Shown here: piece after piece, positions 1 to 51,446 of the stretch
Position numbering within the stretch: position 1 is the first letter of the stretch
Layout: each line of letters opens with the position of its first letter
Position numbers and translations under genes: made by a program
Assembly: GCA_964477065.1 (NCBI GenBank)
Contig: CAYZCU010000001.1
Span: 26,042 to 77,487, forward strand
Direction: 5' to 3'
Source: an uncultured Gammaproteobacteria bacterium
GTDB lineage: Bacteria; Patescibacteriota; Microgenomatia; UBA1406; HO2-37-13b
DNA length: 51,446 nt
Notes under the pieces: generated by a model
What the model was told of the DNA's origin: nothing
The model's input: the letters and a program-made list of their open reading frames with translations, nothing else
Databases searched by the model: none

Positions 1-143
1 CGAAAACCAAGAGGTAAAAAATAGTATCTCCCTGCACTTGATTCTCTAATAAATCCTCCTCGATATAATAGACGGTAAGAATCATTACTCGCTTCTGCTG
101 TTGCTGTCTTTTCTGTCTTTGGAAACATCTGTGAATATTTCAT
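1..143 (-). CDS. proS: prolyl-tRNA synthetase, N-terminal fragment (gene runs off the window start)
   Basis: Absent from the ORF track because it is too short. The minus-strand ATG at 143..141 gives MKYSQMFPKTEKTATAEASNDSYRLLYRGGFIRESSAGRYYFLPLGFR. This matches the conserved bacterial ProRS N-terminus (..SHQLLLRAGFIRQ.aSG.Y..LPLG.R). A T-box leader lies directly upstream. Confidence 0.8.
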   Translation of the reverse strand, partial: MKYSQMFPKTEKTATAEASNDSYRLLYRGGFIRESSAGRYYFLPLGF

Positions 144-188
144 ATTGTTTTCATAAATTGTAATTACTTTATGGCCCTTCTCGCCAAT

Positions 189-240
189 AAAAAAGCCTCG
201 CCATCACACACCAACATTGGTTGATATGCAAGGACGAGGC
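189..240 (-). terminator. intrinsic terminator of the T-box expression platform
   Basis: GCCUCG (240..235) and CGAGGC (200..195) close a long imperfect hairpin rich in GU pairs, followed by U6 (194..189). The 5' arm shares CCUCG with the antiterminator 3' strand. Confidence 0.65.
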
Positions 241-430
241 ATCTCGTGTTACCACCTTGTTTTATCCAGTTGTTGCCAACTGAACCTTTGTAACCGACTC
301 ATTCCTCTTGGGCGACATCGGCATTTCTATGTGTCTTAATCACAGTTGAACTTCTGTGGAAAGTTAGTGGCCTTCAGTTATCGGACCATGTCCTTTCTCG
401 CTCAAAGGCAGGAAACCTTTTCATCGCGAA
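189..430 (-). promoter_or_regulatory. T-box riboswitch leader (proline specifier) controlling proS
   Basis: Read on the minus strand. K-turn hairpin CGC-GAUGA-AAAGG[UUUCCUG]CCUUU-GA-GCG (428..399); its 7-nt loop carries the Pro codon CCU (412..410) followed by a purine. F-box-like CGGUUA (296..291). Stem III CAGUUG-GCAA-CAACUG (282..267). T-box motif AAGGUGGUAACACGAG (258..243). Antiterminator ACGAG/CUCGU competes with the terminator. The proS ATG lies 45 nt after the U-tract. Confidence 0.7.
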
Positions 431-450
431 TTAAAATAATATCTATGAAT

Positions 451-459
451 AGTATAGCA
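451..459 (-). promoter_or_regulatory. extended -10 promoter (TGcTATACT) for the T-box/proS transcript
   Basis: Reverse complement of 451..459 is TGCTATACT, about 20 nt upstream of the GCGAUGA start of the leader. It has the same extended -10 shape as other promoters in the window. Confidence 0.5.
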
Positions 460-597
460 CATTGAATACCTTGTGATGGGGTGATGTTCTCACTATCTTT
501 CTCAAGTTCAACTCTGTGACATTACGATCATCGATCTCTGATTTTCGATCATGTACATGAGCTCATAATAGCAAATAGCGGTTCAAGATACCCTCCA

Positions 598-606
598 TGA
601 TATAAT
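598..606 (+). promoter_or_regulatory. extended -10 promoter TGaTATAAT
   Basis: TGATATAAT lies 33 nt upstream of the ATG at 640. Confidence 0.4.
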
Positions 607-639
607 AGCAATTGTTGTTACATTAAATTTTTACTACTG

Positions 640-921
640 ATGACTATTGAGAGAGGCGAAAATACCAGGTGGCGTACATTTGAGGTCGGACAGAATGTAA
701 GTATCGGTGTGCATTATTTTCGCCAAGGGCGCGAAATCTTAACCACGCTCTGTGCTGCTACTGCTGGCAACCCAACTAATTCTGGCATCGTTATAAGTGC
801 GATCCGTGGAGGATGCCCAGTAGGAAATGGTATTGCGGAAGTGCAATGTCAGACATGTGACTATCGTGAACATCTAATTTCGCAGAGAAATGGCACCGTA
901 AGGCATGTCTCCTATAGCTGA
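640..921 (+). CDS. hypothetical small protein (93 aa, 4 Cys including CQTC)
   Basis: Only long ORF in this interval. It has a promoter-like box upstream and no family I recognise. Confidence 0.4.
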   Translation: MTIERGENTRWRTFEVGQNVSIGVHYFRQGREILTTLCAATAGNPTNSGIVISAIRGGCPVGNGIAEVQCQTCDYREHLISQRNGTVRHVSYS

Positions 922-982
922 TAGTGTCTGTGGTTTTCAATACCTGAAATTCTTTTTGAGATCAAATGCTGAGCGTGTCGGA

Positions 983-1444
983 CTAGACTCTATGCGTCCC
1001 TACAACTTGCTCTTCTATTTGCAACAAATGTTCTCCTTGATTATGCTCGATTGATGCTTCAAGAAATCTTTTTGGAGTGAATTTAGGATGTGGGCCTGCT
1101 TGTTTATGCCATTCACTCTCTGGCAATTGTTCATATACCTGTATTATCTTATTCCCAGATGCAATAAGCTCACTGTATACTGTTTCCCAGTTTTTAAGTT
1201 TGCTCGATTGAACACTTTGGGCATTGAACCTGTCAACATCATTAACCCACCTAGGAGAAGTTCCCTGTAACAGGCTAGCAACCTGATGTAATGACTGCCT
1301 CTCCCATCCAGTCAAATGTGCCAACATATCTTTGAGACTCCACTCTCCGAACAAAACAATTTCTCGTTTCTCCTTCGGAAATGCATCAACCATTGCCTCG
1401 AATTGCGTTCGTGCCTCTTTGTATTTTTGAATAAGTGTTTTCAT
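983..1444 (-). CDS. ClbS/DfsB (DUF1706)-like or DinB-like four-helix-bundle protein
   Basis: MKTLIQKYKEARTQFEAMV...WSLKDMLAHLTGWERQSL resembles the ClbS/DfsB pattern. Start reset to the ATG at 1444 because the tracked 5' extension (to 1531) runs through a tRNA gene. Confidence 0.55.
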   Translation of the reverse strand: MKTLIQKYKEARTQFEAMVDAFPKEKREIVLFGEWSLKDMLAHLTGWERQSLHQVASLLQGTSPRWVNDVDRFNAQSVQSSKLKNWETVYSELIASGNKIIQVYEQLPESEWHKQAGPHPKFTPKRFLEASIEHNQGEHLLQIEEQVVGTHRV

Positions 1445-1447
1445 CTG

Positions 1448-1518
1448 CTGCCCAGCAGGGATTTGAACCCCAATTACTTCGTTCAGAGCGAAGCGTCCTA
1501 CCATTAGACGACCGGGCA
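1448..1518 (-). tRNA. tRNA-Gln (anticodon CUG)
   Basis: Minus strand: TGCCCGG TC GTCT AATGGTA GGAC G CTTCG CTCTGAA CGAAG TAAT TGGGG TTCAAAT CCCTG CTGGGCA G. This folds as a 71-nt cloverleaf with U1:A72, G73, U33 and a TTCAAAT T-loop. CCA is not encoded. Confidence 0.85.
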
Positions 1519-1554
1519 TGTCCGTCCACAAACTTTCGAAGTGATCGTGGCATT

Positions 1555-1563
1555 ATTGTACCA
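1555..1563 (-). promoter_or_regulatory. candidate extended -10 (TGgTACAAT) upstream of tRNA-Gln(CUG)
   Basis: Reverse complement is TGGTACAAT, located between the XRE stop (1574) and the tRNA 5' end (1518). Confidence 0.3.
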
Positions 1564-1573
1564 CCGTAATGCG

Positions 1574-1888
1574 CTATTTGCCAGATGTGGCAGTTGGGAT
1601 AAAGGAAATATGCAACGTGCAATCCAGTGCCTGGGCAATGCGCTTCATCAATCGAAAAGATGGATTTGCCGTCATGGATTCGATAGATGATATACGCGCT
1701 TGGGATGTTTTGACACGTGACGCAAGCTCCTGCTGAGTCTCTTTGCGAGCAAGACGCTTTTCAATCAGTGCAGATGCGAGAATAAACTCAGGTCGCGCCT
1801 CTTCCCATGCTTGCACAAATTTGGGATTTTTGAGTAGTTCACTCAAGTGATCTTGATAGTCGATAGTGTGGGACTTTACCTTTTTCAT
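1574..1888 (-). CDS. XRE-family helix-turn-helix transcriptional regulator
   Basis: ETQQELASRVKTSQARISSIESMTANPSFRLMKRIAQAL is a typical Cro/C1 HTH. Start placed at MKKVKS (1888); the tracked extension is an AT-rich run. Confidence 0.7.
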   Translation of the reverse strand: MKKVKSHTIDYQDHLSELLKNPKFVQAWEEARPEFILASALIEKRLARKETQQELASRVKTSQARISSIESMTANPSFRLMKRIAQALDCTLHISFIPTATSGK

Positions 1889-1894
1889 ATTTAA

Positions 1895-1918
1895 ATATAT
1901 ATCATATATGATATATAT
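1895..1918. promoter_or_regulatory. perfect 24-nt AT-rich palindrome; candidate operator overlapping the XRE promoter
   Basis: ATATATATCATATATGATATATAT is its own reverse complement and begins 7 nt upstream of the XRE ATG. Confidence 0.45.
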
Positions 1919-1940
1919 AGTCAACTGCCTATAGCACTAT

Positions 1941-2585
1941 CTACCGCCTGTGCTGACCTGGAGAGAGAAAGAGCTCGCACTCATCACCGACACATTCTTC
2001 AGGAGAAAGGCTCTGGTAGCGCTGATACATGCTTTCAAATTGCTCAAGATAATGAAGCACTTCGCGTGGGGTTGTAGCATAGCGAAACACTTTGTATTCT
2101 TCCTCACGGACGCGCATGTTTTTCCAAAAGGCATCGAGTATGCTTCGCCAAAATGGACCATACAAAATAAATGGCTTGTGCCTATCAAAGTACAAACGTG
2201 AAAGTGCCCATGCCATACCAAACTCAGAGATCGTCCCCGTTCCTCCATTAAAAAGCACATACGCATCCCCTTCCTCTAAAAGCCGTCTTGTCCTTTCGAC
2301 ATAATTAGATTCCTCAGTCGCTTTATCCACGAGGCGAATGTTTTCATCCATTTTCCCTTCAAAATGATTCACATGTTTTGGAGAAAAGTACACCGCCTCA
2401 ACACGGCCTCCTCCAGCTTTTGCCCCTTTTGAGCCAGCATACATCACCCCCGGACCACCACCATTGATCTGTGTATATCCATGCTCTGCCAGGAGTTTGG
2501 CAGTATCAAAGGCACTGACAAATTCCTCATCTTTTTCGTGAGATTGAGAATAGCCGAAGAACGTAACTGTATTGATAAGTTTCAT
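1941..2585 (-). CDS. LOG-family protein (TIGR00730-like nucleotide phosphoribohydrolase)
   Basis: Motifs NGGGPGVM and NGGTGTISE (PGGxGTxxE-like). An alternative GTG start at 2594 abuts the GH57 stop. Confidence 0.75.
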   Translation of the reverse strand: MKLINTVTFFGYSQSHEKDEEFVSAFDTAKLLAEHGYTQINGGGPGVMYAGSKGAKAGGGRVEAVYFSPKHVNHFEGKMDENIRLVDKATEESNYVERTRRLLEEGDAYVLFNGGTGTISEFGMAWALSRLYFDRHKPFILYGPFWRSILDAFWKNMRVREEEYKVFRYATTPREVLHYLEQFESMYQRYQSLSPEECVGDECELFLSPGQHRR

Positions 2586-2594
2586 AGCAATCAC

Positions 2595-3854
2595 TTACTT
2601 TACAGGTTTTTGACGCTTCTTTCCAGTCGAAGTTCGTGACTGTTTCACAGGTGATTCAAGCCGATCTAATCGAATTTCGATATCTTTCAGAGCATTCATA
2701 TAGGCTATGCATGCGTCATAGGGTGATTCATATGGGTTGAAATAGGCATGCACATCACCATCTGAAAACCACTTGGTACACATATAGTAAAAATGATCGG
2801 ATGTCAGCATATGTTGCCAGTCACTGAGAATCGTAGGATCGGTAGCCATTGACGCATAGACGCGCGGGCGCAATGCATAGACCTGCTCGATAGCATCTCG
2901 TTGCATTTTATTTCCGACCCATGCTGACAAATCTCGATCTGTATCTGCCCAGGTCAAGATATTGGGGACATCGATATAGCCAACAGATGGATATGTTTTA
3001 ATAACTTCTGTGGGCATCATGAAATTATTTTTGGGATTTTTCAGAAGTGCTTTGGGCAATGCAGATAAGAAATCAAATATACCTGTTTCTTCCCACTGAT
3101 GTTCCCCAAATGTTTCATAGTCCATAAAGAGGTTCACCGTTTGAGCATCATCTTCGATCGCGTTGATCCATGCTACAAATTTATCCACCGTCAACGGCCA
3201 TTCTGGCCATGATCGCTCTGAAAATCGAAAAGCAATATCATCTGAAAGGGTGTAATTTTTGAGGAGAACTTTAACATGCTCTGTATCAACGGGTTGGTAC
3301 ACATAGTTTGGACTGCGCCACTGTAAAATTGGATCCCACCCTTCAGCGACAAGGCCTGCATAGCCTGCCTCATCGGCCCATTTTGCAAGATCATTGTTGT
3401 ATGCCAATTCTGTATTTGAAAAAACACGCGGTGTGACGCCAAACAAGTCATGTATCCGCGTGCGATGTTGCTCGACTTGGCTTTCAAATTCATCACGATT
3501 ATAAAAAAAAGAGAGTGAATGATGATACGTCTCTCCTAAAATTTCCGCCTTCCCCGTTGCCACAATTTCTTTAAATTGTGTGATGACTGATGGATCGATT
3601 TCTTCAAGTTGATCAAGCAGGACACCCGTGAGAGACAAACTTACTTTAAATCCGGGAACGTCCTTGAGCAATTTCAGAAGTAATGCATTTGTTGGGATGT
3701 ATGATTTGTGGATGACTTTTTTGAGAATTTTTTTGTTATCAAGTCGCTCTTCATCTGTTTGGAAATAATCTGACGACGTACCAATATCAAAGACGCCAAA
3801 CCGTCGAATGCGACGGGGTTGATGCGCTTTGAGATAGAGACAAATGGTTGGCAT
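2595..3854 (-). CDS. glycoside hydrolase family 57 (alpha-amylase/branching-type)
   Basis: N-terminal ICLYLKAHQPRR (the HQP signature of GH57), ~420 aa, within a glycogen gene cluster. Confidence 0.7.
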   Translation of the reverse strand: MPTICLYLKAHQPRRIRRFGVFDIGTSSDYFQTDEERLDNKKILKKVIHKSYIPTNALLLKLLKDVPGFKVSLSLTGVLLDQLEEIDPSVITQFKEIVATGKAEILGETYHHSLSFFYNRDEFESQVEQHRTRIHDLFGVTPRVFSNTELAYNNDLAKWADEAGYAGLVAEGWDPILQWRSPNYVYQPVDTEHVKVLLKNYTLSDDIAFRFSERSWPEWPLTVDKFVAWINAIEDDAQTVNLFMDYETFGEHQWEETGIFDFLSALPKALLKNPKNNFMMPTEVIKTYPSVGYIDVPNILTWADTDRDLSAWVGNKMQRDAIEQVYALRPRVYASMATDPTILSDWQHMLTSDHFYYMCTKWFSDGDVHAYFNPYESPYDACIAYMNALKDIEIRLDRLESPVKQSRTSTGKKRQKPVK

Positions 3855-3857
3855 ATC

Positions 3858-5063
3858 TTAAATAAGTGAATGATATATACTGTTGCACTGCTCTGCAGAC
3901 CTCGACCACTGAAATGATTGAACTTCATCATAGCCATCATGCGTAAGGGATTCATGAAGAGCAGGGTATGACAAAAGTGCGATAAGCTTTTCAGCCAACC
4001 CATCAACATCCCAAAAATCCACCTTCAAAGCACTATGCAAACCCTCTGCAACACCTGATTGTTTAGATACGATAACCGGAGTATTATATGTCAACGCCTC
4101 AAGGGGAGATATGCCGAATGGCTCTGAGACTGATGGTTGCACGTACACATCAGCAGACGCATACATGCGAGCGAGATTTTTGCCACGCATCCATCCGGCA
4201 AAAAGCACATGCCCAGATAATCCCAAGTGCGCGGATAATTCAATCAACTCATATTCTTTTTCTCCAGAACCAACAAGTACCAACTTCGTTCGTGGGTGGA
4301 TTTTGATCACTTTTTGCATGGCACGAATCAAGTAATCCAACCCTTTATGCAAGGTAAATCGACCTGTATATAAAATGATTGTATATCCATGTTTTTTGAG
4401 CTCTAAAATATCATTGTCTTCAACTGTTTCATACGTGTCATCATGCGGAAGTGTCACCCCATTGTGAACGACATCAACACGCGATCGTTTCACGCCGTAC
4501 TTCGTATGCAAAATGTTTTTCGTGTATTCAGATACTGCGATGATGTGATCTGCTTTTTTGAAACTTTCATGCTCTACTTCGTGCACCGCAGGATTGACAC
4601 TTCCCCCACTGCGATCAAACTCTGTCGAATGCACATGCATAATCAATGGAGCGGAACTTTGTCGGCGCGCTTCAATCCCAGCCATGTACGTCATCCAATC
4701 ATGGACATGGATAATATCATGTTCGACATCATGGGCGATCGCTCCTGCAAGTTGTGCATAACGAATCACTTCTCCCATAAGATCAACAGAAAATCCATGA
4801 TTTCCTGAAAGTGCTTTCTTACGCATATACTCTGTTGGCGTCAGATAAGGAGACAGCAGGGAATACACAGACTTCATATCGATACGACCATTGTCTGCAA
4901 ATGAAAATGGCATCCAATCAGTATCAAGGGGAATTTCACGCGGAAGCACAAAATGAACATCCACCTCTTGTTGTACAAGTGCCTGTGTCAAGCCATGACA
5001 AGCAGTTCCGAGACCGCCACTGTTATGTGGGGGGAATTCCCAACCATACATCAAAATTTTCAT
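3858..5063 (-). CDS. glycogen(starch) synthase-like glycosyltransferase (GT4/GT5)
   Basis: N-terminal WEFPPHNSGGLGTA (KxGGL-like) and C-terminal SVSEPFGISPLEAL (E-x7-E). ATGA overlap with the GH15 stop. Confidence 0.7.
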   Translation of the reverse strand: MKILMYGWEFPPHNSGGLGTACHGLTQALVQQEVDVHFVLPREIPLDTDWMPFSFADNGRIDMKSVYSLLSPYLTPTEYMRKKALSGNHGFSVDLMGEVIRYAQLAGAIAHDVEHDIIHVHDWMTYMAGIEARRQSSAPLIMHVHSTEFDRSGGSVNPAVHEVEHESFKKADHIIAVSEYTKNILHTKYGVKRSRVDVVHNGVTLPHDDTYETVEDNDILELKKHGYTIILYTGRFTLHKGLDYLIRAMQKVIKIHPRTKLVLVGSGEKEYELIELSAHLGLSGHVLFAGWMRGKNLARMYASADVYVQPSVSEPFGISPLEALTYNTPVIVSKQSGVAEGLHSALKVDFWDVDGLAEKLIALLSYPALHESLTHDGYDEVQSFQWSRSAEQCNSIYHSLI

Positions 5064-7054
5064 ACTGCATACATGTGGGTACTTCCCAATTTTTCAGATT
5101 GTTCCATATACATCAAAAGCGTTTGGACATATTCAGCATGACTCCATGTCAATGGTGATGCTGAAATATGCTCACCCGTTTCAGGGTGTACTTGCTCAGG
5201 AAGTATACCTGATTCAAGTGCTCGCTGGGCAACCCATGTGATATGACTGTACGCCCGTGCTAATTCATCAGGAGATGTTGCTGTCAAAATAAAATACTGT
5301 GCAATCCATAGACTTGAGATAATCCATGGATTTCCAGGAAATGATAGGGACGCGCGAAAATAGCCATCATTGACATAGCGAGCAAATCCACCTATCCCCA
5401 CCTCTCCCTGCAAGCCTTTTTCACAGGAGATATGCTTCATCACATAATCCATCCCGCGAGTGATTTTTTCATCCGTGACATCAAAAATACCAAATCGGTA
5501 CATCGCATAGACACTTGAAATGTCACAGGTGGTATCGACACGATATTTTTTTCCATCTCGGTAGAGTCGCTTACAAAAATATCCTTCTTTCTCATCGTAC
5601 AATAAATCGACAAGTGCTTTTTTGATTTTTTCAGCAAAGGTGCGATATTTAAGTTCATTTTGCGTCTTGCCAAGAAGCCCTGCAAATCGAGATGCTGCCA
5701 TGAGCCCTGCATAGACTGCCCCAGCAGTAAATGCTGATATCCCATACTTCTCTTCCCAAAGATCATAACTCGGCAACGGCAGACCAGTCTCCGTGTCCAT
5801 GTAGCTCACCATGAATTCTGCAGATTTTTTGATACACGTATTGTAAAGCGTTTCGATAAGCTCTAAATCTTTTGAACTTTCATAATATTCGCCAAGCGCA
5901 AACAGCACAAGCGCTGTCTCATCCTCCTGAATAGGCAGATCGTCTGGATCTTGCTGAACCCACGGATGCCACGACGCACCCAATGATCCATCAGGGCGAT
6001 ATTTATGTCGAAGATAGCCTTCTTGGGTCAGAAGCCCATTACAAAAGCGAAAAAACTTTCGCGTGACGTGTGAGTAACCCGCTTTTTGCAAAGCACATGC
6101 TGTCAATGCTCCATCTCGGGGCCACATATAATTGTAGTAATCACGACCTTGCTTGAGCAAATCAGAATCACTTGATGCAATGATTGCTCCCGTGTCATCA
6201 ATATGTGCACGAACAATTAACAACGATTGTTTGAACACCTGTATCAGTCGCTCATCAATACCTTCGTATGAATATCCTTGTTTATTCACCCATGCTTTCC
6301 AATAATCTTGTGTCGTTTGCAATAAATACTGCGCCGTTTTTTCCAGCACATAGACATTGAGTTCATAGGCTTCTTCAAGCGTTTTGCCAATACACATCCA
6401 ATAGTGAATGGTGTAGTCAGCGCCACCTTTGATTTCACAGGTGCACCCCACGACAGAATCCACAAATCCATGTTCGATGGAATTTTGCTCAAGCCGACCG
6501 TCTTCTGCATCGACATACGTGCCCTCATGGCCTTCTATGCCAAGCAATCCGACACTATAGTCATCAATACCAACAACATCGTGATCACAATTCATCAAAA
6601 ATACGCGACGCCCCTTATAGTGAATCAAAACCTTTGCATGTGGATCATAAAAAGCAGTATCTCCACGATGTGCTTCATAAATTTCAAACTGATGATTCAT
6701 ATATAGTTTGATCGTCCGCTTCGTCGTACTATGATTGTGAAGGGTGATATGCCGAATAAAAATATTCTTTTCGTTATACACACAATCCTCAAAACGAATA
6801 GATATGTTTTTTTCTTCATGAAACGCATAGACATCACTCGTCATTGAGTCAGAGACCTGTCCTATTTTGAAGGTCCATCCGGGATGATCCATCCAGACGA
6901 TACCCCCGTCGACAAAGAGGCCAACTTTATGAAGAAGTTTTCCTGCCGTGTGATTCTCAAGCCCCACGTGAGGATAGTACAAATCATAGATTTGCGCATG
7001 TTGGTCGAGACCGACCAGAAGTGACCCATTTCCCAATGTTGCTATCTTTGGCAT
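5060..7054 (-). CDS. glycoside hydrolase family 15 (glucoamylase/glucodextranase-like)
   Basis: 664 aa with an N-terminal beta-sandwich region and a catalytic region containing YNYMWPRDGA and (alpha/alpha)6-type segments. Confidence 0.75.
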   Translation of the reverse strand: MPKIATLGNGSLLVGLDQHAQIYDLYYPHVGLENHTAGKLLHKVGLFVDGGIVWMDHPGWTFKIGQVSDSMTSDVYAFHEEKNISIRFEDCVYNEKNIFIRHITLHNHSTTKRTIKLYMNHQFEIYEAHRGDTAFYDPHAKVLIHYKGRRVFLMNCDHDVVGIDDYSVGLLGIEGHEGTYVDAEDGRLEQNSIEHGFVDSVVGCTCEIKGGADYTIHYWMCIGKTLEEAYELNVYVLEKTAQYLLQTTQDYWKAWVNKQGYSYEGIDERLIQVFKQSLLIVRAHIDDTGAIIASSDSDLLKQGRDYYNYMWPRDGALTACALQKAGYSHVTRKFFRFCNGLLTQEGYLRHKYRPDGSLGASWHPWVQQDPDDLPIQEDETALVLFALGEYYESSKDLELIETLYNTCIKKSAEFMVSYMDTETGLPLPSYDLWEEKYGISAFTAGAVYAGLMAASRFAGLLGKTQNELKYRTFAEKIKKALVDLLYDEKEGYFCKRLYRDGKKYRVDTTCDISSVYAMYRFGIFDVTDEKITRGMDYVMKHISCEKGLQGEVGIGGFARYVNDGYFRASLSFPGNPWIISSLWIAQYFILTATSPDELARAYSHITWVAQRALESGILPEQVHPETGEHISASPLTWSHAEYVQTLLMYMEQSEKLGSTHMYAV

Positions 7055-7057
7055 ATG

Positions 7058-7909
7058 CTACAACCTATGTATCAAGGATTGAAGCGTACGAACATACGCC
7101 ATCCCTCCATACAATCCCATCTCATCCCCCAACTGCGCCACACGAATTGCAGGGAGTTCTGGATATATAGGATGCTTCTTATCAGCATACATGATTTGAG
7201 AAAAATATTCTCGGACACGTTCAACATCGAGTGCTTCAGAAAGGACTAAACCACCACCAAGGACGATGGTGTCTGGTGACCACATGACGGTGACTGTACG
7301 CAGACCGAGTGCCAGATAGCGTGCAGATTCATCCCACACAGATTCATCCGTGATCTCACGAGGTTCTTTACCAAATCTTCTTGCTAAAGCAGACCCTGAT
7401 ATACGGGCATCAAGCGTCATGGTTTTCCCTTCTTCATCAATAATCATATGCCCCGGTTCCGCTCCATAGACGCCATGCATAATCTTCCCATCGACAATAA
7501 GTGCTCCTCCAACCCCCGTACTGATCGTGATGTACGCCATATCTGATGAATCCTTGCCAGCACCATAGTGCGCTTCGCCCAGACCACACAAGGCCGAGTC
7601 ATTTTCAAGATAGACAGGACATCCAAAGGCATGTCGCATCGTATCAACAAGTGATGCATCTGACCATCCTTTCAAATGAGGAGCATAATGAATCGCCGTT
7701 TTATCTGCATTTAAAATAGCAGGTACCCCAATGATAATCCCGCGGATATGCTCGCCAAAAGGAGGTTTGAAATGCTCATGGATCAGATCAATGACATGAG
7801 ATATGCCTGTGGCGTCAGTTGGAACAATAATCGGCTTCGAAAGTGCATCAAGCGTCAGTGAAGACGCAATTCTTGTCTTTGTCGCACCAATATCACAGAA
7901 AATATACAT
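7058..7909 (-). CDS. ROK-family sugar kinase (glucokinase-like)
   Basis: DIGATKTR phosphate-1 motif, ENDSALCGLGE and ISTGVGGA. Start moved to MYIFCDIG (7909) to remove the overlap with tkt. Confidence 0.7.
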   Translation of the reverse strand: MYIFCDIGATKTRIASSLTLDALSKPIIVPTDATGISHVIDLIHEHFKPPFGEHIRGIIIGVPAILNADKTAIHYAPHLKGWSDASLVDTMRHAFGCPVYLENDSALCGLGEAHYGAGKDSSDMAYITISTGVGGALIVDGKIMHGVYGAEPGHMIIDEEGKTMTLDARISGSALARRFGKEPREITDESVWDESARYLALGLRTVTVMWSPDTIVLGGGLVLSEALDVERVREYFSQIMYADKKHPIYPELPAIRVAQLGDEMGLYGGMAYVRTLQSLIHRL

Positions 7910-7910
7910 A

Positions 7911-9785
7911 TTATAATTCTCGCATAATTGATCGAACTTTATCTGCAATATGTTCTGCTGTCAAACCTTCATGTGCATATAATTGCTCTGCTGTCCCACT
8001 GTGAGGCATGTGTGTGACAGCACACGAATACACTCTCACGGGGCGCGATGACACGGCTGATCGCACCGCATCTGCAAGTCCTCCCACACCATAATGGTCT
8101 TCAATCGCTACGAGCGCACGCGTTTGAACACCAGCTGTTTGGAGTGTTTGGACATCAATAGGCTGGATACAATACGCATCAATCACACGCGTATATATAT
8201 CTTCTTTTTTGAGAATTTCATGCGCTTTGAGTGCTTCGTACAGTGGCGCACCTGTGGCAACAAGGGTGACAACATCTTTTGGTGATGTCTGCAAGGTCTT
8301 GCTTCCTCCCAATGGAAATTCCTCATGTTCGTCATAGAGCGGTTGGACATCGTTGCGCGTCGTACGCATGTACGTTATGCCCGCATGCTTGATGCATGCT
8401 CGTGCGAGCTTCTCTGTTGAAACATGATCAGCTGGTGACACGACAACAGCATTGTGCAAGGTACGAAATAATGCAATATCTTCAAGGCCCATTTGCGAGA
8501 CACCATCTTGGCCGATTGAGACACCAACATGCGATCCAACACAATGTATCGGAAGACCTGCATACGCTGACATACGTAGCTGATCATAGGCTCGGGTAAA
8601 AAATGCTCCAAAAGTCGATACCCAAGGCATCTTACCTCGTGCTGATAGGCCACACGCGACACCGATCATATTTTGCTCAGCGATGTACATTTCAAAAAAT
8701 CTTTCAGGATAGGCTTTTTTGAAAGACTCTGAAAAGGTTGAATTACTAACCTCAGCATCCAGAACAACCATCTGTGGATACGTCGCATGCATCTGCACAA
8801 GTGCGTGCCCATAAGCTTTTCGAGGAGCAAGAGCACTATCATAGTCTTCTTTGAGCTCCTGCTTTTTTGGAATGTAGGGAGCTGGTTTGCGTTTTTCAGG
8901 AAGAGCCAGATGACCGCGAAGAGACAGATCAACAGGTCCGATCTCATCAAGAGCATCATCGGCTTGTTCGCGTGTCAGCACTTTGCCATGCCATCCTTGG
9001 GCATCTTCGAGGTGTGCAATGCCTTTCCCTTTGACTGTCCGGGCAAGTATCATGATCGGCTTATCAGGTGGTGTCTTTCCCTGCATAATTAATTGGTATG
9101 CCTCTCCAATAGCATGCAGATCATGCCCATCGACTGCCAACGTGTGCCATCCACATGCCTCACATTTTTGTGCATACAAGTCAACATCATACCCATCCAT
9201 AGTTTCTCCGCGTTGGCCTAACCTATTGATGTCTATAATGCCAATCAGGCTGGATAGCTTGTAGTGTGAAGCGATCTGCATCGCCTCCCAATTTGATCCT
9301 TCAGCCATTTCGCTATCCCCCAGAAGGACCCATGTTTTATAGGGAAGGTTATCAAGGTGTTGCGCATTGAGCGCCATTCCCACACCAACTGACAATCCTT
9401 GACCGAGAGACCCTGTGGGGACCTCTGTAAAAGGAAAGTTCATTGTTGGATGTCCCTCAAGCCGGCTTCCAAACTGTCGTAAGGTCAAAAGCTCTTCAGG
9501 ACGAATACCTCCTGCAAGTGCCCACAGCGCATAAAAAAGTGGACTTGCATGGCCTTTTGAAAAAATAAGTCGGTCGTTATTTGGATAGCTTGGATGCTGG
9601 ATATCGTAGCGAAATGACCCACCAAACATAAGTGCGACCATCAGCTCAACGGCAGAGAGAGAGGATGTCAGATGACCTGAACCTGCCTGCGTTGTCGATT
9701 GAATAATCCAATAACGAGCAAGCTGGCAAAGCTTGGCAAGATTATCGGTGGTGGTTTGTACGGTTTCAGAGGATGTGTTCTGCAT
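7911..9785 (-). CDS. tkt: transketolase (fused N- and C-terminal halves)
   Basis: GSGHLTSSLS, GDSEMAEGSNWEA (ThDP motif), EQNMIGVA pyrimidine-binding domain, 624 aa. Confidence 0.85.
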   Translation of the reverse strand: MQNTSSETVQTTTDNLAKLCQLARYWIIQSTTQAGSGHLTSSLSAVELMVALMFGGSFRYDIQHPSYPNNDRLIFSKGHASPLFYALWALAGGIRPEELLTLRQFGSRLEGHPTMNFPFTEVPTGSLGQGLSVGVGMALNAQHLDNLPYKTWVLLGDSEMAEGSNWEAMQIASHYKLSSLIGIIDINRLGQRGETMDGYDVDLYAQKCEACGWHTLAVDGHDLHAIGEAYQLIMQGKTPPDKPIMILARTVKGKGIAHLEDAQGWHGKVLTREQADDALDEIGPVDLSLRGHLALPEKRKPAPYIPKKQELKEDYDSALAPRKAYGHALVQMHATYPQMVVLDAEVSNSTFSESFKKAYPERFFEMYIAEQNMIGVACGLSARGKMPWVSTFGAFFTRAYDQLRMSAYAGLPIHCVGSHVGVSIGQDGVSQMGLEDIALFRTLHNAVVVSPADHVSTEKLARACIKHAGITYMRTTRNDVQPLYDEHEEFPLGGSKTLQTSPKDVVTLVATGAPLYEALKAHEILKKEDIYTRVIDAYCIQPIDVQTLQTAGVQTRALVAIEDHYGVGGLADAVRSAVSSRPVRVYSCAVTHMPHSGTAEQLYAHEGLTAEHIADKVRSIMREL

Positions 9786-9842
9786 GCGTATTTAGAGTAA
9801 TACACCCGCATCCGAAATGCAATTAATGCCTATGCAGACAAG

Positions 9843-10709
9843 CTAACCGCCAAAGAGGGCAACAGAGTACGGACCTCCCCAACCTATCCCAATATCATGC
9901 AACGTGGGATTGATCAAAATAGCCTTGTGTCGAGGGCTGTGCATCCAGCCATCTACGGCTTCTTCGGGGGTGCGAACACGGCACGCGATGATTTCACCAA
10001 CGCCCCCTTGGGTGTATCCTGCCTCCCGAGCTCGATCATCCGGCCACTTGCCCTGTGCATCTTGGTGATTGCAGTGCGCCATAGCTGGGCCCTCTCCCAC
10101 CCACAACGCATGGCTACGGGCTGCCTGTTGCAACGATGTATTCCATCCCACTGGTCCAGCCCCGTTTTCACTTCTGCGCTGGTTGATAAGCGTCAAGGTC
10201 TGCTCTTCCATCTGCTGAGGATTCAATGGCGGTGCAGAGGGCTCTGCAGGGGGTTGAGTCATCTCGGGAGGTCGTTGCGTTGGTGCTCGCGTCGGGCGCT
10301 GGGTTGGTGAGGGCGGTTGTGTCACGGATGCGGTTGGACGACGTGTGACCTGGGGCAAAGAGGTAATGGTCGGCGTCGGCACAGCGGTCACCAATGGCAC
10401 GGGTGTCAACTGCGTATCACTGACAGGAATGTTAAACACATAGGGCGCAGGATACAGTGGATCAGACTCATCAACCGTATCTGTCGGCTGGCGGGATCGA
10501 ACTGCTGATGCCAGCAAGCTGATATTATGGGGAAGGTCTTGGATTGACTCGACGATGCGCGCCGGTGCGTGAGCAACTGATCGTCGAAAGGCCGGTTGAA
10601 CTATCGGAAGTGGTCCAAGAAAGACATAGTTCACCAATCCCCATGACACCATAAACCCAAGCACCTGACCAAGGACGAGCTTCCAATACCGATGCACGAG
10701 GTCTTTCAT
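9843..10709 (-). CDS. membrane-anchored CAP/SCP (PR-1-like, YkwD-like) domain protein with Pro/Thr linker
   Basis: N-terminal TM segment, P/T/Q-rich linker, and a C-terminal CAP signature GWMHSPRHKAILINPTLHDIGIGW. Confidence 0.7.
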   Translation of the reverse strand: MKDLVHRYWKLVLGQVLGFMVSWGLVNYVFLGPLPIVQPAFRRSVAHAPARIVESIQDLPHNISLLASAVRSRQPTDTVDESDPLYPAPYVFNIPVSDTQLTPVPLVTAVPTPTITSLPQVTRRPTASVTQPPSPTQRPTRAPTQRPPEMTQPPAEPSAPPLNPQQMEEQTLTLINQRRSENGAGPVGWNTSLQQAARSHALWVGEGPAMAHCNHQDAQGKWPDDRAREAGYTQGGVGEIIACRVRTPEEAVDGWMHSPRHKAILINPTLHDIGIGWGGPYSVALFGG

Positions 10710-10711
10710 GA

Positions 10712-11245
10712 TTAGTGTTCCTCAATATTAATTATATGTTGAGCCGTATCATGCTTCACCGTCAGGCTATACGTATATTCTTTCAAGGCATCATGATCTT
10801 TCGATTCAATTAATTCGAGACCTTCAACCCCGGACGTATTTTTGAGGTACACAGCGATAGCTTTATCCGATGAACCAATCACCTTGAGGGTATAGAGTGT
10901 CTCTTGCGGAGGGGTGAGGAGGATCCATGTGACAGTCCCCAACATCGCATCTGGCATACTTTCAGAATGGGGAATGTCATTGCGCAGGCCTGTCAGAGTC
11001 GATCCAGATATACGACCTTGACTATCAATGAGTTCAACTCGCTGACCATCAGGAATAGCTATTTTCAAGGTACTCTCCACGGATTGTGGGGCAACGGTTG
11101 GTTGCGGGAGTGGCGTCACAGCTGTGAGCCGTCGGGTAGGTAAGGGTTGGGCGGGCTGTTGTGGTATCAACCTATCTCGGAACATACCAAAGCCTATAAC
11201 ACAGATCATGGATATGAAGAAAAAAAGCGCGGTAACTTTCGTCAT
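10712..11245 (-). CDS. hypothetical membrane-anchored extracytoplasmic protein
   Basis: N-terminal TM segment (ALFFFISMICVIGFGMF) followed by a beta-rich domain. Tightly packed between ApbE and the CAP gene. Confidence 0.45.
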   Translation of the reverse strand: MTKVTALFFFISMICVIGFGMFRDRLIPQQPAQPLPTRRLTAVTPLPQPTVAPQSVESTLKIAIPDGQRVELIDSQGRISGSTLTGLRNDIPHSESMPDAMLGTVTWILLTPPQETLYTLKVIGSSDKAIAVYLKNTSGVEGLELIESKDHDALKEYTYSLTVKHDTAQHIINIEEH

Positions 11246-11266
11246 ACTTCATTATATACAGGTTAC

Positions 11267-12148
11267 CTATGAAAATACCTCTCCCTGCCATCCAGGAGAA
11301 TGAACGACCTGCATATCCTGATTAACGAGAACATATTCGAAATCAAAATGGTCACGAAGGTCATCGGGGGGTATTAAAAATAGGGTTGTTGCAAGAGCAT
11401 CTGCATACATCGCACTCTCTGCCACAACCCACGTCGCACGTATATACTCTGGAGACTGCAACGTATGTGGATCAATAATATGATGTTGCTTTCCCCACGT
11501 TCGCCGATTGCTTCCTGAGCTTGCGATTGCTTGATTGTTCAGCATACATATGCCTATTGCCTGGTCCGGATTTTCAGGATGCTCTAAACCGACACGCAGA
11601 CTGGATGATCCAACATGTTTCATATCCCCACTTCCATTGACCGATATGGACGTGTAACCCTTTTTAGTTAGCAGCTCAATCAACAGATCGACCGCACAGC
11701 CTTTCCCAACAGCGCCAAAATCAATGGCAACGGGGCAGGCAAGCTCTATTTCAGCATCATTGATGATCGTGATGACATCAGTGAGCAGAGGGGCATTTCT
11801 GACAACTGATTTTCTTGTGAGTGAATATGAGGCGTCATATCCCATATCCTCAAGCACCTCAGCGATACATGGATTAAACACTCCATGGGTAATCTGCGAA
11901 AGTTGAAAACATAGATGCACCATCATCATGAATGGCTTCGGGACACTGACACGCCCTTGAGTGTGCCGAAGCTGACTCACAAACGAGTCCTGCTTAAACC
12001 GAGAATAGGTTGCTTCGAAATCATCTAAAAAATCCTCGATCACGTGAGTAAGTGATTCATGCTGTGAAGGAGGACAGGCATCGACATCTATGTCCCATGG
12101 CGAGCCCATCGCGTGATGCGTCATATGAAAACGTTCATCACGAGCCAT
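11267..12148 (-). CDS. apbE: FAD:protein FMN transferase (ApbE family)
   Basis: MGSPWDIDV, AIASSGSNRRTWGKQHHIIDPHT and ADALATTLF are ApbE hallmarks. No obvious signal peptide. Confidence 0.75.
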   Translation of the reverse strand: MARDERFHMTHHAMGSPWDIDVDACPPSQHESLTHVIEDFLDDFEATYSRFKQDSFVSQLRHTQGRVSVPKPFMMMVHLCFQLSQITHGVFNPCIAEVLEDMGYDASYSLTRKSVVRNAPLLTDVITIINDAEIELACPVAIDFGAVGKGCAVDLLIELLTKKGYTSISVNGSGDMKHVGSSSLRVGLEHPENPDQAIGICMLNNQAIASSGSNRRTWGKQHHIIDPHTLQSPEYIRATWVVAESAMYADALATTLFLIPPDDLRDHFDFEYVLVNQDMQVVHSPGWQGEVFS

Positions 12149-12150
12149 AG

Positions 12151-12606
12151 CTATCCTTGAGCTTGTTTGACAATTTGGGCAACAGCATCGTTGAAGCCTT
12201 GTGGCGTCAATGATGAAGCGGCGACTTTTTCAAGTTTCAGGGTGCGAATATCTTTGCCTACGACTTGTGGGGCAAAAGCATCCTTAAAAATTCCTTGGAA
12301 GCGTGCCGTCGTATCGTTAGACGGGACAACCGTCACTTCTGCTGTTACGATAGTATTATTTTTGATCTGCAGTTTGACACCGAGGGATTCTTCACCTTCT
12401 GGAGATTGATAGTGCCCTGTTGAGGTATACGTCCCATCTTTGAGCATAGAATCCACACGTGGTGGTTGTGCTTGGTCACTAGGCAGAGCAGTAATCTGCG
12501 TTGTCACTGCATCCCCCTGTGGCTTTTGTGTTGAGGAGTATTGAAAGACAGCGATACCAATAATTGCAAATGCGACTATAGCGAGCCCGAGTGTTTTAGA
12601 ATTCAT
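12151..12606 (-). CDS. membrane-anchored FMN-binding-domain-like protein (candidate ApbE substrate)
   Basis: N-terminal TM segment. DGTYTSTGHYQSPEGEESLGVKLQIKNNTIVTAEV...LEKVAASSLTPQGFNDAVAQ follows the FMN_bind domain layout. The canonical SGAT flavinylation motif is degenerate (AASS). Confidence 0.5.
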   Translation of the reverse strand: MNSKTLGLAIVAFAIIGIAVFQYSSTQKPQGDAVTTQITALPSDQAQPPRVDSMLKDGTYTSTGHYQSPEGEESLGVKLQIKNNTIVTAEVTVVPSNDTTARFQGIFKDAFAPQVVGKDIRTLKLEKVAASSLTPQGFNDAVAQIVKQAQG

Positions 12607-12635
12607 ATCTGTTTGTAAATGTGTAACAATCGTTC

Positions 12636-12641
12636 TAGAAT
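12636..12641 (+). promoter_or_regulatory. -10 box TAGAAT, 9 nt upstream of ATG 12651
   Basis: TCTAGAATggtttggtcATG; fits the short-leader or leaderless pattern of this window. Confidence 0.4.
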
Positions 12642-12650
12642 GGTTTGGTC

Positions 12651-13526
12651 ATGATAACACAGTTACTGCAACGCTTCAATCTCAAAAGCACGCTTGTTCA
12701 ATGTGCGATCTTATTGAGTATTTTCGCACTTCTTGCTTGTCTCGATCTTGGGAGCTTTGCACTTCAAGGATACACGGGGTTTATGCTGATGATACTTATG
12801 ACCGTTGGGGTATCCCATATTGTCCAAACTCACGCTCCCCTTATCGGCTTCCAAACAGTCAATCTATACATATCATATATGTTGCTCTTTTTGCTTATCC
12901 ACCCGATACATTCCTCACTCTGGCTCATTTTTGCAGGGCTGGTCCTGATTGCACAAAAATATCTCCTTCGACCTGCCATACGCATTTTTAACCCGACCGC
13001 TTTTGCACTTCTGATAACGTATCTCGCAAGCACTATCACGCACGCTCTTGGATGGACAGATACTTTACTCATCTCCTGGTGGGGGACAGATATGATTCAA
13101 AGTGAGATTTTTACGACAGGACTTCTGAGAATAATCATCCCCTCTCTTTTACTCATTGGCTGTGTCTATTTTGTGATGAGCTTTCATAAAGTGCTCCTTG
13201 CATCAACTTTTTTTATGACATTTACCGCTGGTGTTCTTATGCATGATTTGAGCACAACCTTCTCATCCACTGCATCACTTACGTTTATCACCGCATCGTT
13301 TTTTAATGCAATCGCATTTATGACCTGTATCATGATCTGTGAACCCAAAACATCCCCTGCATTTACCAAACATCAAGCACTCATAGGTGTCCTTGGAGGC
13401 GGGCTCCTCTACCTTCTCACACGCACCCCAGCTTCCACATTTGCCATTGCAGATCCGCTGATCACAACAATTCTTCTCGTCAACCTCATCACCTACCCTC
13501 TCAAGAAATATGGCATACTGAAATAA
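12651..13526 (+). CDS. NqrB/RnfD-family-like polytopic membrane protein (stand-alone)
   Basis: Multi-TM protein. IFNPTAFALL and ICEPKTSPAFTKHQALIGVLGG resemble the NPA... and TDPxTSP motifs of NqrB/RnfD. I did not see the SGAT flavinylation site. An alternative TTG start is at 12645. Confidence 0.5.
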   Translation: MITQLLQRFNLKSTLVQCAILLSIFALLACLDLGSFALQGYTGFMLMILMTVGVSHIVQTHAPLIGFQTVNLYISYMLLFLLIHPIHSSLWLIFAGLVLIAQKYLLRPAIRIFNPTAFALLITYLASTITHALGWTDTLLISWWGTDMIQSEIFTTGLLRIIIPSLLLIGCVYFVMSFHKVLLASTFFMTFTAGVLMHDLSTTFSSTASLTFITASFFNAIAFMTCIMICEPKTSPAFTKHQALIGVLGGGLLYLLTRTPASTFAIADPLITTILLVNLITYPLKKYGILK

Positions 13527-14422
13527 TGAATTTTTTTAAGCACCATATGTGGGCAGTCGTCCTCACTGGATTAATCGTGAGCTTCACCTTTCCAGCAATA
13601 GGTATCCTCATCAGCCCATTCCTTCATCCACTCTTTATGTACCTGATGTTTTTGAGTACGTTGACAATTAATGTCCCTCTACTCATCAAAGATGCGCAAC
13701 ACCCACAAAAAAGTTTGTTCGTATTGCTGATTATTCATATCGTTTCTCCACTAATTGTGTTTCTTTGTAAGCCCCTCTTTTCACAGGAGATTTTCCTTGG
13801 GCTTATCATTGCAACAAGCGTGCCAAGTGGGGTATCTGCAATTTTCTTGACACATCTTTTCAAAGGAGATACAACGCGAGCGCTGTTTACCACAAGCCTT
13901 TCAAACATGATTACGCCCTTTGTTGTGCCTTTAAGCATCTATATTTTTGCTCATACTGAAGTTGACGTGCATCCTGTAGGTATGATGGTAACAGCGATTA
14001 AACTCATATTCATCCCTGCAATCTGTGCTCACTATGTCGCCAAAACGTCTTGGAAAGCACGCTTAGAAAAAAATAACACAGAGGTTATGCTTGCACTGTT
14101 GTTGCTCATCATTGTAGGAATTATTGCACCTGTCAGATCATATCTGACGGATAATATATTGTTGACACTCACCTTGTGCGCATATGTTGGAACATTGATC
14201 AGTTTTGATTTTATCTTAGGATTTCGTCTCGGTTCGCACACGTCTGAAAAAATCGCCTACGCAATTACGGCCAGCTTTCGAAGCTTTGCGCTTGCGACAT
14301 TGCTTGCGCTTACGTATTTCAATGGCGTCGTTGCACTTCCTGCAATTACGTATACCATTATGACCAGTCTTCTACTCATTCCTATGCAATGGTTTATTGA
14401 AGGTCAGCACACTGCACGCTGA
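13526..14422 (+). CDS. bile acid:Na+ symporter (BASS/SBF-like) family transporter
   Basis: About 9-10 TM segments. SVPSGVSAIFLTHLFKGDT resembles the BASS signature. TAATG overlap with the upstream gene. Confidence 0.6.
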   Translation: MNFFKHHMWAVVLTGLIVSFTFPAIGILISPFLHPLFMYLMFLSTLTINVPLLIKDAQHPQKSLFVLLIIHIVSPLIVFLCKPLFSQEIFLGLIIATSVPSGVSAIFLTHLFKGDTTRALFTTSLSNMITPFVVPLSIYIFAHTEVDVHPVGMMVTAIKLIFIPAICAHYVAKTSWKARLEKNNTEVMLALLLLIIVGIIAPVRSYLTDNILLTLTLCAYVGTLISFDFILGFRLGSHTSEKIAYAITASFRSFALATLLALTYFNGVVALPAITYTIMTSLLLIPMQWFIEGQHTAR

Positions 14423-14423
14423 G

Positions 14424-14471
14424 CAAAAAAAAGCCACGGCTGAAAAGATATTCATAACCGTGGCTTAAAAA
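14424..14471. terminator. bidirectional intrinsic terminator between convergent genes
   Basis: A8-GCCACGG (14433..14439), loop, CCGTGGC (14458..14464), then TTAAAAAA. Flanked by A/T runs on both sides. Confidence 0.6.
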
Positions 14472-14473
14472 AG

Positions 14474-14659
14474 TTATTTCTTTTTTTTTGTTGCTGGCTT
14501 TCGAACGGTTTTCTTTACCGTCTTTTTTACTGCCTTCTTAACTGTCTTTTTGGCAGGTTTCTTAACTACTTTTTTGACTGTCTTTTTAACAGCTTTCTTT
14601 ACAGTAGCTTTTTTTGGAGCAGCTTTCTTGGTTGTTGTCTTTTTTGTAGCTTTCTTCAT
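14474..14659 (-). CDS. histone H1/Hc1-like lysine/alanine-rich DNA-binding protein
   Basis: MKKATKKTTTKKAAPKKATVKKAVKK... is a low-complexity K/A/T/V repeat. A strong SD (GGAAGGAGGTGG) lies 6-8 nt upstream of the ATG at 14659. Confidence 0.65.
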   Translation of the reverse strand: MKKATKKTTTKKAAPKKATVKKAVKKTVKKVVKKPAKKTVKKAVKKTVKKTVRKPATKKKK

Positions 14660-14821
14660 GTAACCCACCTCCTTCCGAATGTACAAATATCATTGAGCTC
14701 ATTTTGCCTCAACACTCTGGCGTGCTGTAGCGCATTGATCTCACATATTTCATGGTACTCTGTCAGCAAAAGTAATTACAAGTGGTAAATACGTTTCGCA
14801 GTGTGGTAACGTGTTAACGAT

Positions 14822-15544
14822 ATGAAATTGTTTGATCTGATCGTCACCGTAAATACTGGTCTTATTGGAGGAGCAACGCTCATTGGACTTGTGAGTTCGC
14901 CATTTTTTTATTCCACACCGACAGCAGTTGAGGCACCACAGGTAGCACAGAAGCCAGTTACATCAGCAGTTGTTGCAGGAGCATATACCCATATCCTTCC
15001 TACGATGACACCAACCCCGACACCAACTCCACGTATCGTGAGTGATCCAATTCACATTGATATTCCTAACTTGAGCATCTCAACAGACATAGTGCCTGTT
15101 GGCATCACTCCTCAAAATGTGATGGAAGTGCCAAGTGACACAACAAAAATCGGCTGGTTTTCGGGGAGTCCAAAGCCTGGTGAAGAACTGGATCGTGCGT
15201 CGATTTTGACAGGACACTTTGACACAACCAGTGGAGAGCCGGGGATTTTTTATCAGCTTGAGACAATTGAATATGGCGATGAGATCCATATTCGAAGTGT
15301 CGATGGATCGACCTCTGTTTTCACAGTTACTGATGTCGTCAGTCATCCTCTTGAGGATTTTCCACAAGAAATTGTCTATGGAAAAACAGATGGGACGTAT
15401 ATCAAACTTATCACCTGTGATGGAGTTTGGAATCCAGGGGCACATTCGTATTCACAACGGCTTGTTGTGACAGCCAAATTTGACCATATCCTGGATACAG
15501 TTACAACGCAAAGTGACTCTGAGGCTCTACAACCTTTAAACTAG
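14822..15544 (+). CDS. sortase (class E/F-like transpeptidase)
   Basis: N-terminal TM segment, ILTGHFD (catalytic His), IKLITCDG (TLxTC Cys) and RLVVTAKF (Arg). Confidence 0.8.
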   Translation: MKLFDLIVTVNTGLIGGATLIGLVSSPFFYSTPTAVEAPQVAQKPVTSAVVAGAYTHILPTMTPTPTPTPRIVSDPIHIDIPNLSISTDIVPVGITPQNVMEVPSDTTKIGWFSGSPKPGEELDRASILTGHFDTTSGEPGIFYQLETIEYGDEIHIRSVDGSTSVFTVTDVVSHPLEDFPQEIVYGKTDGTYIKLITCDGVWNPGAHSYSQRLVVTAKFDHILDTVTTQSDSEALQPLN

Positions 15545-15588
15545 TTGCTTTTTTATAGCGAATCGCGCACAATGATTCTAGACGTCTT

Positions 15589-16338
15589 ATGAATGAACCA
15601 CAGGTGCCAGAATTTCAGTCAACAACTCCCTCAACTGGTGAAGGGCATTTTACCCCATTGCCAGAAGCCAAACCCTCATCTGGACGCAAACCATTTCTCA
15701 TTGGATTGACTCTATTGATAGCAATCATTTTGCCTGTCGCAGGATTTTATGTATACACACAGAAACAAACAACGAATAGTCAAGCATCTGTACCGGCTTG
15801 TCACACAGGGGCACCACCTTTGCCTCCAGATCCATCATGCTATACAGGTTCAGCGCCATCGAGTTTAGGAGATAACAACTGGACATCATGTGGATCTCCT
15901 GCAGAAGGAACCTGTAAAAAGAAGAACGGCGCATGTTATGAATGTCGAGACCGATTTGAAGGTCTGCGTATCATTTGTTCCTGTACTGAACCGACTCCAA
16001 CTCCTGAAAAACCAAAAGACTGTGTGAGTCCGCTTACATGTATGGACCCCGCAGAAGCGACAGCGCTTGGTTGTGCCCCATCCTCGGATCTTTCAAATTC
16101 AAATATGTGTTCACGAGATGGAGGTAGTTCACTCAATGGTGTCTGTTGTAAGAAAGAAATACCAACACCATCTCCAACGCCAACACCAACACGAGAGCCA
16201 TCACCAACGCCGACACCAACTCCCACGCCGACGCCAACACCTACCGTCACACCAACACCGACGATTACTCAGGCATGTGTCCTTCCCGTCATAACAGTTA
16301 CCGCCACGTGTGCTACGTGTAGTAGTCCAGCACAATAA
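15589..16338 (+). CDS. Cys-rich surface/secreted protein with (PT)n linker and N-terminal anchor; no sorting signal
   Basis: N-terminal TM segment, many Cys, and a PTPSPTPTPT...PTPTPTPTPTPTVTPTPT run. Ends ...CATCSSPAQ without LPXTG or a TM segment. Confidence 0.6.
   Translation: MNEPQVPEFQSTTPSTGEGHFTPLPEAKPSSGRKPFLIGLTLLIAIILPVAGFYVYTQKQTTNSQASVPACHTGAPPLPPDPSCYTGSAPSSLGDNNWTSCGSPAEGTCKKKNGACYECRDRFEGLRIICSCTEPTPTPEKPKDCVSPLTCMDPAEATALGCAPSSDLSNSNMCSRDGGSSLNGVCCKKEIPTPSPTPTPTREPSPTPTPTPTPTPTPTVTPTPTITQACVLPVITVTATCATCSSPAQ
16159..16272 (+). repeat. in-frame (Pro-Thr)n coding microsatellite-like repeat
   Basis: Tandem ccaacR/ccgacR hexamers encoding PTPTPT. Confidence 0.8.
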
Positions 16339-16340
16339 TC

Positions 16341-17303
16341 ATGAAAGTTTTAAATCAAAACACACAACCAACGACGACAAGCACACCATCAGGACATTCT
16401 TCACGTCGTACAACATTTATTCTCATTGGTATTGCTGTTTTGCTTATCAGTCTTGTGGTCGGACTTCTGCTTTCCCGACAAAAGCAAACAACTGAGAACA
16501 AAGCGAGTGAAGTTGGCCCATCATGTCCACTTGAAGCGTTTACATGTACCTGGAAGAAAGAAACAGGTGTCACATATACATGTACCATCCTTGAAGTTAC
16601 TGCCTCAGGAGCTGTAGAAGTAGCTCACCCAGACGTCAAAGATGGCGCAACATCTGCTGATGGTCTCTGTGCTTTTACCCCACAAGCCAACAAAACATAC
16701 CGCTGTCAAATTCAAGGCACGTTGTTTGAAGGCTGTTCATCGACGGCAACAGCTGATATGACCTGCTCAACGCTTTCACCAACGCCAACACCGACGCCTA
16801 CGGCCACTCCAATGCCGACACCGAATCCAAAATGTTACATCACATCGTGTAATCCACAAACTGCCAATCACTGTACGACGCTTGGACTTCCAAATCATTC
16901 ATGTGTTGATACTGACTTAACAACCGCAGGAACAGATTATCGCTGTGTTTCAAACCCGGCTTGCACGACACCTTCATCAACAGATCCTGCAGCATGCTGG
17001 TGTGCTGTTCCAACACCGACCGTCACACCGACGCCAACGGCAACTCCTACTGTCACCCCAACACCAACCGTCACGCCAACCGTGACGCCGACACCAACTT
17101 CGACCCCAACCGTGACACCAACGCCAACAACAACGCCGAAGCCGACAGATATTATTGTCGTCAACAACACAACAACACCGACTCCAACAGCCGGTGTCAC
17201 CACAACACCAGTGCCAACATTACCTGTTGCAGGCCTTCCACAGGCAACATACTTGATCATATTGGCAGGTATCGTTGTTGTTGTCGTGGGACTGGCACTC
17301 TAA
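16341..17303 (+). CDS. Cys-rich PT-repeat surface protein with LPVAG + C-terminal TM (sortase substrate candidate)
   Basis: N-terminal TM segment, two Cys-rich modules separated by PT runs, and a C-terminal PTLPVAGLPQATYLIILAGIVVVVVGLAL. Confidence 0.65.
   Translation: MKVLNQNTQPTTTSTPSGHSSRRTTFILIGIAVLLISLVVGLLLSRQKQTTENKASEVGPSCPLEAFTCTWKKETGVTYTCTILEVTASGAVEVAHPDVKDGATSADGLCAFTPQANKTYRCQIQGTLFEGCSSTATADMTCSTLSPTPTPTPTATPMPTPNPKCYITSCNPQTANHCTTLGLPNHSCVDTDLTTAGTDYRCVSNPACTTPSSTDPAACWCAVPTPTVTPTPTATPTVTPTPTVTPTVTPTPTSTPTVTPTPTTTPKPTDIIVVNNTTTPTPTAGVTTTPVPTLPVAGLPQATYLIILAGIVVVVVGLAL
17008..17148 (+). repeat. in-frame (Pro-Thr/Val-Thr)n coding repeat
   Basis: PTPTVTPTPTATPTVTPTPTVTPTVTPTPTSTPTVTPTPTTTPKPT, encoded by degenerate hexamer repeats. 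Confidence 0.8.
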
Positions 17304-17312
17304 TGAAGACCT

Positions 17313-18050
17313 ATGCATGCATCAGGAGTCACAGATAAAAAAATCTTCTACGGACTTGTTGTATTGATTGTCTTGACGGTCTTTCTTATCATTGGAATCA
17401 CATTCATTCAAAAGCCTCAGACAACGAGCTCTGATGCACAAACACCATCTCTTGATAACGGCGAAATCATCCCAGGCCTTGGGGGTGATAATCAAAACGG
17501 AACACCAACAACACCCACAACAGACACTGATACACCAGCAACACCTGACTCGGGGACAAAAGTCATTCCACCAGACTCAACATCCACGCAGGTCACGCCA
17601 GTTGTTTCACTAATTCCCGTTACCTCAAGTCCACCTTCGGGCACGACAGTCGCTCCAATTCCAACATCCGGCGTCACACCAACGACTGTTGTGACGACAA
17701 CCACACTGGCACCTACTTCAACAACGAAAACAGGGACCACGCCGACTCCAACGACAAATTTGACAACAACATCAACATCGACGGGAACAGGTACGACTCC
17801 TACTCCAACGTCAACATCTTCTACACAGACGCCAACACCAACAAGTACCGTCCTGGCTCAGGCCTCCACAACGCCCACACCAACAACTTCGACAACATCA
17901 ACCGGGACATCAACGACGACACAATCAAATAATGCAACGACGACTCCAACCACAGCCCCTAAGTCTCTCCCTGTGACAGGAACTGTTCACCTTACCCTCT
18001 TGTTAATAGGGGGAAGTCTTGCACTCGTGGTCTTAGGACTTCTTTTATGA
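17313..18050 (+). CDS. Thr/Pro/Ser-rich surface protein with LPVTG sorting signal
   Basis: N-terminal TM segment, about 170 aa of low-complexity T/P/S sequence, and a C-terminal KSLPVTGTVHLTLLLIGGSLALVVLGLLL. Confidence 0.7.
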   Translation: MHASGVTDKKIFYGLVVLIVLTVFLIIGITFIQKPQTTSSDAQTPSLDNGEIIPGLGGDNQNGTPTTPTTDTDTPATPDSGTKVIPPDSTSTQVTPVVSLIPVTSSPPSGTTVAPIPTSGVTPTTVVTTTTLAPTSTTKTGTTPTPTTNLTTTSTSTGTGTTPTPTSTSSTQTPTPTSTVLAQASTTPTPTTSTTSTGTSTTTQSNNATTTPTTAPKSLPVTGTVHLTLLLIGGSLALVVLGLLL

Positions 18051-18134
18051 CATGCATGAATTCAATAGTTTTGATAGGGTCAGATCACAGAAAAGCCTTT
18101 TACACTAGGTCATTGTATTATTTCAATAACACTG

Positions 18135-18140
18135 TATAAT
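18135..18140 (+). promoter_or_regulatory. -10 box TATAAT for the RRM gene (26-nt leader with SD GGAGGTGA)
   Basis: TTGTAT-16nt-TATAAT, then GGAGGTGA at 18153..18160, 6 nt before the ATG. Confidence 0.45.
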
Positions 18141-18166
18141 GGACACAGGAATGGAGGTGAGAATGC

Positions 18167-18487
18167 ATGGATAATAAAACACAAGGAACGAGACTCTTCG
18201 TAGGAAGCCTATCTTGGAACACAACTGAGGACTCTTTGAAAGATTTTTTTAGTCAGATCGGTGAAGTTGCGGAAGCAAAAGTCATTACTGATAGAGAAAC
18301 TGGACGAAGTAGAGGATTCGGTTTCGTCGAATACACAAACGTCGATGACGCTAACAAAGCTATTGCTGAGTTAGATGGTAAAGAACTGGATGGTCGAACA
18401 ATCAAAGTCAACATGGCTGAACAAAAAACAGACAGAGGAGATAGAGATAATAATCGAAACTTTAGTCGAAACAACGATAAATATTAA
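18167..18487 (+). CDS. RRM-type RNA-binding protein (glycine/arginine-poor tail)
   Basis: RNP-2 LFVGSL and RNP-1 RGFGFVEY; 106 aa. Confidence 0.85.
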   Translation: MDNKTQGTRLFVGSLSWNTTEDSLKDFFSQIGEVAEAKVITDRETGRSRGFGFVEYTNVDDANKAIAELDGKELDGRTIKVNMAEQKTDRGDRDNNRNFSRNNDKY

Positions 18488-18534
18488 TATTTATCCGATA
18501 GTTATGTAGGGCAACTTACATGATGATAGAAAGA

Positions 18535-18556
18535 GGCGGCGCAAGTCGCCTTTTTT
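18535..18556 (+). terminator. intrinsic terminator of the RRM gene
   Basis: GGCGGC-GCAA-GTCGCC hairpin (GNRA loop) followed by T6. Confidence 0.7.
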
Positions 18557-18785
18557 CGTGGCAAGCGAGGAGTAGAAGGGGCATCTTTCGAAGGAGCTGG
18601 CTCGATTGTTGGCTGACGTGCACCTTCACGAGGGAGTTTGACAGATAAGGGACGTCCATCAATCAAAATCGAATCACCTTTTGGAGGTCTTTTGTCAAAT
18701 GCATGAGACAAGTGACCTATCTCATGACCACTATCTCCCCATGCATCACGTTTTCCAAGTGCCATATGCGCCAATTGTATATGCA

Positions 18786-18814
18786 GGGGGCATTTGAATT
18801 CAACCCCCTTTTTA
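18786..18814 (+). promoter_or_regulatory. GC-clamped palindrome/hairpin GGGGGcaTTGAATTCAACCCCC + T5 at the -35 position of the zupT promoter
   Basis: Hairpin plus T-run ends 3 nt before a TATACT box (18817..18822), 15 nt before the ATG at 18838. It could be a read-through terminator or a metal-regulator operator. Confidence 0.35.
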
Positions 18815-18837
18815 TATATACTCTCTCACAGATACGT

Positions 18838-19578
18838 ATGAATACTCTTTTTTCAATTCTTTCAGCAAATCTTCTCATAAGTCTTTTATCGTTTGTCGGC
18901 ATCATTACGGTGAGCACGACTTTTTTCAAAACAAAGAAAGCAACTCAATTGCTTATTGGCTTTTCAGCTGGTGTACTCCTTGCAACAGCTTTTCTTGATA
19001 TCCTTCCTGAGGCACTTGACGGAATTGACGCACAACATGCACTTTCCTGGGCAATGATGGGGATGATTAGCGCATTTTTCATGGAACGATCACTCCTCTG
19101 GTATCACCATCATCATGAAGATTCGCATGATATCCAGCCGACAGCTTTTTTGATACTTGTGGGAGATGCTATTCATAATTTTATCGATGGACTTGCTATT
19201 GCCGCCTCATTTTTAGCAAATCCTGCTCTTGGAGTGACAACGGTCATTGCCATAATTGCGCATGAAGTTCCCCAGGAACTGGCAGATTTTAGCGTCTTGC
19301 GACATTGTGGAATGGACCAGCGCAAAGCTCTCATATGGAATTTTATATCAGGCCTCACCTCGATTGTTGGAGGACTCACGGGATATTATCTTTTTCAATC
19401 TGCGCCTACTTCTATTTATAGTATGCTTGCCGTTACCGCTGGACTTTTTATGTACATATCAAGCGCAGATCTGATTCCTGAGCTTCATCAATCAGGCGTG
19501 CGATCCGGCTGGTTGGCACAATCATGTATGTTTTTGCTTGGAATCGGTATCATTGTCGTTACCGCACATATGTTTTGA
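18838..19578 (+). CDS. zupT: ZIP-family zinc transporter
   Basis: HNFIDGLAI and HEVPQELADFSVL motifs, His-rich loop HHHHEDSH. Start moved to MNTLFSIL (18838). Confidence 0.8.
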   Translation: MNTLFSILSANLLISLLSFVGIITVSTTFFKTKKATQLLIGFSAGVLLATAFLDILPEALDGIDAQHALSWAMMGMISAFFMERSLLWYHHHHEDSHDIQPTAFLILVGDAIHNFIDGLAIAASFLANPALGVTTVIAIIAHEVPQELADFSVLRHCGMDQRKALIWNFISGLTSIVGGLTGYYLFQSAPTSIYSMLAVTAGLFMYISSADLIPELHQSGVRSGWLAQSCMFLLGIGIIVVTAHMF

Positions 19579-19590
19579 CTCGATACTATG

Positions 19591-19599
19591 TGATATACT
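19591..19599 (+). promoter_or_regulatory. extended -10 TGaTATACT, 6 nt from ATG 19606 (leaderless)
   Basis: TGATATACTctctctATG. Confidence 0.55.
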
Positions 19600-19605
19600 C
19601 TCTCT

Positions 19606-19986
19606 ATGAAAACATTTATCGACAACATCGAAACCCTCGCCCTTGAAAACACCTATTTCCGCCGCGTCTTAAGCACGTCGGATCACAGCCAACTTGTGCT
19701 TATGTGCTTGAAGCCAAGTGAAGAAATCGGCATGGAAACACATCCTGACAATGATCAGTTCTTCCGCTGTGAAGCTGGAAGTGGCCGAGTCATCATGGAT
19801 GGTGTCGAATCTGAATTTCACGATGGATTTGCATTCGTCATCCCAGCTGGCACAGCCCACAATGTCATCAATGCATCAGATTCTGATGAATTGAAGCTGT
19901 ACACTATTTACTCACCCGCACATCATCCTGATGGGACGGTTCATGCGACGAAGGAAGATGCAATGCGTGGAGAAAGTGTTGAATAA
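19606..19986 (+). CDS. cupin-domain protein
   Basis: GMETHPDNDQFFRCEAGSGRVIMDG...FVIPAGTAHNVIN (two-motif cupin). Confidence 0.7.
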   Translation: MKTFIDNIETLALENTYFRRVLSTSDHSQLVLMCLKPSEEIGMETHPDNDQFFRCEAGSGRVIMDGVESEFHDGFAFVIPAGTAHNVINASDSDELKLYTIYSPAHHPDGTVHATKEDAMRGESVE

Positions 19987-21857
19987 TGAAGTCTATAGAA
20001 CCTGAAGACAGATTATATCCTCACAGACCTGCCCACGATGTGCAAAGTGTCTACTCTGATTTTTCTGAACGACCTAAATACCCTCTTCGTGAGGAGGAAC
20101 GCACTCAGGCAATAGCTTTTGATAAACTTTTAAGTCGAGGGAAACAACTCAGTGTCGAAAACGGGAAATTAATATCGCATGATCAAGACACAGATCACCA
20201 ATCTGAATCACAGAGTCTTGAAGACATAGTTCAAATTGCAATAAATAGTCACAACATCTATTTTGACTACTTTTTAACTGATGAGGGGAAGAGACGGTTA
20301 CTCGACTTCTTTCCTTACACATTTGTCGACTTTTATACTCGAGAAGACTTGCAGACCTTTTTTAAGAATATCAAAAAGAGAGACATTGACCATGACCGAG
20401 AAGGCTTTTTGAGATTAGTAGCATCGGCCCGTGAGTATACAGAGGATACATTGCAAAAAGCTTTTAATGAGAATGGGGCTATTGCTGAATCAGATGTCCA
20501 GTTGGAAAGATTTACAATCATTGAGGATCCTTCAAAACTTTTAGACGTAATTAGTTTTTATCGAAGAAGGAAATCCCTCTTGCGTTCAATCTCAAAGGAA
20601 GGTTTAAATCGTGGTGAGCTTTATTTTCTTCAACTTCATAAAGCACGAATTAATATGTTGCTTGTAGATAGATATTCTGAACTCCTTGCACTCGTAGATC
20701 AAATCTACGGGAGCACCGCACCTGAGAAAACACAGATCATTGATGAGATACGAAAATTGATGAGTGGAACAACTGACCCTGAGGGGAAACCTCTTGATTC
20801 AAATAAAATAACTGCTCGGACAGCACAGATGGATAAGCGAAAATGGGGAAGTTCTGAAGAGCATAATCCACAAAACCCAGGATATTATTCTGTTATAGAT
20901 AAAGAGACACACGATCTGCTTGAGGTGCATACGCAAACGACTAGTGCTGTAGATGAGTCCGACTCAATAGAACCACTCTTAAGCCCTGAACAAAAAAGAA
21001 GGATTCCATCAGCTGAACGTATGAAGAGTTGGTTTGAGAAGGCATTAGAAGGATATGGTATTCTCAGTCAATATCCCCATGAGGCAAACGACTTCGGGCG
21101 GTCAGGCCCAGCTCCTGATAAGAAATGGCAAGTCGTCATTGATCCAAAGGCAACATCTCTATCTGTTTCTCCAAGAAAACAAACAATAAATATTCCCCCG
21201 AAGTTTGCTTCTCCCCTTTCAAGAGCAGTGTGTCTACTAGACCATGAAATGGCTCATGTCATGCAAGTACATTTGGCAAAGACACTTGGTATACCGATAC
21301 TTGATACAATACAAACTGGGAGGACTTCCTCACTCCATGAAGCAGGAGCAATTCAATGGGAGCGAGAAGCCGCACGTGAATACAACAATGAAAGTCGTCC
21401 TGTTGGGTTCGCATACATGAAGGCAATCGAGTGTCGAGAGAAAGGTGGATCGTTCGGAGACTGTGTCAAAGCATATTATGATGAAAGAGTACGTACAAAT
21501 CCATCTGCCAACCCCAAATCATATGTCAAGATGGCTGTTAAAGGAGTCATGCGTATATTCCGAAATAATGGCGACTTAGCGAATGTAAGTTCTCATGTTT
21601 ACAACAGCAAACCCCTTTCATATGTCGAACAGGAGCAATTCAGACTTTCTGCAGAAAATGCTGGCATGTTGCACATGCTTTTAGTAGGCAGTGCTCATCC
21701 ACTTGAGTTGTTAGAGATGTATAATCTTGGACTTATTGATATTAATTCAATTCCTTTTCCAAACCAGCGTCCAAGTCAGATGCTTCGAGATACTATCTTA
21801 GCATTTGCACAATCGGATGCGCCTGTTCAAAGATCAGAAAAGCCTCAAGAAATTTGA
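19986..21857 (+). CDS. large HExxH protein, DUF1704/MATCAP-like putative metallocarboxypeptidase
   Basis: LLDHEMAHVMQ...GRTSSLHEAGAIQWERE resembles the HExxH...QEGLA arrangement of DUF1704. TAATG overlap with the cupin gene. The N-terminal ~380 aa is unassigned. Confidence 0.4.
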   Translation: MKSIEPEDRLYPHRPAHDVQSVYSDFSERPKYPLREEERTQAIAFDKLLSRGKQLSVENGKLISHDQDTDHQSESQSLEDIVQIAINSHNIYFDYFLTDEGKRRLLDFFPYTFVDFYTREDLQTFFKNIKKRDIDHDREGFLRLVASAREYTEDTLQKAFNENGAIAESDVQLERFTIIEDPSKLLDVISFYRRRKSLLRSISKEGLNRGELYFLQLHKARINMLLVDRYSELLALVDQIYGSTAPEKTQIIDEIRKLMSGTTDPEGKPLDSNKITARTAQMDKRKWGSSEEHNPQNPGYYSVIDKETHDLLEVHTQTTSAVDESDSIEPLLSPEQKRRIPSAERMKSWFEKALEGYGILSQYPHEANDFGRSGPAPDKKWQVVIDPKATSLSVSPRKQTINIPPKFASPLSRAVCLLDHEMAHVMQVHLAKTLGIPILDTIQTGRTSSLHEAGAIQWEREAAREYNNESRPVGFAYMKAIECREKGGSFGDCVKAYYDERVRTNPSANPKSYVKMAVKGVMRIFRNNGDLANVSSHVYNSKPLSYVEQEQFRLSAENAGMLHMLLVGSAHPLELLEMYNLGLIDINSIPFPNQRPSQMLRDTILAFAQSDAPVQRSEKPQEI

Positions 21858-21877
21858 TCTTCAAAAACTTCTCGGCT

Positions 21878-22423
21878 CTATCTAAAGAACCATCGAATCA
21901 GCTCATATACAGAAGCACATGCTTCGTATATTCGGATCATAGGTCGGCTTGACGTCTGAAATGCTCGCCATCCATATGCTGACTCAGCAGGACCAGATGC
22001 AGGCATAGATGTGTATGCCGGCCATTTTTGCATGCCCGCGATGAGCTGAATTCTAGGCATATGCAGGTCATAGGCAATAATGTTGATACTGATACTTTGA
22101 TCACTTTTTGCCATTTGAGATCGTATGATTTTGAGAGATTCACGAAGATTTTCATAGGTGTCTTGAGACTTTTCTTCGAGAATGAGTGCTGATTCTGGCA
22201 TCCCCTTCGCAATCAGATAGTCTGCCATGATGCGGGCATTAGACACACCAAGGTTCTGATTATCTCCGGTGGATAGGATTATCTTGAGGTCTGGGTTCGT
22301 AGCCTGTGCCGTGGTATAGGTGGAATATGCCAGATCAAGTGCCGAAGCCGTCTGAGAGGTCGGGCGGGCACGCGAGCGCACGGTGTACGAAGGGACAACG
22401 ATATAGTCGATGCGGTCGAGCAT
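21878..22423 (-). CDS. DUF218 (YdcF/ElyC/SanA-like) domain protein
   Basis: DYIVVPS...ILSTGDN...SQDTYENL pattern typical of DUF218. No N-terminal TM segment. Confidence 0.55.
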   Translation of the reverse strand: MLDRIDYIVVPSYTVRSRARPTSQTASALDLAYSTYTTAQATNPDLKIILSTGDNQNLGVSNARIMADYLIAKGMPESALILEEKSQDTYENLRESLKIIRSQMAKSDQSISINIIAYDLHMPRIQLIAGMQKWPAYTSMPASGPAESAYGWRAFQTSSRPMIRIYEACASVYELIRWFFR

Positions 22424-22429
22424 GCAAAC

Positions 22430-22438
22430 AGTATATCA
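22430..22438 (-). promoter_or_regulatory. extended -10 TGaTATACT, 6 nt from ATG 22423 (leaderless)
   Basis: Minus strand reads GAAGTTGATATACTgtttgcATG. The box abuts repeat copy a. Confidence 0.5.
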
Positions 22439-22476
22439 ACTTCGGGTGTTGCACACCCGATGTAGAACATCGGGAG
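22438..22476. repeat. nested-palindrome element, copy a (partial)
   Basis: AACTTCGGGTGTTGCACACCCGATGTAGAACATCGGGAG: two overlapping hairpins (CGGGTGT/ACACCCG and CCCGATGT/ACATCGGG) in the DUF218/msrB divergent region. Confidence 0.85.
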
Positions 22477-22489
22477 AAAATTAGGCTCA

Positions 22490-22498
22490 TGTTATAAT
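22490..22498 (+). promoter_or_regulatory. extended -10 TGtTATAAT, 7 nt from ATG 22506 (leaderless msrB)
   Basis: caTGTTATAATaaatcatATG. Confidence 0.55.
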
Positions 22499-22505
22499 AA
22501 ATCAT

Positions 22506-22892
22506 ATGTACAACAAGCTCACTTTTGAAGAAAATCGCGTCATACATTTTAAAGGCACTGAAGCTCCATTTTCGGGTGAATATGACAACCTGTTTGAGCC
22601 AGGCACGTTCATTTGTCGTCGATGCAATAATCCTCTTTATTCAGCTCAAGCAAAATTTGATGCCGGCTGTGGTTGGCCAGCCTTTGACGATTGCTTCCCT
22701 GGGGCTATAGAACAGTCCGAAGACCCAGATGGACATAGAACTGAAATTACGTGTGCTCACTGCCATGGACACTTGGGACATGTCTTCAAAGGTGAAAAAT
22801 TCACTGATACAGACACCCGTCACTGTGTCAATTCCCTTTCGGTAAAATTTATTCCAGATGGTTCAGAAATTCCACCACTTTTGCAACCATAA
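22506..22892 (+). CDS. msrB: peptide-methionine (R)-S-oxide reductase
   Basis: CRRCNNPL and CAHCHGHLGHVF zinc CxxC pairs, GCGWPAF, catalytic RHCVNS. Confidence 0.9.
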   Translation: MYNKLTFEENRVIHFKGTEAPFSGEYDNLFEPGTFICRRCNNPLYSAQAKFDAGCGWPAFDDCFPGAIEQSEDPDGHRTEITCAHCHGHLGHVFKGEKFTDTDTRHCVNSLSVKFIPDGSEIPPLLQP

Positions 22893-22912
22893 CATTTATC
22901 ATAAAATGAGCG

Positions 22913-22918
22913 TATAAT
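22913..22918 (+). promoter_or_regulatory. -10 box TATAAT, 9 nt from ATG 22928
   Basis: cgTATAATcgtggcattATG. Confidence 0.4.
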
Positions 22919-22927
22919 CGTGGCATT

Positions 22928-23854
22928 ATGCCATTGATTGAGGCTAGATTGCTCCCGATGTTGCACACCCGAAGTGCCCGCCGGGCCTTTCTCGCCTCAA
23001 CAGCATCTCTGCTTCTTTGCTTGCAAACGGCTCACGCCCAAAATGAGCCCCCACAACCTCCGTTGCCTCCATATGCTGGGCCTGTTTTTCAGCCTTCTCC
23101 AGAAGCCCAAATTGTCATCGACAGCATTGCGCAGAGATATGAGACGCGCACTGTGTTTCCTTCAACATGGGATATTGGCAAAGAGCGCTATCCACTTGAA
23201 CCTGCCTCTGCAAAAGTTCTGGAAGTCATTGCGTCTGCTTTTGAACATATTGAGCCACTTGTCGGCAGTGCGGATAGATCAAACGCCGAAGAACATACCA
23301 GCTATCCGCAGGAGCTTCGCATCTACACACTGCGCGGGTTGGCTGGATCGCCCGGTGGCGGATACGCTGATGATATGATTCAGCTGACGATTCCTGGATC
23401 AATCACCTTGCACGATCGAGCACCACGAGATATCGATGGGATTCAGCGTCAAGGGACCGTTGAAGATGAAATCGCACATGCGACGATGCACGAGGTGATG
23501 CATCGTTTTACGGTTTTGCATCCTGCACTTTATGAAGATTATGTGCGTCGCTTCTGGAAGCACAACAAGGATAATACGTGGTCGATCAAGGATCGGCGCA
23601 ACCTCAGTGGGTATCGTGGTGAGCCAAATCCATGGGAGATTTACGCTGATGAGCTAGCAAGTGTTTCGATTCCGATTCGTGATGCATTTGATCAGCGACT
23701 TGATGGAACACTATATGGGTATCGAGTGCTCAGTCAAGGTACAAAAATTTTCCTCCTTGCACATCCGGAACTACGACCGTGGGCACAGTCAAGAAATCGA
23801 TCGGATATTTTCACCTCGTTACCTCGCCTTTTTCTCCCGATGTGCACGAGGTGA
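22928..23854 (+). CDS. secreted hypothetical protein with HExxH motif (putative metallopeptidase)
   Basis: Signal-like N-terminus ...RSARRAFLASTASLLLCLQTAHAQ and HATMHEVMHRF. An alternative start at 22958 (MLHTRS) lies inside repeat copy b. Confidence 0.45.
   Translation: MPLIEARLLPMLHTRSARRAFLASTASLLLCLQTAHAQNEPPQPPLPPYAGPVFQPSPEAQIVIDSIAQRYETRTVFPSTWDIGKERYPLEPASAKVLEVIASAFEHIEPLVGSADRSNAEEHTSYPQELRIYTLRGLAGSPGGGYADDMIQLTIPGSITLHDRAPRDIDGIQRQGTVEDEIAHATMHEVMHRFTVLHPALYEDYVRRFWKHNKDNTWSIKDRRNLSGYRGEPNPWEIYADELASVSIPIRDAFDQRLDGTLYGYRVLSQGTKIFLLAHPELRPWAQSRNRSDIFTSLPRLFLPMCTR
22954..22975. repeat. nested-palindrome element, copy b (internally deleted, inside coding sequence)
   Basis: CCCGATGT-TGCACACCCGAAGT equals the full element minus the 14-nt segment ATAACTTCGGGTGT. 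It encodes ..PMLHTRS.. Confidence 0.7.
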
Positions 23855-23860
23855 ATTGAG

Positions 23861-24031
23861 CTAAAAATTCTGTGACACTTGGAATGCAATGTAAATGCCT
23901 ACAATTCCACCTAGGGTATTGCCGATGAGTGAAGCGATTGAAAGCGCTCCTGCGCCCCAAAGCATGGGTATGTATCCACCGATAAGTGATCCAATCGTTA
24001 GGCCTAGCAGGACAATCTTTTTCGCATCCAT
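23861..24031 (-). CDS. small Gly-rich membrane protein (56 aa; GlsB/YeaQ/YmgE-like?)
   Basis: MDAKKIVLLGLTIGSLIGGYIPMLWGAGALSIASLIGNTLGGIVGIYIAFQV. Start reset to 24031 because the tracked extension reads through repeat copy c. Confidence 0.5.
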   Translation of the reverse strand: MDAKKIVLLGLTIGSLIGGYIPMLWGAGALSIASLIGNTLGGIVGIYIAFQVSQNF

Positions 24032-24037
24032 AGGCTC

Positions 24038-24046
24038 AGTATAGCA
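24038..24046 (-). promoter_or_regulatory. extended -10 TGcTATACT, 6 nt from ATG 24031 (leaderless)
   Basis: Minus strand reads CATCGGGAGACCTGCTATACTgagcctATG. Confidence 0.5.
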
Positions 24047-24051
24047 GGTCT

Positions 24052-24088
24052 CCCGATGTACAACATCGGGTGTGCAACACCCGATGTT
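24052..24088. repeat. nested-palindrome element, copy c
   Basis: CCCGATGTACAACATCGGGTGTGCAACACCCGATGTT in a divergent intergenic region. Confidence 0.85.
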
Positions 24089-24113
24089 GTTGCATTTTCT
24101 CAACAACCTATCC

Positions 24114-24119
24114 TATACT
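24114..24119 (+). promoter_or_regulatory. -10 box TATACT, 6 nt from ATG 24126 (leaderless); TTGCAT -35-like box 18 nt upstream
   Basis: TTGCATtttctcaacaacctatccTATACTgctcatATG. Confidence 0.5.
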
Positions 24120-24125
24120 GCTCAT

Positions 24126-25265
24126 ATGGCAATTTTAAAAAACACTAAACTACAGTATGCAGGCTTCTGGACTCGACTTTTAGCTTATGGAGCTGATTTT
24201 GCAATCCTTTCCTTACTCAATATGACAGTGAGTAATCTTCTCGGATACAACTCTCTGGCTGTACTGAAAGCGACAACACCTGAAGAGCTTGCTACATTAA
24301 GCAAAGCACCTTCCAGCGTCCTTATTTCCGGAATTGCTATAGCACTTTTCTATTATGTTTTCTTTTTGGTTAACTCAGATGGAGCGACAATCGGGAAAAA
24401 ACTTATGGGGATTCGTATTATCTCTGGTAAGGATAAATCGCTCACATACGCAACGGCACTGATTCGCTATTTTTCACAATTTATTTCAGGGATGGCTTTC
24501 ATGCTAGGTTATCTCTGGATCGCAATTGATGGAAAAAAGCAGGGATGGCATGACAAAATTGCAAACACATTTGTTGTTAAGACGGGAGCGAAACCTCGCA
24601 CAATTTTGGCGTCGATACTTACGGTAGTTATACTCCTTTTTTGGCTCATTATCCTTAATCAACTATACTCTCAGTTAAAATTGATAAAAGTGAAATCAAC
24701 CATAAGCTCTGCGTTAGATACAGGTCTCAATTCAGACATGAAGACACTTTCCCCAGATGCGAAGGCACACCTTGAGAAAGCAAATGCAGACATAAATTCA
24801 TACATGTCACAGGCTTCAGCTGATAAAAACAGTCCGCTTTTGAAAGATGCTGAGACCGAATATCTTTCAGCCTTGCAGACAGATGGTTCTAATGGCCTCC
24901 TTTGGTATCGACTAAGTTATCTTTATAGCACGATGGGTAAAAATAATGAAGCACTGAATGCAGCACTTAAGGCTGTTGAGGTCAACCCGGCCGTTGCTGA
25001 ATATCATACGAATCTCGGATATACGTATTATTATCTTGGTGACGATAAGGAGGCAGTTAAAAGCTTCTCCGAAAGTCTTCGTATAGATGACACTGATGCG
25101 AGAACTCATCTTGGCATAGCTCGGGCATACAAAGGGCTCGGTGTCAAAGAGGAAGCTATTACTCATTACGAAAAAGCCATCGCTGGTTTTGAAAAATACA
25201 ATGATAATGGCGAGTTTGATGACTATCTCATCAATGCACGGGTCGAATTGAGTAAACTCAAATGA
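24126..25265 (+). CDS. RDD-domain membrane protein fused to C-terminal TPR repeats
   Basis: YAGFWTRLLAYGADFAIL...GWHDKIANTFVV (RDD family), then TPR-like LWYRLSYLYSTMGKNNEALNAALKAVEVNP... Start reset to 24126. Confidence 0.65.
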   Translation: MAILKNTKLQYAGFWTRLLAYGADFAILSLLNMTVSNLLGYNSLAVLKATTPEELATLSKAPSSVLISGIAIALFYYVFFLVNSDGATIGKKLMGIRIISGKDKSLTYATALIRYFSQFISGMAFMLGYLWIAIDGKKQGWHDKIANTFVVKTGAKPRTILASILTVVILLFWLIILNQLYSQLKLIKVKSTISSALDTGLNSDMKTLSPDAKAHLEKANADINSYMSQASADKNSPLLKDAETEYLSALQTDGSNGLLWYRLSYLYSTMGKNNEALNAALKAVEVNPAVAEYHTNLGYTYYYLGDDKEAVKSFSESLRIDDTDARTHLGIARAYKGLGVKEEAITHYEKAIAGFEKYNDNGEFDDYLINARVELSKLK

Positions 25266-25936
25266 AGTACCTCACCCAAGCCCTCCTCGAGCTCATATTG
25301 ATGCTTGTGCACTTTCCGCTGAGCCTCACGCTTCTCTTCATCAATTGGGATCCCAAACCGGGGGCAACAAACAAACCTACGATTATCCTTGTGGAGCGCT
25401 GGATAAAGCGAAATCCCCTTCACATTTTCATGAAGAGATACTTTGAAAAGCATGGTTACACGGTTCATAGCATCAATTTTCCGATGCTTTCAGGTTCATT
25501 CCCTGAGTCAGCACAACAGCTCCATGACTACATCACATCGCATGCGCTCAATGACGTCATCCTCATCGGTCTGAGCAATGGAGGCTTAACGTGTTATGAA
25601 TATCTTGAAAATTATGATGGCTGGCAGAAGGCTGGCTTGCTTATTACTGTTGGAAGCCCATTTGGTGGGGCAATTCGGGCGCATCTGCTCTATGGAACAC
25701 AGGTAAAGCAGGATATTGATCCGCATGGTACATATATCAAAAAAATTCGAGCTATTTCTTCAAGACATCTTGACCAGATCTACTGCATTGGGGCAAAGGT
25801 TGATCAGATGGTAGGAAATGAGCAAAGTTATCTTCCAGGAGCGCACCGGATCAACATTGATGTCATCGGGCACAACCTTTTGCATACGATTTGGAGGCCA
25901 ACCTTTGATACAATCAATATGATAATAACTACTTAA
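25262..25936 (+). CDS. alpha/beta-hydrolase (lipase/esterase-like)
   Basis: VILIGLSNGG (GxSxG nucleophile elbow), C-terminal D and H candidates. ATGA overlap with the upstream gene. Confidence 0.55.
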   Translation: MKYLTQALLELILMLVHFPLSLTLLFINWDPKPGATNKPTIILVERWIKRNPLHIFMKRYFEKHGYTVHSINFPMLSGSFPESAQQLHDYITSHALNDVILIGLSNGGLTCYEYLENYDGWQKAGLLITVGSPFGGAIRAHLLYGTQVKQDIDPHGTYIKKIRAISSRHLDQIYCIGAKVDQMVGNEQSYLPGAHRINIDVIGHNLLHTIWRPTFDTINMIITT

Positions 25937-25937
25937 T

Positions 25938-26243
25938 ATGATTACACTTGTCCTACCAATTTTTGCATTCTATATGATGGCATTCGGACTACTTATGTCA
26001 TATGGGCTTTATAATTCAGATGTATGGTTTATTGGAGGTATATATTATGCGGGCATCTTTATAATTGTATCAGTGATATCTATAGGAATATATTCACTCC
26101 TAAATTTAATGGTGACCAAAGGGTTTCATAAGTCTGTGTCAAGAAGATCTCACAAGATTTACATATCATGCATGCTTCTTGGAATTAATTCAGCAACAAT
26201 TCTGTTTCTTGTATTTCTAGTTTGGCAATTGTTCGCTGCGTAA
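25938..26243 (+). CDS. hypothetical 3-TM membrane protein
   Basis: Hydrophobic segments only; tightly follows the hydrolase gene. Confidence 0.4.
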   Translation: MITLVLPIFAFYMMAFGLLMSYGLYNSDVWFIGGIYYAGIFIIVSVISIGIYSLLNLMVTKGFHKSVSRRSHKIYISCMLLGINSATILFLVFLVWQLFAA

Positions 26244-26258
26244 GTCGCTCAATTTTAA

Positions 26259-26909
26259 TCACCGCATCCCAACATGCTCCTTCAGCCCTGCGATAAACTC
26301 ATGCTTTCCACCATGTGAGGGATGTCTGATTTTGGGCACATCATAGCCGAGACTGTCAAGGGATGCTTTTGCCTGATTACCAACAGCGATGATCTTTGAA
26401 ATATCAAACAGACGAATAATTTCTTGCAAGAATGGTTTACCCAGCTCCAATTCTACTGAAGTTGGCGCACGATTAGACAGATCAGAATCGCCAAATGGAT
26501 GAAATGGTAATGCCCCCCAGATCAGGGGGACACGCGATACATCCGACATTGCTCCCCACACGATTGTTGCAGAGGGCTCCTTCCACATTTTATCCGGAAA
26601 TTCCGAACTCTTTGCGTATCCGCGAGCTGATCCAAACATATCGATCTCTGGAATGCCCTGCAACATAATATACTCACTCATAAATGGCACCCCCGTTTGG
26701 CGAGTGCCTTGATAGCCCGGAGCTTCTCCAACAAGGAGCGTATCTGGTTTTTGTGAAGCCATCTCTGTGAGATACAAACGGAGGTTGTTTCGACGAATGG
26801 CATTGTCAGACGCATGTTGGCCTTCTGAAGCATAGTGGTTGAAAGCTCGATCCGGTCGTGTTCGTGCAAGAGAGTCAATGAACGCATCGATGTCAGAGGT
26901 CTGGATCAT
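26259..26909 (-). CDS. uracil-DNA glycosylase superfamily protein (family 4-like motifs)
   Basis: [19 protein letters not shown] (GEAPG motif A) and IRHPSHGG (HPS motif B). ATGA overlap with the SPFH gene stop. Confidence 0.6.
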
Positions 26910-27664
26910 TTCTTTTTGGAATCACCTTGGATCATTGAAATTGCTTCATTGACCGTGGTCATAAACTGTGCTGGAAAGATAATGGTGGAATTTTTCTCCA
27001 CACTAATGTCTGCCATCGTTTGAAGTGTGCGTAGTTGCAGTGCAACAGGATGCTTTGAAATGATATCCGCAGCTTCACCAAGTTTGACTGCTGCTTGAAA
27101 CTCTCCTTCGGCACCAACAATTTTTGCACGACGTTCGCGCTCTGCCTCAGCTTCTTTCGCCATCGCACGTTGCATATTTTCAGGCAAGAAAATATCTTTG
27201 ATCTCCACAGCAGTCACCTGCACTCCCCACGGCTCTGTATGAGAATCAATCACATCTTTGATTTTTTTATTGATCTGCGGGGTTTGAGAAAGAAGCTCAT
27301 CAAGTTTGAATTGCCCAACCACATTTCGCACGGTTGTCTGACTAATCTGATTGACCGCATCATAGACATTTTCAATGGCGATAACGGATTTTTGCGGATC
27401 AACAATGTGATAATACGCAACCGCTGCAATGTCGATCGAAACATTATCCTTTGTGATAATTTTCTGTGACGGGATATCCATCGTCACCGTGCGAAGCTGA
27501 ACCTTTGTCATCTGCTCCAAGAAAGGGATAAGGATGATAAGCCCCGGGCCACGAACACCTGTGCACTTACCAAGAAAGAAAATCACGCCTCGGTCATATT
27601 CTTTGACGACTCGAAGTGAAACAGCTGCGAGGATAAATGCTATGAAAATATAAATCGCGTACAT
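26906..27664 (-). CDS. SPFH/band-7 (stomatin/slipin-like) membrane protein
   Basis: N-terminal TM segment, [16 protein letters not shown], a PHB-domain core and a C-terminal coiled coil [16 protein letters not shown]. Start taken at ATG 27664; a TTG at 27685 is an alternative. Confidence 0.8.
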
Positions 27665-27707
27665 GGTGAAAGTATAGCAGGTCAATGTAGTGCTAGTCTA
27701 GATCCAT

Positions 27708-27923
27708 CTACAGTCTATCTGTCAATGAATTTACAGAATCTGGATCAATTGGACACTTATTGTCAATAGACCCCTTACATTTTTCCACATCATAACGACC
27801 TAAAAATTGGTCCAGCCCACGAGCTTTGAGTCGAAGAGAAGTACGCATTCCAAGTTTGCGAACTCCAAGCATTTCACCTAACTTTCTTCGAACAAATGGG
27901 CACTCACCAATACAGTTTGTCAT
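27708..27923 (-). CDS. hypothetical small Cys-rich protein (71 aa), possible helix-hairpin-helix
   Basis: MTNCIGECPFVRRKLGEMLGVRKLGMRTSLRLKARGLDQFLG... Start chosen at the ATG at 27923, 8 nt after a TATACT box. Confidence 0.35.
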   Translation of the reverse strand: MTNCIGECPFVRRKLGEMLGVRKLGMRTSLRLKARGLDQFLGRYDVEKCKGSIDNKCPIDPDSVNSLTDRL

Positions 27924-27931
27924 ATAGGGCA

Positions 27932-27937
27932 AGTATA
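27932..27937 (-). promoter_or_regulatory. -10 box TATACT, 8 nt from ATG 27923 (leaderless)
   Basis: Minus strand reads TTGTATACTtgccctatATG. Confidence 0.4.
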
Positions 27938-27967
27938 CAACTTTTCAGATAAATATCAACTCGCTCT

Positions 27968-28013
27968 GAGCTCAATCCCGATGTACAACATCGGGTGTGC
28001 AACACCCGATGTT
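27968..28013. repeat. nested-palindrome element, copy d (with GAGCTCAAT flank)
   Basis: GAGCTCAATCCCGATGTACAACATCGGGTGTGCAACACCCGATGTT. Its last base overlaps the TAA stop of the SGNH gene (28013..28015). Confidence 0.85.
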
Positions 28014-28657
28014 TACACCGCACGAATTTTCTCCGTCAGCGCTTCTCCTAATTTTCTGTTCGCTTCTTCATCCAAATGAATGCCATCAACATCTGAAATC
28101 GTCACGTAGGGAGCACTGTTAAAATAAGCAAGATTTTTTTCAGCAGTATACTTTTCTACAAGAGGAGCAAGTTCGAGAAGTTTCGCACGCGCACCTTTGA
28201 AAAATTCACCAAAAGCCTTAATTGATGCTTCTTCATTGATTGGAGGAGCAGATACAAGCATAATTTTTGGAACAGTAAAGCCGAGATGATCAGCCCACCA
28301 ATTGACCTTCTCAAGATATCCATCATAACCAGCGACAATCTGCGCCGGTGATTTGCCAGCGCCATTATTTGCATCATTTGTACCAAGGAAAAGGACTATC
28401 AGATCCAAGGGTAGATGACTGCCCAGAATCGCCCCAAATTGCTCAGCGCCATTTCTATATGGAAAATACGGATTTTCGCCTTCAAGCATTCTGCCCCGCA
28501 ACCCTTCCTCAATAATATTGTATTCAACACCAAGAATAGTTTGCATGACTCCTGTGAAGCGGACATCGGCAGGATGTCGCAGTCCACCGGGTATTTTCCC
28601 AAAGGTGTAGGAGTCACCAAAGATCAGGATGTTTTTCGCAGTTGGCCGTGTATTCAT
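28013..28657 (-). CDS. SGNH/GDSL hydrolase (esterase/lipase)
   Basis: ILIFGDSYTFG (block I), LGTNDA (block III), DGIHLD (block V, DxxH). Confidence 0.8.
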   Translation of the reverse strand: MNTRPTAKNILIFGDSYTFGKIPGGLRHPADVRFTGVMQTILGVEYNIIEEGLRGRMLEGENPYFPYRNGAEQFGAILGSHLPLDLIVLFLGTNDANNGAGKSPAQIVAGYDGYLEKVNWWADHLGFTVPKIMLVSAPPINEEASIKAFGEFFKGARAKLLELAPLVEKYTAEKNLAYFNSAPYVTISDVDGIHLDEEANRKLGEALTEKIRAV

Positions 28658-28682
28658 ATATGCGTGTGGTTCTCAGACGAGA

Positions 28683-28985
28683 TCATTTTTTTGCCCAACG
28701 CGTAATGTAAACGCCATAAAGCAACAAGCCAAGGATTACGATAAACATGAGACTTTCTACAATCACCTCTGACCATAGCACCATTCCTAAACCAACAAAG
28801 ATCATTTTTGTTGGTAGTACTTTTGGTTTGCGAAGGCTTATGCTAACACCAACGAGGGCAAGAAGCGATCCGATTATCATCATCAGACCAACTGTCGGAC
28901 TCCCCCCTAGACTATTCATCCACCCTGCAAAGAGAAAAAATAACGATATCAAAAATACAGCAAGATCTACAAGTTGTTTTTTCAT
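28683..28985 (-). CDS. hypothetical 3-TM membrane protein
   Basis: Hydrophobic ORF with no recognisable motif. Confidence 0.4.
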   Translation of the reverse strand: MKKQLVDLAVFLISLFFLFAGWMNSLGGSPTVGLMMIIGSLLALVGVSISLRKPKVLPTKMIFVGLGMVLWSEVIVESLMFIVILGLLLYGVYITRWAKK

Positions 28986-29122
28986 AGTAATTGCTAAATC
29001 AAGTAATAGCTTAGTCTAGGCTATAGTTATATCTTTTGCAATATTGAATAAAATTGTATAGTTATTTCGGACTTTCCTAAAGGGCCATTCCGTAAGTGAA
29101 AAACTATACGACACTGCGATTC

Positions 29123-29168
29123 GAGCTCAATCCCGATGTACAACATCGGGTGTGCAACACCCGAAGTT
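29123..29168. repeat. nested-palindrome element, copy e (with GAGCTCAAT flank)
   Basis: GAGCTCAATCCCGATGTACAACATCGGGTGTGCAACACCCGAAGTT, ending 6 nt before the tspO -10 box. Confidence 0.85.
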
Positions 29169-29174
29169 GTTTTG

Positions 29175-29180
29175 TATACT
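29175..29180 (+). promoter_or_regulatory. -10 box TATACT, 6 nt from ATG 29187 (leaderless tspO)
   Basis: GAAGTTGTTTTGTATACTgaaaccATG. Confidence 0.5.
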
Positions 29181-29186
29181 GAAACC

Positions 29187-29585
29187 ATGGACAACGCCTA
29201 CCAGTGGTACTCAACCCTCATCCGCCCGGCATGGGCACCGCCGAGTTGGCTTTTTGGCCCTGTGTGGACAGTGCTCTATACTGGCATAGCCATATCATTC
29301 GGACGCGTTTTTTATCTTGCATGGAAGAAAAAACTGCCGTCTCGCATCGCTTTACCCTTTGCACTCAATCTGTTGGCAAATTTTTCATTTACACCACTTC
29401 AATTTGGACTCAAGAACAACCTCCTCGCCGCCATCGACATCTTGCTTGTCCTCGTCACGTTGATCTGGGCAATGAAAGCTATTTACAAGCGCGTGCGCTG
29501 GATTGCGCTGATGCAGATTCCGTATCTTCTCTGGGTGAGCTTTGCAACAGTTTTGCAACTTACAATCACCTATCTCAACCTGTAG
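29187..29585 (+). CDS. tspO: TspO/MBR tryptophan-rich sensory protein
   Basis: WYSTLIRPAWAPPSWLFGPVWTVLYTGIA..., 5 TM segments. Start reset to MDNAYQ because the tracked extension reads through repeat copy e. Confidence 0.85.
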   Translation: MDNAYQWYSTLIRPAWAPPSWLFGPVWTVLYTGIAISFGRVFYLAWKKKLPSRIALPFALNLLANFSFTPLQFGLKNNLLAAIDILLVLVTLIWAMKAIYKRVRWIALMQIPYLLWVSFATVLQLTITYLNL

Positions 29586-29588
29586 CAT

Positions 29589-30098
29589 ATGTCCTCACGC
29601 ACCATACACGTCAATGATCTGATGCAAAAGAATTATTCCTACACGTGCAGTGCGCCGATGGGGGCAGATTTTGATCCGCGATTCCGCCCTCAGCTCACCC
29701 CCAAGGAAATGCTTGAGCGCGGAGTGTTTGGCGGAAAATACATGACAGATTGCATGGCCGAATTTCCTGCAGATTGGTTCACACATGCGAAACTTTGCCC
29801 TGAGAAGCATGATCCAGCTCTGAACGAATTTGGCGTCAATGCAAGCCAACAACTTTCGGTCTGGCAAGCGAAAGGCTGGATTTATAAGGATGATCCCCGA
29901 GGATGGTTTCAATGGTACTGTCGGTACTTTATGGGGAGGCGCATTCCAGAGGAGGATGACAGGCAAATCAAAAGGTGGCTGGCGATGAAGCGACACATTT
30001 CACAAATTCGCAAAAACTGCGCACCGGGAGACTCATCATGCCGGCCAAAACAGAGACAAGCTCTTCTTCACTGGGCTTATAATAGTAGGAAGATGTGA
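29589..30098 (+). CDS. conserved hypothetical cytoplasmic protein
   Basis: GWFQWYCRYFMGRRIPEEDDRQIKRWLAMKRH looks like a widely conserved uncharacterised family. I cannot name the family from memory. Confidence 0.45.
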   Translation: MSSRTIHVNDLMQKNYSYTCSAPMGADFDPRFRPQLTPKEMLERGVFGGKYMTDCMAEFPADWFTHAKLCPEKHDPALNEFGVNASQQLSVWQAKGWIYKDDPRGWFQWYCRYFMGRRIPEEDDRQIKRWLAMKRHISQIRKNCAPGDSSCRPKQRQALLHWAYNSRKM

Positions 30099-30137
30099 AG
30101 AGCCACTGCTACAATCTGAAAAAACTTTTATAGTAAG

Positions 30138-30596
30138 CTAGGATATTCCTTTTTTATGTCCCTTGAGCTTGGTGAATCCGTATGCAACACCAGCACCGAC
30201 AACACCCGCAACAATATCACGAGCGTCAGGCGTACGAGTTCCAGTATTCACAACTGGATGGATGTACTGGTCAATTTCAAGCGCTGTATTGAGAGCTATT
30301 GCTGCCGCCGCAGATACTCTTGGACTTGTCCCCAAAACCGCTCTCATAAAATGGTAACTTAAATATGATCCTGTAGCTGGTGCACCATATGACTCTAAAA
30401 ACCGTGTAAGCATATCTGCACGGGTTCCGATGTAAACAATAGCTGAAGTGAGAAGTCCCATTAACTGGAGACTGTTCAATTTTTCATAATTGCCCAGTAC
30501 CAACGAAATTTCCCTTTCCCCCAACTTGTAGCTTACAAGCACTCCAGCGCTTTCTTTGTCTGTAGAAACAACGTGTCCTTGTTGATCATTTTCCAT
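30138..30596 (-). CDS. hypothetical protein
   Basis: 152-aa ORF with a Gly/Ala-rich C-terminal hydrophobic segment. No motif recognised. Confidence 0.35.
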   Translation of the reverse strand: MENDQQGHVVSTDKESAGVLVSYKLGEREISLVLGNYEKLNSLQLMGLLTSAIVYIGTRADMLTRFLESYGAPATGSYLSYHFMRAVLGTSPRVSAAAAIALNTALEIDQYIHPVVNTGTRTPDARDIVAGVVGAGVAYGFTKLKGHKKGIS

Positions 30597-30631
30597 AATG
30601 TAGTAGTTGATGAATGGATATGTAGCGCGAT

Positions 30632-31534
30632 CTACTCTCCCTCAAAGGCCTTTTGCAACGTCGCAAGGTCAAATTTCTTCATAGACAAAAAAGCTTTTGT
30701 TACCCGGCCGACCTGTTTGGACGTACCCGTGCTCATCAATTCATTCATAGCTTTCGGGACAATCTGCCAGGAGACGCCATAGGCATCCTTGAGCCAACCG
30801 CACTGCTCTGACTCCGGGACTGCACTCAGAGACCAAAAATGATCGACTTCTGCTTGATCCTCACACGAAACAATAAATGAAATGCCTTCGTTGAATGAAA
30901 ACTCATGTTTATGCGCACTATCCATTGCTACAAACCACTGATTATCCAGCATGAAATCTGTAAACATGATGGACCCCTCTGCATCGGGTTCCATACCTGC
31001 TGGATAGCGAGCAATAGCCCCGCGGTGAGAATCTTTGAACAAAGAAATATAGTGATCTGTCGCCTCCTCAGTTTTGCCACATACATCACCCGTGAAAAGC
31101 AAAGCCGGCATGATTGTAGGACGTTCTTCACCATCCGGCCTCGTGAGAATCAATTGCCATGAAATGCCATACTTGTCTTCAACCCATCCGTATTTTTCGC
31201 TAAACGGATACGTATCAAGAGGCATGAGCGCTTTCCCACCATCGAGAAGTTTGCCCCACATTTTTTCAAGTTGCTCCTGCGCATCTGAATGACGTGATGG
31301 ATCAAAATTCACCATGAATGAAATTGATGGATTGGTTTTGAAATATGGCCCAGCACTGATACTCATAAACGAGTATCCCCAGAGGGTAAAGTTGACGATA
31401 TCACAATCCCCCGAAGGCGTGTCGTGAATCGTGTTAATGGAATCAATACGAGATTCAGGGAAAACAGATGTGTAAAACTCAGCTGATTCTTTGGCCTGCT
31501 TGTCAAACCAAAGGTGCGGAGTTATTTTTTGCAT
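30632..31534 (-). CDS. tandem PhnB/YjdN-like VOC-superfamily protein (3-demethylubiquinone-9 3-methyltransferase-domain type)
   Basis: MQKITPHLWFDKQAKESAEFYTSVF is the typical N-terminus. A second repeat carries ...CGWLKDAYGVSWQIVP. Start at ATG 31534. Confidence 0.65.
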   Translation of the reverse strand: MQKITPHLWFDKQAKESAEFYTSVFPESRIDSINTIHDTPSGDCDIVNFTLWGYSFMSISAGPYFKTNPSISFMVNFDPSRHSDAQEQLEKMWGKLLDGGKALMPLDTYPFSEKYGWVEDKYGISWQLILTRPDGEERPTIMPALLFTGDVCGKTEEATDHYISLFKDSHRGAIARYPAGMEPDAEGSIMFTDFMLDNQWFVAMDSAHKHEFSFNEGISFIVSCEDQAEVDHFWSLSAVPESEQCGWLKDAYGVSWQIVPKAMNELMSTGTSKQVGRVTKAFLSMKKFDLATLQKAFEGE

Positions 31535-31540
31535 AGAAAT

Positions 31541-31549
31541 AGTGTAGCA
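31541..31549 (-). promoter_or_regulatory. extended -10 TGcTACACT, 6 nt from ATG 31534 (leaderless)
   Basis: Minus strand reads TGCTACACTatttctATG. Confidence 0.45.
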
Positions 31550-31552
31550 CAA

Positions 31553-32050
31553 TTATCGGACAAGATGCCCCATCACCTCTGATGCCTCAATCACATCTAA
31601 CACATTTTGCAACTGACCCGGAAAAAGCAAATGTCCCTCTAGGTCGCTTACAGGTACCCACTTATATTGACGAAGTTCTGCATCCTGAATAACAATATCG
31701 GCATCTTCTCCAACAAATCGGACAAGAAATTGTGTTTGATGTTGCCCACGAAATGGTCGCCCCTCTGCAATGACACGGACCAAAACGTCATCTGGAAAAT
31801 CATATATGTTTTCAATCCCCGATTGCTCAAGAATGTCAAATTTGTCTGTCCCAAGCTCTTCAAGCAGTTCTCGCAAGATGCCTTCCTGCGGACTCTCTCC
31901 CGGTTCGATACCACCTCCAGGAAGATTCCATTCATCGTCATTGTAAGAATGTGTCTGAACGAGAAGAATATGATCATCACTGTTAAAAATAATCGCGTTT
32001 GATTTTTTGCGATATGGGAGGGTGGATCTGTCTGGAAGGGTGGTGGACAT
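31553..32050 (-). CDS. NUDIX hydrolase
   Basis: Nudix box GGGIEPGESPQEGILRELLEELG. Confidence 0.85.
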   Translation of the reverse strand: MSTTLPDRSTLPYRKKSNAIIFNSDDHILLVQTHSYNDDEWNLPGGGIEPGESPQEGILRELLEELGTDKFDILEQSGIENIYDFPDDVLVRVIAEGRPFRGQHQTQFLVRFVGEDADIVIQDAELRQYKWVPVSDLEGHLLFPGQLQNVLDVIEASEVMGHLVR

Positions 32051-32056
32051 AAAGAT

Positions 32057-32617
32057 TTATAAATTTGTGTGTTCGGACTGCTTCACGCGCACTGTCTCCG
32101 TCATCGTGTGTGTACTGACATAGGCAAGCGCATCGACGTCAGGATCATACAGCTCGATCATGTCAAGATCTGGTCGGTTTGGCAAGATACGGGCTCCAGT
32201 GATCACTCTCCCATCAATCATTTCTTGTTTAGTCTTGAGATATTCAGCCTGCTCCATATAAAAATCAACATCTCCAACATGATGGCGATAAGGATCTGGC
32301 TTACGAATATACAGATACATGTATGTCGTTTCGGGGATGTCTCCTTGCGACGGAACAATGATTGGTTCATGCAGTCGAAAATATTTCTGATGCAGATTAT
32401 CAGACTCCTCCGTCAGCTCTTTTCGCATGTTTGTCAGATAAACATATTCATCATCATAATGACAAAACACCCCCATATTTCCAGCATTTGGGAAATACAT
32501 TCCAAAGGATTGTTTACAGAGCTGATGACATGAAAAATGTATGTGTGAAATAGCCTCAAGAAGGGATTCCTTTGTTGTGATTGGGCTGAATCGATAGGAT
32601 CTTAATTGGTATTGCAT
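32057..32617 (-). CDS. hypothetical protein (186 aa)
   Basis: Long ORF packed between the OCD-like and Nudix genes. His/Tyr/Asp-rich, no motif recognised. Confidence 0.4.
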   Translation of the reverse strand: MQYQLRSYRFSPITTKESLLEAISHIHFSCHQLCKQSFGMYFPNAGNMGVFCHYDDEYVYLTNMRKELTEESDNLHQKYFRLHEPIIVPSQGDIPETTYMYLYIRKPDPYRHHVGDVDFYMEQAEYLKTKQEMIDGRVITGARILPNRPDLDMIELYDPDVDALAYVSTHTMTETVRVKQSEHTNL

Positions 32618-32636
32618 AGATAGCTTTCACTTCTCC

Positions 32637-33527
32637 TCACTCCTGCATTATCAATTTCAACGTCGCGACATTTTGCATGGGCGTACCCGTACTTCGGAAG
32701 ACCGTATATGCTTTATCCGATACATCAATACTCCCCTCAATGACATCTTTCAAATAGTGAACATTTTCTTTTTTTAAGATACCTTTTTCATGAGCAGCTT
32801 TCAAATCACTGACAAAATTGATTGAGTCCTCCCAGTCAGTAATAATATGCCCTGTATCAGTATTAAGCACATCATTTTCAAGCTCTCCATGATCTGAGGT
32901 TGTTCTGTAAGATGTGATAATTGCACCTTTTTTTATCTTTGGAATATCGTCTGCAGTGATGATTGGATGATTCGTACTTGTATGCATTATGATGACATCA
33001 TAGAGTGAGATATCAGGGGTTTTGACATAGACCGCATTGACGCCACATTCTGATGCAAATTGAATAAATGGATCTACATTTCCCGATGCATTAACAATAT
33101 CAACTGTCTCAAGATCAGGAAAAATTTCTTTGAGATACCGCAATGAACAGCGTGATATTTTGCCAGTCCCATAGATAATGATTCGCTTCTCTCGTAAGCT
33201 CTTAACGCCCAGTATCTGAAGGAGCAATGCATCCATGACTCCCGTGCGCTTATCTGCATATTCAGTAAAATCTATGTTGAGTTCAACTTTCCCATCACAA
33301 AAAACAAGTGCTTGTTGTGGTGCTTTTTTCGAAATGGGATCGTATGGACTAGCTGTATGATAGATGCGCGGAGGATTTTCGCCACGTGGCTCAAAGATAA
33401 AATAGTTGAAATAATCACCAAGAAACGTATCCTTCAAAAAGAATTCAGGCACATATTTGTGCATTGCATATGCATCCTGATGAATGAAAACATCTTTGAT
33501 ACTGTCGATCAATTTTTGTGCCTGCAT
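32637..33527 (-). CDS. ornithine cyclodeaminase/mu-crystallin-family-like NAD(P) Rossmann protein
   Basis: IIIYGTGKISRCSLRYLKEIFPDLETVDIVN (GxGxxx Rossmann at mid-protein, as in the OCD family), about 300 aa. Assignment is tentative. Confidence 0.4.
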   Translation of the reverse strand: MQAQKLIDSIKDVFIHQDAYAMHKYVPEFFLKDTFLGDYFNYFIFEPRGENPPRIYHTASPYDPISKKAPQQALVFCDGKVELNIDFTEYADKRTGVMDALLLQILGVKSLREKRIIIYGTGKISRCSLRYLKEIFPDLETVDIVNASGNVDPFIQFASECGVNAVYVKTPDISLYDVIIMHTSTNHPIITADDIPKIKKGAIITSYRTTSDHGELENDVLNTDTGHIITDWEDSINFVSDLKAAHEKGILKKENVHYLKDVIEGSIDVSDKAYTVFRSTGTPMQNVATLKLIMQE

Positions 33528-33534
33528 AGTTGGT

Positions 33535-33543
33535 ATTATAGCA
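33535..33543 (-). promoter_or_regulatory. extended -10 TGcTATAAT, 7 nt from ATG 33527 (leaderless)
   Basis: Minus strand reads TTGCTATAATaccaactATG. Confidence 0.5.
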
Positions 33544-33571
33544 ATTTCAAACTCTACAGATATTGAGTTCG

Positions 33572-33982
33572 TTATACATGCTTCCTTGTACCCAAGTCCT
33601 GATTAAAACGTAATAGATACCCATCTGGATCTTGGACAAGTAATTCTTTATTACCAATTTCTTTATCACCCATCCTTCGCCAAACCTCTTCTATATGCTG
33701 GTATATTGCAATACCTTTGAGGGTAAGTGATTCATGCATCGATACAACATCTGAAATCTTTATTTGCAAATTTATACCTCTACCGAATGGGTACTCAAGA
33801 TCACCTGTCTCCCACCAACCATTGCGTTCATTTATCATCAAGTGACTTCCTTCTAAAGAAAGCATAGCAAATTTATCCTCAGGTCGATCATAATCTATAA
33901 CACAACCCAAAATATTTGTATAAAAGTCGAGGCTTTTTTCATAATTTGATACTAAGAGTTCTGGAATAAGTGAGCTTTTCAT
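33572..33982 (-). CDS. VOC-family (glyoxalase/bleomycin-resistance-like) protein
   Basis: LLVSNYEKSLDFYTNILG...LLVQDPDGYLLRF. Start set at MKSSLIP (33982). Confidence 0.65.
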   Translation of the reverse strand: MKSSLIPELLVSNYEKSLDFYTNILGCVIDYDRPEDKFAMLSLEGSHLMINERNGWWETGDLEYPFGRGINLQIKISDVVSMHESLTLKGIAIYQHIEEVWRRMGDKEIGNKELLVQDPDGYLLRFNQDLGTRKHV

Positions 33983-34209
33983 GAGAGTAAGTATAACAGG
34001 AGTTAAAATTTGACTGAATTGCAATCAATTATTTGAGTATCCTTTTCTTCACTGCACCTGGCACAAGACGAAATGCTCATCGATTCTCCTTTTTGTATAT
34101 CATTGGCTTGCCAAGTACTGCTGTGCACTCACGATATTTCAAGCAGTTTTGATTTGCCACCACGTGCTCTTTTGTATGAGTCCCTTTTGAAGATTTTTTT
34201 CATGAAAAG

Positions 34210-34218
34210 AGTATATCA
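34210..34218 (-). promoter_or_regulatory. extended -10 TGaTATACT, 6 nt from an ATG at 34203 (leaderless micro-ORF / start of the VOC transcript)
   Basis: Minus strand reads CCTGATATACTcttttcATG. Confidence 0.45.
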
Positions 34219-34281
34219 GGGATTCTATCGTCACAGGGGATTTTGAGACTTGCTAGCAGAGGTCGACACTGTGGGAACTTT

Positions 34282-34884
34282 TTACACTATGTCTTCGGTT
34301 TTGACTTCTCCCGTACGTTTATAGTAACCAAAGAAAATCCCGCTTGGGGTAACTTTAGATTTAAAAAGCTTAAAAGCGGCAGGAATTGTACCTTTTTCAA
34401 ATAACCTTTTTCCTGTCCCAAGTGTAAGAGGAAATATTTTTAGCCAAAGTTCATCTACTAAATCATTTTCCATGAGTGATTGAATAAGATGAGCGCTACC
34501 ATACACTTGTAAATCCGGACCCGTTGATTTCTTTAGCTTTTTTAATTCAGTAATATCTTTTAAAACTTCTGTGTTTTCCCAGGCTGGGTTTTTTAATGTC
34601 GTGGATACGACATATTTTGGAACTTTGTTTATTTGCGGCCAGCCTTCAGCTTCTGTAGTGTGATGTGGCCAAAATCCTGAAAAGATATCATATGTTTTTC
34701 GCCCAAGGAGTAATCCAGCGGTTTCTTTCATTTGTATTCCCATTTCTTTCCCGCCAGCTTCATCAAAATAGGGGGCCATCCATCCACCATATTTAAATCC
34801 TTCGGCTGTATCTTCTTTAGACCCACCCGGAGCTTGGATTACGCCATCCAGTGTAATAAATTCGACAACAATAATTTTTCTCAT
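34282..34884 (-). CDS. dihydrofolate-reductase-like (RibD C-terminal domain/YyaP-like) protein
   Basis: MRKIIVVEFITLDGVIQAPGG...LLGRKTYDIF...VYGSAHLIQSL. Confidence 0.75.
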   Translation of the reverse strand: MRKIIVVEFITLDGVIQAPGGSKEDTAEGFKYGGWMAPYFDEAGGKEMGIQMKETAGLLLGRKTYDIFSGFWPHHTTEAEGWPQINKVPKYVVSTTLKNPAWENTEVLKDITELKKLKKSTGPDLQVYGSAHLIQSLMENDLVDELWLKIFPLTLGTGKRLFEKGTIPAAFKLFKSKVTPSGIFFGYYKRTGEVKTEDIV

Positions 34885-34890
34885 TAAACC

Positions 34891-34899
34891 ATTCTATCA
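34891..34899 (-). promoter_or_regulatory. extended -10 TGaTAGAAT, 6 nt from ATG 34884 (leaderless)
   Basis: Minus strand reads TTGATAGAATggtttaATG. Confidence 0.5.
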
Positions 34900-34956
34900 A
34901 ATATCCTCAAGGAGTAATTGCGAAGTTTCCGAGGTTAAATTACATCTAGTTTTGGG

Positions 34957-35027
34957 CTGGGGAACAAGGATTCGAACCCTGAATAATTGGACCAAAACCA
35001 ATTGTGATGCCATTTCACCATTCCCCA
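34957..35027 (-). tRNA. tRNA-Gln (anticodon UUG)
   Basis: Minus strand: TGGGGAA TG GTGA AATGGCA TCAC A ATTGG TTTTGGT CCAAT TATT CAGGG TTCGAAT CCTTG TTCCCCA G. 71 nt with U1:A72 and G73. 3' CCA is not encoded (followed by CCC). Confidence 0.85.
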
Positions 35028-35086
35028 AATCTGAGATATTATACCAAGCGCAGATGAGTCTGCATAGCCGTAAATAGCGACAAACC

Positions 35087-35095
35087 TGTTATAAT
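35087..35095 (+). promoter_or_regulatory. extended -10 TGtTATAAT, 8 nt from ATG 35104 (leaderless era)
   Basis: cCTGTTATAATacatctatATG. Confidence 0.55.
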
Positions 35096-35103
35096 ACATC
35101 TAT

Positions 35104-35970
35104 ATGAAAGCTGGATACGTCGCGCTGATTGGTCGTCCGAATGTGGGGAAATCCACCCTCGTCAACAACCTCATCGGCACAAAAGTTGCCATCACATCAC
35201 CGAAGCCACAGACAACTCGATTTCCTATCGAGGGGCTTTTTGAGGATGAGCGAGGGCAAATCATTTTTGTGGACACACCAGGGATTTTCAAAAAGGCAAA
35301 AGATGAAGTCTCCAAGCGGATCAACATGAAGGCGCTTGAGCCATTCAAAAAAACAGTCAATCTGGTGCTCTATGTCATCGACCACACGCGAACGCGAGAT
35401 TTTGAAGAAGCAAAAGTCCTCGGAATTGTGCGCAAACTTCATGTCCCCACCATTCTCGTGTACAACAAAGTCGACGTCACGGAGCCTACATTCCGTCCCC
35501 TGTATGCATTTTTGGAAGATGAATTTGACACAGTGGTAGAAGTATCCGCCCTCGAACGAACTCATTTGAAAACTCTTTTAGAAGTGATTTTTGACAAGTT
35601 ACCTGAGGTTGACGCCCCTCTTATTGAAAAAGGTGAATATGTATATCCAGCTCTCAATCTTGACAGCAAGACATTTATTGCTGAAATAATCCGTGAAAAA
35701 GTATTCTTACGCACTCGCAAAGAAGTGCCCTACACGAGTACCGTTGTTGTGGACGAGATCAAAGAGCGTGATGCACACACGACATACATCAAGGCTGAGG
35801 TCCTCACGACGGATGACGTCTACAAAAAAATGCTTATCGGCGCGGGAGGTCGTCGAATCAAGGAGATTGGCAGTATGGCCCGCAAGGAATTGGAGCTCTC
35901 AACAGGGCGCAAAATCTATCTCGAACTCACCGTGCGCACGGATCGGCATTGGCCAACTACTTTGACGTAG
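35104..35970 (+). CDS. era: GTPase Era
   Basis: G1 GRPNVGKS, G3 DTPG, G4 NKVD, C-terminal KH domain (LIGAGGRRIKEIG). Confidence 0.9.
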   Translation: MKAGYVALIGRPNVGKSTLVNNLIGTKVAITSPKPQTTRFPIEGLFEDERGQIIFVDTPGIFKKAKDEVSKRINMKALEPFKKTVNLVLYVIDHTRTRDFEEAKVLGIVRKLHVPTILVYNKVDVTEPTFRPLYAFLEDEFDTVVEVSALERTHLKTLLEVIFDKLPEVDAPLIEKGEYVYPALNLDSKTFIAEIIREKVFLRTRKEVPYTSTVVVDEIKERDAHTTYIKAEVLTTDDVYKKMLIGAGGRRIKEIGSMARKELELSTGRKIYLELTVRTDRHWPTTLT

Positions 35971-36169
35971 GTCCAAGGTGACGGTCAAGATAAGCAAATG
36001 TATCTTCAAGAAAGTATGGTGGGGGTTCAATATCCGGCGTGGTAGTCACGAGCCATTGCACGATAGCCTCTTCTTTTGCAGTCTGCAATTCAGATCGCTC
36101 GTGCAAATCACGAATTGCTGTGAGATCAACCTTGGGGGCACGTTGTCCTTCACCAGCCTCATCACTCAT
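35957..36169 (-). CDS. hypothetical acidic small protein (70 aa)
   Basis: ORF directly downstream of gltX. A TATAGT box (36176..36181) lies 6 nt upstream of its ATG. Its 3' end overlaps the convergent era gene by 14 nt. Confidence 0.35.
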   Translation of the reverse strand: MSDEAGEGQRAPKVDLTAIRDLHERSELQTAKEEAIVQWLVTTTPDIEPPPYFLEDTFAYLDRHLGPTSK

Positions 36170-36188
36170 GCCTCAACTATACTCTTTT

Positions 36189-37631
36189 CTACGACAATTG
36201 CAAGCGCTTCAAACATTCTGCCTTGCCAAGAATTTCCATACTTTCGTTTGTTGGCGGAGTGACTTTTTTACCTGTTAAGGCGACCCGCACAAGCATGAAA
36301 AATTTGCCAAACGCCATACCGACTTCCTGAGCAGTCCCTTGAAGATGCTCCCCAATGATATCTGCATGCCAATCCTTTTCATCAATCCGGTCAAGGTCCG
36401 CGACGATTTTAGCAAAAATATCTGCTTGGTCTGACAGCTCAACTTCATATGTTGTTGGTGCTTCAATGAAAAATCGGCAATAGGCATCATAGTCCTGCAA
36501 CGTCTTGAGGCGCGTCTGGACAAGCGGAACAGTATATCCAATCAATTCACGTGAATAGGCACCGTCTTTGTATGTCTGCGTATACTCATAAATATGATCT
36601 GCCAAGGCATCCGCACTCATCATCCGAATATACTCACCATTCATCCATTCCAGTTTCGTCAGATCAAATGCAGGTCCTGTTGGAGAGACATCCTTAAACT
36701 CGAAAAGATCAATAAATTCCTGGAGTGAAAAAATTTCTTTTCCCTCAGGATGTGACCAGCCCTGAAGACATAAAAAATTGCGAAGCGCATCAGGCACGAT
36801 CCCATGTTCCTGATACCACGAGATGTTTGTGTGCCCGTGACGTTTGCTCATCTTGCTCCTATCCATATTGCGCAGAATCGGGGTGTGGTTGTAGTTGATT
36901 TCAGGCCATCCGAAGGCTCTATACAATAACGCATGCTTCGGCCACGATGAAATCCACTCCTCTCCACGAATTGGATCAGTGATATTCATTAAATGATCAT
37001 CCACAACAACAGCAAGATGGTATGTTGCAAAGCCGTCAGATTTGAGTAACACTTGGTCATCAATGAGCGCCAACTCAAAATCAATGGGGCCACGAAGCGA
37101 GTCCTGAAGGGTAATGGTTTTTTTGCCATCAACCTCATCAGGGATTTTGAGACGAATGACATATGGCTCAGTGTTCGCCAGCTTTTCCTGAACACTTTCA
37201 GCGCTCAATGAACGACATTTCCTATCATACATCGGTGGCTTTTTCTCATGTTGCTGGGTTGCACGGACTTCATCAAGTCGCTCCTTTGTGCAAAAGCAGT
37301 AATAGGCATGCCCCTGTGCGACAAGATCCTCGGCATGCTTCTTGTATAAAGACAAGCGCTCAGATTGTCGATACGGGCCATACTCTCCCCCCATTCGCGC
37401 ACTTTCATCCTCCGGAATGTTGAGCCATTCAAGCGCTTTGTAAATGGCTTCCTCAGCCCCCTCAACTTTTCGCGTCTGATCCGTATCTTCGATACGAACC
37501 ACAAACACGCCTCCATGCTTGTGCGCCAAGGCGTAGTCAAAAAGAGATTGATACATCGTGCCAATATGAGGAAAGCCTGTTGGGGATGGAGCGATGCGGG
37601 TGCGGGTGGTTTTTTGAGTACGGGTGTTCAT
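36189..37631 (-). CDS. gltX: glutamyl-tRNA synthetase
   Basis: RIAPSPTGFPHIGT (HIGH) and KMSKR (KMSKS); 480 aa. Confidence 0.9.
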   Translation of the reverse strand: MNTRTQKTTRTRIAPSPTGFPHIGTMYQSLFDYALAHKHGGVFVVRIEDTDQTRKVEGAEEAIYKALEWLNIPEDESARMGGEYGPYRQSERLSLYKKHAEDLVAQGHAYYCFCTKERLDEVRATQQHEKKPPMYDRKCRSLSAESVQEKLANTEPYVIRLKIPDEVDGKKTITLQDSLRGPIDFELALIDDQVLLKSDGFATYHLAVVVDDHLMNITDPIRGEEWISSWPKHALLYRAFGWPEINYNHTPILRNMDRSKMSKRHGHTNISWYQEHGIVPDALRNFLCLQGWSHPEGKEIFSLQEFIDLFEFKDVSPTGPAFDLTKLEWMNGEYIRMMSADALADHIYEYTQTYKDGAYSRELIGYTVPLVQTRLKTLQDYDAYCRFFIEAPTTYEVELSDQADIFAKIVADLDRIDEKDWHADIIGEHLQGTAQEVGMAFGKFFMLVRVALTGKKVTPPTNESMEILGKAECLKRLQLS

Positions 37632-37681
37632 GTGAGTAGGATGAGCTAAATGTCCGCTTTTGGGCTTCCTGTCATGCTTGA

Positions 37682-37690
37682 ATTATAGCA
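37682..37690 (-). promoter_or_regulatory. extended -10 TGcTATAAT for gltX (about 44-nt leader)
   Basis: Reverse complement is TGCTATAAT. Located between repeat copy f and the gltX ATG. Confidence 0.45.
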
Positions 37691-37707
37691 TACGGTCAGC
37701 TAGTATG

Positions 37708-37772
37708 AGAGTTGATCCCGATGTATAACTTCGGGTGTTGCACACCCGAAGTTATACATCGGGATTGAGCTC
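37708..37772. repeat. nested-palindrome element, copy f (full length; perfect 51-nt palindrome 37715..37765)
   Basis: ATCCCGATGTATAACTTCGGGTGT-TGC-ACACCCGAAGTTATACATCGGGAT has 24-nt perfect arms. Flanked by GAGAGTTG on the left and TGAGCTC on the right. Confidence 0.9.
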
Positions 37773-37776
37773 AAAA

Positions 37777-39012
37777 ATGTCCCTTTCAGAACTATCATAC
37801 TACGTCAGAAAAATTGGACCTGTCGCGTTGGTAGGCTTCATAATGCTGATGATTTTTTACGTCATAATTACAACACTTTTATCACTCGCTCCGAAGACGT
37901 CACAACAGCAGACAAATGTCCCATATGCGCCACCGTTTGGGATCCTTGAACCAATCCATTTCGTGCATTCGATCAACTATCCATCAGACGTATCCTTCAC
38001 GATCGACAATATTGAGGGACGACCCATCACCACAGACACTGAAGCACTCGTTTATGCTGTCCCCTCAAGTCGAACGAAATTTGGCTATCAGCAATCATTG
38101 GCATTTATGGCAAAGGCAGTTGGCATCGATACTGAGACACAAAAGTATCAATTAAGGGGACTTAGCGCGCGCTATCAGGACGAACTGCGCACGTTGGATG
38201 TCGATATAACGACGTTTAATTTTGAATATGAGCTCAATTATAGGAAGACACCGACCATTTTTTCCCGAAGTGCAACACCCGATGTTAACACAGCCAAAGA
38301 GGAGGCAAAAAGCTTCCTTCGCAAGATGAATAAGTTTTCGCAATACCTTGCCCAGGGAACCCAAAATGTGATCTACCTATCGTATGATCCGCAAGTTGAT
38401 GTTTTTAATGTCGTTCAAACCCCAGAAGAAGCCAATGTTGTGGAGGTGGACTTTTTTGCGCCAAATCTCGACAACCACCCGGTGGTGTCGCCGACATATT
38501 TTAACAGTCATATCTTTGTCACCATGGTCTTCACACAAGATGGTCCTGTTGTGATCAAGTCACATGTTGCAAGCTTCGAACCTCAGACATCAATCCAAGC
38601 GGGACAGTCAGCGCCGGCCCAAGGGGCAGACGCCGTGCCAACTTCGGGAACGTATCCGCTCAAAACAGGTGACGAGGCATGGCAGGAGCTTATCACAGGC
38701 AAAGGTATTATTGTCTCACCTTCAAAAGGATCGACGAAAATCATTGTCCGAGAAATGTTTATCGGCTACTACGCACTTGAAGAATACCATCCGTACATGA
38801 TGCCCGTTTATGTATTCCTTGGGGATAATGGCTTTGCAGGGTATGTCTCTGCTGTGAAGAATGAGTTTGTCTCAAAGGTAGTCAAGCAAACAACCGCCCC
38901 GTCAGAGTATCCATTGCCAACTCTTGAAAGCGAACCGGCGACACCGACAGCTATGCCTGAACAGATAGAGACACCTATCCCAACAGAAGCTTCACCTGCA
39001 GAAAATATCTAG
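37777..39012 (+). CDS. hypothetical membrane-anchored extracytoplasmic protein
   Basis: N-terminal TM segment (IGPVALVGFIMLMIFYVIITTLL), large extracytoplasmic region, P/T/E-rich tail. An alternative start at 37735 (MLHTRS...) lies inside repeat copy f. Confidence 0.5.
   Translation: MSLSELSYYVRKIGPVALVGFIMLMIFYVIITTLLSLAPKTSQQQTNVPYAPPFGILEPIHFVHSINYPSDVSFTIDNIEGRPITTDTEALVYAVPSSRTKFGYQQSLAFMAKAVGIDTETQKYQLRGLSARYQDELRTLDVDITTFNFEYELNYRKTPTIFSRSATPDVNTAKEEAKSFLRKMNKFSQYLAQGTQNVIYLSYDPQVDVFNVVQTPEEANVVEVDFFAPNLDNHPVVSPTYFNSHIFVTMVFTQDGPVVIKSHVASFEPQTSIQAGQSAPAQGADAVPTSGTYPLKTGDEAWQELITGKGIIVSPSKGSTKIIVREMFIGYYALEEYHPYMMPVYVFLGDNGFAGYVSAVKNEFVSKVVKQTTAPSEYPLPTLESEPATPTAMPEQIETPIPTEASPAENI
38230..38286. 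repeat. nested-palindrome element, copy g (degenerate, in-frame inside a CDS)
   Basis: GAGCTCAAT, then 25 nt, then CCCGAAGT-GCAACACCCGATGTT. This is the same 14-nt internal deletion type as copy b. It encodes ..YELNYRKTPTIFSRSATPDVN.. Confidence 0.6.
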
Positions 39013-39029
39013 ACCACCGCTAGACCGAC

Positions 39030-39830
39030 CTAGCGATTCTTTTCGTTCTTGACAAAGAAGTATGTCCCCAAGACGACAAAGACCGTAAAGAATATACCAA
39101 TAACACCGAGATTAAACAACGGACTATGCAGAACGACTTTCGAATATTCAGGACGTCCCAAATAAAATATCCCGCGAGCAAAATCGACTGCATAGGTCAT
39201 TGGTGCAATACGTGACAAAACGAGCAAAATAAAGGGGAGGTGTTGAATAGGACTAAAAACACCAGCGAGAAAAAATTGTGGAAACAACAAGAATGGAAAT
39301 ATTTGATTTGCAGAGCGTTCATTACCCATCTGAGACATGACAATCAGACCAAATGATCCCCCCAGAAATGCTGACACGAGCGCTACAGGAATCAGTGACA
39401 AAAATTGCACAAATGTCAAGGGGACGCCAATGATAAGTCCGAAAATAACAATTGCAATTCCTTGCATGGACGAGACAAGTGTCTCTCCTAAAATTTTTCC
39501 GATAATAATCGTATAACGTGAAACGGGCGCAATAAATAATTCCTGACTAAAATCATTTGCTCGATCCTCGACAAGAGAGATAAGTCCTGAAGCAGTCGAC
39601 TGAAACATTGTTTGACCAAAAACACCCGTAAAAATAAACACCAATAAATTATATCCCGTCTGCTCGCCCCAGTTTGACTGCAAACTACCGCCAAGCGCAC
39701 CGATAAATATTACAGGAAATATCAAACTTGCAAACATACGCGGACGATCCCGGAGCAGTTTAGACAAGTCTCGATACGCAATTGCATATATTGCTCGAAG
39801 TTCATGAATGAGTGAGTTGGTGCGTGCCAT
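39030..39830 (-). CDS. ABC-2-type transporter permease
   Basis: Six TM segments in the ABC-2 layout, directly downstream of the ATPase gene. Confidence 0.75.
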   Translation of the reverse strand: MARTNSLIHELRAIYAIAYRDLSKLLRDRPRMFASLIFPVIFIGALGGSLQSNWGEQTGYNLLVFIFTGVFGQTMFQSTASGLISLVEDRANDFSQELFIAPVSRYTIIIGKILGETLVSSMQGIAIVIFGLIIGVPLTFVQFLSLIPVALVSAFLGGSFGLIVMSQMGNERSANQIFPFLLFPQFFLAGVFSPIQHLPFILLVLSRIAPMTYAVDFARGIFYLGRPEYSKVVLHSPLFNLGVIGIFFTVFVVLGTYFFVKNEKNR

Positions 39831-39842
39831 AAAAAATACGAT

Positions 39843-40787
39843 TTACGATCGAGAAATAATTTCTAAATATGCTTCTTCAAGTGTTGGTGTATGAACATGA
39901 ACATTCGACAACGGCGTCTTGATAGATTTCAAAATTTCATGTGCTGTCTGCTTTCCCATGTCAATTTTAAAACCACCTTGTGCTTCAACAGTATAGTGCA
40001 CCTTCTTTGCTTTCAGCTCATCTTTCAAATCTGCTGTTTGCTCCGATGACACAAGCAAATATTCATCAATCAAATCTTTTTTGATATCACGTGGAGTGCC
40101 TTGAGAAACTATTTTTCCATTTCCCATGACACACAGATAATCAGATCCTTCTGCTTCTTCTAAATAATGCGTTGTCAAAAAAATAGTGGTGTTGTTTTTT
40201 TGTCGAACGACCTGCAGATATTCCCACAAGTTTTTACGACTCAAAGGATCAAGCCCCGTTGTTGGCTCATCCAAAAAGAGCACTTTCGGATTGTGGGTAA
40301 GACTTCGGATAATTTCAAGCTTTCGCTTCATACCACCAGAAAACGTTTTGATGGGTTTGTGAATATCTTCAGAAATACCCAAGACTTCTGCCAAGTCGCC
40401 AACAACCTTCTTGTACGCCTGAGGCATCAAACTATATGTCGGTCGAAATGGATAGAGTCCATAAAGCATCGCATGAATACGGACATTTTCCTCAGCGGTG
40501 AGATTAAGATCCAGACTTGGATTTTGAAAAATGACACCGATCGAATTTCTGATTTTGTGTGACTGCGTATCTATATCATACCCAGCAATGTTCACATCCC
40601 CTGATGTCTTGGCGAGTGTCGTCGTCAGTATAGAAATCGTCGTTGTTTTACCTGCGCCATTGGGACCAAGCAATGAAAAAAAAGCTCCTTCTTCAACATA
40701 AAATGACACATCGTCAACCGCAGGCTTTGTTGCTTTTTTGTACTGTTTAACTAGATGGTCGACAGTAATAATATGCTTTGGTGTCAT
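39843..40787 (-). CDS. ABC transporter ATP-binding protein (DrrA/ABC-2 exporter type)
   Basis: Walker A GPNGAGKTT, signature FSGGMKRKL, Walker B VLFLDEPTTGLD. Confidence 0.9.
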   Translation of the reverse strand: MTPKHIITVDHLVKQYKKATKPAVDDVSFYVEEGAFFSLLGPNGAGKTTTISILTTTLAKTSGDVNIAGYDIDTQSHKIRNSIGVIFQNPSLDLNLTAEENVRIHAMLYGLYPFRPTYSLMPQAYKKVVGDLAEVLGISEDIHKPIKTFSGGMKRKLEIIRSLTHNPKVLFLDEPTTGLDPLSRKNLWEYLQVVRQKNNTTIFLTTHYLEEAEGSDYLCVMGNGKIVSQGTPRDIKKDLIDEYLLVSSEQTADLKDELKAKKVHYTVEAQGGFKIDMGKQTAHEILKSIKTPLSNVHVHTPTLEEAYLEIISRS

Positions 40788-40790
40788 AGA

Positions 40791-41777
40791 TTATTTTTGA
40801 ATATCTCGTGGGTCTTGATAGTGTACAGCATTTTGTATCCATGTCACAAGCGCTGTCGTATCTAAAAAGCGATCATCGCTTTTCATCAGCACAAGTAGAT
40901 ATTCTTTATCATGGTATTTATAAAGGGTAATCAAATTCTCTCCAGCAAGATCTGTCTTCCCCGTTTTCAGGCCTGCTACTCCAGGAATTTCTCCAAGGAG
41001 GCGATTGACATTTTGGAGGGGATGAAAATTCACATAATCAACATCTGAGACTGTGATACTTTTGATGGAAACAATTTTGGCAAGTGTTTGATTTTTAAGA
41101 AGTTCACGACCTGCAAGTGATAGATCAAAGACAGATGAATGTTGCAAGGCATTATCAAGTCCAGCAGGATTTAAAAAATTAGAATCCTCCATCCCCAAAG
41201 ATCGTGCTTTTTGATTCATTGCATCAACAAAAGCACTATAGCCACGAGGATAATTGTCCGCCAACACGTAAGCGGCATCATTCCCAGATTGCACAAGTGC
41301 TCCATATAATAAATTCTCAAACGTGATGCGCTCACCCTGAACAAGTCCCATGGTCTGTCCTTCATCAACAACCCGTCGCACCGTGAGAACCTGGTCCAGT
41401 GAATAGACATCCATTGCCGTAAGTGCCGTAATAACCTTTGTTGTTGACGCAGGAAATAAATGTCCATGTGGATTTTTTGCATACAGTGGCGTTGCCGTTT
41501 GCAGATCAATGACATACACACCTTGCGCTGTTGTAAAAGGAGCAGGTACGGAGGGCAGAACATATGGAATTGGATTAATCGGATACTCGCGAACAGGTGC
41601 AGGTGCGGTCGCAAAAAGTTTTCGATGATGTGAAAAAAGTCGCGTATATCGAGAATCCCCTGGATAAAAAAGAAAGGCGAATGAAAAAACAAAAAGCCCG
41701 AGATACGTCCTCAAATGAAAAAGGGTAACGCGGGTAGAATCCTGCGCAGGGACAGTGGCAGTTTTATTTACGGGCAT
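40791..41777 (-). CDS. D-alanyl-D-alanine carboxypeptidase (S11, PBP5/DacB-like)
   Basis: SxxK PASTTKVITA, SxN VQSGNDAA, KTG LKTGKT. Start moved to ATG 41777 (MPVNKT) to clear the aspS stop. Confidence 0.8.
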   Translation of the reverse strand: MPVNKTATVPAQDSTRVTLFHLRTYLGLFVFSFAFLFYPGDSRYTRLFSHHRKLFATAPAPVREYPINPIPYVLPSVPAPFTTAQGVYVIDLQTATPLYAKNPHGHLFPASTTKVITALTAMDVYSLDQVLTVRRVVDEGQTMGLVQGERITFENLLYGALVQSGNDAAYVLADNYPRGYSAFVDAMNQKARSLGMEDSNFLNPAGLDNALQHSSVFDLSLAGRELLKNQTLAKIVSIKSITVSDVDYVNFHPLQNVNRLLGEIPGVAGLKTGKTDLAGENLITLYKYHDKEYLLVLMKSDDRFLDTTALVTWIQNAVHYQDPRDIQK

Positions 41778-41787
41778 TGTCCGTGGT

Positions 41788-43140
41788 TTAGTCTTGAGTT
41801 GATTTCGCATACAAGGTTGGAAGATGCACATCAATACGTTCCATGTCGCGAGGGAACAGTGTTGCTTCACGAATGTTTTTCAGATCTAAAATATTCATGA
41901 CAATGCGCTCACAGCCAAATGAAAATCCACCTTCTGGTGGCATGCCGTAGCGAAATGCTTGCATGTACAACTCACTTTTGGCAATATCGACACCTCGCTC
42001 GTGTGCTTTTTGTAAAAGAACTTCGGGGTTGTGAATGCGCTGACCGCCCGTCAACCATTCAACACCGTGTCCGAGCAGATCAAATCCAAGTGTGTAGCCA
42101 AGATCGTCAGGATCTTCGAAGTGATAAAACGGTCGCTTTGATGTTGGGTAATGTGATACCCAAACCATATCGATCCCATGCGTCTCCTGTGCCCATCGAC
42201 ACAGCTCTCGTTCATCTTCAGGTTCAAGGTCGGGCTCTTGGCGATTATCACGCCCTGTGCGCTCAAAAATAATCTGCTGGCCTTCTCGAAGTTTGATACG
42301 TGGAATAGTCTTTGTCATGTCTGGAAGGGTCACATTGTGCATGCGCAATTCGTCTGCACAGCGCTTGCCAACTTCATCAATAATAAACTTGATTGTATAC
42401 TCAGCCATGTCAACAACATCTGTCCATGAGTCGATAAATCCAAGCTCCGCATCAAGCGCTGTTGCTTCAGTTAAGTGACGAGTGGTCACGGATGGCTCTG
42501 CTCGCATGATCTTCGTCACGGTAAAAACGCGCTCAAAAATACTCACCATGATTTGCTTATAAAATTGTGGACTCTGTGAAAGATATGCCTTGTAATCAAA
42601 ATATGGGACTTCAAATACCTCAGATCCCCCTTCTGCAATTTCAGGAATCAGGATAGGGGCTTGAAATTCGGTGAACTTTTTTGCCTGCAAGGCTTTGCGG
42701 AACGCATCGACAACAACCTCTTGGACTTTGAAAATGGCTTTCACTTTAGCATTTCGTAAGGTGAGGGAGCGATTATCCAGAAGCACGGGAAGCGTTACTC
42801 CAAGATCAGGTTTACTTACCTCAAAAGGAAGCGTCTGTGCGAATGATACGATCTCGATAGTTTCTATAGCCAGCTCGATTGTCCCTGTGGGGAGCTCTGT
42901 ATTGACCATCGTCTCTGGACGTTTGTTGACAACACCTGTAAGTGTGAGGACTGATTCAGGAGTGATAGTCCGTGCGAGCTCAACCGTTGGACCAAATGCG
43001 ACACATTGGATCTTGCCTGTTGCATCTCTTAAATCGATAAAGATCACCTTTTTATGATCGCGAATGGTATCTGCCCATCCGCGAAGGGTTACTTTCTGGT
43101 CTATCGCAGTAAGGGCATCAGTGACAGAGAAGGATTTCAT
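41788..43140 (-). CDS. aspS: aspartyl-tRNA synthetase, short archaeal/eukaryal-type (no GAD insertion)
   Basis: OB fold VTLRGWADTIRD, LSQSPQFYKQ, motif 2 MRAEPSVTTRHLTEATALDAE, motif 3 GGFSFGCERIVM; 450 aa. Confidence 0.8.
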   Translation of the reverse strand: MKSFSVTDALTAIDQKVTLRGWADTIRDHKKVIFIDLRDATGKIQCVAFGPTVELARTITPESVLTLTGVVNKRPETMVNTELPTGTIELAIETIEIVSFAQTLPFEVSKPDLGVTLPVLLDNRSLTLRNAKVKAIFKVQEVVVDAFRKALQAKKFTEFQAPILIPEIAEGGSEVFEVPYFDYKAYLSQSPQFYKQIMVSIFERVFTVTKIMRAEPSVTTRHLTEATALDAELGFIDSWTDVVDMAEYTIKFIIDEVGKRCADELRMHNVTLPDMTKTIPRIKLREGQQIIFERTGRDNRQEPDLEPEDERELCRWAQETHGIDMVWVSHYPTSKRPFYHFEDPDDLGYTLGFDLLGHGVEWLTGGQRIHNPEVLLQKAHERGVDIAKSELYMQAFRYGMPPEGGFSFGCERIVMNILDLKNIREATLFPRDMERIDVHLPTLYAKSTQD

Positions 43141-43146
43141 ATGGGT

Positions 43147-43152
43147 ATTATA
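43147..43152 (-). promoter_or_regulatory. -10 box TATAAT, 6 nt from ATG 43140 (leaderless aspS)
   Basis: Minus strand reads AAGCTATAATacccatATG. Confidence 0.5.
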
Positions 43153-43187
43153 GCTTGCACAGAGGCGGAGAGCAAGAAGAGGTGATG

Positions 43188-43529
43188 TTATCTCATTGTC
43201 ACATCTGGCATCCTTGTATTATAGTTATGACTCCAATCAAAGGGAGCACTACATGATCCACATAAACCTTTTCCCTGACGAAGCAAGCGCATAAGTACTT
43301 TATCTAGGTAGGTATCAACTTTGTATATAGACAAGTCAAAATAGTCGATTGTGTCAATAATTCCTCTGCCATGGCACTCACCTCGAGAAATAAAAGCAGA
43401 TCGGTGAGGAGGAATGTCAATCTCTTGGCCTTTTCTGTAAAAGACTCCTCGATACCTCTTCTCCAATTGTTCTGCCTTTTTAATTTGAAAAAGCCTTACC
43501 CGTCGTCTGAATGCTTCTTGTGAACCCAT
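43188..43529 (-). CDS. hypothetical protein (113 aa, basic N-terminus)
   Basis: ORF with a TAGAAT box (43537..43542) 7 nt upstream of its ATG. No motif recognised with confidence. Confidence 0.4.
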   Translation of the reverse strand: MGSQEAFRRRVRLFQIKKAEQLEKRYRGVFYRKGQEIDIPPHRSAFISRGECHGRGIIDTIDYFDLSIYKVDTYLDKVLMRLLRQGKGLCGSCSAPFDWSHNYNTRMPDVTMR

Positions 43530-43553
43530 GGAGAGAATTCTACAGCAATAAAG

Positions 43554-45242
43554 CTATTCGTCAAGTCTCTCAAGTTTCTTGATCATCCCCTGCAAACTTT
43601 CCCGTCCATTCCACACATTGATATCCAGCGTGTACTGCACGGATACAGCATCCCCGTGAGTAAGAGCGAGGATCTCCGGAGAGGCATTAAATGAAATCAT
43701 CTCGCAGGTTTTATTGTTATAACGAATAAGCAATTTCACATGAGAGCCTGTCTTTCCCATAGGACGGATGTCGTCAATCTCCCCGTTTGACATGAAAACA
43801 GGATTCTGAAATTGCATGCCAAATGGCCCTAGTTCTGCAAGTGCCCGTGCAAGTTGAAGAGAGGTATTTGAAAGTGGCATCGCAATATCTATGGTTTCAA
43901 TTGGAATCAACATCTCATCCGTTATCTCCTGTTCGGACTTGTCATGCACAGCTTGCGTAAATGCATCGATCTGATCACATTCAATCGTAAACCCACCTGC
44001 AGCTGCATGTCCGCCCACATCAACAAGATAGTCTTTGAGATCAACAAGAAAATTGGTAATATGTACCCCTTCAACGGACCGCACTGATGCCTTCGCAAAT
44101 TTCTCAGAAAGGGACATGACAATCGTCGGCCGATAAAAAGTCTGAAGAACCTTTCCAGCAATCAAGCCAATAATACCTTCTTCCCATGCATCAGAGGCCA
44201 GCACAATAACCTTATCACTCGGATTGACCATTTTCAAAGCATCGCTGACTGCCATTTGAACCTTTTTTTGTCTATCAGTGTTAATAGTTTCTGCTTTTTT
44301 TGCTAAGTCAGTCGCTTTCTCAATCGACGTCGTGCACAATAGACGCAAGGCATCCATCGCATGCTCAAGCCGACCAAATGCATTGATTCGTGGCGCTATC
44401 ATATATCCCACATGATAGGCAGTGACAGGTTTTGTTGGATCAATACCTGCTGTGCGCATCAACTCTCGCAAACCCATGCGGTTTGTCGTACTCAGCGCAT
44501 TCAGACCTGCTCGGGCAAGTGCTCGCGATGGGCCAACAAGTGGCACAAGATCAGCAATAATCCCAATTGAAGCAAGCGCCACATAATCGCTACGAAAAAG
44601 ATAGGTAATATGTTCGTGATTTTGGACATGCCCCATCGACTCCACTAGATGCTTCGCAAAAAAATATGCCACGCCAGCTCCAGAAACAGCTGATGTATGA
44701 AACACGGCAAACGCATCGGGTGGGTGGCCATTTTGCATATGATGATGATCCGTCACGATGATCGGCACGCCCTTTTGCTTAGCGTGGGTAATCTGCTCGT
44801 GCGCAACAATGCCATGATCGACGCTGATGATAAGCGCTGGGTTGTGCTGGGCAATAACATGGTCAATGCCTTCGTGCGAAAAGCCATATCCTTCCGATCG
44901 CGCAGGGACGTAGGGCATGACATTGAATCCAAGCTTATGGAGAGCTTCCCACATGATCGCTCCGCCCGTGACGCCATCGGCGTCGTAGTCAGTGTAGACC
45001 ACGATCGGGGCGTGAGAGGCGTGGAGGTCGGCGAGGAGATTGGAGGTGCGGTCGAGGGCAGACCGGATCTCGTAACCGGCAGGTTGGTCGTGAGAAAGAA
45101 GATCGATGAGGTTGATATCAGTTGGATGTTTCGGATGGAGAAAGTCTTGCATGTCCTCGACATGACGATCTGCAAGTAGGTTTTGGACGAGCACTTCAGG
45201 GTCTACTTCACTTTCGTAGGTGCGAATAATACGTCGAGGCAT
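43554..45242 (-). CDS. recJ: single-stranded-DNA-specific exonuclease RecJ
   Basis: DHH motifs DYDADGVTG, SVDHGI and VTDHHH, plus the DHHA1 region GGHAAAGG. Start set at ATG 45242, 6 nt after TGgTATACT. Confidence 0.85.
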   Translation of the reverse strand: MPRRIIRTYESEVDPEVLVQNLLADRHVEDMQDFLHPKHPTDINLIDLLSHDQPAGYEIRSALDRTSNLLADLHASHAPIVVYTDYDADGVTGGAIMWEALHKLGFNVMPYVPARSEGYGFSHEGIDHVIAQHNPALIISVDHGIVAHEQITHAKQKGVPIIVTDHHHMQNGHPPDAFAVFHTSAVSGAGVAYFFAKHLVESMGHVQNHEHITYLFRSDYVALASIGIIADLVPLVGPSRALARAGLNALSTTNRMGLRELMRTAGIDPTKPVTAYHVGYMIAPRINAFGRLEHAMDALRLLCTTSIEKATDLAKKAETINTDRQKKVQMAVSDALKMVNPSDKVIVLASDAWEEGIIGLIAGKVLQTFYRPTIVMSLSEKFAKASVRSVEGVHITNFLVDLKDYLVDVGGHAAAGGFTIECDQIDAFTQAVHDKSEQEITDEMLIPIETIDIAMPLSNTSLQLARALAELGPFGMQFQNPVFMSNGEIDDIRPMGKTGSHVKLLIRYNNKTCEMISFNASPEILALTHGDAVSVQYTLDINVWNGRESLQGMIKKLERLDE

Positions 45243-45248
45243 GAAGAA

Positions 45249-45257
45249 AGTATACCA
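45249..45257 (-). promoter_or_regulatory. extended -10 TGgTATACT, 6 nt from ATG 45242 (leaderless recJ)
   Basis: Minus strand reads CTTGGTATACTttcttcATG. Confidence 0.5.
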
Positions 45258-45342
45258 AGCTTCGATGCAATGCGTGCTCATGTAGGTCCGGTCTGTAACA
45301 GATCCGATCTCCGTTTTCATGAATTTTTCATAACTCGCGTGA

Positions 45343-45348
45343 TAGAAT
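45343..45348 (+). promoter_or_regulatory. -10 box TAGAAT, 5 nt from ATG 45354 (cca)
   Basis: gaTAGAATatgatATG. Confidence 0.4.
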
Positions 45349-45353
45349 ATGAT

Positions 45354-46778
45354 ATGGCTTATCAGATGGACCTTCCCGAACATGTTCGCACTTTTACAGA
45401 CCTCTTCTTTGATCGAGGATATCGTGTATATCCAGTTGGGGGATGTGTGCGAGATTCATTGCTGGGAAAGCCCGTCGTCGATTGGGATTTCACGACAGAC
45501 TGCACTCCAGAAATGATGCTGACGTTTATTCCTCACGCGAAATACGAAAATAGCTTTGGGACAGTCCTTGTGCCCATCATCCTTTCCGCCGATGAAACCC
45601 AATTGTTTGAAATAACACCGTTTCGAACAGAAAGCATGTATACAAACAACCGTCATCCTGACGCGATAGAATGGGCTCAAACACTTGATGAAGATGTGCA
45701 ACGACGTGATTTTACAATAAATGCACTCGCTTATGACATCCAGAGCGCAACAATCATAGATCTGGTTGAGGGTAAACACGACCTCGAAGCGCGGTGCATA
45801 CGGGCTGTTGGAAATCCAAAAATTCGCTTTCAAGAAGATGCCCTCCGGATGCTCCGCGCAATTCGCTTTTCTGCACAGCTTGGCTTTACTATTGAGAAGA
45901 AAACATTGCTCGCCCTTTCAGAGCAATCTCATTTGATACAAAATATTTCGTGGGAACGTATTCGAGATGAGCTCACAAAAATTATCATGGCTCCGCAAAA
46001 ACCCGAACCAAGCCCACAACACTCCACAACCGATCAACCGAGCCCTTTCTTGCTCCTGCACCAAACAGGCCTTCTGAAATACATCCTCCCTGAACTTGAT
46101 GCTTGTTTTGGCGTCGATCAAAAAAGCCCCGAGCGCCACCACCAATTTGATGTGGGGACACATCTCGTCGAAGCTCTTCGCAATTGTCCATCAACAAACC
46201 CGGTCGTTCGCTGGGCAACCCTCTTGCATGACATCGGCAAGGCTCAAACCCGCGCCGTTGATCCAGATACAGGGATCACAACCTTTTACAACCACGAGGT
46301 TGTGGGAGCAGAGCAAGCGGACGCTCTTGCACGACGACTGAAGTTTTCAAAGAAAGATCGAGAGCTCCTTGTGAATCTCATTCGACAGCATATGTTTTCT
46401 GTTGAAGAAACACAAACAGATAAATCTATTAGGCGATTCATCCGTCGCGTTGGCAAAGAACATATTCAAGATATGCTTGATATTCGGACTGCTGACAGGC
46501 TTGGCTCTGGCACGCCTGAGACATCATGGCGCACAGAACTTTTCAAGAAACGTATTGACGACGTTCAAGAAATGCCTTTTGAAATTCGAGATCTCGCAAT
46601 CAAAGGGGAGCATATCATGGAAAGACTTGCTCTGAAACCAAGCCCTATCATCGGCACAATTCTCAAGGCCTTATTTGAAGAAGTGGTTGATGGGACGCTC
46701 ACGAACGAGTTGGAAGCGTTGATTGCCCGTATGGAAGAGCTTGCCCCAGAAATCCTCAGCACACTTGCAGAAGAGTAA
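45354..46778 (+). CDS. cca: CCA-adding enzyme / poly(A) polymerase-family nucleotidyltransferase with HD domain
   Basis: YPVGGCVRDSLLG and DWDFTT (nucleotidyltransferase motifs), RRDFTINALA, HD domain LLHDIGK. Start at 45354 (or 45366); the tracked 5' extension overlaps recJ. Confidence 0.85.
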   Translation: MAYQMDLPEHVRTFTDLFFDRGYRVYPVGGCVRDSLLGKPVVDWDFTTDCTPEMMLTFIPHAKYENSFGTVLVPIILSADETQLFEITPFRTESMYTNNRHPDAIEWAQTLDEDVQRRDFTINALAYDIQSATIIDLVEGKHDLEARCIRAVGNPKIRFQEDALRMLRAIRFSAQLGFTIEKKTLLALSEQSHLIQNISWERIRDELTKIIMAPQKPEPSPQHSTTDQPSPFLLLHQTGLLKYILPELDACFGVDQKSPERHHQFDVGTHLVEALRNCPSTNPVVRWATLLHDIGKAQTRAVDPDTGITTFYNHEVVGAEQADALARRLKFSKKDRELLVNLIRQHMFSVEETQTDKSIRRFIRRVGKEHIQDMLDIRTADRLGSGTPETSWRTELFKKRIDDVQEMPFEIRDLAIKGEHIMERLALKPSPIIGTILKALFEEVVDGTLTNELEALIARMEELAPEILSTLAEE

Positions 46779-47013
46779 TTTATTTCCTTCCACTACTTGG
46801 CGTGCATTTCCTTCTGCCTCGACAGTCTTCAGTAACCCATCGTGTAGCTCCTTCAACTTGATGCCCGACTCTAACTGATGAAGCATCAACTCTCGGTGGC
46901 TTCACAACTGGCTTTTCCGTCCCATTACCCTTTTCACGTTCAATATACATTTTTTGATAGTATGAATGAATAAAAATTGGAGTATAGCAAATCTTCAGAT
47001 TCCATTTCAAGGC

Positions 47014-47044
47014 AAAAAAAACAGCGACACGAAGTCGCTGTTTT
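47014..47044. terminator. bidirectional intrinsic terminator (strong for the minus-strand PPIase gene)
   Basis: A8-ACAGCGAC-acgaa-GTCGCTGT-TTTT: an 8-bp stem, with T8 after the hairpin on the minus strand. Confidence 0.7.
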
Positions 47045-47061
47045 CAAAACCGCCAAACCTT

Positions 47062-47715
47062 TTACTTTCCTTTCAATATTTCGATACTTTCAATCGTCAC
47101 ATCTTTCACTGGTCGATCTTGTGGTCCAACCTGCACTTCTGCAATAGCATTAACCACATCCATCCCCTCTGTCACGCGACCAAAGATAGTATGCATACCA
47201 TTAAGCCATGGCGTTGGAGCATGAGTAATGAAAAACTGTGAGCCATTTGTATCTGGTCCACGATTTGCCATTGCCAATATTCCTGGTTCATCAAATTCTT
47301 CAGGTGAAAATTCATCTTCAAACATATATCCAGGACCTCCAGTGCCGTTGCCATCAGGATCACCACCTTGGATCATAAACCCTTTGATCACGCGATGAAA
47401 AATCGTGCCATCGTAAAATCCCTTTTGTGCGAGAACGACAAAGTTATTGACGGTCATTGGCGTGTCTTTGGCAGTCAGTGCAATCGTAATATCGCCCATA
47501 CTTGTTTTAATACGAGCACTATATTGAGCATTTTCATCAATCTCCATCGCTGGCGCTTTTCCGTTTTCTTCTTTCATAGTTTGTTCACCTCCTTTTTTTT
47601 GTGTCGTAGTTGTCTCTGTGGGTTTCTTTACCCCGATGTATGGTAGTCCAAAGCGAATAAAAAGAACACCCAGAACCAATCCAATTCCAGCAACAATGAG
47701 TATATCTTTTTTCAT
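47062..47715 (-). CDS. ppiB: membrane-anchored cyclophilin-type peptidyl-prolyl isomerase
   Basis: [15 protein letters not shown] and [20 protein letters not shown]-terminal TM segment. Start at ATG 47715 (7 nt after TATAAT); ATG 47724 is an alternative. Confidence 0.85.
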
Positions 47716-47722
47716 GCGCTTC

Positions 47723-47732
47723 ATTATATACT
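47723..47732. promoter_or_regulatory. overlapping divergent -10 boxes (TATAAT on minus, TATACT on plus)
   Basis: Minus strand: TATAAT (47728..47723), 7 nt from ATG 47715. Plus strand: TATACT (47727..47732), 6 nt from ATG 47739. Confidence 0.45.
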
Positions 47733-47738
47733 ATTGAC

Positions 47739-48008
47739 ATGACCATCGAAACTATCTTTTACACGCTTGGCGTTATCTCCATGACCATCATGCTTGGCGT
47801 CATGATTGGGTTGATTGTGATGATTATTCGTGTACGATCAGCTCTCATCTCATTTCGTGATGGATTTGCAGGCAAGGTTATTGGCATTCTTCGCGAAAAA
47901 AATATGAAAGTGGCGTCCGCACTTGGGTTGACGCTTGCCCATTATTTTATGAATACGATGAAGAAAAATTTTGCAGAAAAGGCTCGCTCTCGAGAAAACA
48001 ATTCTTAA
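47739..48008 (+). CDS. hypothetical small membrane protein (89 aa)
   Basis: One strong N-terminal TM segment and a leaderless-type promoter. Confidence 0.4.
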   Translation: MTIETIFYTLGVISMTIMLGVMIGLIVMIIRVRSALISFRDGFAGKVIGILREKNMKVASALGLTLAHYFMNTMKKNFAEKARSRENNS

Positions 48009-48871
48009 AGGGCAACGGAGCTTTCAGTCAGAATATACATCTCTCTGTTGTATTCACCCACACCGACAAATTCGCCTTTCCCTTTTATTACGGCTTCGTA
48101 TGGCGCACAGTGACGACAGCCATTTTTTTCATCAACTTCACAATTAAAATGATTGAGCTGGCGGGCCAATTTGATCCGCTTGGCAATCTGCATAATCTGT
48201 TGTTTGGCGGTATCTTCATCCGGAAGTGCCACTTCCTCTGGCGTATCTGAGAGTTGCATGTACCAGTAACTCATCTTCTCAATTTTTCGCGATTGTGTAT
48301 GCAACAAAAGTAGTAAATATATGGGCAACTGCAATGATCCCTCTTTTTCCCGTGTCCTCCCTGTCTTAAAATCCAGCACATGAATACTATCAGTTGCTTC
48401 AAGATATTCGATCCAGTCAATCTTTCCACAAAGAATCATATTATCTTCTTCTGAAAACCAGTAGTTGGGAAGATCTTGTTTCAAGCGGAGTGCCTTGTTG
48501 GCAAGGGGTCCGGGATGCTGTTGGACAGTCTGCACCATCTGAAGCGCTCGGTTTTTGTAGTCATTTTCCAGATCATCAGATTGAAAGCCTCCCTTTTTAC
48601 CAGCGATGGTCTCCCACATGCGCGTGATACGATTTTCAAGAGGTTCTCCAAAACGCTGATCAACGGGCAGGCTGGCTAATTCATCTAAAGCACCATGAAC
48701 AACCTGTCCAAGCGCAAGAGCTGGCTTAATGATAGAAATTTTCTTCCCCGAACGAGGATTTTTGTACATGTTTGCATAATAATACAAGCGCGGACATTTC
48801 AGAAAATCAGAAATAGAAGAATGCGAAAGCCAGATAGCTCCATACTTGTCATCATCTGTTTTGGGTTGCAT
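48005..48871 (-). CDS. PD-(D/E)XK nuclease, Cas4/AddB-like with Cys cluster
   Basis: LSHSSISDFLKCPRLYYY, GKIDWIEY...VLDFKTGR (D...D/ExK) and C-terminal CEVDEKNGCRHCAPYEAV (one N-terminal Cys plus three C-terminal Cys, as in Cas4 Fe-S nucleases). TGgTATACT lies 10 nt upstream. Confidence 0.65.
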   Translation of the reverse strand: MQPKTDDDKYGAIWLSHSSISDFLKCPRLYYYANMYKNPRSGKKISIIKPALALGQVVHGALDELASLPVDQRFGEPLENRITRMWETIAGKKGGFQSDDLENDYKNRALQMVQTVQQHPGPLANKALRLKQDLPNYWFSEEDNMILCGKIDWIEYLEATDSIHVLDFKTGRTREKEGSLQLPIYLLLLLHTQSRKIEKMSYWYMQLSDTPEEVALPDEDTAKQQIMQIAKRIKLARQLNHFNCEVDEKNGCRHCAPYEAVIKGKGEFVGVGEYNREMYILTESSVAL

Positions 48872-48891
48872 AGCTGAGGATAGTATACCAG

Positions 48892-49269
48892 TTATCGGTT
48901 CTGGGGATAGACAACAAGAACACCTTTATCATGAGGGTACGTAGCAATAGGAGAATCGAGACTTTGTCGAATAACAGATGTCGCACCTAAATGCCATACC
49001 TCATCTTTTAGTCTGTAAACTGAGGAAGGGTCACTAAACCTTCTTCCGACAGCTCTTATAAGTAAGTTGGGATCATAATCATATACACCATTATTGGTGA
49101 CTTGTAGATACACACCTGCTCCTCGTTGAATATTACGCTGCAGAGCCTCCCTCATAAAAGGTAATAGGCGACCATGACCATGCCCAAAACTCTCAAATGA
49201 GAGTGTCTCAGCAATTTGTGCGACATGCCTTTTCGATACACTTTGTCCTTGTGCAAGTTCGATTTTCAT
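48892..49269 (-). CDS. unknown-family protein, paralog A (125 aa)
   Basis: Shares with paralogs B and C the pattern sF.eav...G.G(V/L)(Y/F)...(A/L)(V/M/L)G...L(K/N)(R/L)(L/F)K...YP(Q/E) at the C-terminus. Starts 2 nt after the stop of B. Confidence 0.5.
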   Translation of the reverse strand: MKIELAQGQSVSKRHVAQIAETLSFESFGHGHGRLLPFMREALQRNIQRGAGVYLQVTNNGVYDYDPNLLIRAVGRRFSDPSSVYRLKDEVWHLGATSVIRQSLDSPIATYPHDKGVLVVYPQNR

Positions 49270-49271
49270 AG

Positions 49272-49751
49272 TTAAAAATGTTGAGGATATGTAAGTAGAA
49301 CACCTCGTGAATGGTGGAAAGTATGTGGATGTTGCAATGGATACGCATCAGCTTTGAAGTCATAACCGACTGCTGATACACAACGCTTTAATCGTTTCAG
49401 TGAACGAGCATCACCTGCTGTATATCCCATTGTAGCCAAAAGAAGAGTTGAAGAATTATACTGCTCAAAAACTCGAAAAAATAGCCCACCTCCAGGATGG
49501 ATATTATGCCTTACAACTCCACGAACTGCCTCTCTAAAGCTTTGTGTTACAGGGGCAAGTGATGTCCCAATGGTAATATTTTCAAGAACAGATTCAGGTA
49601 ATCGATGAATTTGGCCTTTTGACTGCAATTCGATCAACATATCTGCATATAGTACCAAAGTTTGCTGAGACGTCAACGAGCATTTATCGATTTCGGGGAG
49701 CACGAAAGAGGATGCCTGCTGAACTTGCTCCTCTGAAAGCTCTATATGCAT
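49272..49751 (-). CDS. unknown-family protein, paralog B (159 aa)
   Basis: MHIELSEEQ parallels MKIELAQGQ of paralog A. It also has PGGGLFFRV and GVLLTYPQHF. Confidence 0.5.
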   Translation of the reverse strand: MHIELSEEQVQQASSFVLPEIDKCSLTSQQTLVLYADMLIELQSKGQIHRLPESVLENITIGTSLAPVTQSFREAVRGVVRHNIHPGGGLFFRVFEQYNSSTLLLATMGYTAGDARSLKRLKRCVSAVGYDFKADAYPLQHPHTFHHSRGVLLTYPQHF

Positions 49752-50049
49752 CTGGGTTCATTTCTGGATATGAATGAGCTACAACTGTAACCGGGTGATA
49801 TCCTTCAGTGTATGTTTTAAATAAGTTGAGAGCTCGCAGATCGAAGGGCCCACCGAGAGCATCTACGTAAATATCCCCATCTCGATACACCCCAAGACCC
49901 CTATCATTTTCAGGAAAATGAGATAGAACAACTCCTTGAAGAAACGATGTAGCTGTTCTATCTTGAGACAACCCAAGAAGCCTTGCTGCATGTACTACCT
50001 CAGGATGAAGACCATAAAAATCTGCTTTCCGACATTCAACTACTTTCAT
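49684..50049 (-). CDS. unknown-family protein, paralog C (121 aa; C-terminal 23 aa overlap paralog B)
   Basis: RGLGVYRDG...ALNLFK...VVAHSYPEMN, followed by a 23-aa tail read over the start of B. ATGA overlap with the secF stop. Confidence 0.45.
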   Translation of the reverse strand: MKVVECRKADFYGLHPEVVHAARLLGLSQDRTATSFLQGVVLSHFPENDRGLGVYRDGDIYVDALGGPFDLRALNLFKTYTEGYHPVTVVAHSYPEMNPDAYRAFRGASSAGILFRAPRNR

Positions 50050-50900
50050 TTCTTCCTCCCCTCAAACCAAACGAGTAACGGTGTTGCAACAAACGGAGAT
50101 GAATATGTCCCTGTAACTGTTCCAATGAGTAGTGCGCCTGCAAAAAATTGTATCGCAGCTCCGCCCATAAACGTCAGAGGAATCAGCATCAAAATAATCG
50201 TAAATGAATTATTCAGAGATCGGACCATCGTTTCAGTGAGCGCGCGATTGGCCAACATCTCGATCGGAAGCCCTGATGTGCGACGATACTCGCGAATTTT
50301 ATCAAACACAACAATCGTATCGTGCACAGAGAACGACATTGTAGTCAAAAGTGCCGTGACAAAAAGGGCATCAACTTCTGCCCCGAGATGTCCCAACAAT
50401 GCATAGCCACCTATCAATACGAGAAAATCGTGAAGCATTGCCAAAACAGCAGACATGCCATAGCTGAACTTCTTAAAGGTATATGAGACATACAGCAAGA
50501 TTCCCAAAATAGCGACAATCGAAGCGATAATCGTCTTGCGGATGGTTTCGGCCCCAAGAGATGGGCCAACGGTATCGAAGGTGAGCACATCAACTTTCCC
50601 AGCTCGAGCGAGGAGGGCTTTGCGTATAGTGCCTTCCTGTGTTTCAGTCATAGGAGTTGCTCGCGCTTCAATTTCTCGCGCCGTGACAGTAAGCTCAACG
50701 AGTTTGATCTTTTCCTTTTTGAACATATCACGCACTTCACTGTCAGAGACAGGCTTTGCAACACGATAGCCAACGACAGACCCACCAGTGAAATCAATGC
50801 TATATGTCAATCCCGTTGTCACAAGTGTGTAGATCCCCACCCCAATCACAAAACTGGAAATCAAGACATACAACTTTGTGTATTTCAAAAAATTAATCAT
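50046..50900 (-). CDS. secF: protein translocase subunit SecF
   Basis: FLKYTKLYVLISS...GIDFTGGS, six TM segments, typical SecF length. ATGA overlap with secD. Confidence 0.9.
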   Translation of the reverse strand: MINFLKYTKLYVLISSFVIGVGIYTLVTTGLTYSIDFTGGSVVGYRVAKPVSDSEVRDMFKKEKIKLVELTVTAREIEARATPMTETQEGTIRKALLARAGKVDVLTFDTVGPSLGAETIRKTIIASIVAILGILLYVSYTFKKFSYGMSAVLAMLHDFLVLIGGYALLGHLGAEVDALFVTALLTTMSFSVHDTIVVFDKIREYRRTSGLPIEMLANRALTETMVRSLNNSFTIILMLIPLTFMGGAAIQFFAGALLIGTVTGTYSSPFVATPLLVWFEGRKK

Positions 50901-51446
50901 ATCTTTCGTGGTGAATTCTGTAATGCGTGGATTTTACGAGCATAAAATGTATTCATCAAACGACGAGTAATCACAATTCCCGTAAACAAACTTGTCACGA
51001 CACCAATAATAAGCGTTACAGCAAACCCTCTGATCAAGCCAAACTGTGGAAAGAAATCCCAGTTGAGCGGATTGAAAAGAATCAAACCAACCATAATCGT
51101 TGCAATGTTAGCATCTTTGATAGCATCCATCGCTTTGCCAAATCCAGAGTTGAGAGCGACATCAAATCGCTTCCCCTTGCGCTCTTCCTCCTTGATTCGT
51201 TCAAAAATAAGAATGTTTGAATCCACAGCCATGCCGACGGATAATATAAATCCAGCGACACCGGGGAGCGTCAAAACGATAGGAATTGCTCGAAATACTG
51301 CCAACGAAATCAGTGCATACAGAGCCAATCCAATGCCAGCGATGACGCCCATCCAACGATAATAGACGCCCATGAAAACAATGACGGACGTAAGTCCCAC
51401 GATCCCCGCCACGATACTTTTCTCGATAGACTCTTGACCAAGAGAT
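50897..51446 (-). CDS. secD: protein translocase subunit SecD, C-terminal part (gene runs off the window end)
   Basis: The reading frame stays open to the window edge (..SLGQESIEKSIVAGIVGLTSVIVFMGVYYRWMG..). AVDSNILIFERIKEE is typical of SecD. Confidence 0.85.
   Translation of the reverse strand, partial: SLGQESIEKSIVAGIVGLTSVIVFMGVYYRWMGVIAGIGLALYALISLAVFRAIPIVLTLPGVAGFILSVGMAVDSNILIFERIKEEERKGKRFDVALNSGFGKAMDAIKDANIATIMVGLILFNPLNWDFFPQFGLIRGFAVTLIIGVVTSLFTGIVITRRLMNTFYARKIHALQNSPRKI

Follow-up and report, generated by a model that had tools for sequence, protein, structure and literature searches.

The leader of the proS gene described here raises the question of whether a T-box can control transcription when the distal part of Stem I, with its platform for the tRNA elbow, is missing. 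Transcriptional T-boxes are held to need an elbow-docking platform for fast tRNA capture (PMC7583486), and field reviews ascribe the short Stem I forms to slow, reversible translational switches. The short-Stem-I T-boxes described in PMC7583486 and PMC11297988 are those of ileS in Actinobacteria (Mycobacterium and Nocardia; Sherwood, Grundy and Henkin, 2015), and in TBDB the short-form model was restricted to Actinobacteria and to those class I hits in which Stem I is truncated. The DNA analyzed, called the window throughout, is a stretch of 51,446 nt from assembly GCA_964477065.1 (contig CAYZCU010000001.1, positions 26,042 to 77,487, forward strand). The source genome (G000; 855 kb, ~90% complete) belongs to an ultra-small CPR bacterium and is placed by GTDB in the lineage Bacteria; Patescibacteriota; Microgenomatia; UBA1406; HO2-37-13b.

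A complete leader was located at window positions 189–459 on the minus strand, upstream of an open reading frame starting at 143 (Table 1). Comparison of window positions 1–3000 with all Rfam families returned a single T-box match, at 227–433 (−), in which RF00230 was aligned over model positions 1–219, that is, over the whole model, with 38.7 bits and an E value of 2.2e-6 for this 3-kb search. Genome-wide, the E value was 1.5e-7, and this was the sole T-box match in the 855-kb genome. A preliminary description of the locus, made from the sequence alone, had predicted a T-box covariance match on the minus strand upstream of proS; the match was obtained, though its score does not reach the curated RF00230 cut-off of 93 bits. 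This shortfall is due to the deletion of distal Stem I, as 7 nt (UUUCCUG) stand in for 76 distal Stem I model positions in the Rfam alignment. In addition, the leader was more stable than 200 shuffled sequences (folding energy, z = −4.1), and the K-turn, Stem II, Stem IIA and Stem III were recovered by free-energy folding. The ordered T-box hallmarks listed in the preliminary description were each found at the place given for them. Sequence analysis thus confirmed the leader before proS as a genuine T-box switch, and by every tested feature other than the Rfam cut-off and distal Stem I it classifies as a T-box.

Table 1. Features of the proS leader and the proS 5′ end, in window coordinates.
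Feature	Position	Strand	Basis
Putative extended −10 promoter box, TGCTATACT	451–459	−	Read from sequence; promoter function inferred
Ultrashort Stem I: K-turn, 5-bp helix AAAGG/CCUUU, 7-nt apical loop	400–427	−	Rfam alignment, MFE fold, covariation
Specifier CCU (proline codon, 410–412) plus purine G409, directly 5′ of the closing strand	409–412	−	Conservation, tRNA-Pro genes
Stem II: base helix GAAAG/CUUUC, internal loop GACA/CUAA at the usual S-turn site, distal hairpin	359–397	−	Rfam alignment, MFE fold
Stem IIA hairpin, CACAG-AAGUUCAA-CUGUG	341–358	−	Rfam alignment
Lineage-specific insert: helix GCCGAU/GUCGGU around a weak hairpin, then UACAAAG	286–322	−	MFE fold
Stem III: 9 bp, GNRA loop GCAA	264–285	−	MFE fold, covariation
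Antiterminator: A1 CAAGG/CCUUG, 7-nt bulge UGGUAAC, A2 ACGAG/CUCGU	229–259	−	Rfam alignment, folding
Intrinsic terminator: GCCUCGUC/GGCGAGGC plus 12-bp inner helix (46-nt hairpin, 195–240), U6 at 189–194	189–240	−	Hairpin energy, platform MFE
proS 5′ end: 47 codons, ATG at 141–143	3–143	−	ORF list, Pfam, NCBIfam

Related leaders were collected for comparison. With RF00230, 24 of 61 close relatives had matches below its cut-off, as did 50 of 151 genomes from a sample of the phylum; in this sample, no more than 5 matches were above the cut-off. A BLAST search with the leader within the family went no further than G006 and, for the T-box core, G015, since DNA identity was too low. Eight leaders were aligned using MAFFT (alignment A1) and a covariance model was built from them; the A1 structure was 88.5% paired vs. 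31–44% in slid controls. This model matched 45 of 151 genomes of the order, and the 34 best matches (alignment A2) were 91.9% paired vs. 32–47% in slid controls, a figure from an alignment fitted to the model, which favors the model structure. To judge from these matches, the short-arm design is the usual T-box form in the order and is common across the phylum. In G006, from another genus of the family, the orthologous proS leader has retained the promoter, UUUCCUG, Stem II, Stem IIA, the bulge and the terminator, with compensatory changes in its helices relative to the leader studied here.

At the upstream end, G006 carries TGTTATACT at the position equivalent to the promoter box, and transcription of the proS leader would start at about 443–446, roughly 15 nt upstream of Stem I. 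A strict −35/−10 promoter scan and a simple terminator scan of window positions 1–700 returned nothing. The promoter was missed because it has no −35 box and the terminator because its stem has a mismatch; the promoter and terminator calls therefore rest on folding energies and conservation. With about 25 nt between the promoter and Stem I downstream of it, there is no space for a longer Stem I. A 93-aa open reading frame at 640–921 (+), Cys-rich near its C terminus and with no Pfam match, is divergent from the T-box promoter.

Stem I itself is formed by the strands GCG-AUGA-AAAGG / CCUUU-GA-GC, and its K-turn, GC-GAU-GA / GA-GC, a motif read from the sequence alone, aligns to the GA motif of RF00230. 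The hairpin thus has the GA/K-turn and the 7-nt loop with a proline codon and a following purine that had been proposed, with UUUCCUG at 409–415. Both sides had changed in four of the five Stem I pairs among the 8 sequences and in all five among the 34 sequences, where Stem I was 93% paired. No specifier internal loop, AG bulge or distal loop (elbow platform) was present in the proS leader, in agreement with the apparently ultrashort Stem I of the preliminary description.

The specifier was evaluated using the related leaders. Both of its C's are invariant in A1, and the other proS leaders contain the loops UUCCCAG (G047), AUCCCA (G088), CUCCCA (G050), UUCCCG (L213) and UUUCCCG (L108, a metagenome leader whose ProRS is 69% identical). 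CCN plus a purine stood immediately before the 3′ strand in all 24 hairpin-loop leaders ahead of proS, proB-like kinase, ornithine aminotransferase (OAT) or ornithine cyclodeaminase (OCD) genes. None of six leaders without a recognized proline gene had CCN in the loop, where CGCA, AGAUACC and others were found, and an aspS leader of the same design has the specifier GAC-A. Together with UGGU in 30 of the 34 related leaders, these counts bear out conservation of the CCN loop and the UGGN bulge among proline leaders.

The loop UUUCCUG also holds UUU and UUC (Phe), UCC (Ser) and CUG (Leu), so that a T-box of other specificity has to be weighed. The bulge UGGU alone does not exclude it, as the tRNA-Phe and tRNA-Leu of the genome have A73; the tRNA-Ser, however, has G73. 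On the discriminator base, then, UCC can be excluded as the codon, and it falls to conservation to exclude UUC and CUG. Across the relatives, CC alone is invariant, and the loops AUCCCA, CUCCCA and UCCCCCG contain neither UUC nor CUG. Moreover, the codon and purine always directly precede the 3′ strand, as GAC-A does before aspS, and the gene controlled here is proS. A specificity other than proline is thus extremely unlikely.

Short-Stem-I leaders with other loops were also seen. In L008, L010, L016 and L290 the loop is the 4-nt CGCA (perhaps Arg CGC plus A); the gene that follows encodes a CsaA-type tRNA-binding protein in L016, a protein of 190 aa in L010 and one of 273 aa in L008. In L002, L003 and L005, loops of the type A(G/A)AUACC lie ahead of an aminotransferase gene and unknown genes.

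Downstream of Stem I, the layout of Stem II is alike in G006, with the internal loop GAUA/GUAA. The internal loop GACA/CUAA of the proS leader deviates from the S-turn consensus GAA/AGUA, so a true S-turn is uncertain. In the Stem IIA hairpin, the loop bases UUC (348–350) can pair with GAA (325–327) to form a 3-bp IIB pseudoknot. The corresponding IIA/B pairing is CUC/GAG in G006 and G088 and CUUAA/UUAAG in G209, and the pseudoknot was 77% paired vs. 17–46% in slid controls, with two pairs changed on both sides in this small sample; the comparative support for it is modest. Stem III with its GNRA loop was found as previously described, with covariation in eight of nine pairs (8 sequences) and in all nine, 94.6% paired (34 sequences).

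Between the pseudoknot and Stem III lies an insert containing the motif GGUUACAAAG. The related motif GAUGUC...GAGUYGGUUACAAAG was found in G047, G049, G051 and G209, the insert being common to G000 and genus g20 of another family, and its helix shows a compensatory change among the relatives (CCGAU/GUCGG to CCAAU/GUUGG). Of the insert, only a plain hairpin is left in G006, and L108, like many other Pro leaders, lacks it altogether; therefore, it is dispensable. The preliminary description had pointed to an F-box-like CGGUUA. This hexamer is present at 291–296 but lies within the clade-specific insert and is not the F-box, which the Rfam alignment and pseudoknot covariation place at 341–358. 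As a candidate for the true F-box/Stem IIA, CGGUUA was rejected on two counts: g20 leaders carry the motif and, apart from it, a Stem IIA (ACGG...CCGU), and covariation links the pseudoknot to the 341–358 hairpin.

By analogy with known T-boxes, a terminator-type T-box without a platform may work poorly or need help. The elbow contact could then have been relocated, with the insert at 286–322, or a trans-acting CsaA-type tRNA-binding protein, replacing the Stem I platform. Conservation of the insert motif with compensatory change in G000 and genus g20 would fit such a role, as would a stand-alone tRNA_bind (CsaA-like) gene at G000:C5:17828-18109 and the CsaA-type gene behind a T-box in the relative L016. 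However, the reduction of the insert in G006 and its absence from L108 and many Pro leaders speak against it, and the CsaA-like gene is unlinked to the T-box here. We consider such a relocation improbable.

The 3′ part of the leader contains the competing structures of the expression platform. The T-box sequence AAGGUGGUAACACG (245–258, −) agrees with the consensus AGGGUGGNACCGCG at 11 of 14 positions, and UGGU is found at 251–254 (−) within AAGGUGGUAACACGAG, the bulge reading UGGUAAC rather than the consensus UGGNACC. Across the relatives in the 8- and 34-sequence alignments, helix A1 was 100% paired and helix A2 94–95%. The terminator belongs to the MFE structure of the expression platform, and its 5′ arm (233–240) overlaps the 3′ strands of the antiterminator (229–238), positions 229–240 being shared; the two structures are mutually exclusive, with one strand in common. 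Folding of the two alternatives, as had been suggested, gave −27.7 kcal/mol for the terminator hairpin and −9.4 kcal/mol for the antiterminator. T-boxes are usually balanced in this way, the antiterminator being too weak to prevail unless the tRNA assists it. The predicted terminator with a 5′ arm common to the antiterminator was thus recovered, and a run of at least five U's closes 32 of the 34 related leaders. Several T-box leaders of relatives (L002, L004, L005, L008, L016 and L110) have a GC-rich hairpin followed by U6–U8 between Stem IIA/B and the T-box bulge; this inner hairpin looks like a terminator upstream of the antiterminator.

The genome contains three tRNA-Pro genes (GGG, UGG and CGG), all with A73. 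U251 of UGGU complements A73 in all three, consistent with the earlier proposal that UGGU pairs with the ACCA end of an A73 tRNA, and proline anticodons are present. The bulge is UGGC rather than UGGU in L067 (the proS leader of G050), L278 and L292; this would imply a partner with G73, which is unexpected for tRNA-Pro.

A translational T-box, as in actinobacterial ileS, would sequester the ribosome-binding region in the 3′ hairpin. The decoding module is of a type hitherto tied to translational control (PMC7583486), and occlusion of the start is conceivable in the g20 relatives, where the start codon abuts the U-tract. However, the hairpin of the proS leader ends 45 nt upstream of the proS ATG. 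No Shine-Dalgarno-like sequence lies within it, the U6 behind it is characteristic of intrinsic terminators, and U-runs of at least five close nearly all of the related leaders counted above. Antitermination is therefore the best reading, in line with the terminator-type platform first proposed, and translational control at this gene is very unlikely. In genus g20 and metagenome relatives (L098, L099, L100, L101 and L108), the regulated start codon abuts the terminator U-tract (UUUUUUUAUG), and the hairpin of these leaders might also hinder translation initiation. Near the proS start of the window, no Shine-Dalgarno sequence was found, and the UGA of a mini-ORF within 140–162 (−), AUGAAAACAAUAUGA (MKTI-stop), shares bases with the proS AUG.

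Alternatively, the leader could be a decaying relic without a regulatory role, with a promoter downstream of the terminator and ahead of the ATG driving proS. A TACAAT hexamer is located in this interval, at 157–162 (−), and could allow T-box-independent expression of proS. The low Rfam score and the bulge and S-turn positions that are off consensus also fit a relic, as does the fact that the leader was not found in three same-genus genomes. These genomes, however, are 86–87% complete, and two of the three gave no ProRS match at the threshold used. Furthermore, all helices of the leader are intact and are kept in G006 via compensatory changes, and the specifier, UGGU and the terminator are conserved over about 28 proline-gene leaders. 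Decay is accordingly quite improbable, and a functional proline T-box is the preferred interpretation.

The identity of the controlled gene was established across an assembly gap. After codon 47, proS is broken by a scaffold gap of 10 N (G000:C1:26032-26041), which adjoins window position 1 on its left; past the gap the frame resumes at MVTPVLHPLG... and continues for 506 more codons, about 20–25 codons being missing from the assembly. The remaining 506 aa scored 445 bits against TIGR00409, proline--tRNA ligase (cut-off 306.7), and Pfam detected a class II core, a tRNA_edit (INS) domain and an anticodon-binding domain in the product, so that the downstream gene is proS, as had been assumed. 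The closest named ProRS relatives are from Levyibacteriota, Daviesbacteria, Microgenomates and 'Patescibacteria group' MAGs.

A second ProRS gene was found in the genome, outside the window (G000:C18:124-1362, +). It encodes a short ProRS of 412 aa without an editing domain (TIGR00409, 413 bits), and its ATG lies 6 nt after TGCTATAAT; this short ProRS looks leaderless and constitutive, and the one of G006 is alike in this. The only tRNA_edit domain detected in the genome is the one on the long, T-box-controlled ProRS. Within the family, most genomes yielded the short-type ProRS alone, and G005 and G016 have the long type alone, with no T-box core upstream. Both types occur in G000 and G006, and these two carry the T-box on the long proS. 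A link between possession of both ProRS types and a T-box on the long proS is therefore a lead and not a test, as it comes from two related genomes. When 600–1200 nt upstream were scanned for 58 long-type proS of the order and 160 metagenome and genome relatives, a T-box was directly upstream in only a few; several other long-type proS sit in T-box-led proline operons (ocd-proS, rocD-proS). In the ~90% complete genome, P5C reductase was not found, and an open reading frame of the ornithine cyclodeaminase/mu-crystallin family at window positions 32640–33272 (−) gave a partial profile match of 46 bits.

Given the motifs, alternative folds, tRNA complementarity, gene identity and conservation with covariation observed at this locus, the leader is very probably a proline-specific T-box that controls proS by tRNA-Pro-dependent transcription antitermination. 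What follows on tRNA binding, on termination and on the sense of the regulation is inferred. The leader would be transcribed from the extended −10 promoter, and the K-turn, the apical-loop codon, Stem II and the IIA/B pseudoknot would form a compact anticodon-binding module, as in the actinobacterial short-Stem-I ileS leaders, leaving the tRNA elbow without a distal Stem I platform. The likeliest partner would be tRNA-Pro(GGG), with a G-U wobble at the third position. If uncharged, its 3′ ACCA could pair with UGGU of the bulge and stabilize the weak antiterminator, so that RNA polymerase reads into proS. With the tRNA charged or absent, the stronger terminator and U6 would form and transcription would stop about 45 nt before the start codon.

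We tentatively raise a further possibility, that the T-box is a quality-control switch between the two ProRS, with the editing-competent enzyme induced when charging of tRNA-Pro falls. Normal growth would then rely on the leaderless, constitutive, editing-less ProRS. At low tRNA-Pro charging, mischarging with Ala or Cys would become relatively likelier, and the platform-less T-box would induce the editing ProRS. If this doubtful reading were true, co-transcriptional tRNA sensing would work without the Stem I elbow platform. The link to an editing-competent second ProRS suggests how a reduced genome might couple translation fidelity to amino-acid supply.

In the literature searched, nothing relevant was found on T-boxes of CPR/Patescibacteria or metagenomes, nor a description of a short decoding module joined to tRNA-Pro transcription antitermination. 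The papers searched describe the short specifier hairpin only for translation-controlling actinobacterial switches and not together with a terminator. A conserved and covarying family that joins a short decoding module to a classical terminator provides a direct test of the platform rule. With leaders of about 150–240 nt, these would be among the smallest natural transcriptional tRNA sensors available for structural and engineering work. To our knowledge, few regulatory mechanisms are known in Patescibacteria. Because most of the short leaders score below the Rfam cut-off, T-box regulation is probably under-annotated in this group.

Compared with the actinobacterial ileS T-boxes, the proS leader likewise has its specifier in the apical loop of a short Stem I and no elbow-docking platform. 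The K-turn, Stem II and the IIA/B pseudoknot are kept, with the S-turn uncertain here, as are Stem III and a UGGN bulge for the discriminator. The likeness to these ultrashort-Stem-I leaders noted in the preliminary description is thus apt for the decoding half (K-turn, apical specifier, Stem II and IIA/B pseudoknot). In contrast to the ileS leaders, the specifier is Pro (CCU) before proS rather than Ile before ileS, the host belongs to Patescibacteria and not Actinobacteria, and an additional lineage-specific insert precedes Stem III. Moreover, an intrinsic terminator with a U-tract takes the place of the Shine-Dalgarno sequestrator. The proS leader is not, on these features, a member of the translational ileS class.

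The proS leader also resembles the canonical transcriptional T-boxes (RF00230; B. subtilis tyrS and proBA/proI). In both, a terminator competes with an antiterminator, the UGGN of the T-box sequence fits the discriminator base of the tRNA, the specifier is a codon plus a purine, the K-turn, Stem II, Stem IIA/B and Stem III are present, and the gene under control encodes an aminoacyl-tRNA synthetase. Bacillus, too, has CCU as a proline specifier. Unlike the canonical form, the proS leader has lost distal Stem I wholly and carries its codon in the terminal loop, and it differs in its score (38.7 bits vs. the cut-off of 93) and in its bulge, UGGUAAC.

At the level of the gene pair, Firmicutes have T-box-controlled second synthetase genes, such as B. 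subtilis thrZ and tyrZ. As in those cases, there are two genes for one synthetase here and a T-box on one of them, an analogy that suggests that the T-box-controlled ProRS is an inducible back-up enzyme. Unlike in the thrZ/tyrZ cases, the two ProRS differ in their domains. What appears new is a T-box placed on the ProRS with the only editing domain detected in the genome, the second ProRS being leaderless.

Follow-up and report, generated by a model that had tools for sequence, protein, structure and literature searches.

A flavin module of CPR bacteria built from three genes, in which flavins held by an FMN_bind-like protein and an RnfD/NqrB-like membrane protein would serve as an electron wire, is probably encoded in the window (the whole stretch of DNA analyzed, 51,446 nucleotides). 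The source is an ultra-small CPR bacterium with an 855-kb, ~90% complete genome assembly. The core consists of an FMN_bind-like gene followed by an ApbE gene and, divergent from this pair, a stand-alone RnfD-like gene. All six open reading frames of the initial annotation were confirmed at the coordinates in Table 1, with gaps of 2, 21, and 2 nt between the packed minus-strand genes. The TAATG overlap that had been read as translational coupling of the RnfD-like and BASS genes is genuine. The RnfD-like protein probably starts at ATG 12651 (291 aa) rather than at TTG 12645. Promoter-like hexamers occur in the divergent spacer in both directions, with the scan overall at chance level.

Table 1. 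Features of the locus, in coordinates of the window.
Feature	Position	Strand	Remarks
CAP/SCP-domain protein, anchored, Pro/Thr-rich linker	9843-10709	-	PF00188 E 9.5e-15
177-aa N-terminally anchored beta-rich protein	10712-11245	-	variable accessory slot
ApbE-family FAD:protein FMN transferase, 293 aa	11267-12148	-	PF02424 E 9e-45
151-aa N-terminally anchored FMN_bind-like protein	12151-12606	-	presumed ApbE substrate
A129-A130-S131-S132-L133-T134 codons, variant flavinylation motif	12205-12222	-	S132 = 12211-12213
Divergent intergenic spacer, 44 bp, between FMN_bind-like/ApbE operon and RnfD-like gene	12607-12650		
Stand-alone NqrB/RnfD-like 10-helix membrane protein	12645-13526	+	293 aa from TTG 12645
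N116-P117 ("FNP" motif)	12990-12995	+	aligns with NqrB N203-P204, riboflavin pocket
W145-W146 of "SWWGxD" loop	13077-13082	+	invariant in 88/88
E233-P-K-T-S-P238 motif	13341-13358	+	aligns with NqrB D346-P-V-S-A-S
BASS-family transporter	13526-14422	+	PF01758 E 5e-11

Direct Pfam matches bear out the ApbE, CAP, and SBF/BASS domain calls. The encoded ApbE aligns with the solved ApbEs 1vrm, 5mgy, and 4xgw and conserves the GKG, AxSSG, HHIIDP, and ADALxT motifs. Its ATG sits 2 nt past the upstream stop codon, and the protein contains neither a signal peptide nor a lipobox, an oddity flagged in the initial annotation that extends to all cluster ApbEs examined: a hydrophobic N-terminus, looked for in 20 of them, was found in none. 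Because every one lacks an export signal, the "extracytosolic" flavinylation first envisaged is not straightforward; the presumed targets of these enzymes are anchored or exported. This mismatch counts against the proposed flavin module. The window ApbE shares the absence of a signal peptide with the cytosolic ApbE of Klebsiella pneumoniae, whose flavinylation substrate is a soluble fumarate reductase (reviewed in PMC12052999); the Klebsiella target is cytosolic, whereas the presumed target of the window ApbE is anchored in the membrane, its domain apparently lying outside.

Support for the FMN_bind assignment of the presumed substrate is indirect, coming from family-level HMM matches and structure prediction. 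The window protein itself gave no Pfam match at E ≤ 1, but PF04205 is matched by 16 of 31 members of its family, which comprises 156+ proteins, mostly from CPR, often carrying the JGI name "FMN-binding domain." The AF2 model (pLDDT >90 across residues 56–151) suggests an NqrC/RnfG-type domain at residues ~56–151; SaFMN3 domain 2, RnfG, CbFMN4, and NqrC are among its top 10 Foldseek matches, with weak statistical support for the fold (best E 0.011), and the family profile retrieved no sequence relative from the PDB. In common with FMN_bind proteins of the NqrC/RnfG/PplA type (PF04205), which are flavinylated by ApbE, the 151-aa protein possesses an N-terminal anchor (hydropathy 2.9), a domain of beta-beta-beta-alpha...alpha order, a Ser/Thr acceptor close to its C-terminal end, and an adjacent apbE. 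It differs in falling below Pfam detection and in displaying K-V-A-A-S-S (family S-G-S-S) instead of D-x-x-[ST]-G-A-[ST]; the Asp at −6 is missing, and Ser replaces the usual Ala at −1. The reading of AASS in place of SGAT was thus accurate. A flavinylatable residue is nonetheless conserved: S132, L133, and T134 do not vary among the 31 aligned sequences. The family consensus reads VSGSSLT; variants are NGSS and AASS as well as the canonical-type SGAS and GGAS, and published substitution data indicate that the non-acceptor motif positions are tolerant (PMC12052999). S132 is the predicted FMN acceptor.

The RnfD/NqrB-like claim likewise stood only at the family level. No Pfam match at E ≤ 1 was obtained for the window protein, but a profile search gathered 131 relatives, PF03116 is matched by 48 of 88 family members, and a close relative (P0126) scores above its gathering cut-off. 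Against the PDB, the family profile retrieved RnfD (E 1e-12) and NqrB (E 6e-11). The AF2 model (pLDDT 93.4, pTM 0.91) returned RnfD/NqrB chains for all of its top 14 Foldseek matches, and the predicted fold is the same as that of 7xk3_B, 7zc6_D, 8rbq_D, and 9eri_D (probability 1.00, TM up to 0.64). Together these lines of evidence, indirect as they are, argue for the assignment. The "NP" and "(D/E)PxT/S" motifs are shared with NqrB, in which N203 and D346 are required for riboflavin binding (PMC9293633). In the alignment to 7xk3_B, these residues correspond to N116 and E233. Across the 88 family members, N116 is invariant (88/88) and P117 nearly so (87/88), position 233 is Glu in 77/88 and Asp in 10/88, and P234, T236, and P238 are nearly invariant. 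The protein lacks both an NAD-binding domain and the covalent-FMN loop. Nor is there an SGAT-type site, as had been noticed at the outset; the region carrying the site in NqrB/RnfD fails to align. In place of the covalent-flavin loop around NqrB T236 is a shorter "SWWGxD" loop, which falls in the non-aligning stretch opposite NqrB 215–274 and occupies the position of the NqrB/RnfD flavinylation loop; it is predicted to be extracytosolic, a sidedness derived from the distribution of charges and from the helix map of the AF2 model. The C-terminus, which is rich in Lys, is predicted to lie in the cytosol and corresponds to the end at which FNR is attached in fusions.

The triad recurs in 20 Microgenomates/Dojkabacteria-type loci and in Peribacteria, G045, and G124, altogether spanning >20 CPR species and at least seven unrelated flanking contexts. 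The divergent layout is kept in all triad loci, the FMN_bind-like gene always adjoins that for ApbE, and all 12 class genomes with an FMN_bind-like gene also have ApbE. In the tree, the RnfD-like proteins of the triad type fall into a single supported group (98/95), separate from fusions.

The remaining neighbors, which the initial annotation had counted as parts of the module, are lineage-specific accessories outside the core. A BASS gene after the RnfD-like gene is limited to the window, L006, L010, and L018, a single four-member clade (support 96/92). The transporter is a full-length homolog of the ASBT structures 4n7w and 3zux, with a TIGR00841 score far under the cut-off. The CAP-domain gene is confined to seven loci of one syntenic clade and is still present in L010. 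No Pfam, NCBIfam, or PDB match was obtained for the 177-aa protein, which has homologs in L004 and L011; at other loci its slot is empty or filled by an unrelated Cys-rich protein of ~180 aa (c14).

We infer covalent flavinylation, complex formation, a direction of electron flow, and the nature of donor and acceptor as follows. ApbE would move FMN from FAD onto Ser132 of the anchored FMN_bind-like protein, which would dock from outside on the stand-alone RnfD/NqrB-like protein; the latter would hold a noncovalent flavin in a pocket homologous with the NqrB riboflavin site (N116/E233). The two flavins would constitute a short wire by which electrons cross the membrane, linking a redox partner in the cytosol with an acceptor outside the cell, for example a metal ion or some other oxidant. 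The design would be that of a two-subunit Nqr/Rnf-like complex minus the fused NAD(P)H-oxidizing FNR domain, so the cytosolic partner would have to act in trans. It counts against the model that triad neighborhoods contain neither a reductase domain nor a conserved reductase gene. The single stand-alone FNR-type flavoprotein in the genome is only a candidate for this partner; it occurs in 79 of 151 class genomes and gives no co-occurrence support because relatives without the triad also have it. What stands of the minimal flavinylated membrane module first proposed, once the BASS, CAP, and beta-rich parts are removed, is carried by conserved synteny, the invariance of the acceptor Ser, intact catalytic motifs in ApbE, and the retention of riboflavin-pocket residues.

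Searches of the ~90% complete genome found no RibF, FAD synthetase, or flavokinase, yet FAD and FMN are needed. This favors flavin salvage or trafficking, in line with the flavin handling named as an alternative in the initial annotation. The exposed FMN_bind-like protein would capture flavin from the host or the environment, the RnfD-like protein and perhaps BASS would pass it inward, and a cytosolic ApbE would be mainly an FAD pyrophosphatase or FMN-handling enzyme. The location of ApbE, the channel-related (Amt/urea-channel-like) fold of the RnfD-like protein, its conserved riboflavin-type pocket, and the translationally coupled transporter of the window lineage would all fit. Such a role is nevertheless unlikely: the invariant acceptor Ser and strict adjacency to ApbE point to a transferase–substrate pair, and BASS is missing from most triad loci. 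Moreover, a redox role is indicated by sister clusters of the same class that have the gene arrangement of the published system (FMN_bind-like, then ApbE, then an RnfD-FNR fusion), in which an NAD(P)H-reductase module is joined to the RnfD-like domain. We know of no RnfD/NqrB homolog that transports flavins.

With the export signal absent from ApbE throughout the clade, the FMN_bind-like domain might also be cytosolic, its anchor running N-out/C-in, and the flavinylated protein could be the electron input to the RnfD-like protein, replacing and accounting for the missing reductase domain. A weak charge bias of the anchor in several homologs (one Lys before, 0–2 positive charges after) would agree with this topology. 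The arrangement is rendered improbable by the lipoprotein signal (LLITGC) of the Peribacteria homolog, by Ser/Thr/Pro-rich linkers like those of surface proteins encoded in the window, and by the fusion-type clusters, which have an FNR domain and an FMN_bind-like protein together. In NqrC and RnfG, the homologous domain lies in the periplasm, and a published multimer model places the subunit outside.

A looser association is suggested by loci in which the RnfD-like gene outlives its neighbors. L010 keeps RnfD-like and BASS genes but has neither ApbE nor the FMN_bind-like gene, the ApbE of L011 is truncated and apparently decaying, and RnfD-like matches occur without ApbE in 24 of 151 sampled class genomes. 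A flavinylated partner is therefore not essential for RnfD-like proteins to function, which also counts against the three-gene model. Triad-type proteins are also nearer in the tree to ApbE-less stand-alone forms than to fusions, and distant homologs reside in Cus-type efflux operons or beside other small anchored proteins. The RnfD-like protein could then be an independent channel or transporter component, acting with BASS in the window lineage and having only the divergent promoter region in common with the ApbE/FMN_bind-like pair. We hold this to be doubtful, given the persistence of the divergent pairing across unrelated contexts in several CPR lineages, the single supported group formed by triad-type proteins, and the conserved flavin-pocket residues. 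That the locus is a decaying, functionless remnant of an rnf/nqr operon, as the absence of other subunits and the divergence of the window proteins beyond direct Pfam matching could suggest, is highly improbable and contradicted by the intact reading frames, sharp invariant motifs across 88 homologs, the high-confidence AF2 model, the same triad in >20 species, and a tree that cleanly separates the triad form from others.

The three-gene flavin module also has published kin. Matches to PF03116, PF04205, and PF02508 elsewhere in the ~90% complete assembly, and the partner subunits (A, C–F or RnfA, B, C, E), were not found, and the absence of other Nqr/Rnf subunits noted for the window thus holds across the genome searched. 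The module is, however, not without precedent. A two-subunit "NQR/RNF-like" flavinylation system with an RnfD–NAD-binding fusion is known from Actinobacteria and CPR (Méheust 2021 eLife, PMC8238504; Huang 2024 mSystems, PMC11334425); its membrane subunit is modeled without a flavinylation site and its FMN-binding subunit lies outside in the multimer model (PMC8238504, PMC11334425). Common to both are an ApbE clustered with an anchored NqrC/RnfG-like FMN-binding subunit, an NqrB/RnfD-like subunit without a covalent-FMN site, the lack of other Nqr/Rnf subunits, and occurrence in CPR. The triad differs in that its membrane subunit (291–293 aa) is stand-alone, lacking the NqrF-type NAD-binding domain at the C-terminus by which the published system is operationally defined, and in that the RnfD-like gene is divergent rather than colinear and belongs to a separate tree group. 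The triad looks like a stripped-down relative of the NQR/RNF-like system, with the missing fused NAD-binding domain as the main difference.

At the center of a six-gene cluster lies a conserved divergent triad. It is a split form of the published NQR/RNF-like flavinylation system that has not been described before, and not a new kind of system. It pairs a 151-aa anchored FMN_bind-like protein and ApbE with a divergently encoded, stand-alone RnfD/NqrB-like protein, and is accompanied in the window by a BASS transporter, a CAP-domain protein, and a 177-aa anchored beta-rich protein. Rechecking of the ORF coordinates confirmed that the six ORFs claimed at 9843-14422 in the initial annotation are intact (see table), and the TAATG overlap of the BASS ATG with the stop codon of the RnfD-like gene is present. 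The gaps between the minus-strand genes measure 2, 21, and 2 nt, and a 44-bp spacer separates these genes from the plus-strand pair; a promoter and terminator scan gave matches no better than chance level. The RnfD-like gene probably starts at ATG 12651, given that its homologs begin with "MIT…" and that the database copy is 291 aa.

Genes of the RnfD-like/ApbE cluster with window coordinates, strand, and Pfam match
Feature	Position	Strand	Pfam
151-aa anchored FMN_bind-like protein	12151-12606	-	
ApbE	11267-12148	-	PF02424
177-aa anchored protein	10712-11245	-	
Anchored CAP-domain protein	9843-10709	-	PF00188
293-aa polytopic RnfD-like protein	12645-13526	+	
BASS transporter	13526-14422	+	PF01758

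The source assembly (855 kb, 41 contigs, ~90% complete) has its relatives among Microgenomates-group CPR bacteria (Woesebacteria, Roizmanbacteria, Dojkabacteria, OLB23). Many cluster-bearing MAG records (loci L006-L008, L012-L015, L019, L020, L022, and L024) are titled "uncultured Gammaproteobacteria bacterium", a title that is wrong for those records as judged from gene content and nearest relatives (Woesebacteria, Roizmanbacteria). Downstream of the BASS gene, a gene at 14822-15544 that is sortase-like by sequence ("…LITCDG…"; cluster c49, present also in L018) heads a series of Pro/Thr-rich surface-protein genes.

The extent of the module was delineated by comparing 34 related loci and 20 regions from a 151-genome same-class sample, scored with HMMs made for this analysis. 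The arrangement in which ApbE and the FMN_bind-like gene diverge from a stand-alone RnfD-like gene was found in 20 Microgenomates/Dojkabacteria-type loci, as well as in a Peribacteria locus and in genomes G045 and G124, with at least seven unrelated flanking contexts. All 12 sampled genomes that encode the FMN_bind-like protein also encode ApbE, from an adjacent gene. The accessory genes show other distributions: a BASS gene downstream of the RnfD-like gene is limited to the window, L006, L010, and L018, which form one small clade (support 96/92); CAP is restricted to a single syntenic clade and is retained in L010, where ApbE is lost; and between ApbE and CAP, loci carry the window-type 177-aa protein, an unrelated Cys-rich protein, or no gene at all. 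This makes the triad the functional unit, and the BASS, CAP, and beta-rich proteins are lineage-specific neighbors. The initial interpretation of the cluster as a redox module is partly supported: it fits the conserved triad, which occurs without other Nqr/Rnf subunits, but not these three neighbors; BASS and CAP as core components are ruled out by their distribution across loci and tree. Both have direct Pfam matches. BASS scores 43.1 bits against PF01758 (cut-off 24.3; E 5e-11) and matches the ASBT structure 4n7w over residues 8-282 (E 2e-14), a full-length homology, but its scores lie well under the PanS and TIGR00841 equivalog cut-offs. The CAP protein scores 55.9 bits against PF00188 (cut-off 21.1; E 9.5e-15).

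Relatives of the window show signs of module decay. L010 has no ApbE or FMN_bind-like gene and retains the RnfD-like gene, with CAP directly adjoining RnfD-like and BASS (L010:5078-7895); L011 carries a truncated, 127-aa ApbE remnant (L011:7473-7856) and no FMN_bind-like gene; and in Microgenomates OLB23 a frameshift or an assembly error breaks the RnfD-like gene and the CAP gene into two ORFs each (L025:7734-8646). The genome-wide ApbE search missed the L011 remnant, which makes "no ApbE" in the genome of L010 weak evidence. RnfD-like matches without ApbE occur in 24 genomes of the 151-genome class sample, and the RnfD-like gene can outlive its partners.

Cys-rich proteins recur around these loci. 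In Woesebacteria-type loci, the ApbE-CAP slot is occupied by a conserved ~180-aa anchored protein with ~10 Cys that is unrelated to the 177-aa protein of the window (L007:6055-6606, L008:6043-6585, L009:5929-6486, L025:5817-6359). Cys-rich surface proteins (c6, c3) lie downstream of the RnfD-like gene in eight loci, among them the window (15589-17303). A surface disulfide role of the triad, an idea taken from such neighbors, was set aside since it has no support and there is no special need for it: a VKOR homolog and two membrane proteins of DsbD-like type are encoded in the window's genome (G000:C15:16995-17369, G000:C26:1672-2280, G000:C34:5529-6032), so that thiol-redox machinery is available to the organism's many secreted Cys-rich proteins.

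The RnfD/NqrB assignment of the 293-aa protein holds at the level of family and fold but not in a direct Pfam scan, where no match to PF03116 was obtained at E<=1 and NCBIfam returned nothing useful. A profile built from four close relatives retrieved 131 cluster representatives, and 48 of 88 aligned family members match PF03116. Among these is the close relative P0126, which matches the family profile at E 5e-54 and reaches 33 bits against a gathering cut-off of 27.7, covering nearly the whole model. Searched against the PDB, the family profile matched RnfD (7zc6_D, 1.5e-12) and NqrB (7xk3_B, 5.8e-11). The AlphaFold model (pLDDT 93.4, pTM 0.91) retrieved RnfD/NqrB chains as its best 14 Foldseek matches (prob 1.00, TM up to 0.64), with Amt/Rh/urea channels ranking next. 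A relation to CdsA, suggested by a weak partial match (E 0.015) of a shallow four-sequence PDB profile, was dropped once deeper profiles and the fold gave RnfD/NqrB.

The profile alignment to NqrB and RnfD falls into two blocks that skip NqrB 215-274 and RnfD 131-188, where these proteins bear their covalent FMN (an S/T-G-A-T loop; T236 in NqrB). The RnfD-like family has a shorter "SWWGxD" loop there, with an invariant Trp-Trp, in keeping with the earlier remark that no SGAT site was visible in the window protein. Conservation in the family is highest in two motifs, "FNP" and "EPKTSP", which align with NqrB N203-P204 and D346-P347, respectively; in the 88-sequence alignment N116 is invariant, and 87 members have Glu or Asp at position 233. 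N203 and D346 are riboflavin-pocket residues of Vibrio cholerae NQR, whose N203A/D346A double mutant loses riboflavin (PMC9293633). The stand-alone RnfD-like protein has therefore lost the covalent site, and from the conservation of N116/E233 we predict that it keeps the non-covalent flavin pocket. Its charge distribution and helix map suggest a topology with both termini inside, the SWWG loop outside, and EPKTSP facing the cytosol, which agrees with the C-terminal cytosolic FNR domain of the fusion proteins of the published system.

The 151-aa protein presents a comparable case. At E<=1 the window protein has no match to PF04205, NCBIfam gave nothing useful, and its family profile found no relative in the PDB by sequence; the FMN_bind assignment stands instead at the level of family and fold. 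The family is large and mostly from CPR, and 16 of 31 aligned homologs match PF04205 (best E 6e-6). Residues 56-151 form a confident fold (pLDDT >90), for which the Foldseek top 10 includes SaFMN3 domain 2, RnfG, CbFMN4, and NqrC, all at E>0.01; 8p2a (prob 0.95), 8ahx_G, 8p2b_B, and 3lwx are among these entries. The AASS noted earlier in place of SGAT was seen, and Ser132 at the acceptor position is nonetheless invariant across the family alignment. The window motif reads K-V-A-A-S-S against the expected D-x-x-[ST]-G-A-[ST]; relatives have SGSS or NGSS, and a few have canonical-type SGAS or GGAS. Published substitutions in the flavinylation motif have a minor effect for D to A, leave ~50% flavinylation for G to A and A to V, and lose 10-55% for T to S (PMC12052999). 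Because non-acceptor positions tolerate substitution at ~50% flavinylation or more, AASS with Ser132 is a plausible predicted FMN acceptor.

The third component is an ApbE by Pfam match and conserved motifs. It scores 153.7 bits against PF02424 (gathering cut-off 25.6; E 9e-45; 252 of 266 model positions), and its FAD, Mg, and catalytic motifs GKG, AIASSG (AxSSG), HHIIDP, and ADALAT (ADALxT) align with those of the solved, active ApbEs 1vrm, 5mgy, and 4xgw. H222 and H223 are invariant in a four-sequence alignment of cluster ApbEs; the catalytic His of "HxIDP" corresponds to V. cholerae His257 (PMC12052999). A genome-wide search found this single ApbE copy in the assembled genome. The reported lack of a signal peptide was borne out and extends to the cluster ApbEs, 20 of 20 of which have no hydrophobic segment in their first 45 residues; the ApbE domain begins 5-25 residues from the N-terminus in these proteins, and the ATG of the window ApbE lies 2 nt past the stop codon of the preceding gene. 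A lipoprotein or secretion signal is typical of the ApbE family and is not a defining criterion. The FMN_bind-like partners of these ApbEs are all anchored, and the Peribacteria one carries a lipobox, whereas cytosolic ApbEs are on record solely with cytosolic targets (PMC12052999). A signal-less ApbE beside an anchored or exported target does not fit the mechanism proposed below.

The published system closest to the triad was defined by Méheust et al. in 2021 as "NQR/RNF-like" clusters, found mainly in Actinobacteria and CPR, in which an NqrB/RnfD-like membrane domain is fused to an NqrF-type NAD-binding domain and accompanied by an FMN-binding subunit and ApbE (PMC8238504); its operational definition is PF03116 fused to PF00175. 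Huang et al. (2024) described the NQR/RNF-like membrane domain as having no flavinylation site, and their multimer model brings the outer subunit's covalent flavin up to what appears to be a site for non-covalently bound flavin within the membrane subunit (PMC11334425). The triad shares with this system a clustered ApbE and an NqrC/RnfG-like extracytosolic-type subunit, and the other Nqr/Rnf subunits are absent from both. The window RnfD-like protein, in contrast, ends at 293 aa with the NAD-binding domain missing, and its gene is stand-alone and divergent, whereas the fusion type is colinear (FMN_bind-like, ApbE, then a ~500-aa RnfD-FNR protein), an architecture common in the window's class. 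We found no description of the split triad variant in the literature.

A canonical Rnf/Nqr complex requires RnfA/E (NqrD/E), RnfB/C or NqrA/F, and RnfG/NqrC, a set not found in the window's genome, where PF03116, PF04205, and PF02508 have no match elsewhere in the 855-kb, ~90% complete assembly. Within the assembled ~90% of the genome, the cluster is thus not a fragment of a complete rnf/nqr operon, as a search for other subunits might have revealed. Recent fission of a fusion gene is ruled against by a maximum-likelihood tree of the RnfD-like domain, in which the triad type appears as one group (98/95) and the fusions as another (100/100), the triad group being nearer to ApbE-less stand-alone forms from CPR and DPANN archaea than to the fusions; as caveats, the tree is midpoint-rooted and its groups follow gene context.

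Stand-alone RnfD-like genes occur in other settings as well. In Micrarchaeota (DPANN), the gene is always preceded by one for an anchored protein of ~150 aa in which the motif "FGDDG…DDGFVxV" is conserved (L029:7269-8549, L030:7238-8537, L033:2574-3782, L035:6696-8459, L039:7279-8582). This protein has no Pfam match and no ApbE is nearby in those loci; the pair may form a distinct two-component module around the RnfD-like membrane protein. In two Lentisphaerae-/Planctomycetota-type loci (L026:1245-11244, L032:138-4306), the gene lies within a Cus-like metal-efflux operon together with an outer-membrane factor, a YHS/TRASH metal-binding protein, a CusB-like fusion with HMBD, and a large downstream ORF.

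On balance, we lean toward a two-flavin transmembrane electron path through the triad. ApbE would attach FMN to Ser132, and the anchored subunit would dock on the RnfD-like protein from outside, placing its FMN at the position of FMN-NqrB. The N116/E233 pocket would hold a non-covalent flavin that links this outer FMN with the cytosolic side, so that electrons could pass between a partner in the cytosol and an acceptor on the outside. The absent reductase does not fit this mechanism, nor does the survival of the RnfD-like gene in relatives that lack its partners. The sole PF00175 protein of the genome, a 238-aa FNR-type flavoprotein on contig 3 (L005:1423-2139), bears only generic likeness to the FNR domain of the fusions (25% identity) and remains a mere candidate for a detached reductase; its presence in 79 of 151 class genomes, triad-less relatives included, gives no co-occurrence support.

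Flavin salvage by the triad is a rival reading that is kept alive by the apparent flavin economy of the organism. The ~90% complete assembly yielded no match for FAD synthetase (PF06574) or flavokinase (PF01687), so the organism probably imports FMN or FAD; it encodes ApbE, which needs FAD, and an FNR-type flavoprotein. A bolder reading, which we regard as rather unlikely, is that a minimal two-flavin wire in CPR, made of the stand-alone RnfD-like protein with its riboflavin-type pocket and a covalently flavinylated anchored subunit, would operate with no dedicated reductase domain and with ApbE on the cytosolic side. Flavinylation would then occur before or during export of the C-terminal tail of the target, or ApbE-dependent systems would adopt a previously unknown topology, and the module might couple flavin acquisition to surface redox chemistry in an organism unable to make FAD.

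A survey that required Pfam hits and signal peptides described extracytosolic flavinylation as "strikingly underrepresented" among CPR (PMC8238504). The triad largely escapes both filters, since two of the window proteins fall below Pfam detection and its ApbE lacks a signal peptide. Concrete, testable puzzles are posed by the missing reductase, the retained riboflavin pocket, and the ApbE without an export signal, and the conserved pairing of a cytosolic ApbE with an exported target raises the testable question of where ApbE-type flavinylation can occur. If active, the triad would be the simplest known Nqr/Rnf relative, useful for studying the NqrB/RnfD flavin pocket alone, and would be among the few membrane redox devices of these ultra-small, respiration-poor, host-dependent bacteria.

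Follow-up and report, generated by a model that had tools for sequence, protein, structure and literature searches.

What are the short palindromic sequences that recur between genes in a stretch of 51,446 nt (the window) from an ultra-small, Microgenomates-like CPR/Patescibacteria bacterium: mobile repeats, operators of a regulator, or another kind of element? The motif was found at every position that the first-pass annotation had given for it, and the repeat family is real and far above chance. With up to two mismatches, CCCGATGTNNNACATCGGG occurred 6 times (0.02 expected), and CCCGATGT occurred 16 times (1.19 expected). A repeat search of the window recovered the same family (entries D6, D8, D13, D17 and I1–I14). 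Seven copies had been counted. Five of them were full and hairpin-capable (22438, 24051, 27967, 29122 and 37715), while those at 22954 and 38230 turned out to be remnants in coding sequence without a hairpin, and an eighth, degenerate copy at 23834–23868 had been missed. The family thus has five full copies and three hairpin-less remnants (22935, 23834 and 38230), the latter overlapping ORF ends or interiors. The spacing was irregular, as already described. An nhmmer profile and a covariance model, run with filters off, detected no further copy in the window's remaining 36 kb; real copies scored at least 46 bits, and the next best match 14.8 bits. The features, with −10 boxes as read from the sequence, are:

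22430–22435, minus strand: −10 box of the DUF218 gene (TATACT), 6 nt before the ATG and 2 nt from E1
22438–22490 (arms 22438–22475), minus strand: E1, full copy with three arms between DUF218 (minus) and msrB (plus), read on the minus strand as TCCCGATGT-TCT-ACATCGGGTGT-GCA-ACACCCGAAGT, with a flank variant ATGAGCCTAAT at 22476–22490; orthologous copy at L017:4746–4784
22493–22498, plus strand: −10 box of msrB
22935–22975, plus strand: R1, hairpin-less remnant with flank-like TGATTGAGGCTAGAT, outer arm CTCCCGATGT, centre TGC and inner arm ACACCCGAAGT, encoding residues 3–16 (LIEARLLPMLHTRS) at the N-terminus of a secreted HExxH protein (22928–23854)
23834–23868, minus strand: R2, degenerate remnant CTCCCGATGT-GCAC-GAGGTGA-ATTGAGCTAAAAAT, spanning the stops of two convergent genes (TGA at 23852–54; CTA, that is TAG on the minus strand, at 23861–63)
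24038–24043, minus strand: −10 box of the 56-aa membrane protein gene
24051–24090, plus strand: E2, full copy with three arms and an arm2/arm3 stem of 14 bp, between the 56-aa membrane protein gene (minus, start 24031) and the RDD-TPR gene (plus, start 24126); two-arm orthologues at L017:3161–3191 and L018:6912–6942
24114–24119, plus strand: −10 box of the RDD gene
27932–27937, minus strand: −10 box of the 71-aa Cys-rich gene
27967–28015, plus strand: E3, flank TGAGCTCAAT and three-arm copy, adjoining the stop codon of the GDSL gene (minus) and lying upstream of the 71-aa gene (minus), 29 nt from its −10 box
28016–29121, minus strand: segment with the GDSL hydrolase gene and a 100-aa membrane protein gene, with E3 and E4 as direct copies on its two sides
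29122–29170, plus strand: E4, flank CGAGCTCAAT and three-arm copy, its inner arm ending 6 nt before the tspO −10 box and the start of the 100-aa gene lying 135 nt off on the other side; orthologues at L017:750–800 (three arms and flank) and L018:4450–4480 (two arms only)
29175–29180, plus strand: −10 box of tspO (TATACT)
37682–37687, minus strand: −10 box of gltX
37701–37706, plus strand: candidate TAGTAT upstream of E5
37715–37776, minus strand: E5, four-arm copy, a perfect 24-3-24 palindrome, plus flank ATTGAGCTCAAAA that ends one base before the ATG (37777) of a secreted protein gene, with the gltX −10 box 29–30 nt away on the other side; orthologues in L010–L012, L013 (compensatory changes) and L014 (degenerate)
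38230–38286, plus strand: R3, remnant inside the secreted-protein ORF, with GAGCTCAAT, 24 unrelated nt and TCCCGAAGT-GCA-ACACCCGATGTT

The conserved module is an inverted repeat of 11–14 bp, AACWTCGGGTGw-N3-wCACCCGAWGTT. Outer arms (TCCCGAWGT) and a 12-nt perfectly palindromic flank (ATTGAGCTCAAT, to which GAGCTCAAT belongs) are optional extensions, giving two-, three- and four-arm forms. The ancestral module is best read as an 11–14 bp inverted repeat around a 3–5 nt centre, with the core TCGGGTG-N5-CACCCGA. All five full copies had loops and flank in common, and in each the asymmetric centre GCA pointed the same way with respect to outer arm and flank, which shows that the copies are related by descent. 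In R1 and R3, both within coding sequence, the outer arm is joined straight to the centre and a single inner arm, and therefore they form no hairpin. R3 corresponds to a full copy without loop 1 and inner arm and encodes ELNYRKTPTIFSRSATPDV; the protein alignment with L013 and L014 had no indel at its position. L017 has kept R1, with its own centre (AGATAAACA) and W base, and R2, as CTCCCGAAGACTTCGAGGTAAATTGAGCTAAAAAT.

The longer of the two proposed hairpins had been given as 9 bp; it is 11–14 bp, and this arm2–arm3 hairpin prevails in the predicted fold. The predicted DNA hairpins had z-scores of −3 to −12. Among 13 orthologous and paralogous copies, 94% of 182 cells were paired, compared with 34–53% in slid controls. 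Five pairs (16 cells) had changed on both sides, and the paired-change result was reached by 0 of 500 shuffles. Explicit double changes were seen at the gltX site of L013 (CCCGAGGT/ACCTCGGG and TTA/TAA) and at the msrB site of L017 (TCTTCGGGTGA/TCACCCGAAGA). The core TCGGGTG/CACCCGA was intact in 11 of the 13 copies, the exceptions being one copy with a single C-to-T in one half-site and the L014 copy with a degenerate arm. As judged from these alignments, the changes show that the copies were kept palindromic in a paired manner; self-correction of palindromes by template switching could yield them without selection for structure.

When syntenic loci were compared, the element was present at all four orthologous sites examinable in the relatives (L013, L014, L017 and L018), while the window and L017 agree at only ~46% of their four-fold sites. 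Sites held across related species in this way point to a REP-type repeat or a regulatory site, not to a jumping gene or chance, and on these alignments they show vertical inheritance at fixed intergenic positions; with this occupancy the element is not a recent insertion. Within the window lineage, paralogous copies were 89% identical, versus 65–74% in L017. The window copy W1 was 90% identical to W4 and 65% to its own orthologue, and the centre was TGTGCAACA at every window site, whereas the orthologous sites read TGATAATCA (msrB), TGTTTATCA (RDD) and TGGTTATCA (gltX). These comparisons show, at the level of aligned copies, concerted evolution, in which the copies were homogenised among sites in the window lineage.

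The placement of four copies in divergent gaps next to −10 boxes, as first annotated, was confirmed: copies lay in 4 of 7 divergent gaps and in 1 of 55 other gaps (Fisher p = 3e-4), within 0–8 nt of −10 boxes on one side. Elements or remnants were found at six of the seven transcription-unit boundaries from 21.9 to 30 kb. The promoters are compact, the −10 hexamer beginning 11–16 nt before the ATG, and most operon-leading ones consist of an extended −10 box alone, 6–8 nt before the start codon. These extended −10 promoters look leaderless. With promoters of this kind, the element would fill the only free DNA, the 40–90 nt between back-to-back promoters, and would overlie positions −14 to −50 of one promoter or of both. 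Most copies are upstream of the −10 boxes and therefore probably not transcribed.

Our best explanation, to which we give a nearly even chance, is a lineage-restricted, vertically inherited family of REP-like DNA repeats, able to form hairpins or cruciforms and acting at the DNA level next to promoters. Homogenisation may reflect hairpin-directed copying, or else gene conversion among neighbouring copies. The repeats could act as a structure-dependent site for a putative protein and/or as a sink for negative supercoils; either way the adjoining promoters would be modulated, by something that is probably neither an RNA element nor an active transposon. Copies that landed in transcribed or coding sequence would have lost one inner arm, and hence the hairpin. 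Searches of 185,579 species representatives, of metagenome contigs from JGI and of viral contigs, plasmids and phages gave no homologous copy; the few exact core matches in those collections were unrelated hairpins.

Of the REP/MITE-like nature suggested earlier, the REP-like half fits best, considering descent, compensatory changes, homogenisation and the two-, three- and four-arm forms. The MITE half does not: the copies had neither target-site duplications nor MITE-type terminal repeats, and the element measures 38–60 nt, whereas MITEs are usually 100–400 bp long. In REPINs the hairpins often carry compensatory changes (PMC3116915), and both singlets and inverted doublets are known (PMC3337134), while REPs are typically numerous and the described ones predominantly gammaproteobacterial (PMC3686654). 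The family resembles them as short (about 20–40 nt) imperfect palindromes repeated in extragenic DNA, in its singlets and inverted doublets forming a long hairpin (here E5, 24-3-24), in the common compensatory changes of the stem, and in a lineage-specific consensus with mostly vertical inheritance (PMC3337134, PMC3116915, PMC3686654). It differs in its CPR host, in the enrichment between divergent promoters, in positions held across near-saturated synonymous divergence, and in that no RAYT was seen and the copies lack the 5′ GT(A/G)G head, a refined REP hallmark. Gene 3′ ends and convergent gaps are where classical REPs are preferentially located. The low, clustered copy number (5 in 16 kb, 0 in 36 kb of the window) also counts against a REP-like element. 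Across the 51-kb window and ~95 kb of relatives, no gene of the RAYT/IS200 or DDE type and none for a recombinase was detected, and the first-pass annotation was right that no transposase lies nearby. Correia elements are MITEs, and RPE-type repeats occur inside ORFs. The family is likewise small, non-coding and interspersed, with some copies or remnants inside coding sequence (R1–R3), but it has no TIR/TSD signatures, its unit is much shorter, its remnants replace sequence with the length unchanged relative to L014, and there was no presence/absence polymorphism at the sites examined.

An operator array of a conventional dimeric or oligomeric transcription factor is possible, if distinctly less probable. 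Each arm would be a half-site, two to four arms would bind one or two dimers, and both back-to-back promoters would be occluded, the targets being local envelope and stress genes (DUF218, msrB, tspO, hydrolases, secreted proteins, the gltX neighbour). The preference for divergent gaps, the fixed-spacing half-sites and the conservation at 4/4 positions would fit such an operator equally well: the half-sites TCGGGTG-N5-CACCCGA are all but invariant and keep their spacing across lineages, the orthologous sites stayed occupied despite the synonymous divergence, and the element overlaps the −14 to −50 zone and supplies the TG of the extended −10 box in L017 and L018 (CCCGATGTTATAAT). Arm number is known to vary in arrayed operators, for example met boxes and omega heptads. 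CIRCE/HrcA 9-9-9 inverted repeats and arrayed RHH operators are palindromic operators shared by divergent promoters, and they too have fixed-spacing half-sites over the upstream promoter part, kept at orthologous genes, with variable repeat number. In contrast to them, the stems here are far longer and perfect (14–24 bp), the paralogues evolve in concert and have conserved loops, centre and flank, and no cognate regulator was identified. A factor would not constrain the loops, asymmetric centre and 12-nt flank that are included in the 89% identity of the window copies, and complementarity reaches 14 bp (24 bp in E5) and is maintained by double-sided changes. Further points against an operator are three loci homogenised towards one variant in the window lineage, composite-unit remnants in coding sequence, L014 arms that drifted to a new variant, and the lack of an adjacent regulator gene, the only HTH and ROK genes lying 14–20 kb away. 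The earlier proposal of a global regulator's operator thus keeps its operator part, given the half-sites, the abutting −10 boxes and the conserved position; 'global' is not supported because all copies lie within 16 kb and none in 36 kb of the window.

A comparable known case is the regulatory DNA cruciform of the Vibrio parahaemolyticus exsBA intergenic region, which is attenuated by HlyU (PMC10325908). There, as here, intergenic inverted repeats adjoin a promoter, and an extruded form could repress or gate transcription, according to the supercoiling and to a protein that binds it. In Vibrio a single locus has been proven by experiment, whereas ours is a multi-copy family described from sequence.

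Lox/attC-like sites for site-specific recombination that bound exchangeable gene cassettes, with 12-nt arms around the asymmetric 7-nt spacer GTGCAAC and with the recombinase gene located elsewhere, are improbable. The 1.1-kb two-gene segment lies between two direct copies, E3 and E4 (98% identity, 1155 bp from start to start), and is missing from L017 and L018; those genomes have a single element there, between the small Cys-rich gene and TspO, as excision or integration would be expected to leave. The one orientation of the centre relative to the outer arm, the position at transcription-unit boundaries and an RDD gene indel adjoining E2 would also agree. However, homologous deletion between direct repeats suffices for the one flanked indel, and the RDD, 623-aa and 152-aa indels have no flanking copies. 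Lineages whose synonymous sites are saturated otherwise share the same gene order, centres vary among sites within L017, and neither RYYYAAC/GTTRRRY cores nor a tyrosine or serine recombinase in the window or the relatives' sequences were found.

Slightly less probable still is an RNA-level element, whose transcribed hairpins would stabilise 5′/3′ UTRs, terminate transcription or form an attenuator-like switch, with arm 2 pairing either with arm 1 or with arm 3; we consider this very doubtful. E3 directly follows the GDSL stop codon, and E5 is probably part of the secreted-protein gene's 5′ UTR, given the conserved TAGTAT upstream and the lack of a −10 box beside the ATG. Two copies matched a terminator-like pattern, and non-Watson-Crick cells on one strand were G.T in 7 and A.C in 1. 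But at E5 the strand rich in G.T is antisense to the putative UTR, most copies have no following U-tract, and no Rfam family matched, save a sub-threshold long-hairpin miRNA match. E1, E2 and E4 lie between outward-facing −10 boxes 6–8 nt from start codons, so neither neighbour should transcribe them. The two mutually exclusive hairpins first proposed are weak as a switch, since the arm2–arm3 hairpin is thermodynamically dominant, which leaves no balanced alternative, and most copies are upstream of −10 boxes.

A currently active selfish MITE or REPIN, mobilised in trans with a promoter-proximal insertion preference, is the most improbable: the window-lineage copies are highly similar, a duplicated copy accompanies the lineage-specific segment, and a metagenome contig of a near-identical strain (L015) begins ~20 nt downstream of E2, but target-site duplications, a transposase and homologous copies in the collections above are lacking, every examinable site is ancient and orthologous, and the only empty site is tied to the gene indel.

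A hairpin-forming palindromic repeat is present in the window as five full copies (E1–E5) and three remnants without the hairpin (R1–R3).

Copies of the element in the window
22438–22475, minus orientation: E1, full copy, between DUF218 and msrB
24051–24090: E2, full copy, between a 56-aa gene and an RDD-TPR gene
27967–28015: E3, full copy, after the GDSL gene
29122–29170: E4, full copy, between a 100-aa gene and tspO
37715–37776, minus orientation: E5, full copy, between gltX and a secreted-protein gene
22935: R1, remnant, at one end of the HExxH gene (22928–23854)
23834–23868: R2, remnant, at the other end of the HExxH gene
38230: R3, remnant

The first-pass annotation had listed seven copies. 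Five of them are full, those at 22954 and 38230 turned out to be hairpin-less remnants, and the degenerate R2 is an eighth. All five full copies are intergenic and each remnant overlaps the end or interior of an ORF, the hairpin being kept only outside coding sequence. An nhmmer profile and a covariance model with filters off found no further copy in the window, so that all copies are confined to 22.4–38.3 kb; true copies scored 46 bits or more, any other match 14.8 bits at most. In the window, CCCGATGTNNNACATCGGG with up to two mismatches occurred 6 times (0.02 expected) and the 8-mer CCCGATGT 16 times (1.19 expected). The repeat search recovered the family in direct and inverted orientation (D6, D8, D13, D17, I1–I14). 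The same copies were found in independent assemblies, which counts against chance or an assembly artefact. A CRISPR array was ruled out by the irregular start-to-start spacings (3925, 1155 and 8585 nt for the four D6 copies), the genes between the repeats and the mixed orientations.

The composite unit reads [ATTGAGCTCAAT] TCCCGAWGT - NNN - ACWTCGGGTGT - GCA - ACACCCGAWGT (- NNN - ACATCGGGA), and its flank alone forms a perfect 12-nt palindrome. Pairing between outer and inner arm spans 8 bp, and that between the two inner arms 11–14 bp round a 3-nt loop, not the 9 bp first proposed. E1–E4 have three arms and some orthologues two, and E5 has four, forming a perfect 24-3-24 palindrome or doublet (I14). 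In the predicted ssDNA fold the arm2–arm3 hairpin (in E5 the long hairpin) dominates, with minimum free energies of −10.5 to −28.9 kcal/mol and z-scores of −3 to −12. The two hairpins, earlier described as mutually exclusive, thus do not form a balanced switch. Relative to a full copy, R3 (TCCCGAAGT-GCA-ACACCCGATGT) lacks loop 1 and one of the inner arms, and R1 is built in the same way but with the centre inverted.

The best named matches of GltX (~58% identity) were from Woesebacteria, Roizmanbacteria and Microgenomates, and by its GltX homologues the host organism is placed in CPR/Patescibacteria. Pfam annotation of essentially all ORFs ≥100 aa confirmed the gene names given earlier, as well as the absence of a transposase: no transposase, RAYT or recombinase was detected among the window ORFs, and no transposase, PF01797-type or other, in the gene tables of the relatives. 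Pfam with relaxed E-values found no DNA-binding domain in the ORFs neighbouring the copies, small ones included. The only regulator-like genes in the window, HTH_3 and ROK, are 14–20 kb away from the element.

About 14 operon-leading genes had a TAnAnT (TATAAT/TATACT-like) hexamer starting 11–16 nt before the ATG, often preceded by TGn (e.g., at 19594–19599, 22430–22435, 22493–22498, 24114–24119, 29175–29180, and upstream of 32637 and 41788), and none of them had a Shine-Dalgarno sequence. This arrangement suggests that compact promoters of an extended −10, −35-independent and leaderless type are the norm in this CPR genome. Where the element is missing, 44 nt suffice for a divergent pair (12606/12651), and the divergent gaps bearing it are 82, 92–94, 201 and 145 nt long. 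One element end lies 0–8 nt from a −10 box (2 nt for DUF218, 6 nt for tspO, 7 nt for the 56-aa gene), and in L017 and L018, two contigs of relatives, the TG of TGTTATAAT is supplied by the element arm. Full copies occupied four of the seven divergent gaps vs one of the 55 tandem or convergent gaps (Fisher p = 3e-4); with gap length allowed for, our own calculation from base counts gave p ~0.005. With remnants included, the element stood at 6/7 transcription-unit boundaries between 21.9 and 30 kb.

The TspO homologue (29187–29585) is short (132 aa), its Pfam match begins at profile position 17, and it appears to miss transmembrane helix 1. Automatic gene calls take an in-frame ATG inside the element (29136), giving a 149-aa TspO with an extension that is not hydrophobic. 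The gltX promoter region GCTATAATTCAAGCATGA (37632–37690, minus) is conserved across the clade (L013:5110–5170, L014:7300–7325, L019:7500–7530). In L019, a more distant GltX relative, gltX starts leaderless at an ATG lying 6 nt beyond the −10 box, and the corresponding ATG of L013 shares the gltX reading frame. The window's ATG opens only a 9-codon mini-ORF (MTGSPKADI-stop) in a leader identical in L010–L012, and the gltX ATG follows 47 nt downstream, out of frame and without a Shine-Dalgarno sequence. Reinitiation, translational coupling or a shifted start may apply here.

The relatives were reached via proteins; L017 and L018 are syntenic with window 13.7–30 kb.

Nucleotide identity of relatives to the window, and state of the orthologous sites
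L010–L012: 95.5%
L015: 97–99.7%
L013: about 76%
L014: about 69–77%
L017 and L018: 72–80%
gltX site: element in L010–L012 and L013; degenerate in L014
tspO site: three arms plus flank in L017; two arms in L018
msrB/DUF218 site: element in L017
56-aa gene site: two arms each in L017 and L018

Four-fold degenerate sites were merely 46% identical between the window and L017, so neutral sites are near saturation. The element was nevertheless found at 4/4 orthologous sites examined; none was empty. The core TCGGGTG-N5-CACCCGA was intact in 11/13 copies, the exceptions being the L017 tspO copy, with one half-site altered by a C-to-T substitution, and one degenerate arm in L014. In the 31-nt core alignment, 94% of the cells were standard pairs, compared with 34–53% in slid controls, and five pairs had changed on both sides (16 cells); 0/500 shuffles reached the observed score. 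Examples are CCCGAGGT...ACCTCGGG and TTA...TAA in L013, vs CCCGATGT...ACATCGGG and ATA...TAT in the window, and TCTTCGGGTGA-TAA-TCACCCGAAGA at the L017 msrB site, vs ACATCGGGTGT-GCA-ACACCCGAAGT. Non-Watson-Crick cells on the flank-left strand were G.T seven times and A.C once, which weakly hints that hairpin use is strand-specific. An appearance of selection for pairing could come from template-switch "self-correction" of palindromes.

The family is clade-restricted, as GltX relatives at 63–65% identity (L019–L021) had no element at the gltX site. There L019 (7440–7475) and L020 (940–975), from a 65% GltX relative, have (G)GATGACGGGCCT x2 in direct tandem; a short repeat of another kind thus occupies this gap in that lineage. 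E5 had no BLAST match among plasmids and phages. The exact 19–21-nt core recovered only unrelated hairpins from genomes, metagenomes and viral contigs, exact matching being blind to variants like TGATAATCA. Among these, contigs L001–L006 of the unrelated Gammaproteobacteria MAG S13.Bin138 (62% GC) had at least six copies of a repeat of their own, ...AACGTTCCGGTCGGGTGTGCAACACCCGACCGGCTCA, whose hairpin contains the identical 19-nt core, GCA loop included. With so many REP-like families, chance probably explains the identity, though convergent recognition may instead be behind it.

Core identity averaged 89% among window paralogues, vs 65–74% among L017 paralogues and 65–97% between orthologous pairs. 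The centre TGTGCAACA occurred in all window copies, in one orientation relative to the outer arm. At the orthologous msrB, 56-aa gene and gltX sites (L017, L018, L013) the centres were TGATAATCA, TGTTTATCA and TGGTTATCA, and the tspO site alone had TGTGCAACA in both lineages. From this distribution we infer conversion to the tspO type at three window sites, and E2 also gained an outer arm. The coding remnants follow the lineage as well, the two ends of the HExxH gene both carrying CTCCCGATG (Met) in the window and both CTCCCGAAG (Lys) in L017. Judged from these sequences, the pattern indicates that gene conversion or re-copying has homogenised copies of common descent, which misfits binding sites maintained independently.

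The element resembles REPs and REPINs, short imperfect palindromes that are repeated and almost exclusively extragenic. Descent-related composite units, paired changes, homogenisation, a variable arm number and ORF remnants are documented for them (PMC3337134, PMC3116915, PMC3686654), and each has its counterpart here, the paired changes in perfect stems of 14–24 bp and the homogenisation lineage-wide. REPINs are inverted doublets of REPs that form a long hairpin; E5 is a perfect 24-3-24 doublet, the other window copies have three arms and some orthologues two. In REPs a conserved 5′ GT(A/G)G tetranucleotide heads the palindrome (PMC3686654); the copies had no consistent GTAG or GTGG, GTAG occurring in E1 only, within a loop. 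REPs accompany a single-copy RAYT (Y1/HUH transposase) flanked by repeats, and none was seen among the window ORFs or in the relatives' gene tables. REPs also reach tens to hundreds of copies per genome; the window has five copies of the element in 16 kb and none in the other 36 kb. Its placement bias is unusual for REPs. We therefore withhold REP/REPIN membership, the missing head, the unseen RAYT, a copy number counted within the window alone and the placement being the reasons. The element behaves in a REP/REPIN-like way, and it belongs with none of the MITEs, attC sites, CRISPR arrays, terminators and Rfam families.

Our favoured reading, tentative and close to evenly balanced between belief and doubt, is that a REP-like repeat, recognised by a protein as a hairpin or cruciform, works at the DNA level and influences the adjacent compact promoters. 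The nearest mechanistic precedent is a promoter-proximal regulatory cruciform at the exsBA/HlyU locus of Vibrio parahaemolyticus (PMC10325908). Alternatively, the copies could be operators of a classical transcription factor, as the intact half-site core, fixed spacing, adjacency to −10 boxes and position kept at every orthologous site examined would suggest. However, the paralogues agree beyond contacted positions, in loops, flank and asymmetric centre, and those of the window are more identical to each other than to their own orthologues; we regard an operator as rather unlikely, if still a serious contender.

A wider version of the DNA-level reading, in which the palindromes form a CPR-specific class of structural promoter element, combines several steps, and we consider it quite unlikely that all hold jointly. 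Cruciforms would extrude under negative supercoiling between back-to-back, −35-less and apparently leaderless promoters. Alone or via a hairpin-binding protein, they would couple or gate both divergent genes, and hairpin-directed copying between sites would keep the element sequence uniform. Small gene cassettes would now and then be gained or lost through these sites, an example being the GDSL + 100-aa segment (28016–29121) bracketed by E3 and E4, two copies in direct orientation with 98% identity. The segment is missing from L017 and L018, where a single element stands in its place; deletion between repeats or integration at the site could explain the difference. That the elements are site-specific recombination sites in general we find very improbable; other indels have no flanking copies (the RDD-TPR gene beside E2, a 623-aa ORF, 30104–30616). 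Integron attC sites were rejected: the copies had no RYYYAAC...GTTRRRY cores and the window ORFs no integrase; genes lie in both orientations, in an order conserved in L017, with one segment flanked by direct copies.

An RNA-level element is a shade less credible still. E3, in a 3′ UTR, should be transcribed by its position, and E5, downstream of the conserved TAGTAT, is probably transcribed as a 5′ UTR. E1, E2 and E4 stand between outward-facing −10 boxes and are presumably untranscribed, so the contexts are heterogeneous, as expected for a DNA repeat. With Rfam 15 only two tRNAs in the window passed the gathering score, leaving no riboswitch or known RNA among the copies; E5 gave a sub-threshold long-hairpin miRNA match (46 vs 100 bits). 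An active MITE or REPIN is the least believable reading, and a MITE was rejected, the flanks of E1–E5 having no target-site duplication, the copies no terminal inverted repeats, and the ancient orthologous sites all being occupied.

Intrinsic terminators were rejected, most copies lacking a U-tract and the context being wrong: E3 alone follows a gene and has no T-run, and E2 and E4 match the terminator scan pattern with no gene reading into them. The hexamers TTGCAC and TTGAGC were at no consistent distance from any −10 box, excluding a promoter inside the element. DGRs (no RT, no A-specific mismatches) and parS/matS-like sites or uptake sequences (motif, density and context misfit) were dropped.

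CPR/Patescibacteria genomes are ~1 Mb in size, and the intergenic gaps in the window are very short. To our knowledge, transcription signals and regulation in this group are essentially uncharted; full-text literature searches found nothing on its promoters, leaderless mRNAs or interspersed palindromes. Because it sits between minimal promoters and survived near-saturating synonymous divergence, the element is a concrete, testable cis-regulatory or genome-organising candidate, clean and conserved in a CPR lineage, in which REP-like evolution (concerted and compensatory change) co-occurs with operator-like placement. Its interest is moderate; it may prove merely a small REP family or an ordinary operator, either of modest, specialist interest.

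The 20–35 kb region is a gene gain/loss hotspot (19986–21857, 24126–25265, 25908–26258, 28016–29121 and 30104–30616, vs L015, L017 and L018). L017 lacked the 623-aa ORF, the RDD-TPR gene and the GDSL + 100-aa pair. L015, a 97–99% identical strain, was without a 152-aa ORF and had a 350-bp stretch (101-aa gene) replaced. Upstream of era the window has a tRNA-Gln (35090), and L010, L011 and L013 have a 232–233-aa HTH/LAGLIDADG-like ORF instead, where their similarity to the window ends.

An RRM-domain gene (18167–18487; L017:6936–7256) was 97% identical at the nucleotide level and 95% at four-fold sites, vs 35–54% at four-fold sites for its neighbours. Nine short contigs of several samples encode the exact protein, none of them long enough to extend to an element. 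The pattern suggests that the gene was either recently transferred or recombined or is under strong constraint at the nucleotide level. The SPFH/Band_7 protein, 85–93% identical across many lineages and hence a poor relatedness marker, still led to L017 and L018. A small, basic, Cys-rich protein (69–71 aa) of very divergent sequence, without a Pfam match, was always encoded between the SPFH gene and the tspO-side element (window 27708–27923; L017:~845–1060; L018:4603–4812) and could be zinc-binding or redox-sensing. At 14822–18050, a sortase gene is followed by three ORFs without a Pfam match, in DNA full of 12/18-nt periodic CCAACRCCRACA repeats (D1–D5); these probably encode low-complexity, sortase-anchored surface proteins.

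Follow-up and report, generated by a model that had tools for sequence, protein, structure and literature searches.

To our knowledge, REP repeats and their RAYT enzymes have been studied almost entirely in Proteobacteria, with large copy numbers, and the literature that we searched yielded no paper linking REP/RAYT to CPR bacteria. The reference systems, also called REPtrons, include E. coli TnpA-REP/YafM with its REP/BIME repeats (4ER8) and the REPIN-RAYT systems of Pseudomonas (PMC3116915; PMC5581495; bioRxiv 10.1101/2021.07.10.451892), and the pattern described for such REP/RAYT systems is that each RAYT has a repeat of its own (PMC5581495; PMC3733652). A second described group, the TIRtrons or TIRYTs, consists of RAYT-like genes flanked by terminal inverted repeats that are unrelated to the GTAG-tagged REPs, and some of these repeats form moderately abundant families (Di Nocera et al., 2013; PMC3733652).

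The locus considered here belongs to a genome of 855 kb (41 contigs, 43.7% GC; G000 below). Its GltX is most similar to sequences from Roizmanbacteria and Levybacteria MAGs, which identifies the host as a CPR bacterium of the Microgenomates type. Between gltX and a divergently oriented gene of the analysed window, a stretch of 51,446 nt from this genome, stands a palindrome (copy f) that we consider likely to be an array of four modules of a REP-like, species-specific repeat, one that belongs with a RAYT-like transposase of the Y1/HUH type encoded by a single-copy gene (C17:145-792). The features on which this reading draws are collected in Table 1.

Table 1. Coordinates of the palindrome, of other copies of the repeat and of associated genes and promoter elements. 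Positions refer to the window unless a contig is named; L-numbers denote related loci in other assemblies, and arrowheads give the orientation of successive units.
Feature	Position	Strand	Remarks
3-unit copy (<><)	22439..22474	.	between DUF218 gene and msrB; unit search
2-unit copy (>>)	22954..22975	+	5' end of next ORF; unit search
3-unit copy (><>)	24052..24087	+	upstream of RDD/TPR gene; unit search
3-unit copy (><>)	27977..28012	+	identical in independent JGI contig L116
3-unit copy (><>)	29132..29167	+	directly upstream of TATACT-N6-ATG; identical in L116
gltX, glutamyl-tRNA synthetase	36189..37631	-	tRNA-synt_1c, E = 1e-96
gltX extended -10 box TGCTATAAT	37682..37690	-	ATG (37675) 6 nt on; identical in L111 and L112
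-10-like box TAGTAT	37701..37706	+	just upstream of palindrome; TAGGAT in L111, TAGTAT in L112
Left arm ATCCCGATGTATAACTTCGGGTGT	37715..37738	.	unit 1 CCCGATGT 37717-37724 and inverted unit 2 ACTTCGGG 37728-37735
Loop/linker TGC, 3 nt	37739..37741	.	symmetry centre; repeat search
Right arm ACACCCGAAGTTATACATCGGGAT	37742..37765	.	unit 3 CCCGAAGT 37745-37752 and inverted unit 4 ACATCGGG 37756-37763
Flank motif GAGCTCAAT	37764..37772	-	also at copies 27968 and 29123
Membrane-anchored or secreted protein, family unassigned	37777..39012	+	hydrophobic anchor at start; start codon ATG 37777
2-unit look-alike (..TIFSRSATPDVN..)	38264..38285	+	inside 37777-39012 coding frame; kept as protein in L111
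RAYT-like Y1/HUH gene, 215-aa ORF	G000:C17:145-792		single copy; different contig from palindrome
2-unit inverted flanking copies	C17:66-87 (<<) and C17:827-848 (>>)		bracket RAYT gene
RAYT right-flank repeat, G000			CCCGATGTTGCACA / CCCGATGTTGC
RAYT right-flank repeat, L101			CCCGAGGATAAACA / CCCGAAGT
RAYT right-flank repeat, L115			CCCGATGTTAGAAA / CCCGATGTTAG
RAYT right-flank repeat, L114			CCCGACTCTCAAAA / CCCGACTCTAAAA

A repeat search returned one inverted repeat at this site, with 24-nt arms that are 100% complementary around the TGC centre, which bears out the perfect 51-nt palindrome described in an earlier, sequence-only reading of this DNA. That reading was also right to name gltX as a neighbour (Table 1) and to place the element in a divergent promoter region, both neighbouring genes having their start here. 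Its distances needed correction: the palindrome proper stops 11 nt rather than 12 nt before ATG 37777, and it begins 24 nt, not about 18 nt, from the gltX extended -10 box. The in-frame ATG that it reported at 37735 is a GTG codon, and this GTG is not a real start, because close strains have one A less before ATG 37777 and the frame is thereby broken. Outside the arms, the flank motif GAGCTCAAT has an imperfect mirror image, GAGAGTTGAT, at 37707-37716.

As single-stranded DNA the palindrome folds at -29.1 kcal/mol, compared with -4.9 +/- 1.7 kcal/mol for shuffled sequences (z = -14.4; 0 of 200 shuffles equalled it), and with RNA parameters it reaches about -43 kcal/mol. The region from 37550 to 37850 contains no terminator-like site and no T-run, and an intrinsic terminator was rejected as the identity of the element, since no T-run follows the hairpin and both neighbouring genes begin here. 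At gathering score, Rfam matched only two tRNAs in the window, and five repeat-bearing loci gave no match at E <= 0.1.

The membership of copy f in a repeat family, also proposed earlier, is supported by a census of the whole genome. Base composition predicts about 38 half-sites CCCGAWGT; the genome has 94, and 23 multi-unit loci (16 two-unit, 6 three-unit and 1 four-unit). Cross-species comparison defines the module as an 11-nt unit, (ACA)CCCGAWGT, followed by a 3-nt linker, so that units, whether direct or inverted, recur every 14 nt. The commonest copy, like both flanks of the RAYT gene, is made of two direct modules, and three or four alternating modules form hairpins. Copy f, with four alternating units and a perfect 24-bp stem, is the sole four-module array among the 23 multi-unit loci, and its description as the only complete version is to that extent true for the present genome. 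The accompanying view of the other copies as truncations or internal deletions of f holds in part. Copies do differ from f by whole modules, and the 14-nt "internal deletion" is real, a three-unit copy being a two-unit copy plus one inverted 14-nt unit; they are not truncations of f, however, because the basic form, conserved on either side of the RAYT gene of five genomes, is the direct repeat of two units.

Aligned copies share a common core of about 26 nt, CTCCCGATGTTGCACACCCGAWGTTG, and many have a GAGCTCA-like motif a few bases further in. An exact 22-mer, searched with up to 2 mismatches, is found 15 times in G000; 40 relatives, three of them from the same genus, gave 0 matches, as did the reversed-pattern control. 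The two-unit form does not fold on itself (-0.6 kcal/mol, z = 0.1); three- and four-unit copies do (z = -3.7 to -14.4). The run of bases before the inverted unit is GTAC in four copies, GTAT in copy f and GTAG in one copy, with none in the two-unit copies; at the hairpin foot, neither GTAG nor CGTC is a constant tag of this family.

Two other family copies (27977 and 29132) are reproduced letter for letter in a JGI metagenome contig, L116. The strain that it represents is 97.5-99.7% identical to the window and has two segments replaced or inserted relative to it, at about 25.9-26.3 kb and 30.1-30.6 kb. The contig ends ~20 nt from the copy at 24052-24087, so the repeats may break assemblies. 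On the practical side, such repeats can thus interrupt metagenome contigs and also create false upstream start codons, of which GTG 37735 is an example.

The look-alike at 38264-38285 was rejected as an intergenic element or as the sign of a mis-called gene, since it is coding and is conserved as protein in L111. The flank motif GAGCTCAAT occurs before it, at about 38230, and G003 has an unrelated stretch, 24 nt longer, in that place; the look-alike may have been inserted long ago, in frame, into a linker that is variable. The possibility that "<<...>>" pairs form a MITE family with a common interior was likewise rejected, because their interiors are unique. One such inverted pair outside the window (G000:C5:13862-14705) encloses an orphan 212-aa ORF (C5:13991-14629) that has no Pfam or NCBIfam match and no homolog among 40 relatives. 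The outer flanks of this pair are nearly identical over ~29 nt, through the TATAAT box to the ATGs of divergent GT2 and sorbosone dehydrogenase genes. When the sequence that runs on from the repeat through the -10 box and ATG was compared within pairs, only the C5 pair was striking (score 17); similarity in the other pairs is mostly at background, which reflects the common leaderless promoter consensus, and the top score between pairs was 14.

The enzyme to which we tie this family has one match in G000 and is thus encoded by a single-copy gene. Its ORF scores 27.2 bits against Pfam Y1_Tnp (cut-off 23 bits) and 47.4 bits (E = 1.8e-12) against NCBIfam REP_Tyr_transpos NF047646, below the 80-bit equivalog cut-off of that model, which marks it as a divergent relative; one source labels a homolog "REP element-mobilizing transposase RayT." Residues H87 and H89 of the HUH motif and Y147 of the sequence YIHRNP are invariant in a 16-sequence alignment. 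An AlphaFold model of the protein (pLDDT 87, pTM 0.84) has as its top PDB match 4er8_A (E = 8e-8, TM 0.65 on target), the E. coli RAYT bound to a REP hairpin, and the ISDra2, IS608 and IS200 transposases rank behind it.

The same layout of RAYT gene and flanking copies is seen in L107, L101, L114 and L115. In L107 (Logan DRR274965) the copies around the gene are reproduced except for one W-position base. The L107 RAYT, 90% identical, has an in-frame stop in its N-terminal part, with a 177-aa product called, and may be a decaying copy. More widely, RAYT-like genes are present in 32 of 41 related genomes, and at six of the nine loci examined the RAYT gene is bracketed by inverted repeats of its own that end in small GC-rich hairpins. 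In the three genomes tested (G029, G018 and G020), the flanking repeat of the genome recurs at 8-12 dispersed places (reversed control 0). The genomes G014, G020, G029, G030 and G017 contain four to nine diverged RAYT-like genes each, 25-37% identical to that of G000, so that one small genome may house several RAYT/repeat pairs side by side.

Evidence that enzyme and repeat belong together comes from five syntenic genomes, in which RAYT identity is 100, 90, 61, 51 and 46% and both flanks consist of a two-unit repeat with a 14-nt period. The gene order RAYT-integrase-permease-TGT, the permease being one for amino acids, is kept in L101 and L115, and the order RAYT-integrase as far as the short contigs of L107 and L114 reach; the single copy and the kept gene order argue that the enzyme is vertically inherited. 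Within the flanking repeats the CCCGA core is constant, and the other bases are species-specific, changing in parallel in both units and in both flanks (Table 1). The gap between integrase and permease holds three units in G000 and L101 and two in L115, and the gap between permease and TGT holds two in G000, three in L101 and none in L115, an empty site. At the TGT gene of G000 (C17:3089-3110) and of L101 the repeat separates the -10 box from the start codon, and a repeat-internal ATG is in frame with the TGT start (ATGTTGCACACCCGAAGT, giving MLHTRS; the L115 empty site reads TATAATgtcctgctATG).

In the species represented by L101 and L111, the repeat is present at each of the four C17 sites and at gltX, so that 5 of 5 comparable sites have it at the same position, which is more like a set of maintained sites than a mobile population. 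By this comparison, the repeat stays at its sites yet changes together with RAYT. A search for further orthologous sites by way of the RDD/TPR protein found only a near-identical strain, and the same-genus genome G001 was rejected as an empty-site comparison at gltX, its intergenic region there being 540 bp long with an extra small ORF and its GltX 62% identical.

The gltX site itself can be followed through time. The database search found no record identical to this GltX, and relatives were gathered from its 98%-identical cluster. L111, whose GltX is 80% identical and whose background DNA identity to the window is 74-83%, has at the same position a different but again perfect palindrome, TCCCGAGGTTTAACTTCGGGTG-ATAAC-CACCCGAAGTTAAACCTCGGGA, and L112 (GltX 77% identical) has a degenerate multi-unit array there. 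The array has thus been present since before the split of species with 77-80% GltX identity and is old at this site, contrary to the earlier suggestion that f is the master or most recent copy. Among the 24 base pairs, 18 never vary, and in two both partners have changed, one pair going from U-A to G-C and the other from A-U to U-A. A covariation shuffle test on these three distinct sequences gave a weak result (49/500), and by our own estimate the chance that two right-arm changes would mirror two left-arm changes is about 5e-4. Symmetry kept through compensatory changes speaks for templated correction, through module overwriting or hairpin-templated repair (MutS is present in the genome), or for selection on pairing.

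A more recent event is seen in L108, where module 2 is the exact canonical 14-nt unit TGTGCAACATCGGG, a state reached by three changes within 6 nt, and where no other difference from L110 occurs over 360 aligned nt. A single templated replacement seems to explain this patch better than three mutations arising independently, and the L108 state is the derived one, given that L111 shares ACTTCGGG with the window. Judging from these alignments, the gltX-site array is an old resident that is kept symmetric and is still edited module by module.

By analogy with E. coli TnpA-REP and the IS200/IS605 enzymes, the RAYT-like protein would act on single-stranded DNA with paired inverted modules, and it would add, remove or overwrite whole modules at sites that are already occupied. 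Rewriting of modules in place would keep the copies of one genome alike, and between species would let them drift with the enzyme. The cutting or moving of repeats by RAYT is putative and is modelled on these relatives. Several observations count against a REP/RAYT reading, namely the low copy number, the lack of a constant GTAG/CGTC tag and the NCBIfam score below cut-off. In addition, the commonest form, which also flanks the RAYT gene, has two units and does not fold, making it a poor fit to the classical hairpin-REP substrate.

In another reading, which we judge unlikely, the repeats are not a selfish mobile population but host-maintained, position-fixed arrays of 14-nt protein-binding modules, rewritten in place by a co-evolving, domesticated RAYT-like protein and acting at promoters or 5' leaders. 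Were this so, copy f would be a palindromic four-module element shaping the divergent expression of gltX and a surface-protein gene in a genome without -35 boxes.

The promoters around copy f indicate how an array might act locally. The block conserved across species includes the gltX extended -10 box and, on the opposite strand, the -10-like TAGTAT; the transcript start after the gltX -10 box is also identical in L111 and L112. Relative to gltX, the array is outside the core promoter, on its upstream side. If TAGTAT is used, transcription of the 37777 gene would start from about 37713, and its mRNA would begin with the palindrome as a 5'-terminal hairpin. We infer that the array most likely has its place just downstream of this conserved -10-like box and would thereby form such a hairpin, the conserved 4-of-6 box being the one piece of evidence for a 5' leader. 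The start codon at 37777, 11 nt after the palindrome, has no Shine-Dalgarno sequence, and the product of this gene has no Pfam match.

The start of gltX is shifted in the present genome. The arrangement TGCTATAAT-N6-ATG (37675) opens just a 9-codon ORF (MTGSPKADI and a stop), and gltX proper starts 44 nt later, at 37631, in another frame and without a Shine-Dalgarno sequence (minus strand, 37631-37690). In L111, L112 and G001 the equivalent leaderless ATG is the in-frame GltX start. The broken start is common to independent assemblies (it is seen in L108, and the aligned leaders of L109 and L110 are identical) and is therefore real; it suggests reinitiation after a leaderless mini-ORF. Across the whole of G000, 209 starts match the consensus TGnTATAAT-N6-ATG of extended -10, leaderless promoters, and in about 45% of crude gene calls an ATG follows a -10 box at a distance of 5-9 nt. 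Promoters in G000 appear to do without a -35 box, in agreement with the leaderless architecture of the earlier note, and a sigma-70 scan was uninformative here because it requires one.

Such a promoter landscape also frames the proposal, which seems to us quite improbable, that the modules are double-stranded operators for a sequence-specific protein, possibly the RAYT-like protein, and that copy f is a four-site operator/insulator of the divergent gltX and secreted-protein promoters. Nearly all copies do occupy gaps that hold a promoter (at least 8 gaps are divergent, 7 tandem and 1 convergent), but such proximity is expected anyway, because nearly every sizeable gap in this genome has a promoter, and just 6 of the 209 leaderless-type promoters with 6-nt spacing have a repeat. 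Many two-unit copies turn the same end to a -10 box and start codon at 2-7 nt, yet the distance from repeat to -10 box varies: it is 0-7 nt in some copies, many of the two-unit ones among them, and about 24-30 nt in others, or the repeat falls downstream of the -10 box. The genes that adjoin the copies are functionally unrelated (DUF218, MsrB, GDSL lipase, GT2, GT4, GSDH, XseA, glyoxalase, BacA, GltX and ribosomal proteins), and these unrelated neighbours together with the varying distance argue against a classical operator. Direct repeats with a fixed 14-nt period need no hairpin, and the persistence of sites at orthologous positions, with sequence changing in concert, would suit an operator; the equivalent repeats of relatives, however, are plain hairpins that flank their own RAYT genes. 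A role as a general promoter part or a substitute for the -35 box was rejected, given the 6 of 209 promoters and the varying spacing.

We regard it as very improbable that the repeats are sites of the tyrosine recombinase encoded beside RAYT and that inverted pairs 190-830 bp apart are invertible segments. An integrase-family gene follows RAYT in 4 of 4 syntenic relatives whose contigs reach it, but its identities of 83, 77 and 74%, against 61, 46 and 51% for RAYT, make it far more conserved than RAYT or the repeat, so that it does not track the fast-changing repeat, and an integrase stands beside 0 of 9 other RAYT-paralog loci with flanking repeats. The inverted units can be read as arms of roughly 10 bp round a 7-bp spacer, and several inverted pairs flank short segments; independent assemblies nevertheless contain no variant in inverted orientation, and the genome has two tyrosine recombinases, as expected for housekeeping Xer enzymes. 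It is extremely improbable that an assembly error produced the palindrome or that two shorter copies came together head to head by chance, for although assemblers can create long inverted repeats, two independent Logan assemblies from other runs (L109 and L110), of strains 95.5-96.1% identical to the window over 3.4-3.6 kb, reproduce exactly the same 51 nt, homologous variant arrays occur in L108, L111 and L112, and the chance expectation for matches to the arm sequence is 0.

Our preferred reading, a REP-like repeat tied to a RAYT-like enzyme, can now be set against the described systems. The Y1/HUH fold and catalytic motifs are shared with IS200/IS605 elements such as IS608 and ISDra2, and recognition of hairpins in single-stranded DNA would be the expected chemistry. 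In contrast to those elements, the gene is here single copy and syntenic in five genomes, and its repeat is also scattered through the genome on its own. The two flanks match each other in inverted orientation instead of forming distinct left and right ends, and the adjoining gene is of the integrase family, with no tnpB-type gene. Identity as an IS200/IS605 insertion sequence was rejected on the single copy, the flanks made of one inverted repeat and the synteny.

The likeness to REPtrons is closer. The gene for a Y1/HUH enzyme, single copy and vertically inherited, stands between inverted copies of a short repeat, and the same repeat is dispersed extragenically, is specific to its enzyme and co-evolves with it. 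Units alternate in orientation as they do in BIMEs, the hairpin doublet of copy f resembles a REPIN, and the best structural match of the enzyme is the E. coli RAYT. The differences lie mostly in the repeat. REPs are imperfect palindromes of 20-40 nt with a conserved GTAG (or CGTC) tag (PMC3733652), whereas here 11-nt units alternate with 3-nt linkers, no GTAG tag is constant, and the commonest form, found also around the RAYT gene, is a non-folding direct repeat of two units; the three- and four-unit copies do fold. Copies number 23 loci in a 0.85-Mb CPR genome, as opposed to tens to hundreds, and adjoin promoters rather than 3' ends. The hairpin doublet, which is the predominant replicating form in REPINs, is the rarest form here (1 of 23 loci, copy f).

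The system behaves like a REPtron, and its best fit is the TIRtron/TIRYT variant (PMC3733652). As in that variant, inverted repeats without a tag bracket a RAYT-like gene and make up a family of low to moderate copy number in the same genome. The 14-nt modules, the CPR hosts and the persistence of orthologous sites with concerted change are absent from that description (PMC3733652). The system that we describe is of a known kind, with an unusual modular build, and its new aspects are the modular anatomy and the site-by-site evidence for rewriting in place. With a single enzyme and some two dozen arrays of 14-nt modules, it is minimal enough to be traced site by site across species, and the syntenic series directly shows the same sites being kept, whole modules being gained or lost and copies changing with the enzyme. 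This touches a question of the REPIN field, how populations of repeats stay matched with their RAYT over the long term, and suggests that in-place overwriting, and not only copying and decay, keeps the two matched.

Follow-up and report, generated by a model that had tools for sequence, protein, structure and literature searches.

In the window, the stretch of 51,446 nucleotides of DNA analysed here, three small genes lie between secF and the gene for a Cas4-like nuclease. We name them C, B and A in the order in which they follow secF. The features of the locus are as follows.

50046..50900, minus strand: secF (PF02355, E 7.7e-45, and PF07549)
50055..50059, minus strand: Shine-Dalgarno sequence GGAGG serving C, within the 3' end of secF (read from the sequence)
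49684..50049, minus strand: gene C, 121 aa, a soluble orphan coupled to secF (ORF listing and orthologues)
49681..49699, minus strand: upstream copy of an imperfect 19-nt direct repeat, at the 3' end of C, including CGATAA
49641..49683, minus strand: spacer of 43 nt between C and B with a promoter-like element (promoter scan and conservation)
49272..49640, minus strand: gene B, 122 aa, start MLIEL (conserved start and called product)
48892..49269, minus strand: gene A, 125 aa, a paralogue of B (BLASTP against B and orthologues)
48889..48907, minus strand: downstream copy of the imperfect 19-nt direct repeat, at the 3' end of A, including CGATAACTG
48882..48890, minus strand: extended -10 element (TGGTATACT), 10 nt ahead of the nuclease start codon
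48005..48871, minus strand: Cas4-like PD-(D/E)XK nuclease gene, 288 aa (PF12705, E 4e-23; PF01930, E 2e-7)

As the preliminary description had it, the ORF listing gives three consecutive ORFs on the minus strand at 48892-50049, and the gene that comes next encodes, by its Pfam match, a Cas4-like nuclease, with 20 nt between the stop codon of A and the nuclease start codon. The ATGA said to join secF and C is present at 50046-50049, where the stop codon of the former overlaps the start codon of the latter, and it is kept in the loci L002, L003 and L035. It is accompanied by GGAGG, and this Shine-Dalgarno-like site of C is one of just 7 across the 55 gene starts in the window. The 2-nt gap between the stop codon of B and the start codon of A was likewise found in the sequence (3 nt in L035). 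Each of the three proteins has a mass of about 14 kDa. Their maximum 19-residue Kyte-Doolittle values of 0.4-1.25 bear out the reported lack of TM segments, there being no stretch of transmembrane length in any of them.

The surrounding window is a housekeeping neighbourhood, with genes for GluRS, a class II aaRS, RecJ, a CCA-adding enzyme, a PPIase and an ABC transporter, and a scan of this neighbourhood found no toxin, phage or mobile-element gene near the trio. Convergent with the nuclease gene lies an 89-aa hydrophobic ORF at 47739-48008 (plus strand), which has no Pfam match; the 3' ends of the two overlap by 4 nt, and TATACT stands 6 nt ahead of the start codon of the ORF. Five more ORFs, of 113-425 aa, also have no Pfam match at E<=0.001; they are located at 37735-39012 (plus), 43188-43529 (minus), 29589-30098 (plus), 30138-30596 (minus) and 32057-32617 (minus). 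The sole strong terminator-like hairpin of the region, with a 12-bp stem and a T run, is located 3' of the PPIase gene at 47017-47045 (minus strand); from secF to the nuclease gene, the region scan detected none.

Start of B and promoter-like elements

B had been described as a protein of 159 aa whose gene overlaps C, and both statements had to be revised. The longest ORF, at 49272-49751, does have this length, but its upstream start is unconserved: L002 lacks the MHIEL start and has no ATG upstream of MLIEL, and in L005 an in-frame TAA separates the MHIEL codons from MLIEL. In all orthologues, including those of L002, L005 and L035, MLIEL is the start of B, and the product given by the gene caller and the database has 122 aa. 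Because B starts at 49640, the genes C and B do not overlap but are separated by a conserved spacer of 43 nt.

The 46-nt stretch formed by this spacer and the stop codon of C is 89-91% identical between lineages, against 55-62% for the coding flanks. A consensus scan places a promoter-like element in the spacer, with the -35 element TTGACG at 49676-49671 followed, after 16 nt, by the -10 element TACTAT. Together with a preceding TGg, the -10 element occupies 49657-49649, and the start codon of B is 8 nt downstream. We also considered an RNA element in the spacer, which was rejected because the spacer had no match in Rfam and RNA folding gave no stable fold (z-score +0.9).

A motif TGnTAnnnT beginning 15-19 nt before the start codon occurs at 9 of the 55 genes in the window, where about 0.3 would be expected from the density of the motif in the window. 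The starts with such an extended -10 are 14822(+), 19606(+), 22423(-), 22506(+), 33527(-), 34884(-), 35104(+), 48871(-) and 49640(-), and in L008 and L009 an equivalent TGnTATACT precedes the start codon of the nuclease gene at a distance of 6-8 nt. The promoter-like element before B, together with a layout common in this genome, suggests that B and A are probably a transcription unit of their own, a bicistron expressed from a leaderless mRNA. To judge from the motif counts, this organism probably makes leaderless transcripts from extended -10 promoters as a rule, which would bear on how genes are called and operons inferred in genomes of this kind; a search of the literature for leaderless expression in the Candidate Phyla Radiation returned nothing directly relevant. 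The proposal that the whole trio is translationally coupled to secDF and co-translated with it is thus upheld for C, through the ATGA and GGAGG, but not for B-A with their own promoter-like element.

Relatedness and family membership of C, B and A

All three genes had been taken for paralogues, and for A and B this proved correct. BLASTP aligns the two proteins with E 4e-7 and 31% identity over 87 residues, and their Smith-Waterman score of 77 compares with 27.6 +/- 4.6 for shuffled sequences (z 10.8; 0 of 2000 as high). A and B arose by tandem duplication. The same did not hold for C, which matched A and B in BLASTP only at E 0.15-0.3; comparing an A/B profile with C or with a C profile in hhalign gave E 0.14 and 0.2, and the family HMMs of A/B and C did not match each other even at E 5. 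When profiles were compared by permutation, 21 of 400 shuffles reached the score of C against A/B (local version only, the semi-global end-gap-free score having collapsed to 0). In none of these comparisons did C show significant similarity to A or B. No further paralogues were found within the window or the 39 loci.

A remote kinship of C with A/B is suggested by their equal size, colinear alignment, shared element order and similar gene ends, and on balance we lean towards a common ancestry. The three proteins are near-equal in length, an alignment of 10 A, B and C sequences is colinear, and the AF2 models of C and A contain eight elements at matching positions in the common order beta-alpha-alpha-beta-beta-alpha-beta-beta. 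The gene ends read G-[VIA]-L-x-x-x-P-[QR]-N-R-stop and agree at 15-16 of 19 nt. C could be a far older copy. Against this kinship, confidence in the models is no more than middling, and among the fold matches of C are several de novo designed proteins, so that the fold may be a generic one.

The view that the proteins contain no known domain was supported by all the sequence collections searched. In Pfam-A 2025, NCBIfam 20, PHROGs 4 and PADLOC 2, B and C had no match and A had only chance-level ones (E 0.1-0.2). Ten family members scanned at E<=10 had no Pfam family in common, searches of PDB sequences by phmmer and by profiles found no match for A, B or C, and no source names any family member. 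Nor did structure prediction, which the preliminary description had proposed, reveal a significant known fold. The AF2 models, built on 3-4 sequences, reached pLDDT 68.8 and pTM 0.62 for C and pLDDT 70.6 and pTM 0.68 for A (one of five models confident), and Foldseek searches, of A and C against PDB and of C against BFVD, yielded nothing with E below 0.04. The top matches, none of them significant, were SpoIIAB-type GHKL proteins for C (E 0.07, TM 0.42), with a phage GHKL protein ranked second in BFVD, and MntA/MNT antitoxins for A (E 0.1-0.5, best 0.11; TM 0.33-0.36).

Several candidate identities were considered and rejected. An MNT or Pol-beta-type nucleotidyltransferase is not supported at the level of sequence, as the motif hG[GS]-x9-13-Dh[DE]h is unconserved: GxG is conserved, but DxD occurs in some A alleles only, is absent from the B of the window and from P0005, and is differently spaced in C. 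A nucleotidyltransferase fold for A was dismissed on its best Foldseek match (E 0.11, TM 0.34-0.36). For a HEPN-MNT module there is neither a PADLOC or Pfam HEPN match nor a HEPN partner; B contains RGVVRH, yet it is predicted to be alpha/beta and is paralogous to A. A GHKL or SpoIIAB-like kinase was rejected for C, which has no Pfam HATPase_c match and no N, G1 or G2 boxes. Its DxGxG-like string is unconserved, 'DRGLG' in the window corresponding to 'TTGLG' in P0003.

No sequence or structure search links A, B and C to anything described; they belong to one or two orphan families, and it is as protein families that they are new. Much of the gene content of Patescibacteria is unannotated, so that one more orphan family is in itself unsurprising.

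Comparisons with orthologues at dS 0.25-1.8 gave dN/dS of 0.33-0.48 for C (0.36 against L002), 0.33 for B and 0.18-0.38 for A, with 0.02-0.06 for secF. ORF lengths are retained, as are, even in the A allele that diverges most, all residues invariant between A and B. Gly, Leu and Pro account for most of the positions that never vary in the A/B family, the others being R40, N46 and S83. With dN/dS well below 1 and their ORF lengths kept, C, B and A are, on this evidence, real coding genes.

Distribution and strain variation

Relatives of the trio are few. A word-index search of 5.8e9 proteins with B found only B itself, and word-index and profile searches with C over 5.8e9 proteins returned only P0002, P0003 and P0008. 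P0002 (99% identity) and P0003 (53%) are C orthologues of the same length; the third, found with a profile, is a 52-aa fragment. A profile of A and B, run with full HMMER against 1.84e9 representatives, recovered only the A-/B-type orthologues P0004 and P0005 plus two artefacts, and orthologues of A are P0004 and those of L005 and L035. The artefacts, P0006 (1463 aa) and P0007 (1078 aa), with E 1e-7 and 2e-4, are not homologues, their scores against the A/B profile being sums of 9-10 short matches to repeats; the repeats are of the 'GSYDYDPNG' type in one and TPR-like in the other. No relative of A, B or C came to light when 185,579 species genomes, the metagenome contigs of JGI and the viral contigs of IMG/VR were scanned by pattern.

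A scan with SecF, whose best match has 70% identity, places the organism of the window in the Microgenomates (Roizmanbacteria/Woesebacteria-like Patescibacteria). The trio is missing from every one of the 28 genomes of related species that SecF retrieved, the one with 70% identity among them. In the closest genomes (L007, L008 and L009) the nuclease gene directly follows secF, and in L010 and L012 the gap between the two is filled by unrelated small ORFs. The one in L012 (5391-5747, plus strand) encodes 118 aa and is Cys-rich with an N-terminal hydrophobic segment; the one in L010 (6820-7095, minus strand) encodes 91 aa and has the opposite orientation. Small accessory genes thus seem to collect at the junction between secF and the nuclease gene as at a hotspot, and the trio is an insertion into this conserved junction, itself a variable slot.

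Among the collections searched, the trio is limited to one narrow clade of Microgenomates (Patescibacteria). The survey of gene neighbourhoods therefore bears out the linkage to secDF only in part: every homologue found sits after secF, but all come from this one narrow clade, and the nearest species are without the trio.

Many of the closest SecF relatives (L007, L012, L013, L020, L021, L024, L025, L027 and L030) are MAGs whose records bear the title 'uncultured Gammaproteobacteria bacterium'. In SecF similarity, and for L007 and L012 in synteny as well, they fit Roizmanbacteria/Woesebacteria genomes, and the titles are probably a placeholder or a wrong taxonomy.

Within the clade, the locus varies among strains. 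In L003, L004 and L037, which come from different samples and are all 97-99% identical to the window in secF, C and the nuclease gene, the order is secF-C-nuclease, without B-A. The indel that comprises B-A measures 792 nt and has at its borders the two copies of the imperfect 19-nt repeat, one at the end of C and one at that of A; accordingly, positions 1950-1968 of L003 align both to 49699-49681 and to 48907-48889, and the 20-nt junction to the nuclease gene is kept whether C or A precedes it. The diverged L035 (about 25-40% at the nucleotide level) has the synteny secD-secF-C-B-A-nuclease-x-PPIase. Because the trio is present in this diverged locus, loss of B-A by repeat-mediated deletion is the parsimonious reading. 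As judged from its absence in some strains, the B-A pair is dispensable.

Alleles differ as well. In L006 the flanks match the window at 98-100%, but A is only 75% identical in nucleotides and 66% in amino acids; between L006 and the window, dS is 0.62 for A and 0.08 for the nuclease gene. L005 is a mosaic, with a C tail 86% identical to the window and an A 90% identical to the L035 lineage, and L038 and L039 have a patch of raised divergence across the B/A junction in otherwise identical sequence (between L035 and L038, at L035 ~2321-2445). Single-nucleotide deletions frameshift C at ~1734 of L035 and B at ~913 of L038, the latter at the same site in L039 (two samples). A-allele substitutions are spread over about 300 nt. 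A diversity-generating retroelement was rejected, as the C-B-A region is not repeated beyond 14 nt in the 51-kb window; the scan for reverse transcriptases covered part of the window ORFs. Deletion, allele swapping and frameshifts thus sit beside near-identical flanks within a few kb of an essential operon.

Interpretation and comparison with known systems

The reading that we favour, and to which we give about an even chance, is that C, B and A form a clade-restricted, dispensable and recombining cassette of small soluble proteins and are not a core Sec component. C is read through from secF by stop/start coupling, and B-A would be transcribed from their own extended -10 promoter as a leaderless mRNA, with A presumably translated by re-initiation 2 nt past the stop codon of B. 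Some strains have lost B-A, most simply through recombination of the 3' end of C with the similar one of A, and alleles of B-A are exchanged between lineages. The prevalence of structural residues (Gly, Leu, Pro) among the invariant A/B positions suggests that A and B are more likely non-enzymatic binding proteins than enzymes. Tight coupling and the paralogy of their products make it plausible that B and A form a heteromer. In its population pattern, the trio would seem to resemble accessory conflict or immunity modules rather than a housekeeping Sec component. Against the accessory cassette it must be said that tandem paralogues are unusual for toxin-antitoxin or defence pairs, that the housekeeping neighbourhood has no toxin, phage or mobile-element gene close by, that neutral decay of useless genes would also give frameshifts and deletion, and that, with AF2 models drawn from 3-4 sequences and one of the five for A confident, a remote tie to a known fold is possible.

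Four other explanations were weighed, and all were placed below the accessory cassette. The position of the trio invites the idea that it is made together with SecD and SecF and acts at the translocon from the cytoplasmic side. All homologues found directly follow secF, and C is tied to secF by the conserved ATGA and a rare Shine-Dalgarno site. Yet the trio is missing from 28 of 28 related genomes retrieved with SecF, B-A are absent in strains with 97-99% identical flanks and stand behind their own promoter-like element, C is frameshifted in L035, and none of the three proteins has a membrane segment, which leaves such accessory factors quite unlikely. That the linkage occurs in one clade only, that the nearest species are without the trio and that near-identical strains are without B-A speaks against a functional partnership with SecDF, and a functional link of the trio to SecDF is unsupported beyond position. 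We find it just as hard to credit that the trio binds, regulates or inhibits the Cas4-like PD-(D/E)XK nuclease. The nuclease gene is the invariant downstream neighbour, with its 20-nt junction kept after A or C, but relatives without C, B and A still have it after secF, and it has an extended -10 promoter of its own. Adjacency is thus explained by insertion into a pre-existing secF-nuclease junction.

B-A might instead be a selfish bicistron, a toxin-antitoxin-like addiction pair in which A is possibly a degenerate MNT-like protein. Two small genes with their own promoter and tight coupling, the presence/absence polymorphism, mosaic alleles and frameshifted copies of B-A, and the MntA/MNT antitoxins heading the Foldseek list of the A model all accord with it. 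Since those matches are non-significant (E 0.1-0.5, TM 0.33-0.36), the G[GS]...DxD motif is unconserved in the family, no HEPN partner or PADLOC match was found and mutual paralogy as in A/B is atypical for such pairs, an addiction pair is again improbable. Still less probable is that the genes are functionless remnants, local duplicates that drift and are being lost. Such decay would fit the three strains with B-A deleted, the two lineages with frameshifts and a dN/dS that exceeds that of neighbouring genes several-fold, but dN/dS is well below 1 at dS above 1, all divergent alleles keep their ORF lengths and family-invariant residues, and the spacer with its promoter is more conserved than coding sequence.

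Within the accessory cassette, a bolder version would make C, B and A an unseen fold family of heteromeric, rapidly diversifying cytoplasmic binders, immunity- or defence-like and under frequency-dependent selection, lodged in a hotspot of the secDF-nuclease operon and served by a leaderless promoter. We regard this version as unlikely; if true, the immunity- or defence-like module would imply allele-specific recognition of an invading or competitor factor. The locus offers a tractable example of how tandem duplication gives rise to accessory genes in reduced genomes and how these are retained and lost.

Among known systems, YajC is a small single-pass membrane protein that is encoded upstream of secD and widely conserved. 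Like it, C, B and A are small proteins of the secDF operon; unlike it, they are soluble, encoded downstream of secF, clade-restricted and without any Pfam match, the YajC family included. YajC or another conserved SecDF partner was rejected as an identity, since C, B and A have no hydrophobic stretch and 28 related genomes have no trio after secF. The GHKL anti-sigma kinases SpoIIAB and RsbW are the top, non-significant Foldseek matches of the C model, but C is without N, G1 and G2 boxes, and matches of the same rank include many de novo designed proteins. The MNT antitoxins (MntA; PDB 7aer, 6m6u and 5yep), in turn, share with A a length of about 120 aa and the alpha/beta class, and are the top, likewise non-significant, Foldseek matches of its model. 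HEPN-MNT systems and B-A are both strain-variable small bicistrons; they differ in that B-A have no HEPN partner and do not conserve the catalytic motif and that B and A are mutual paralogues.

Type II toxin-antitoxin pairs and the orphan immunity-gene arrays of polymorphic toxin systems are strain-variable accessory modules. The trio differs from such modules in that no domain of a toxin, an immunity protein or a DNA-binding protein is recognisable in it, no toxin gene adjoins it and its surroundings are free of mobile elements. It shares with them small cytoplasmic proteins and, in B-A, an own promoter and tight coupling, and tandem paralogy as in A/B is a feature of immunity-gene arrays. 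Presence/absence polymorphism, allele shuffling and occasional frameshifts are likewise common to these modules and the trio locus.
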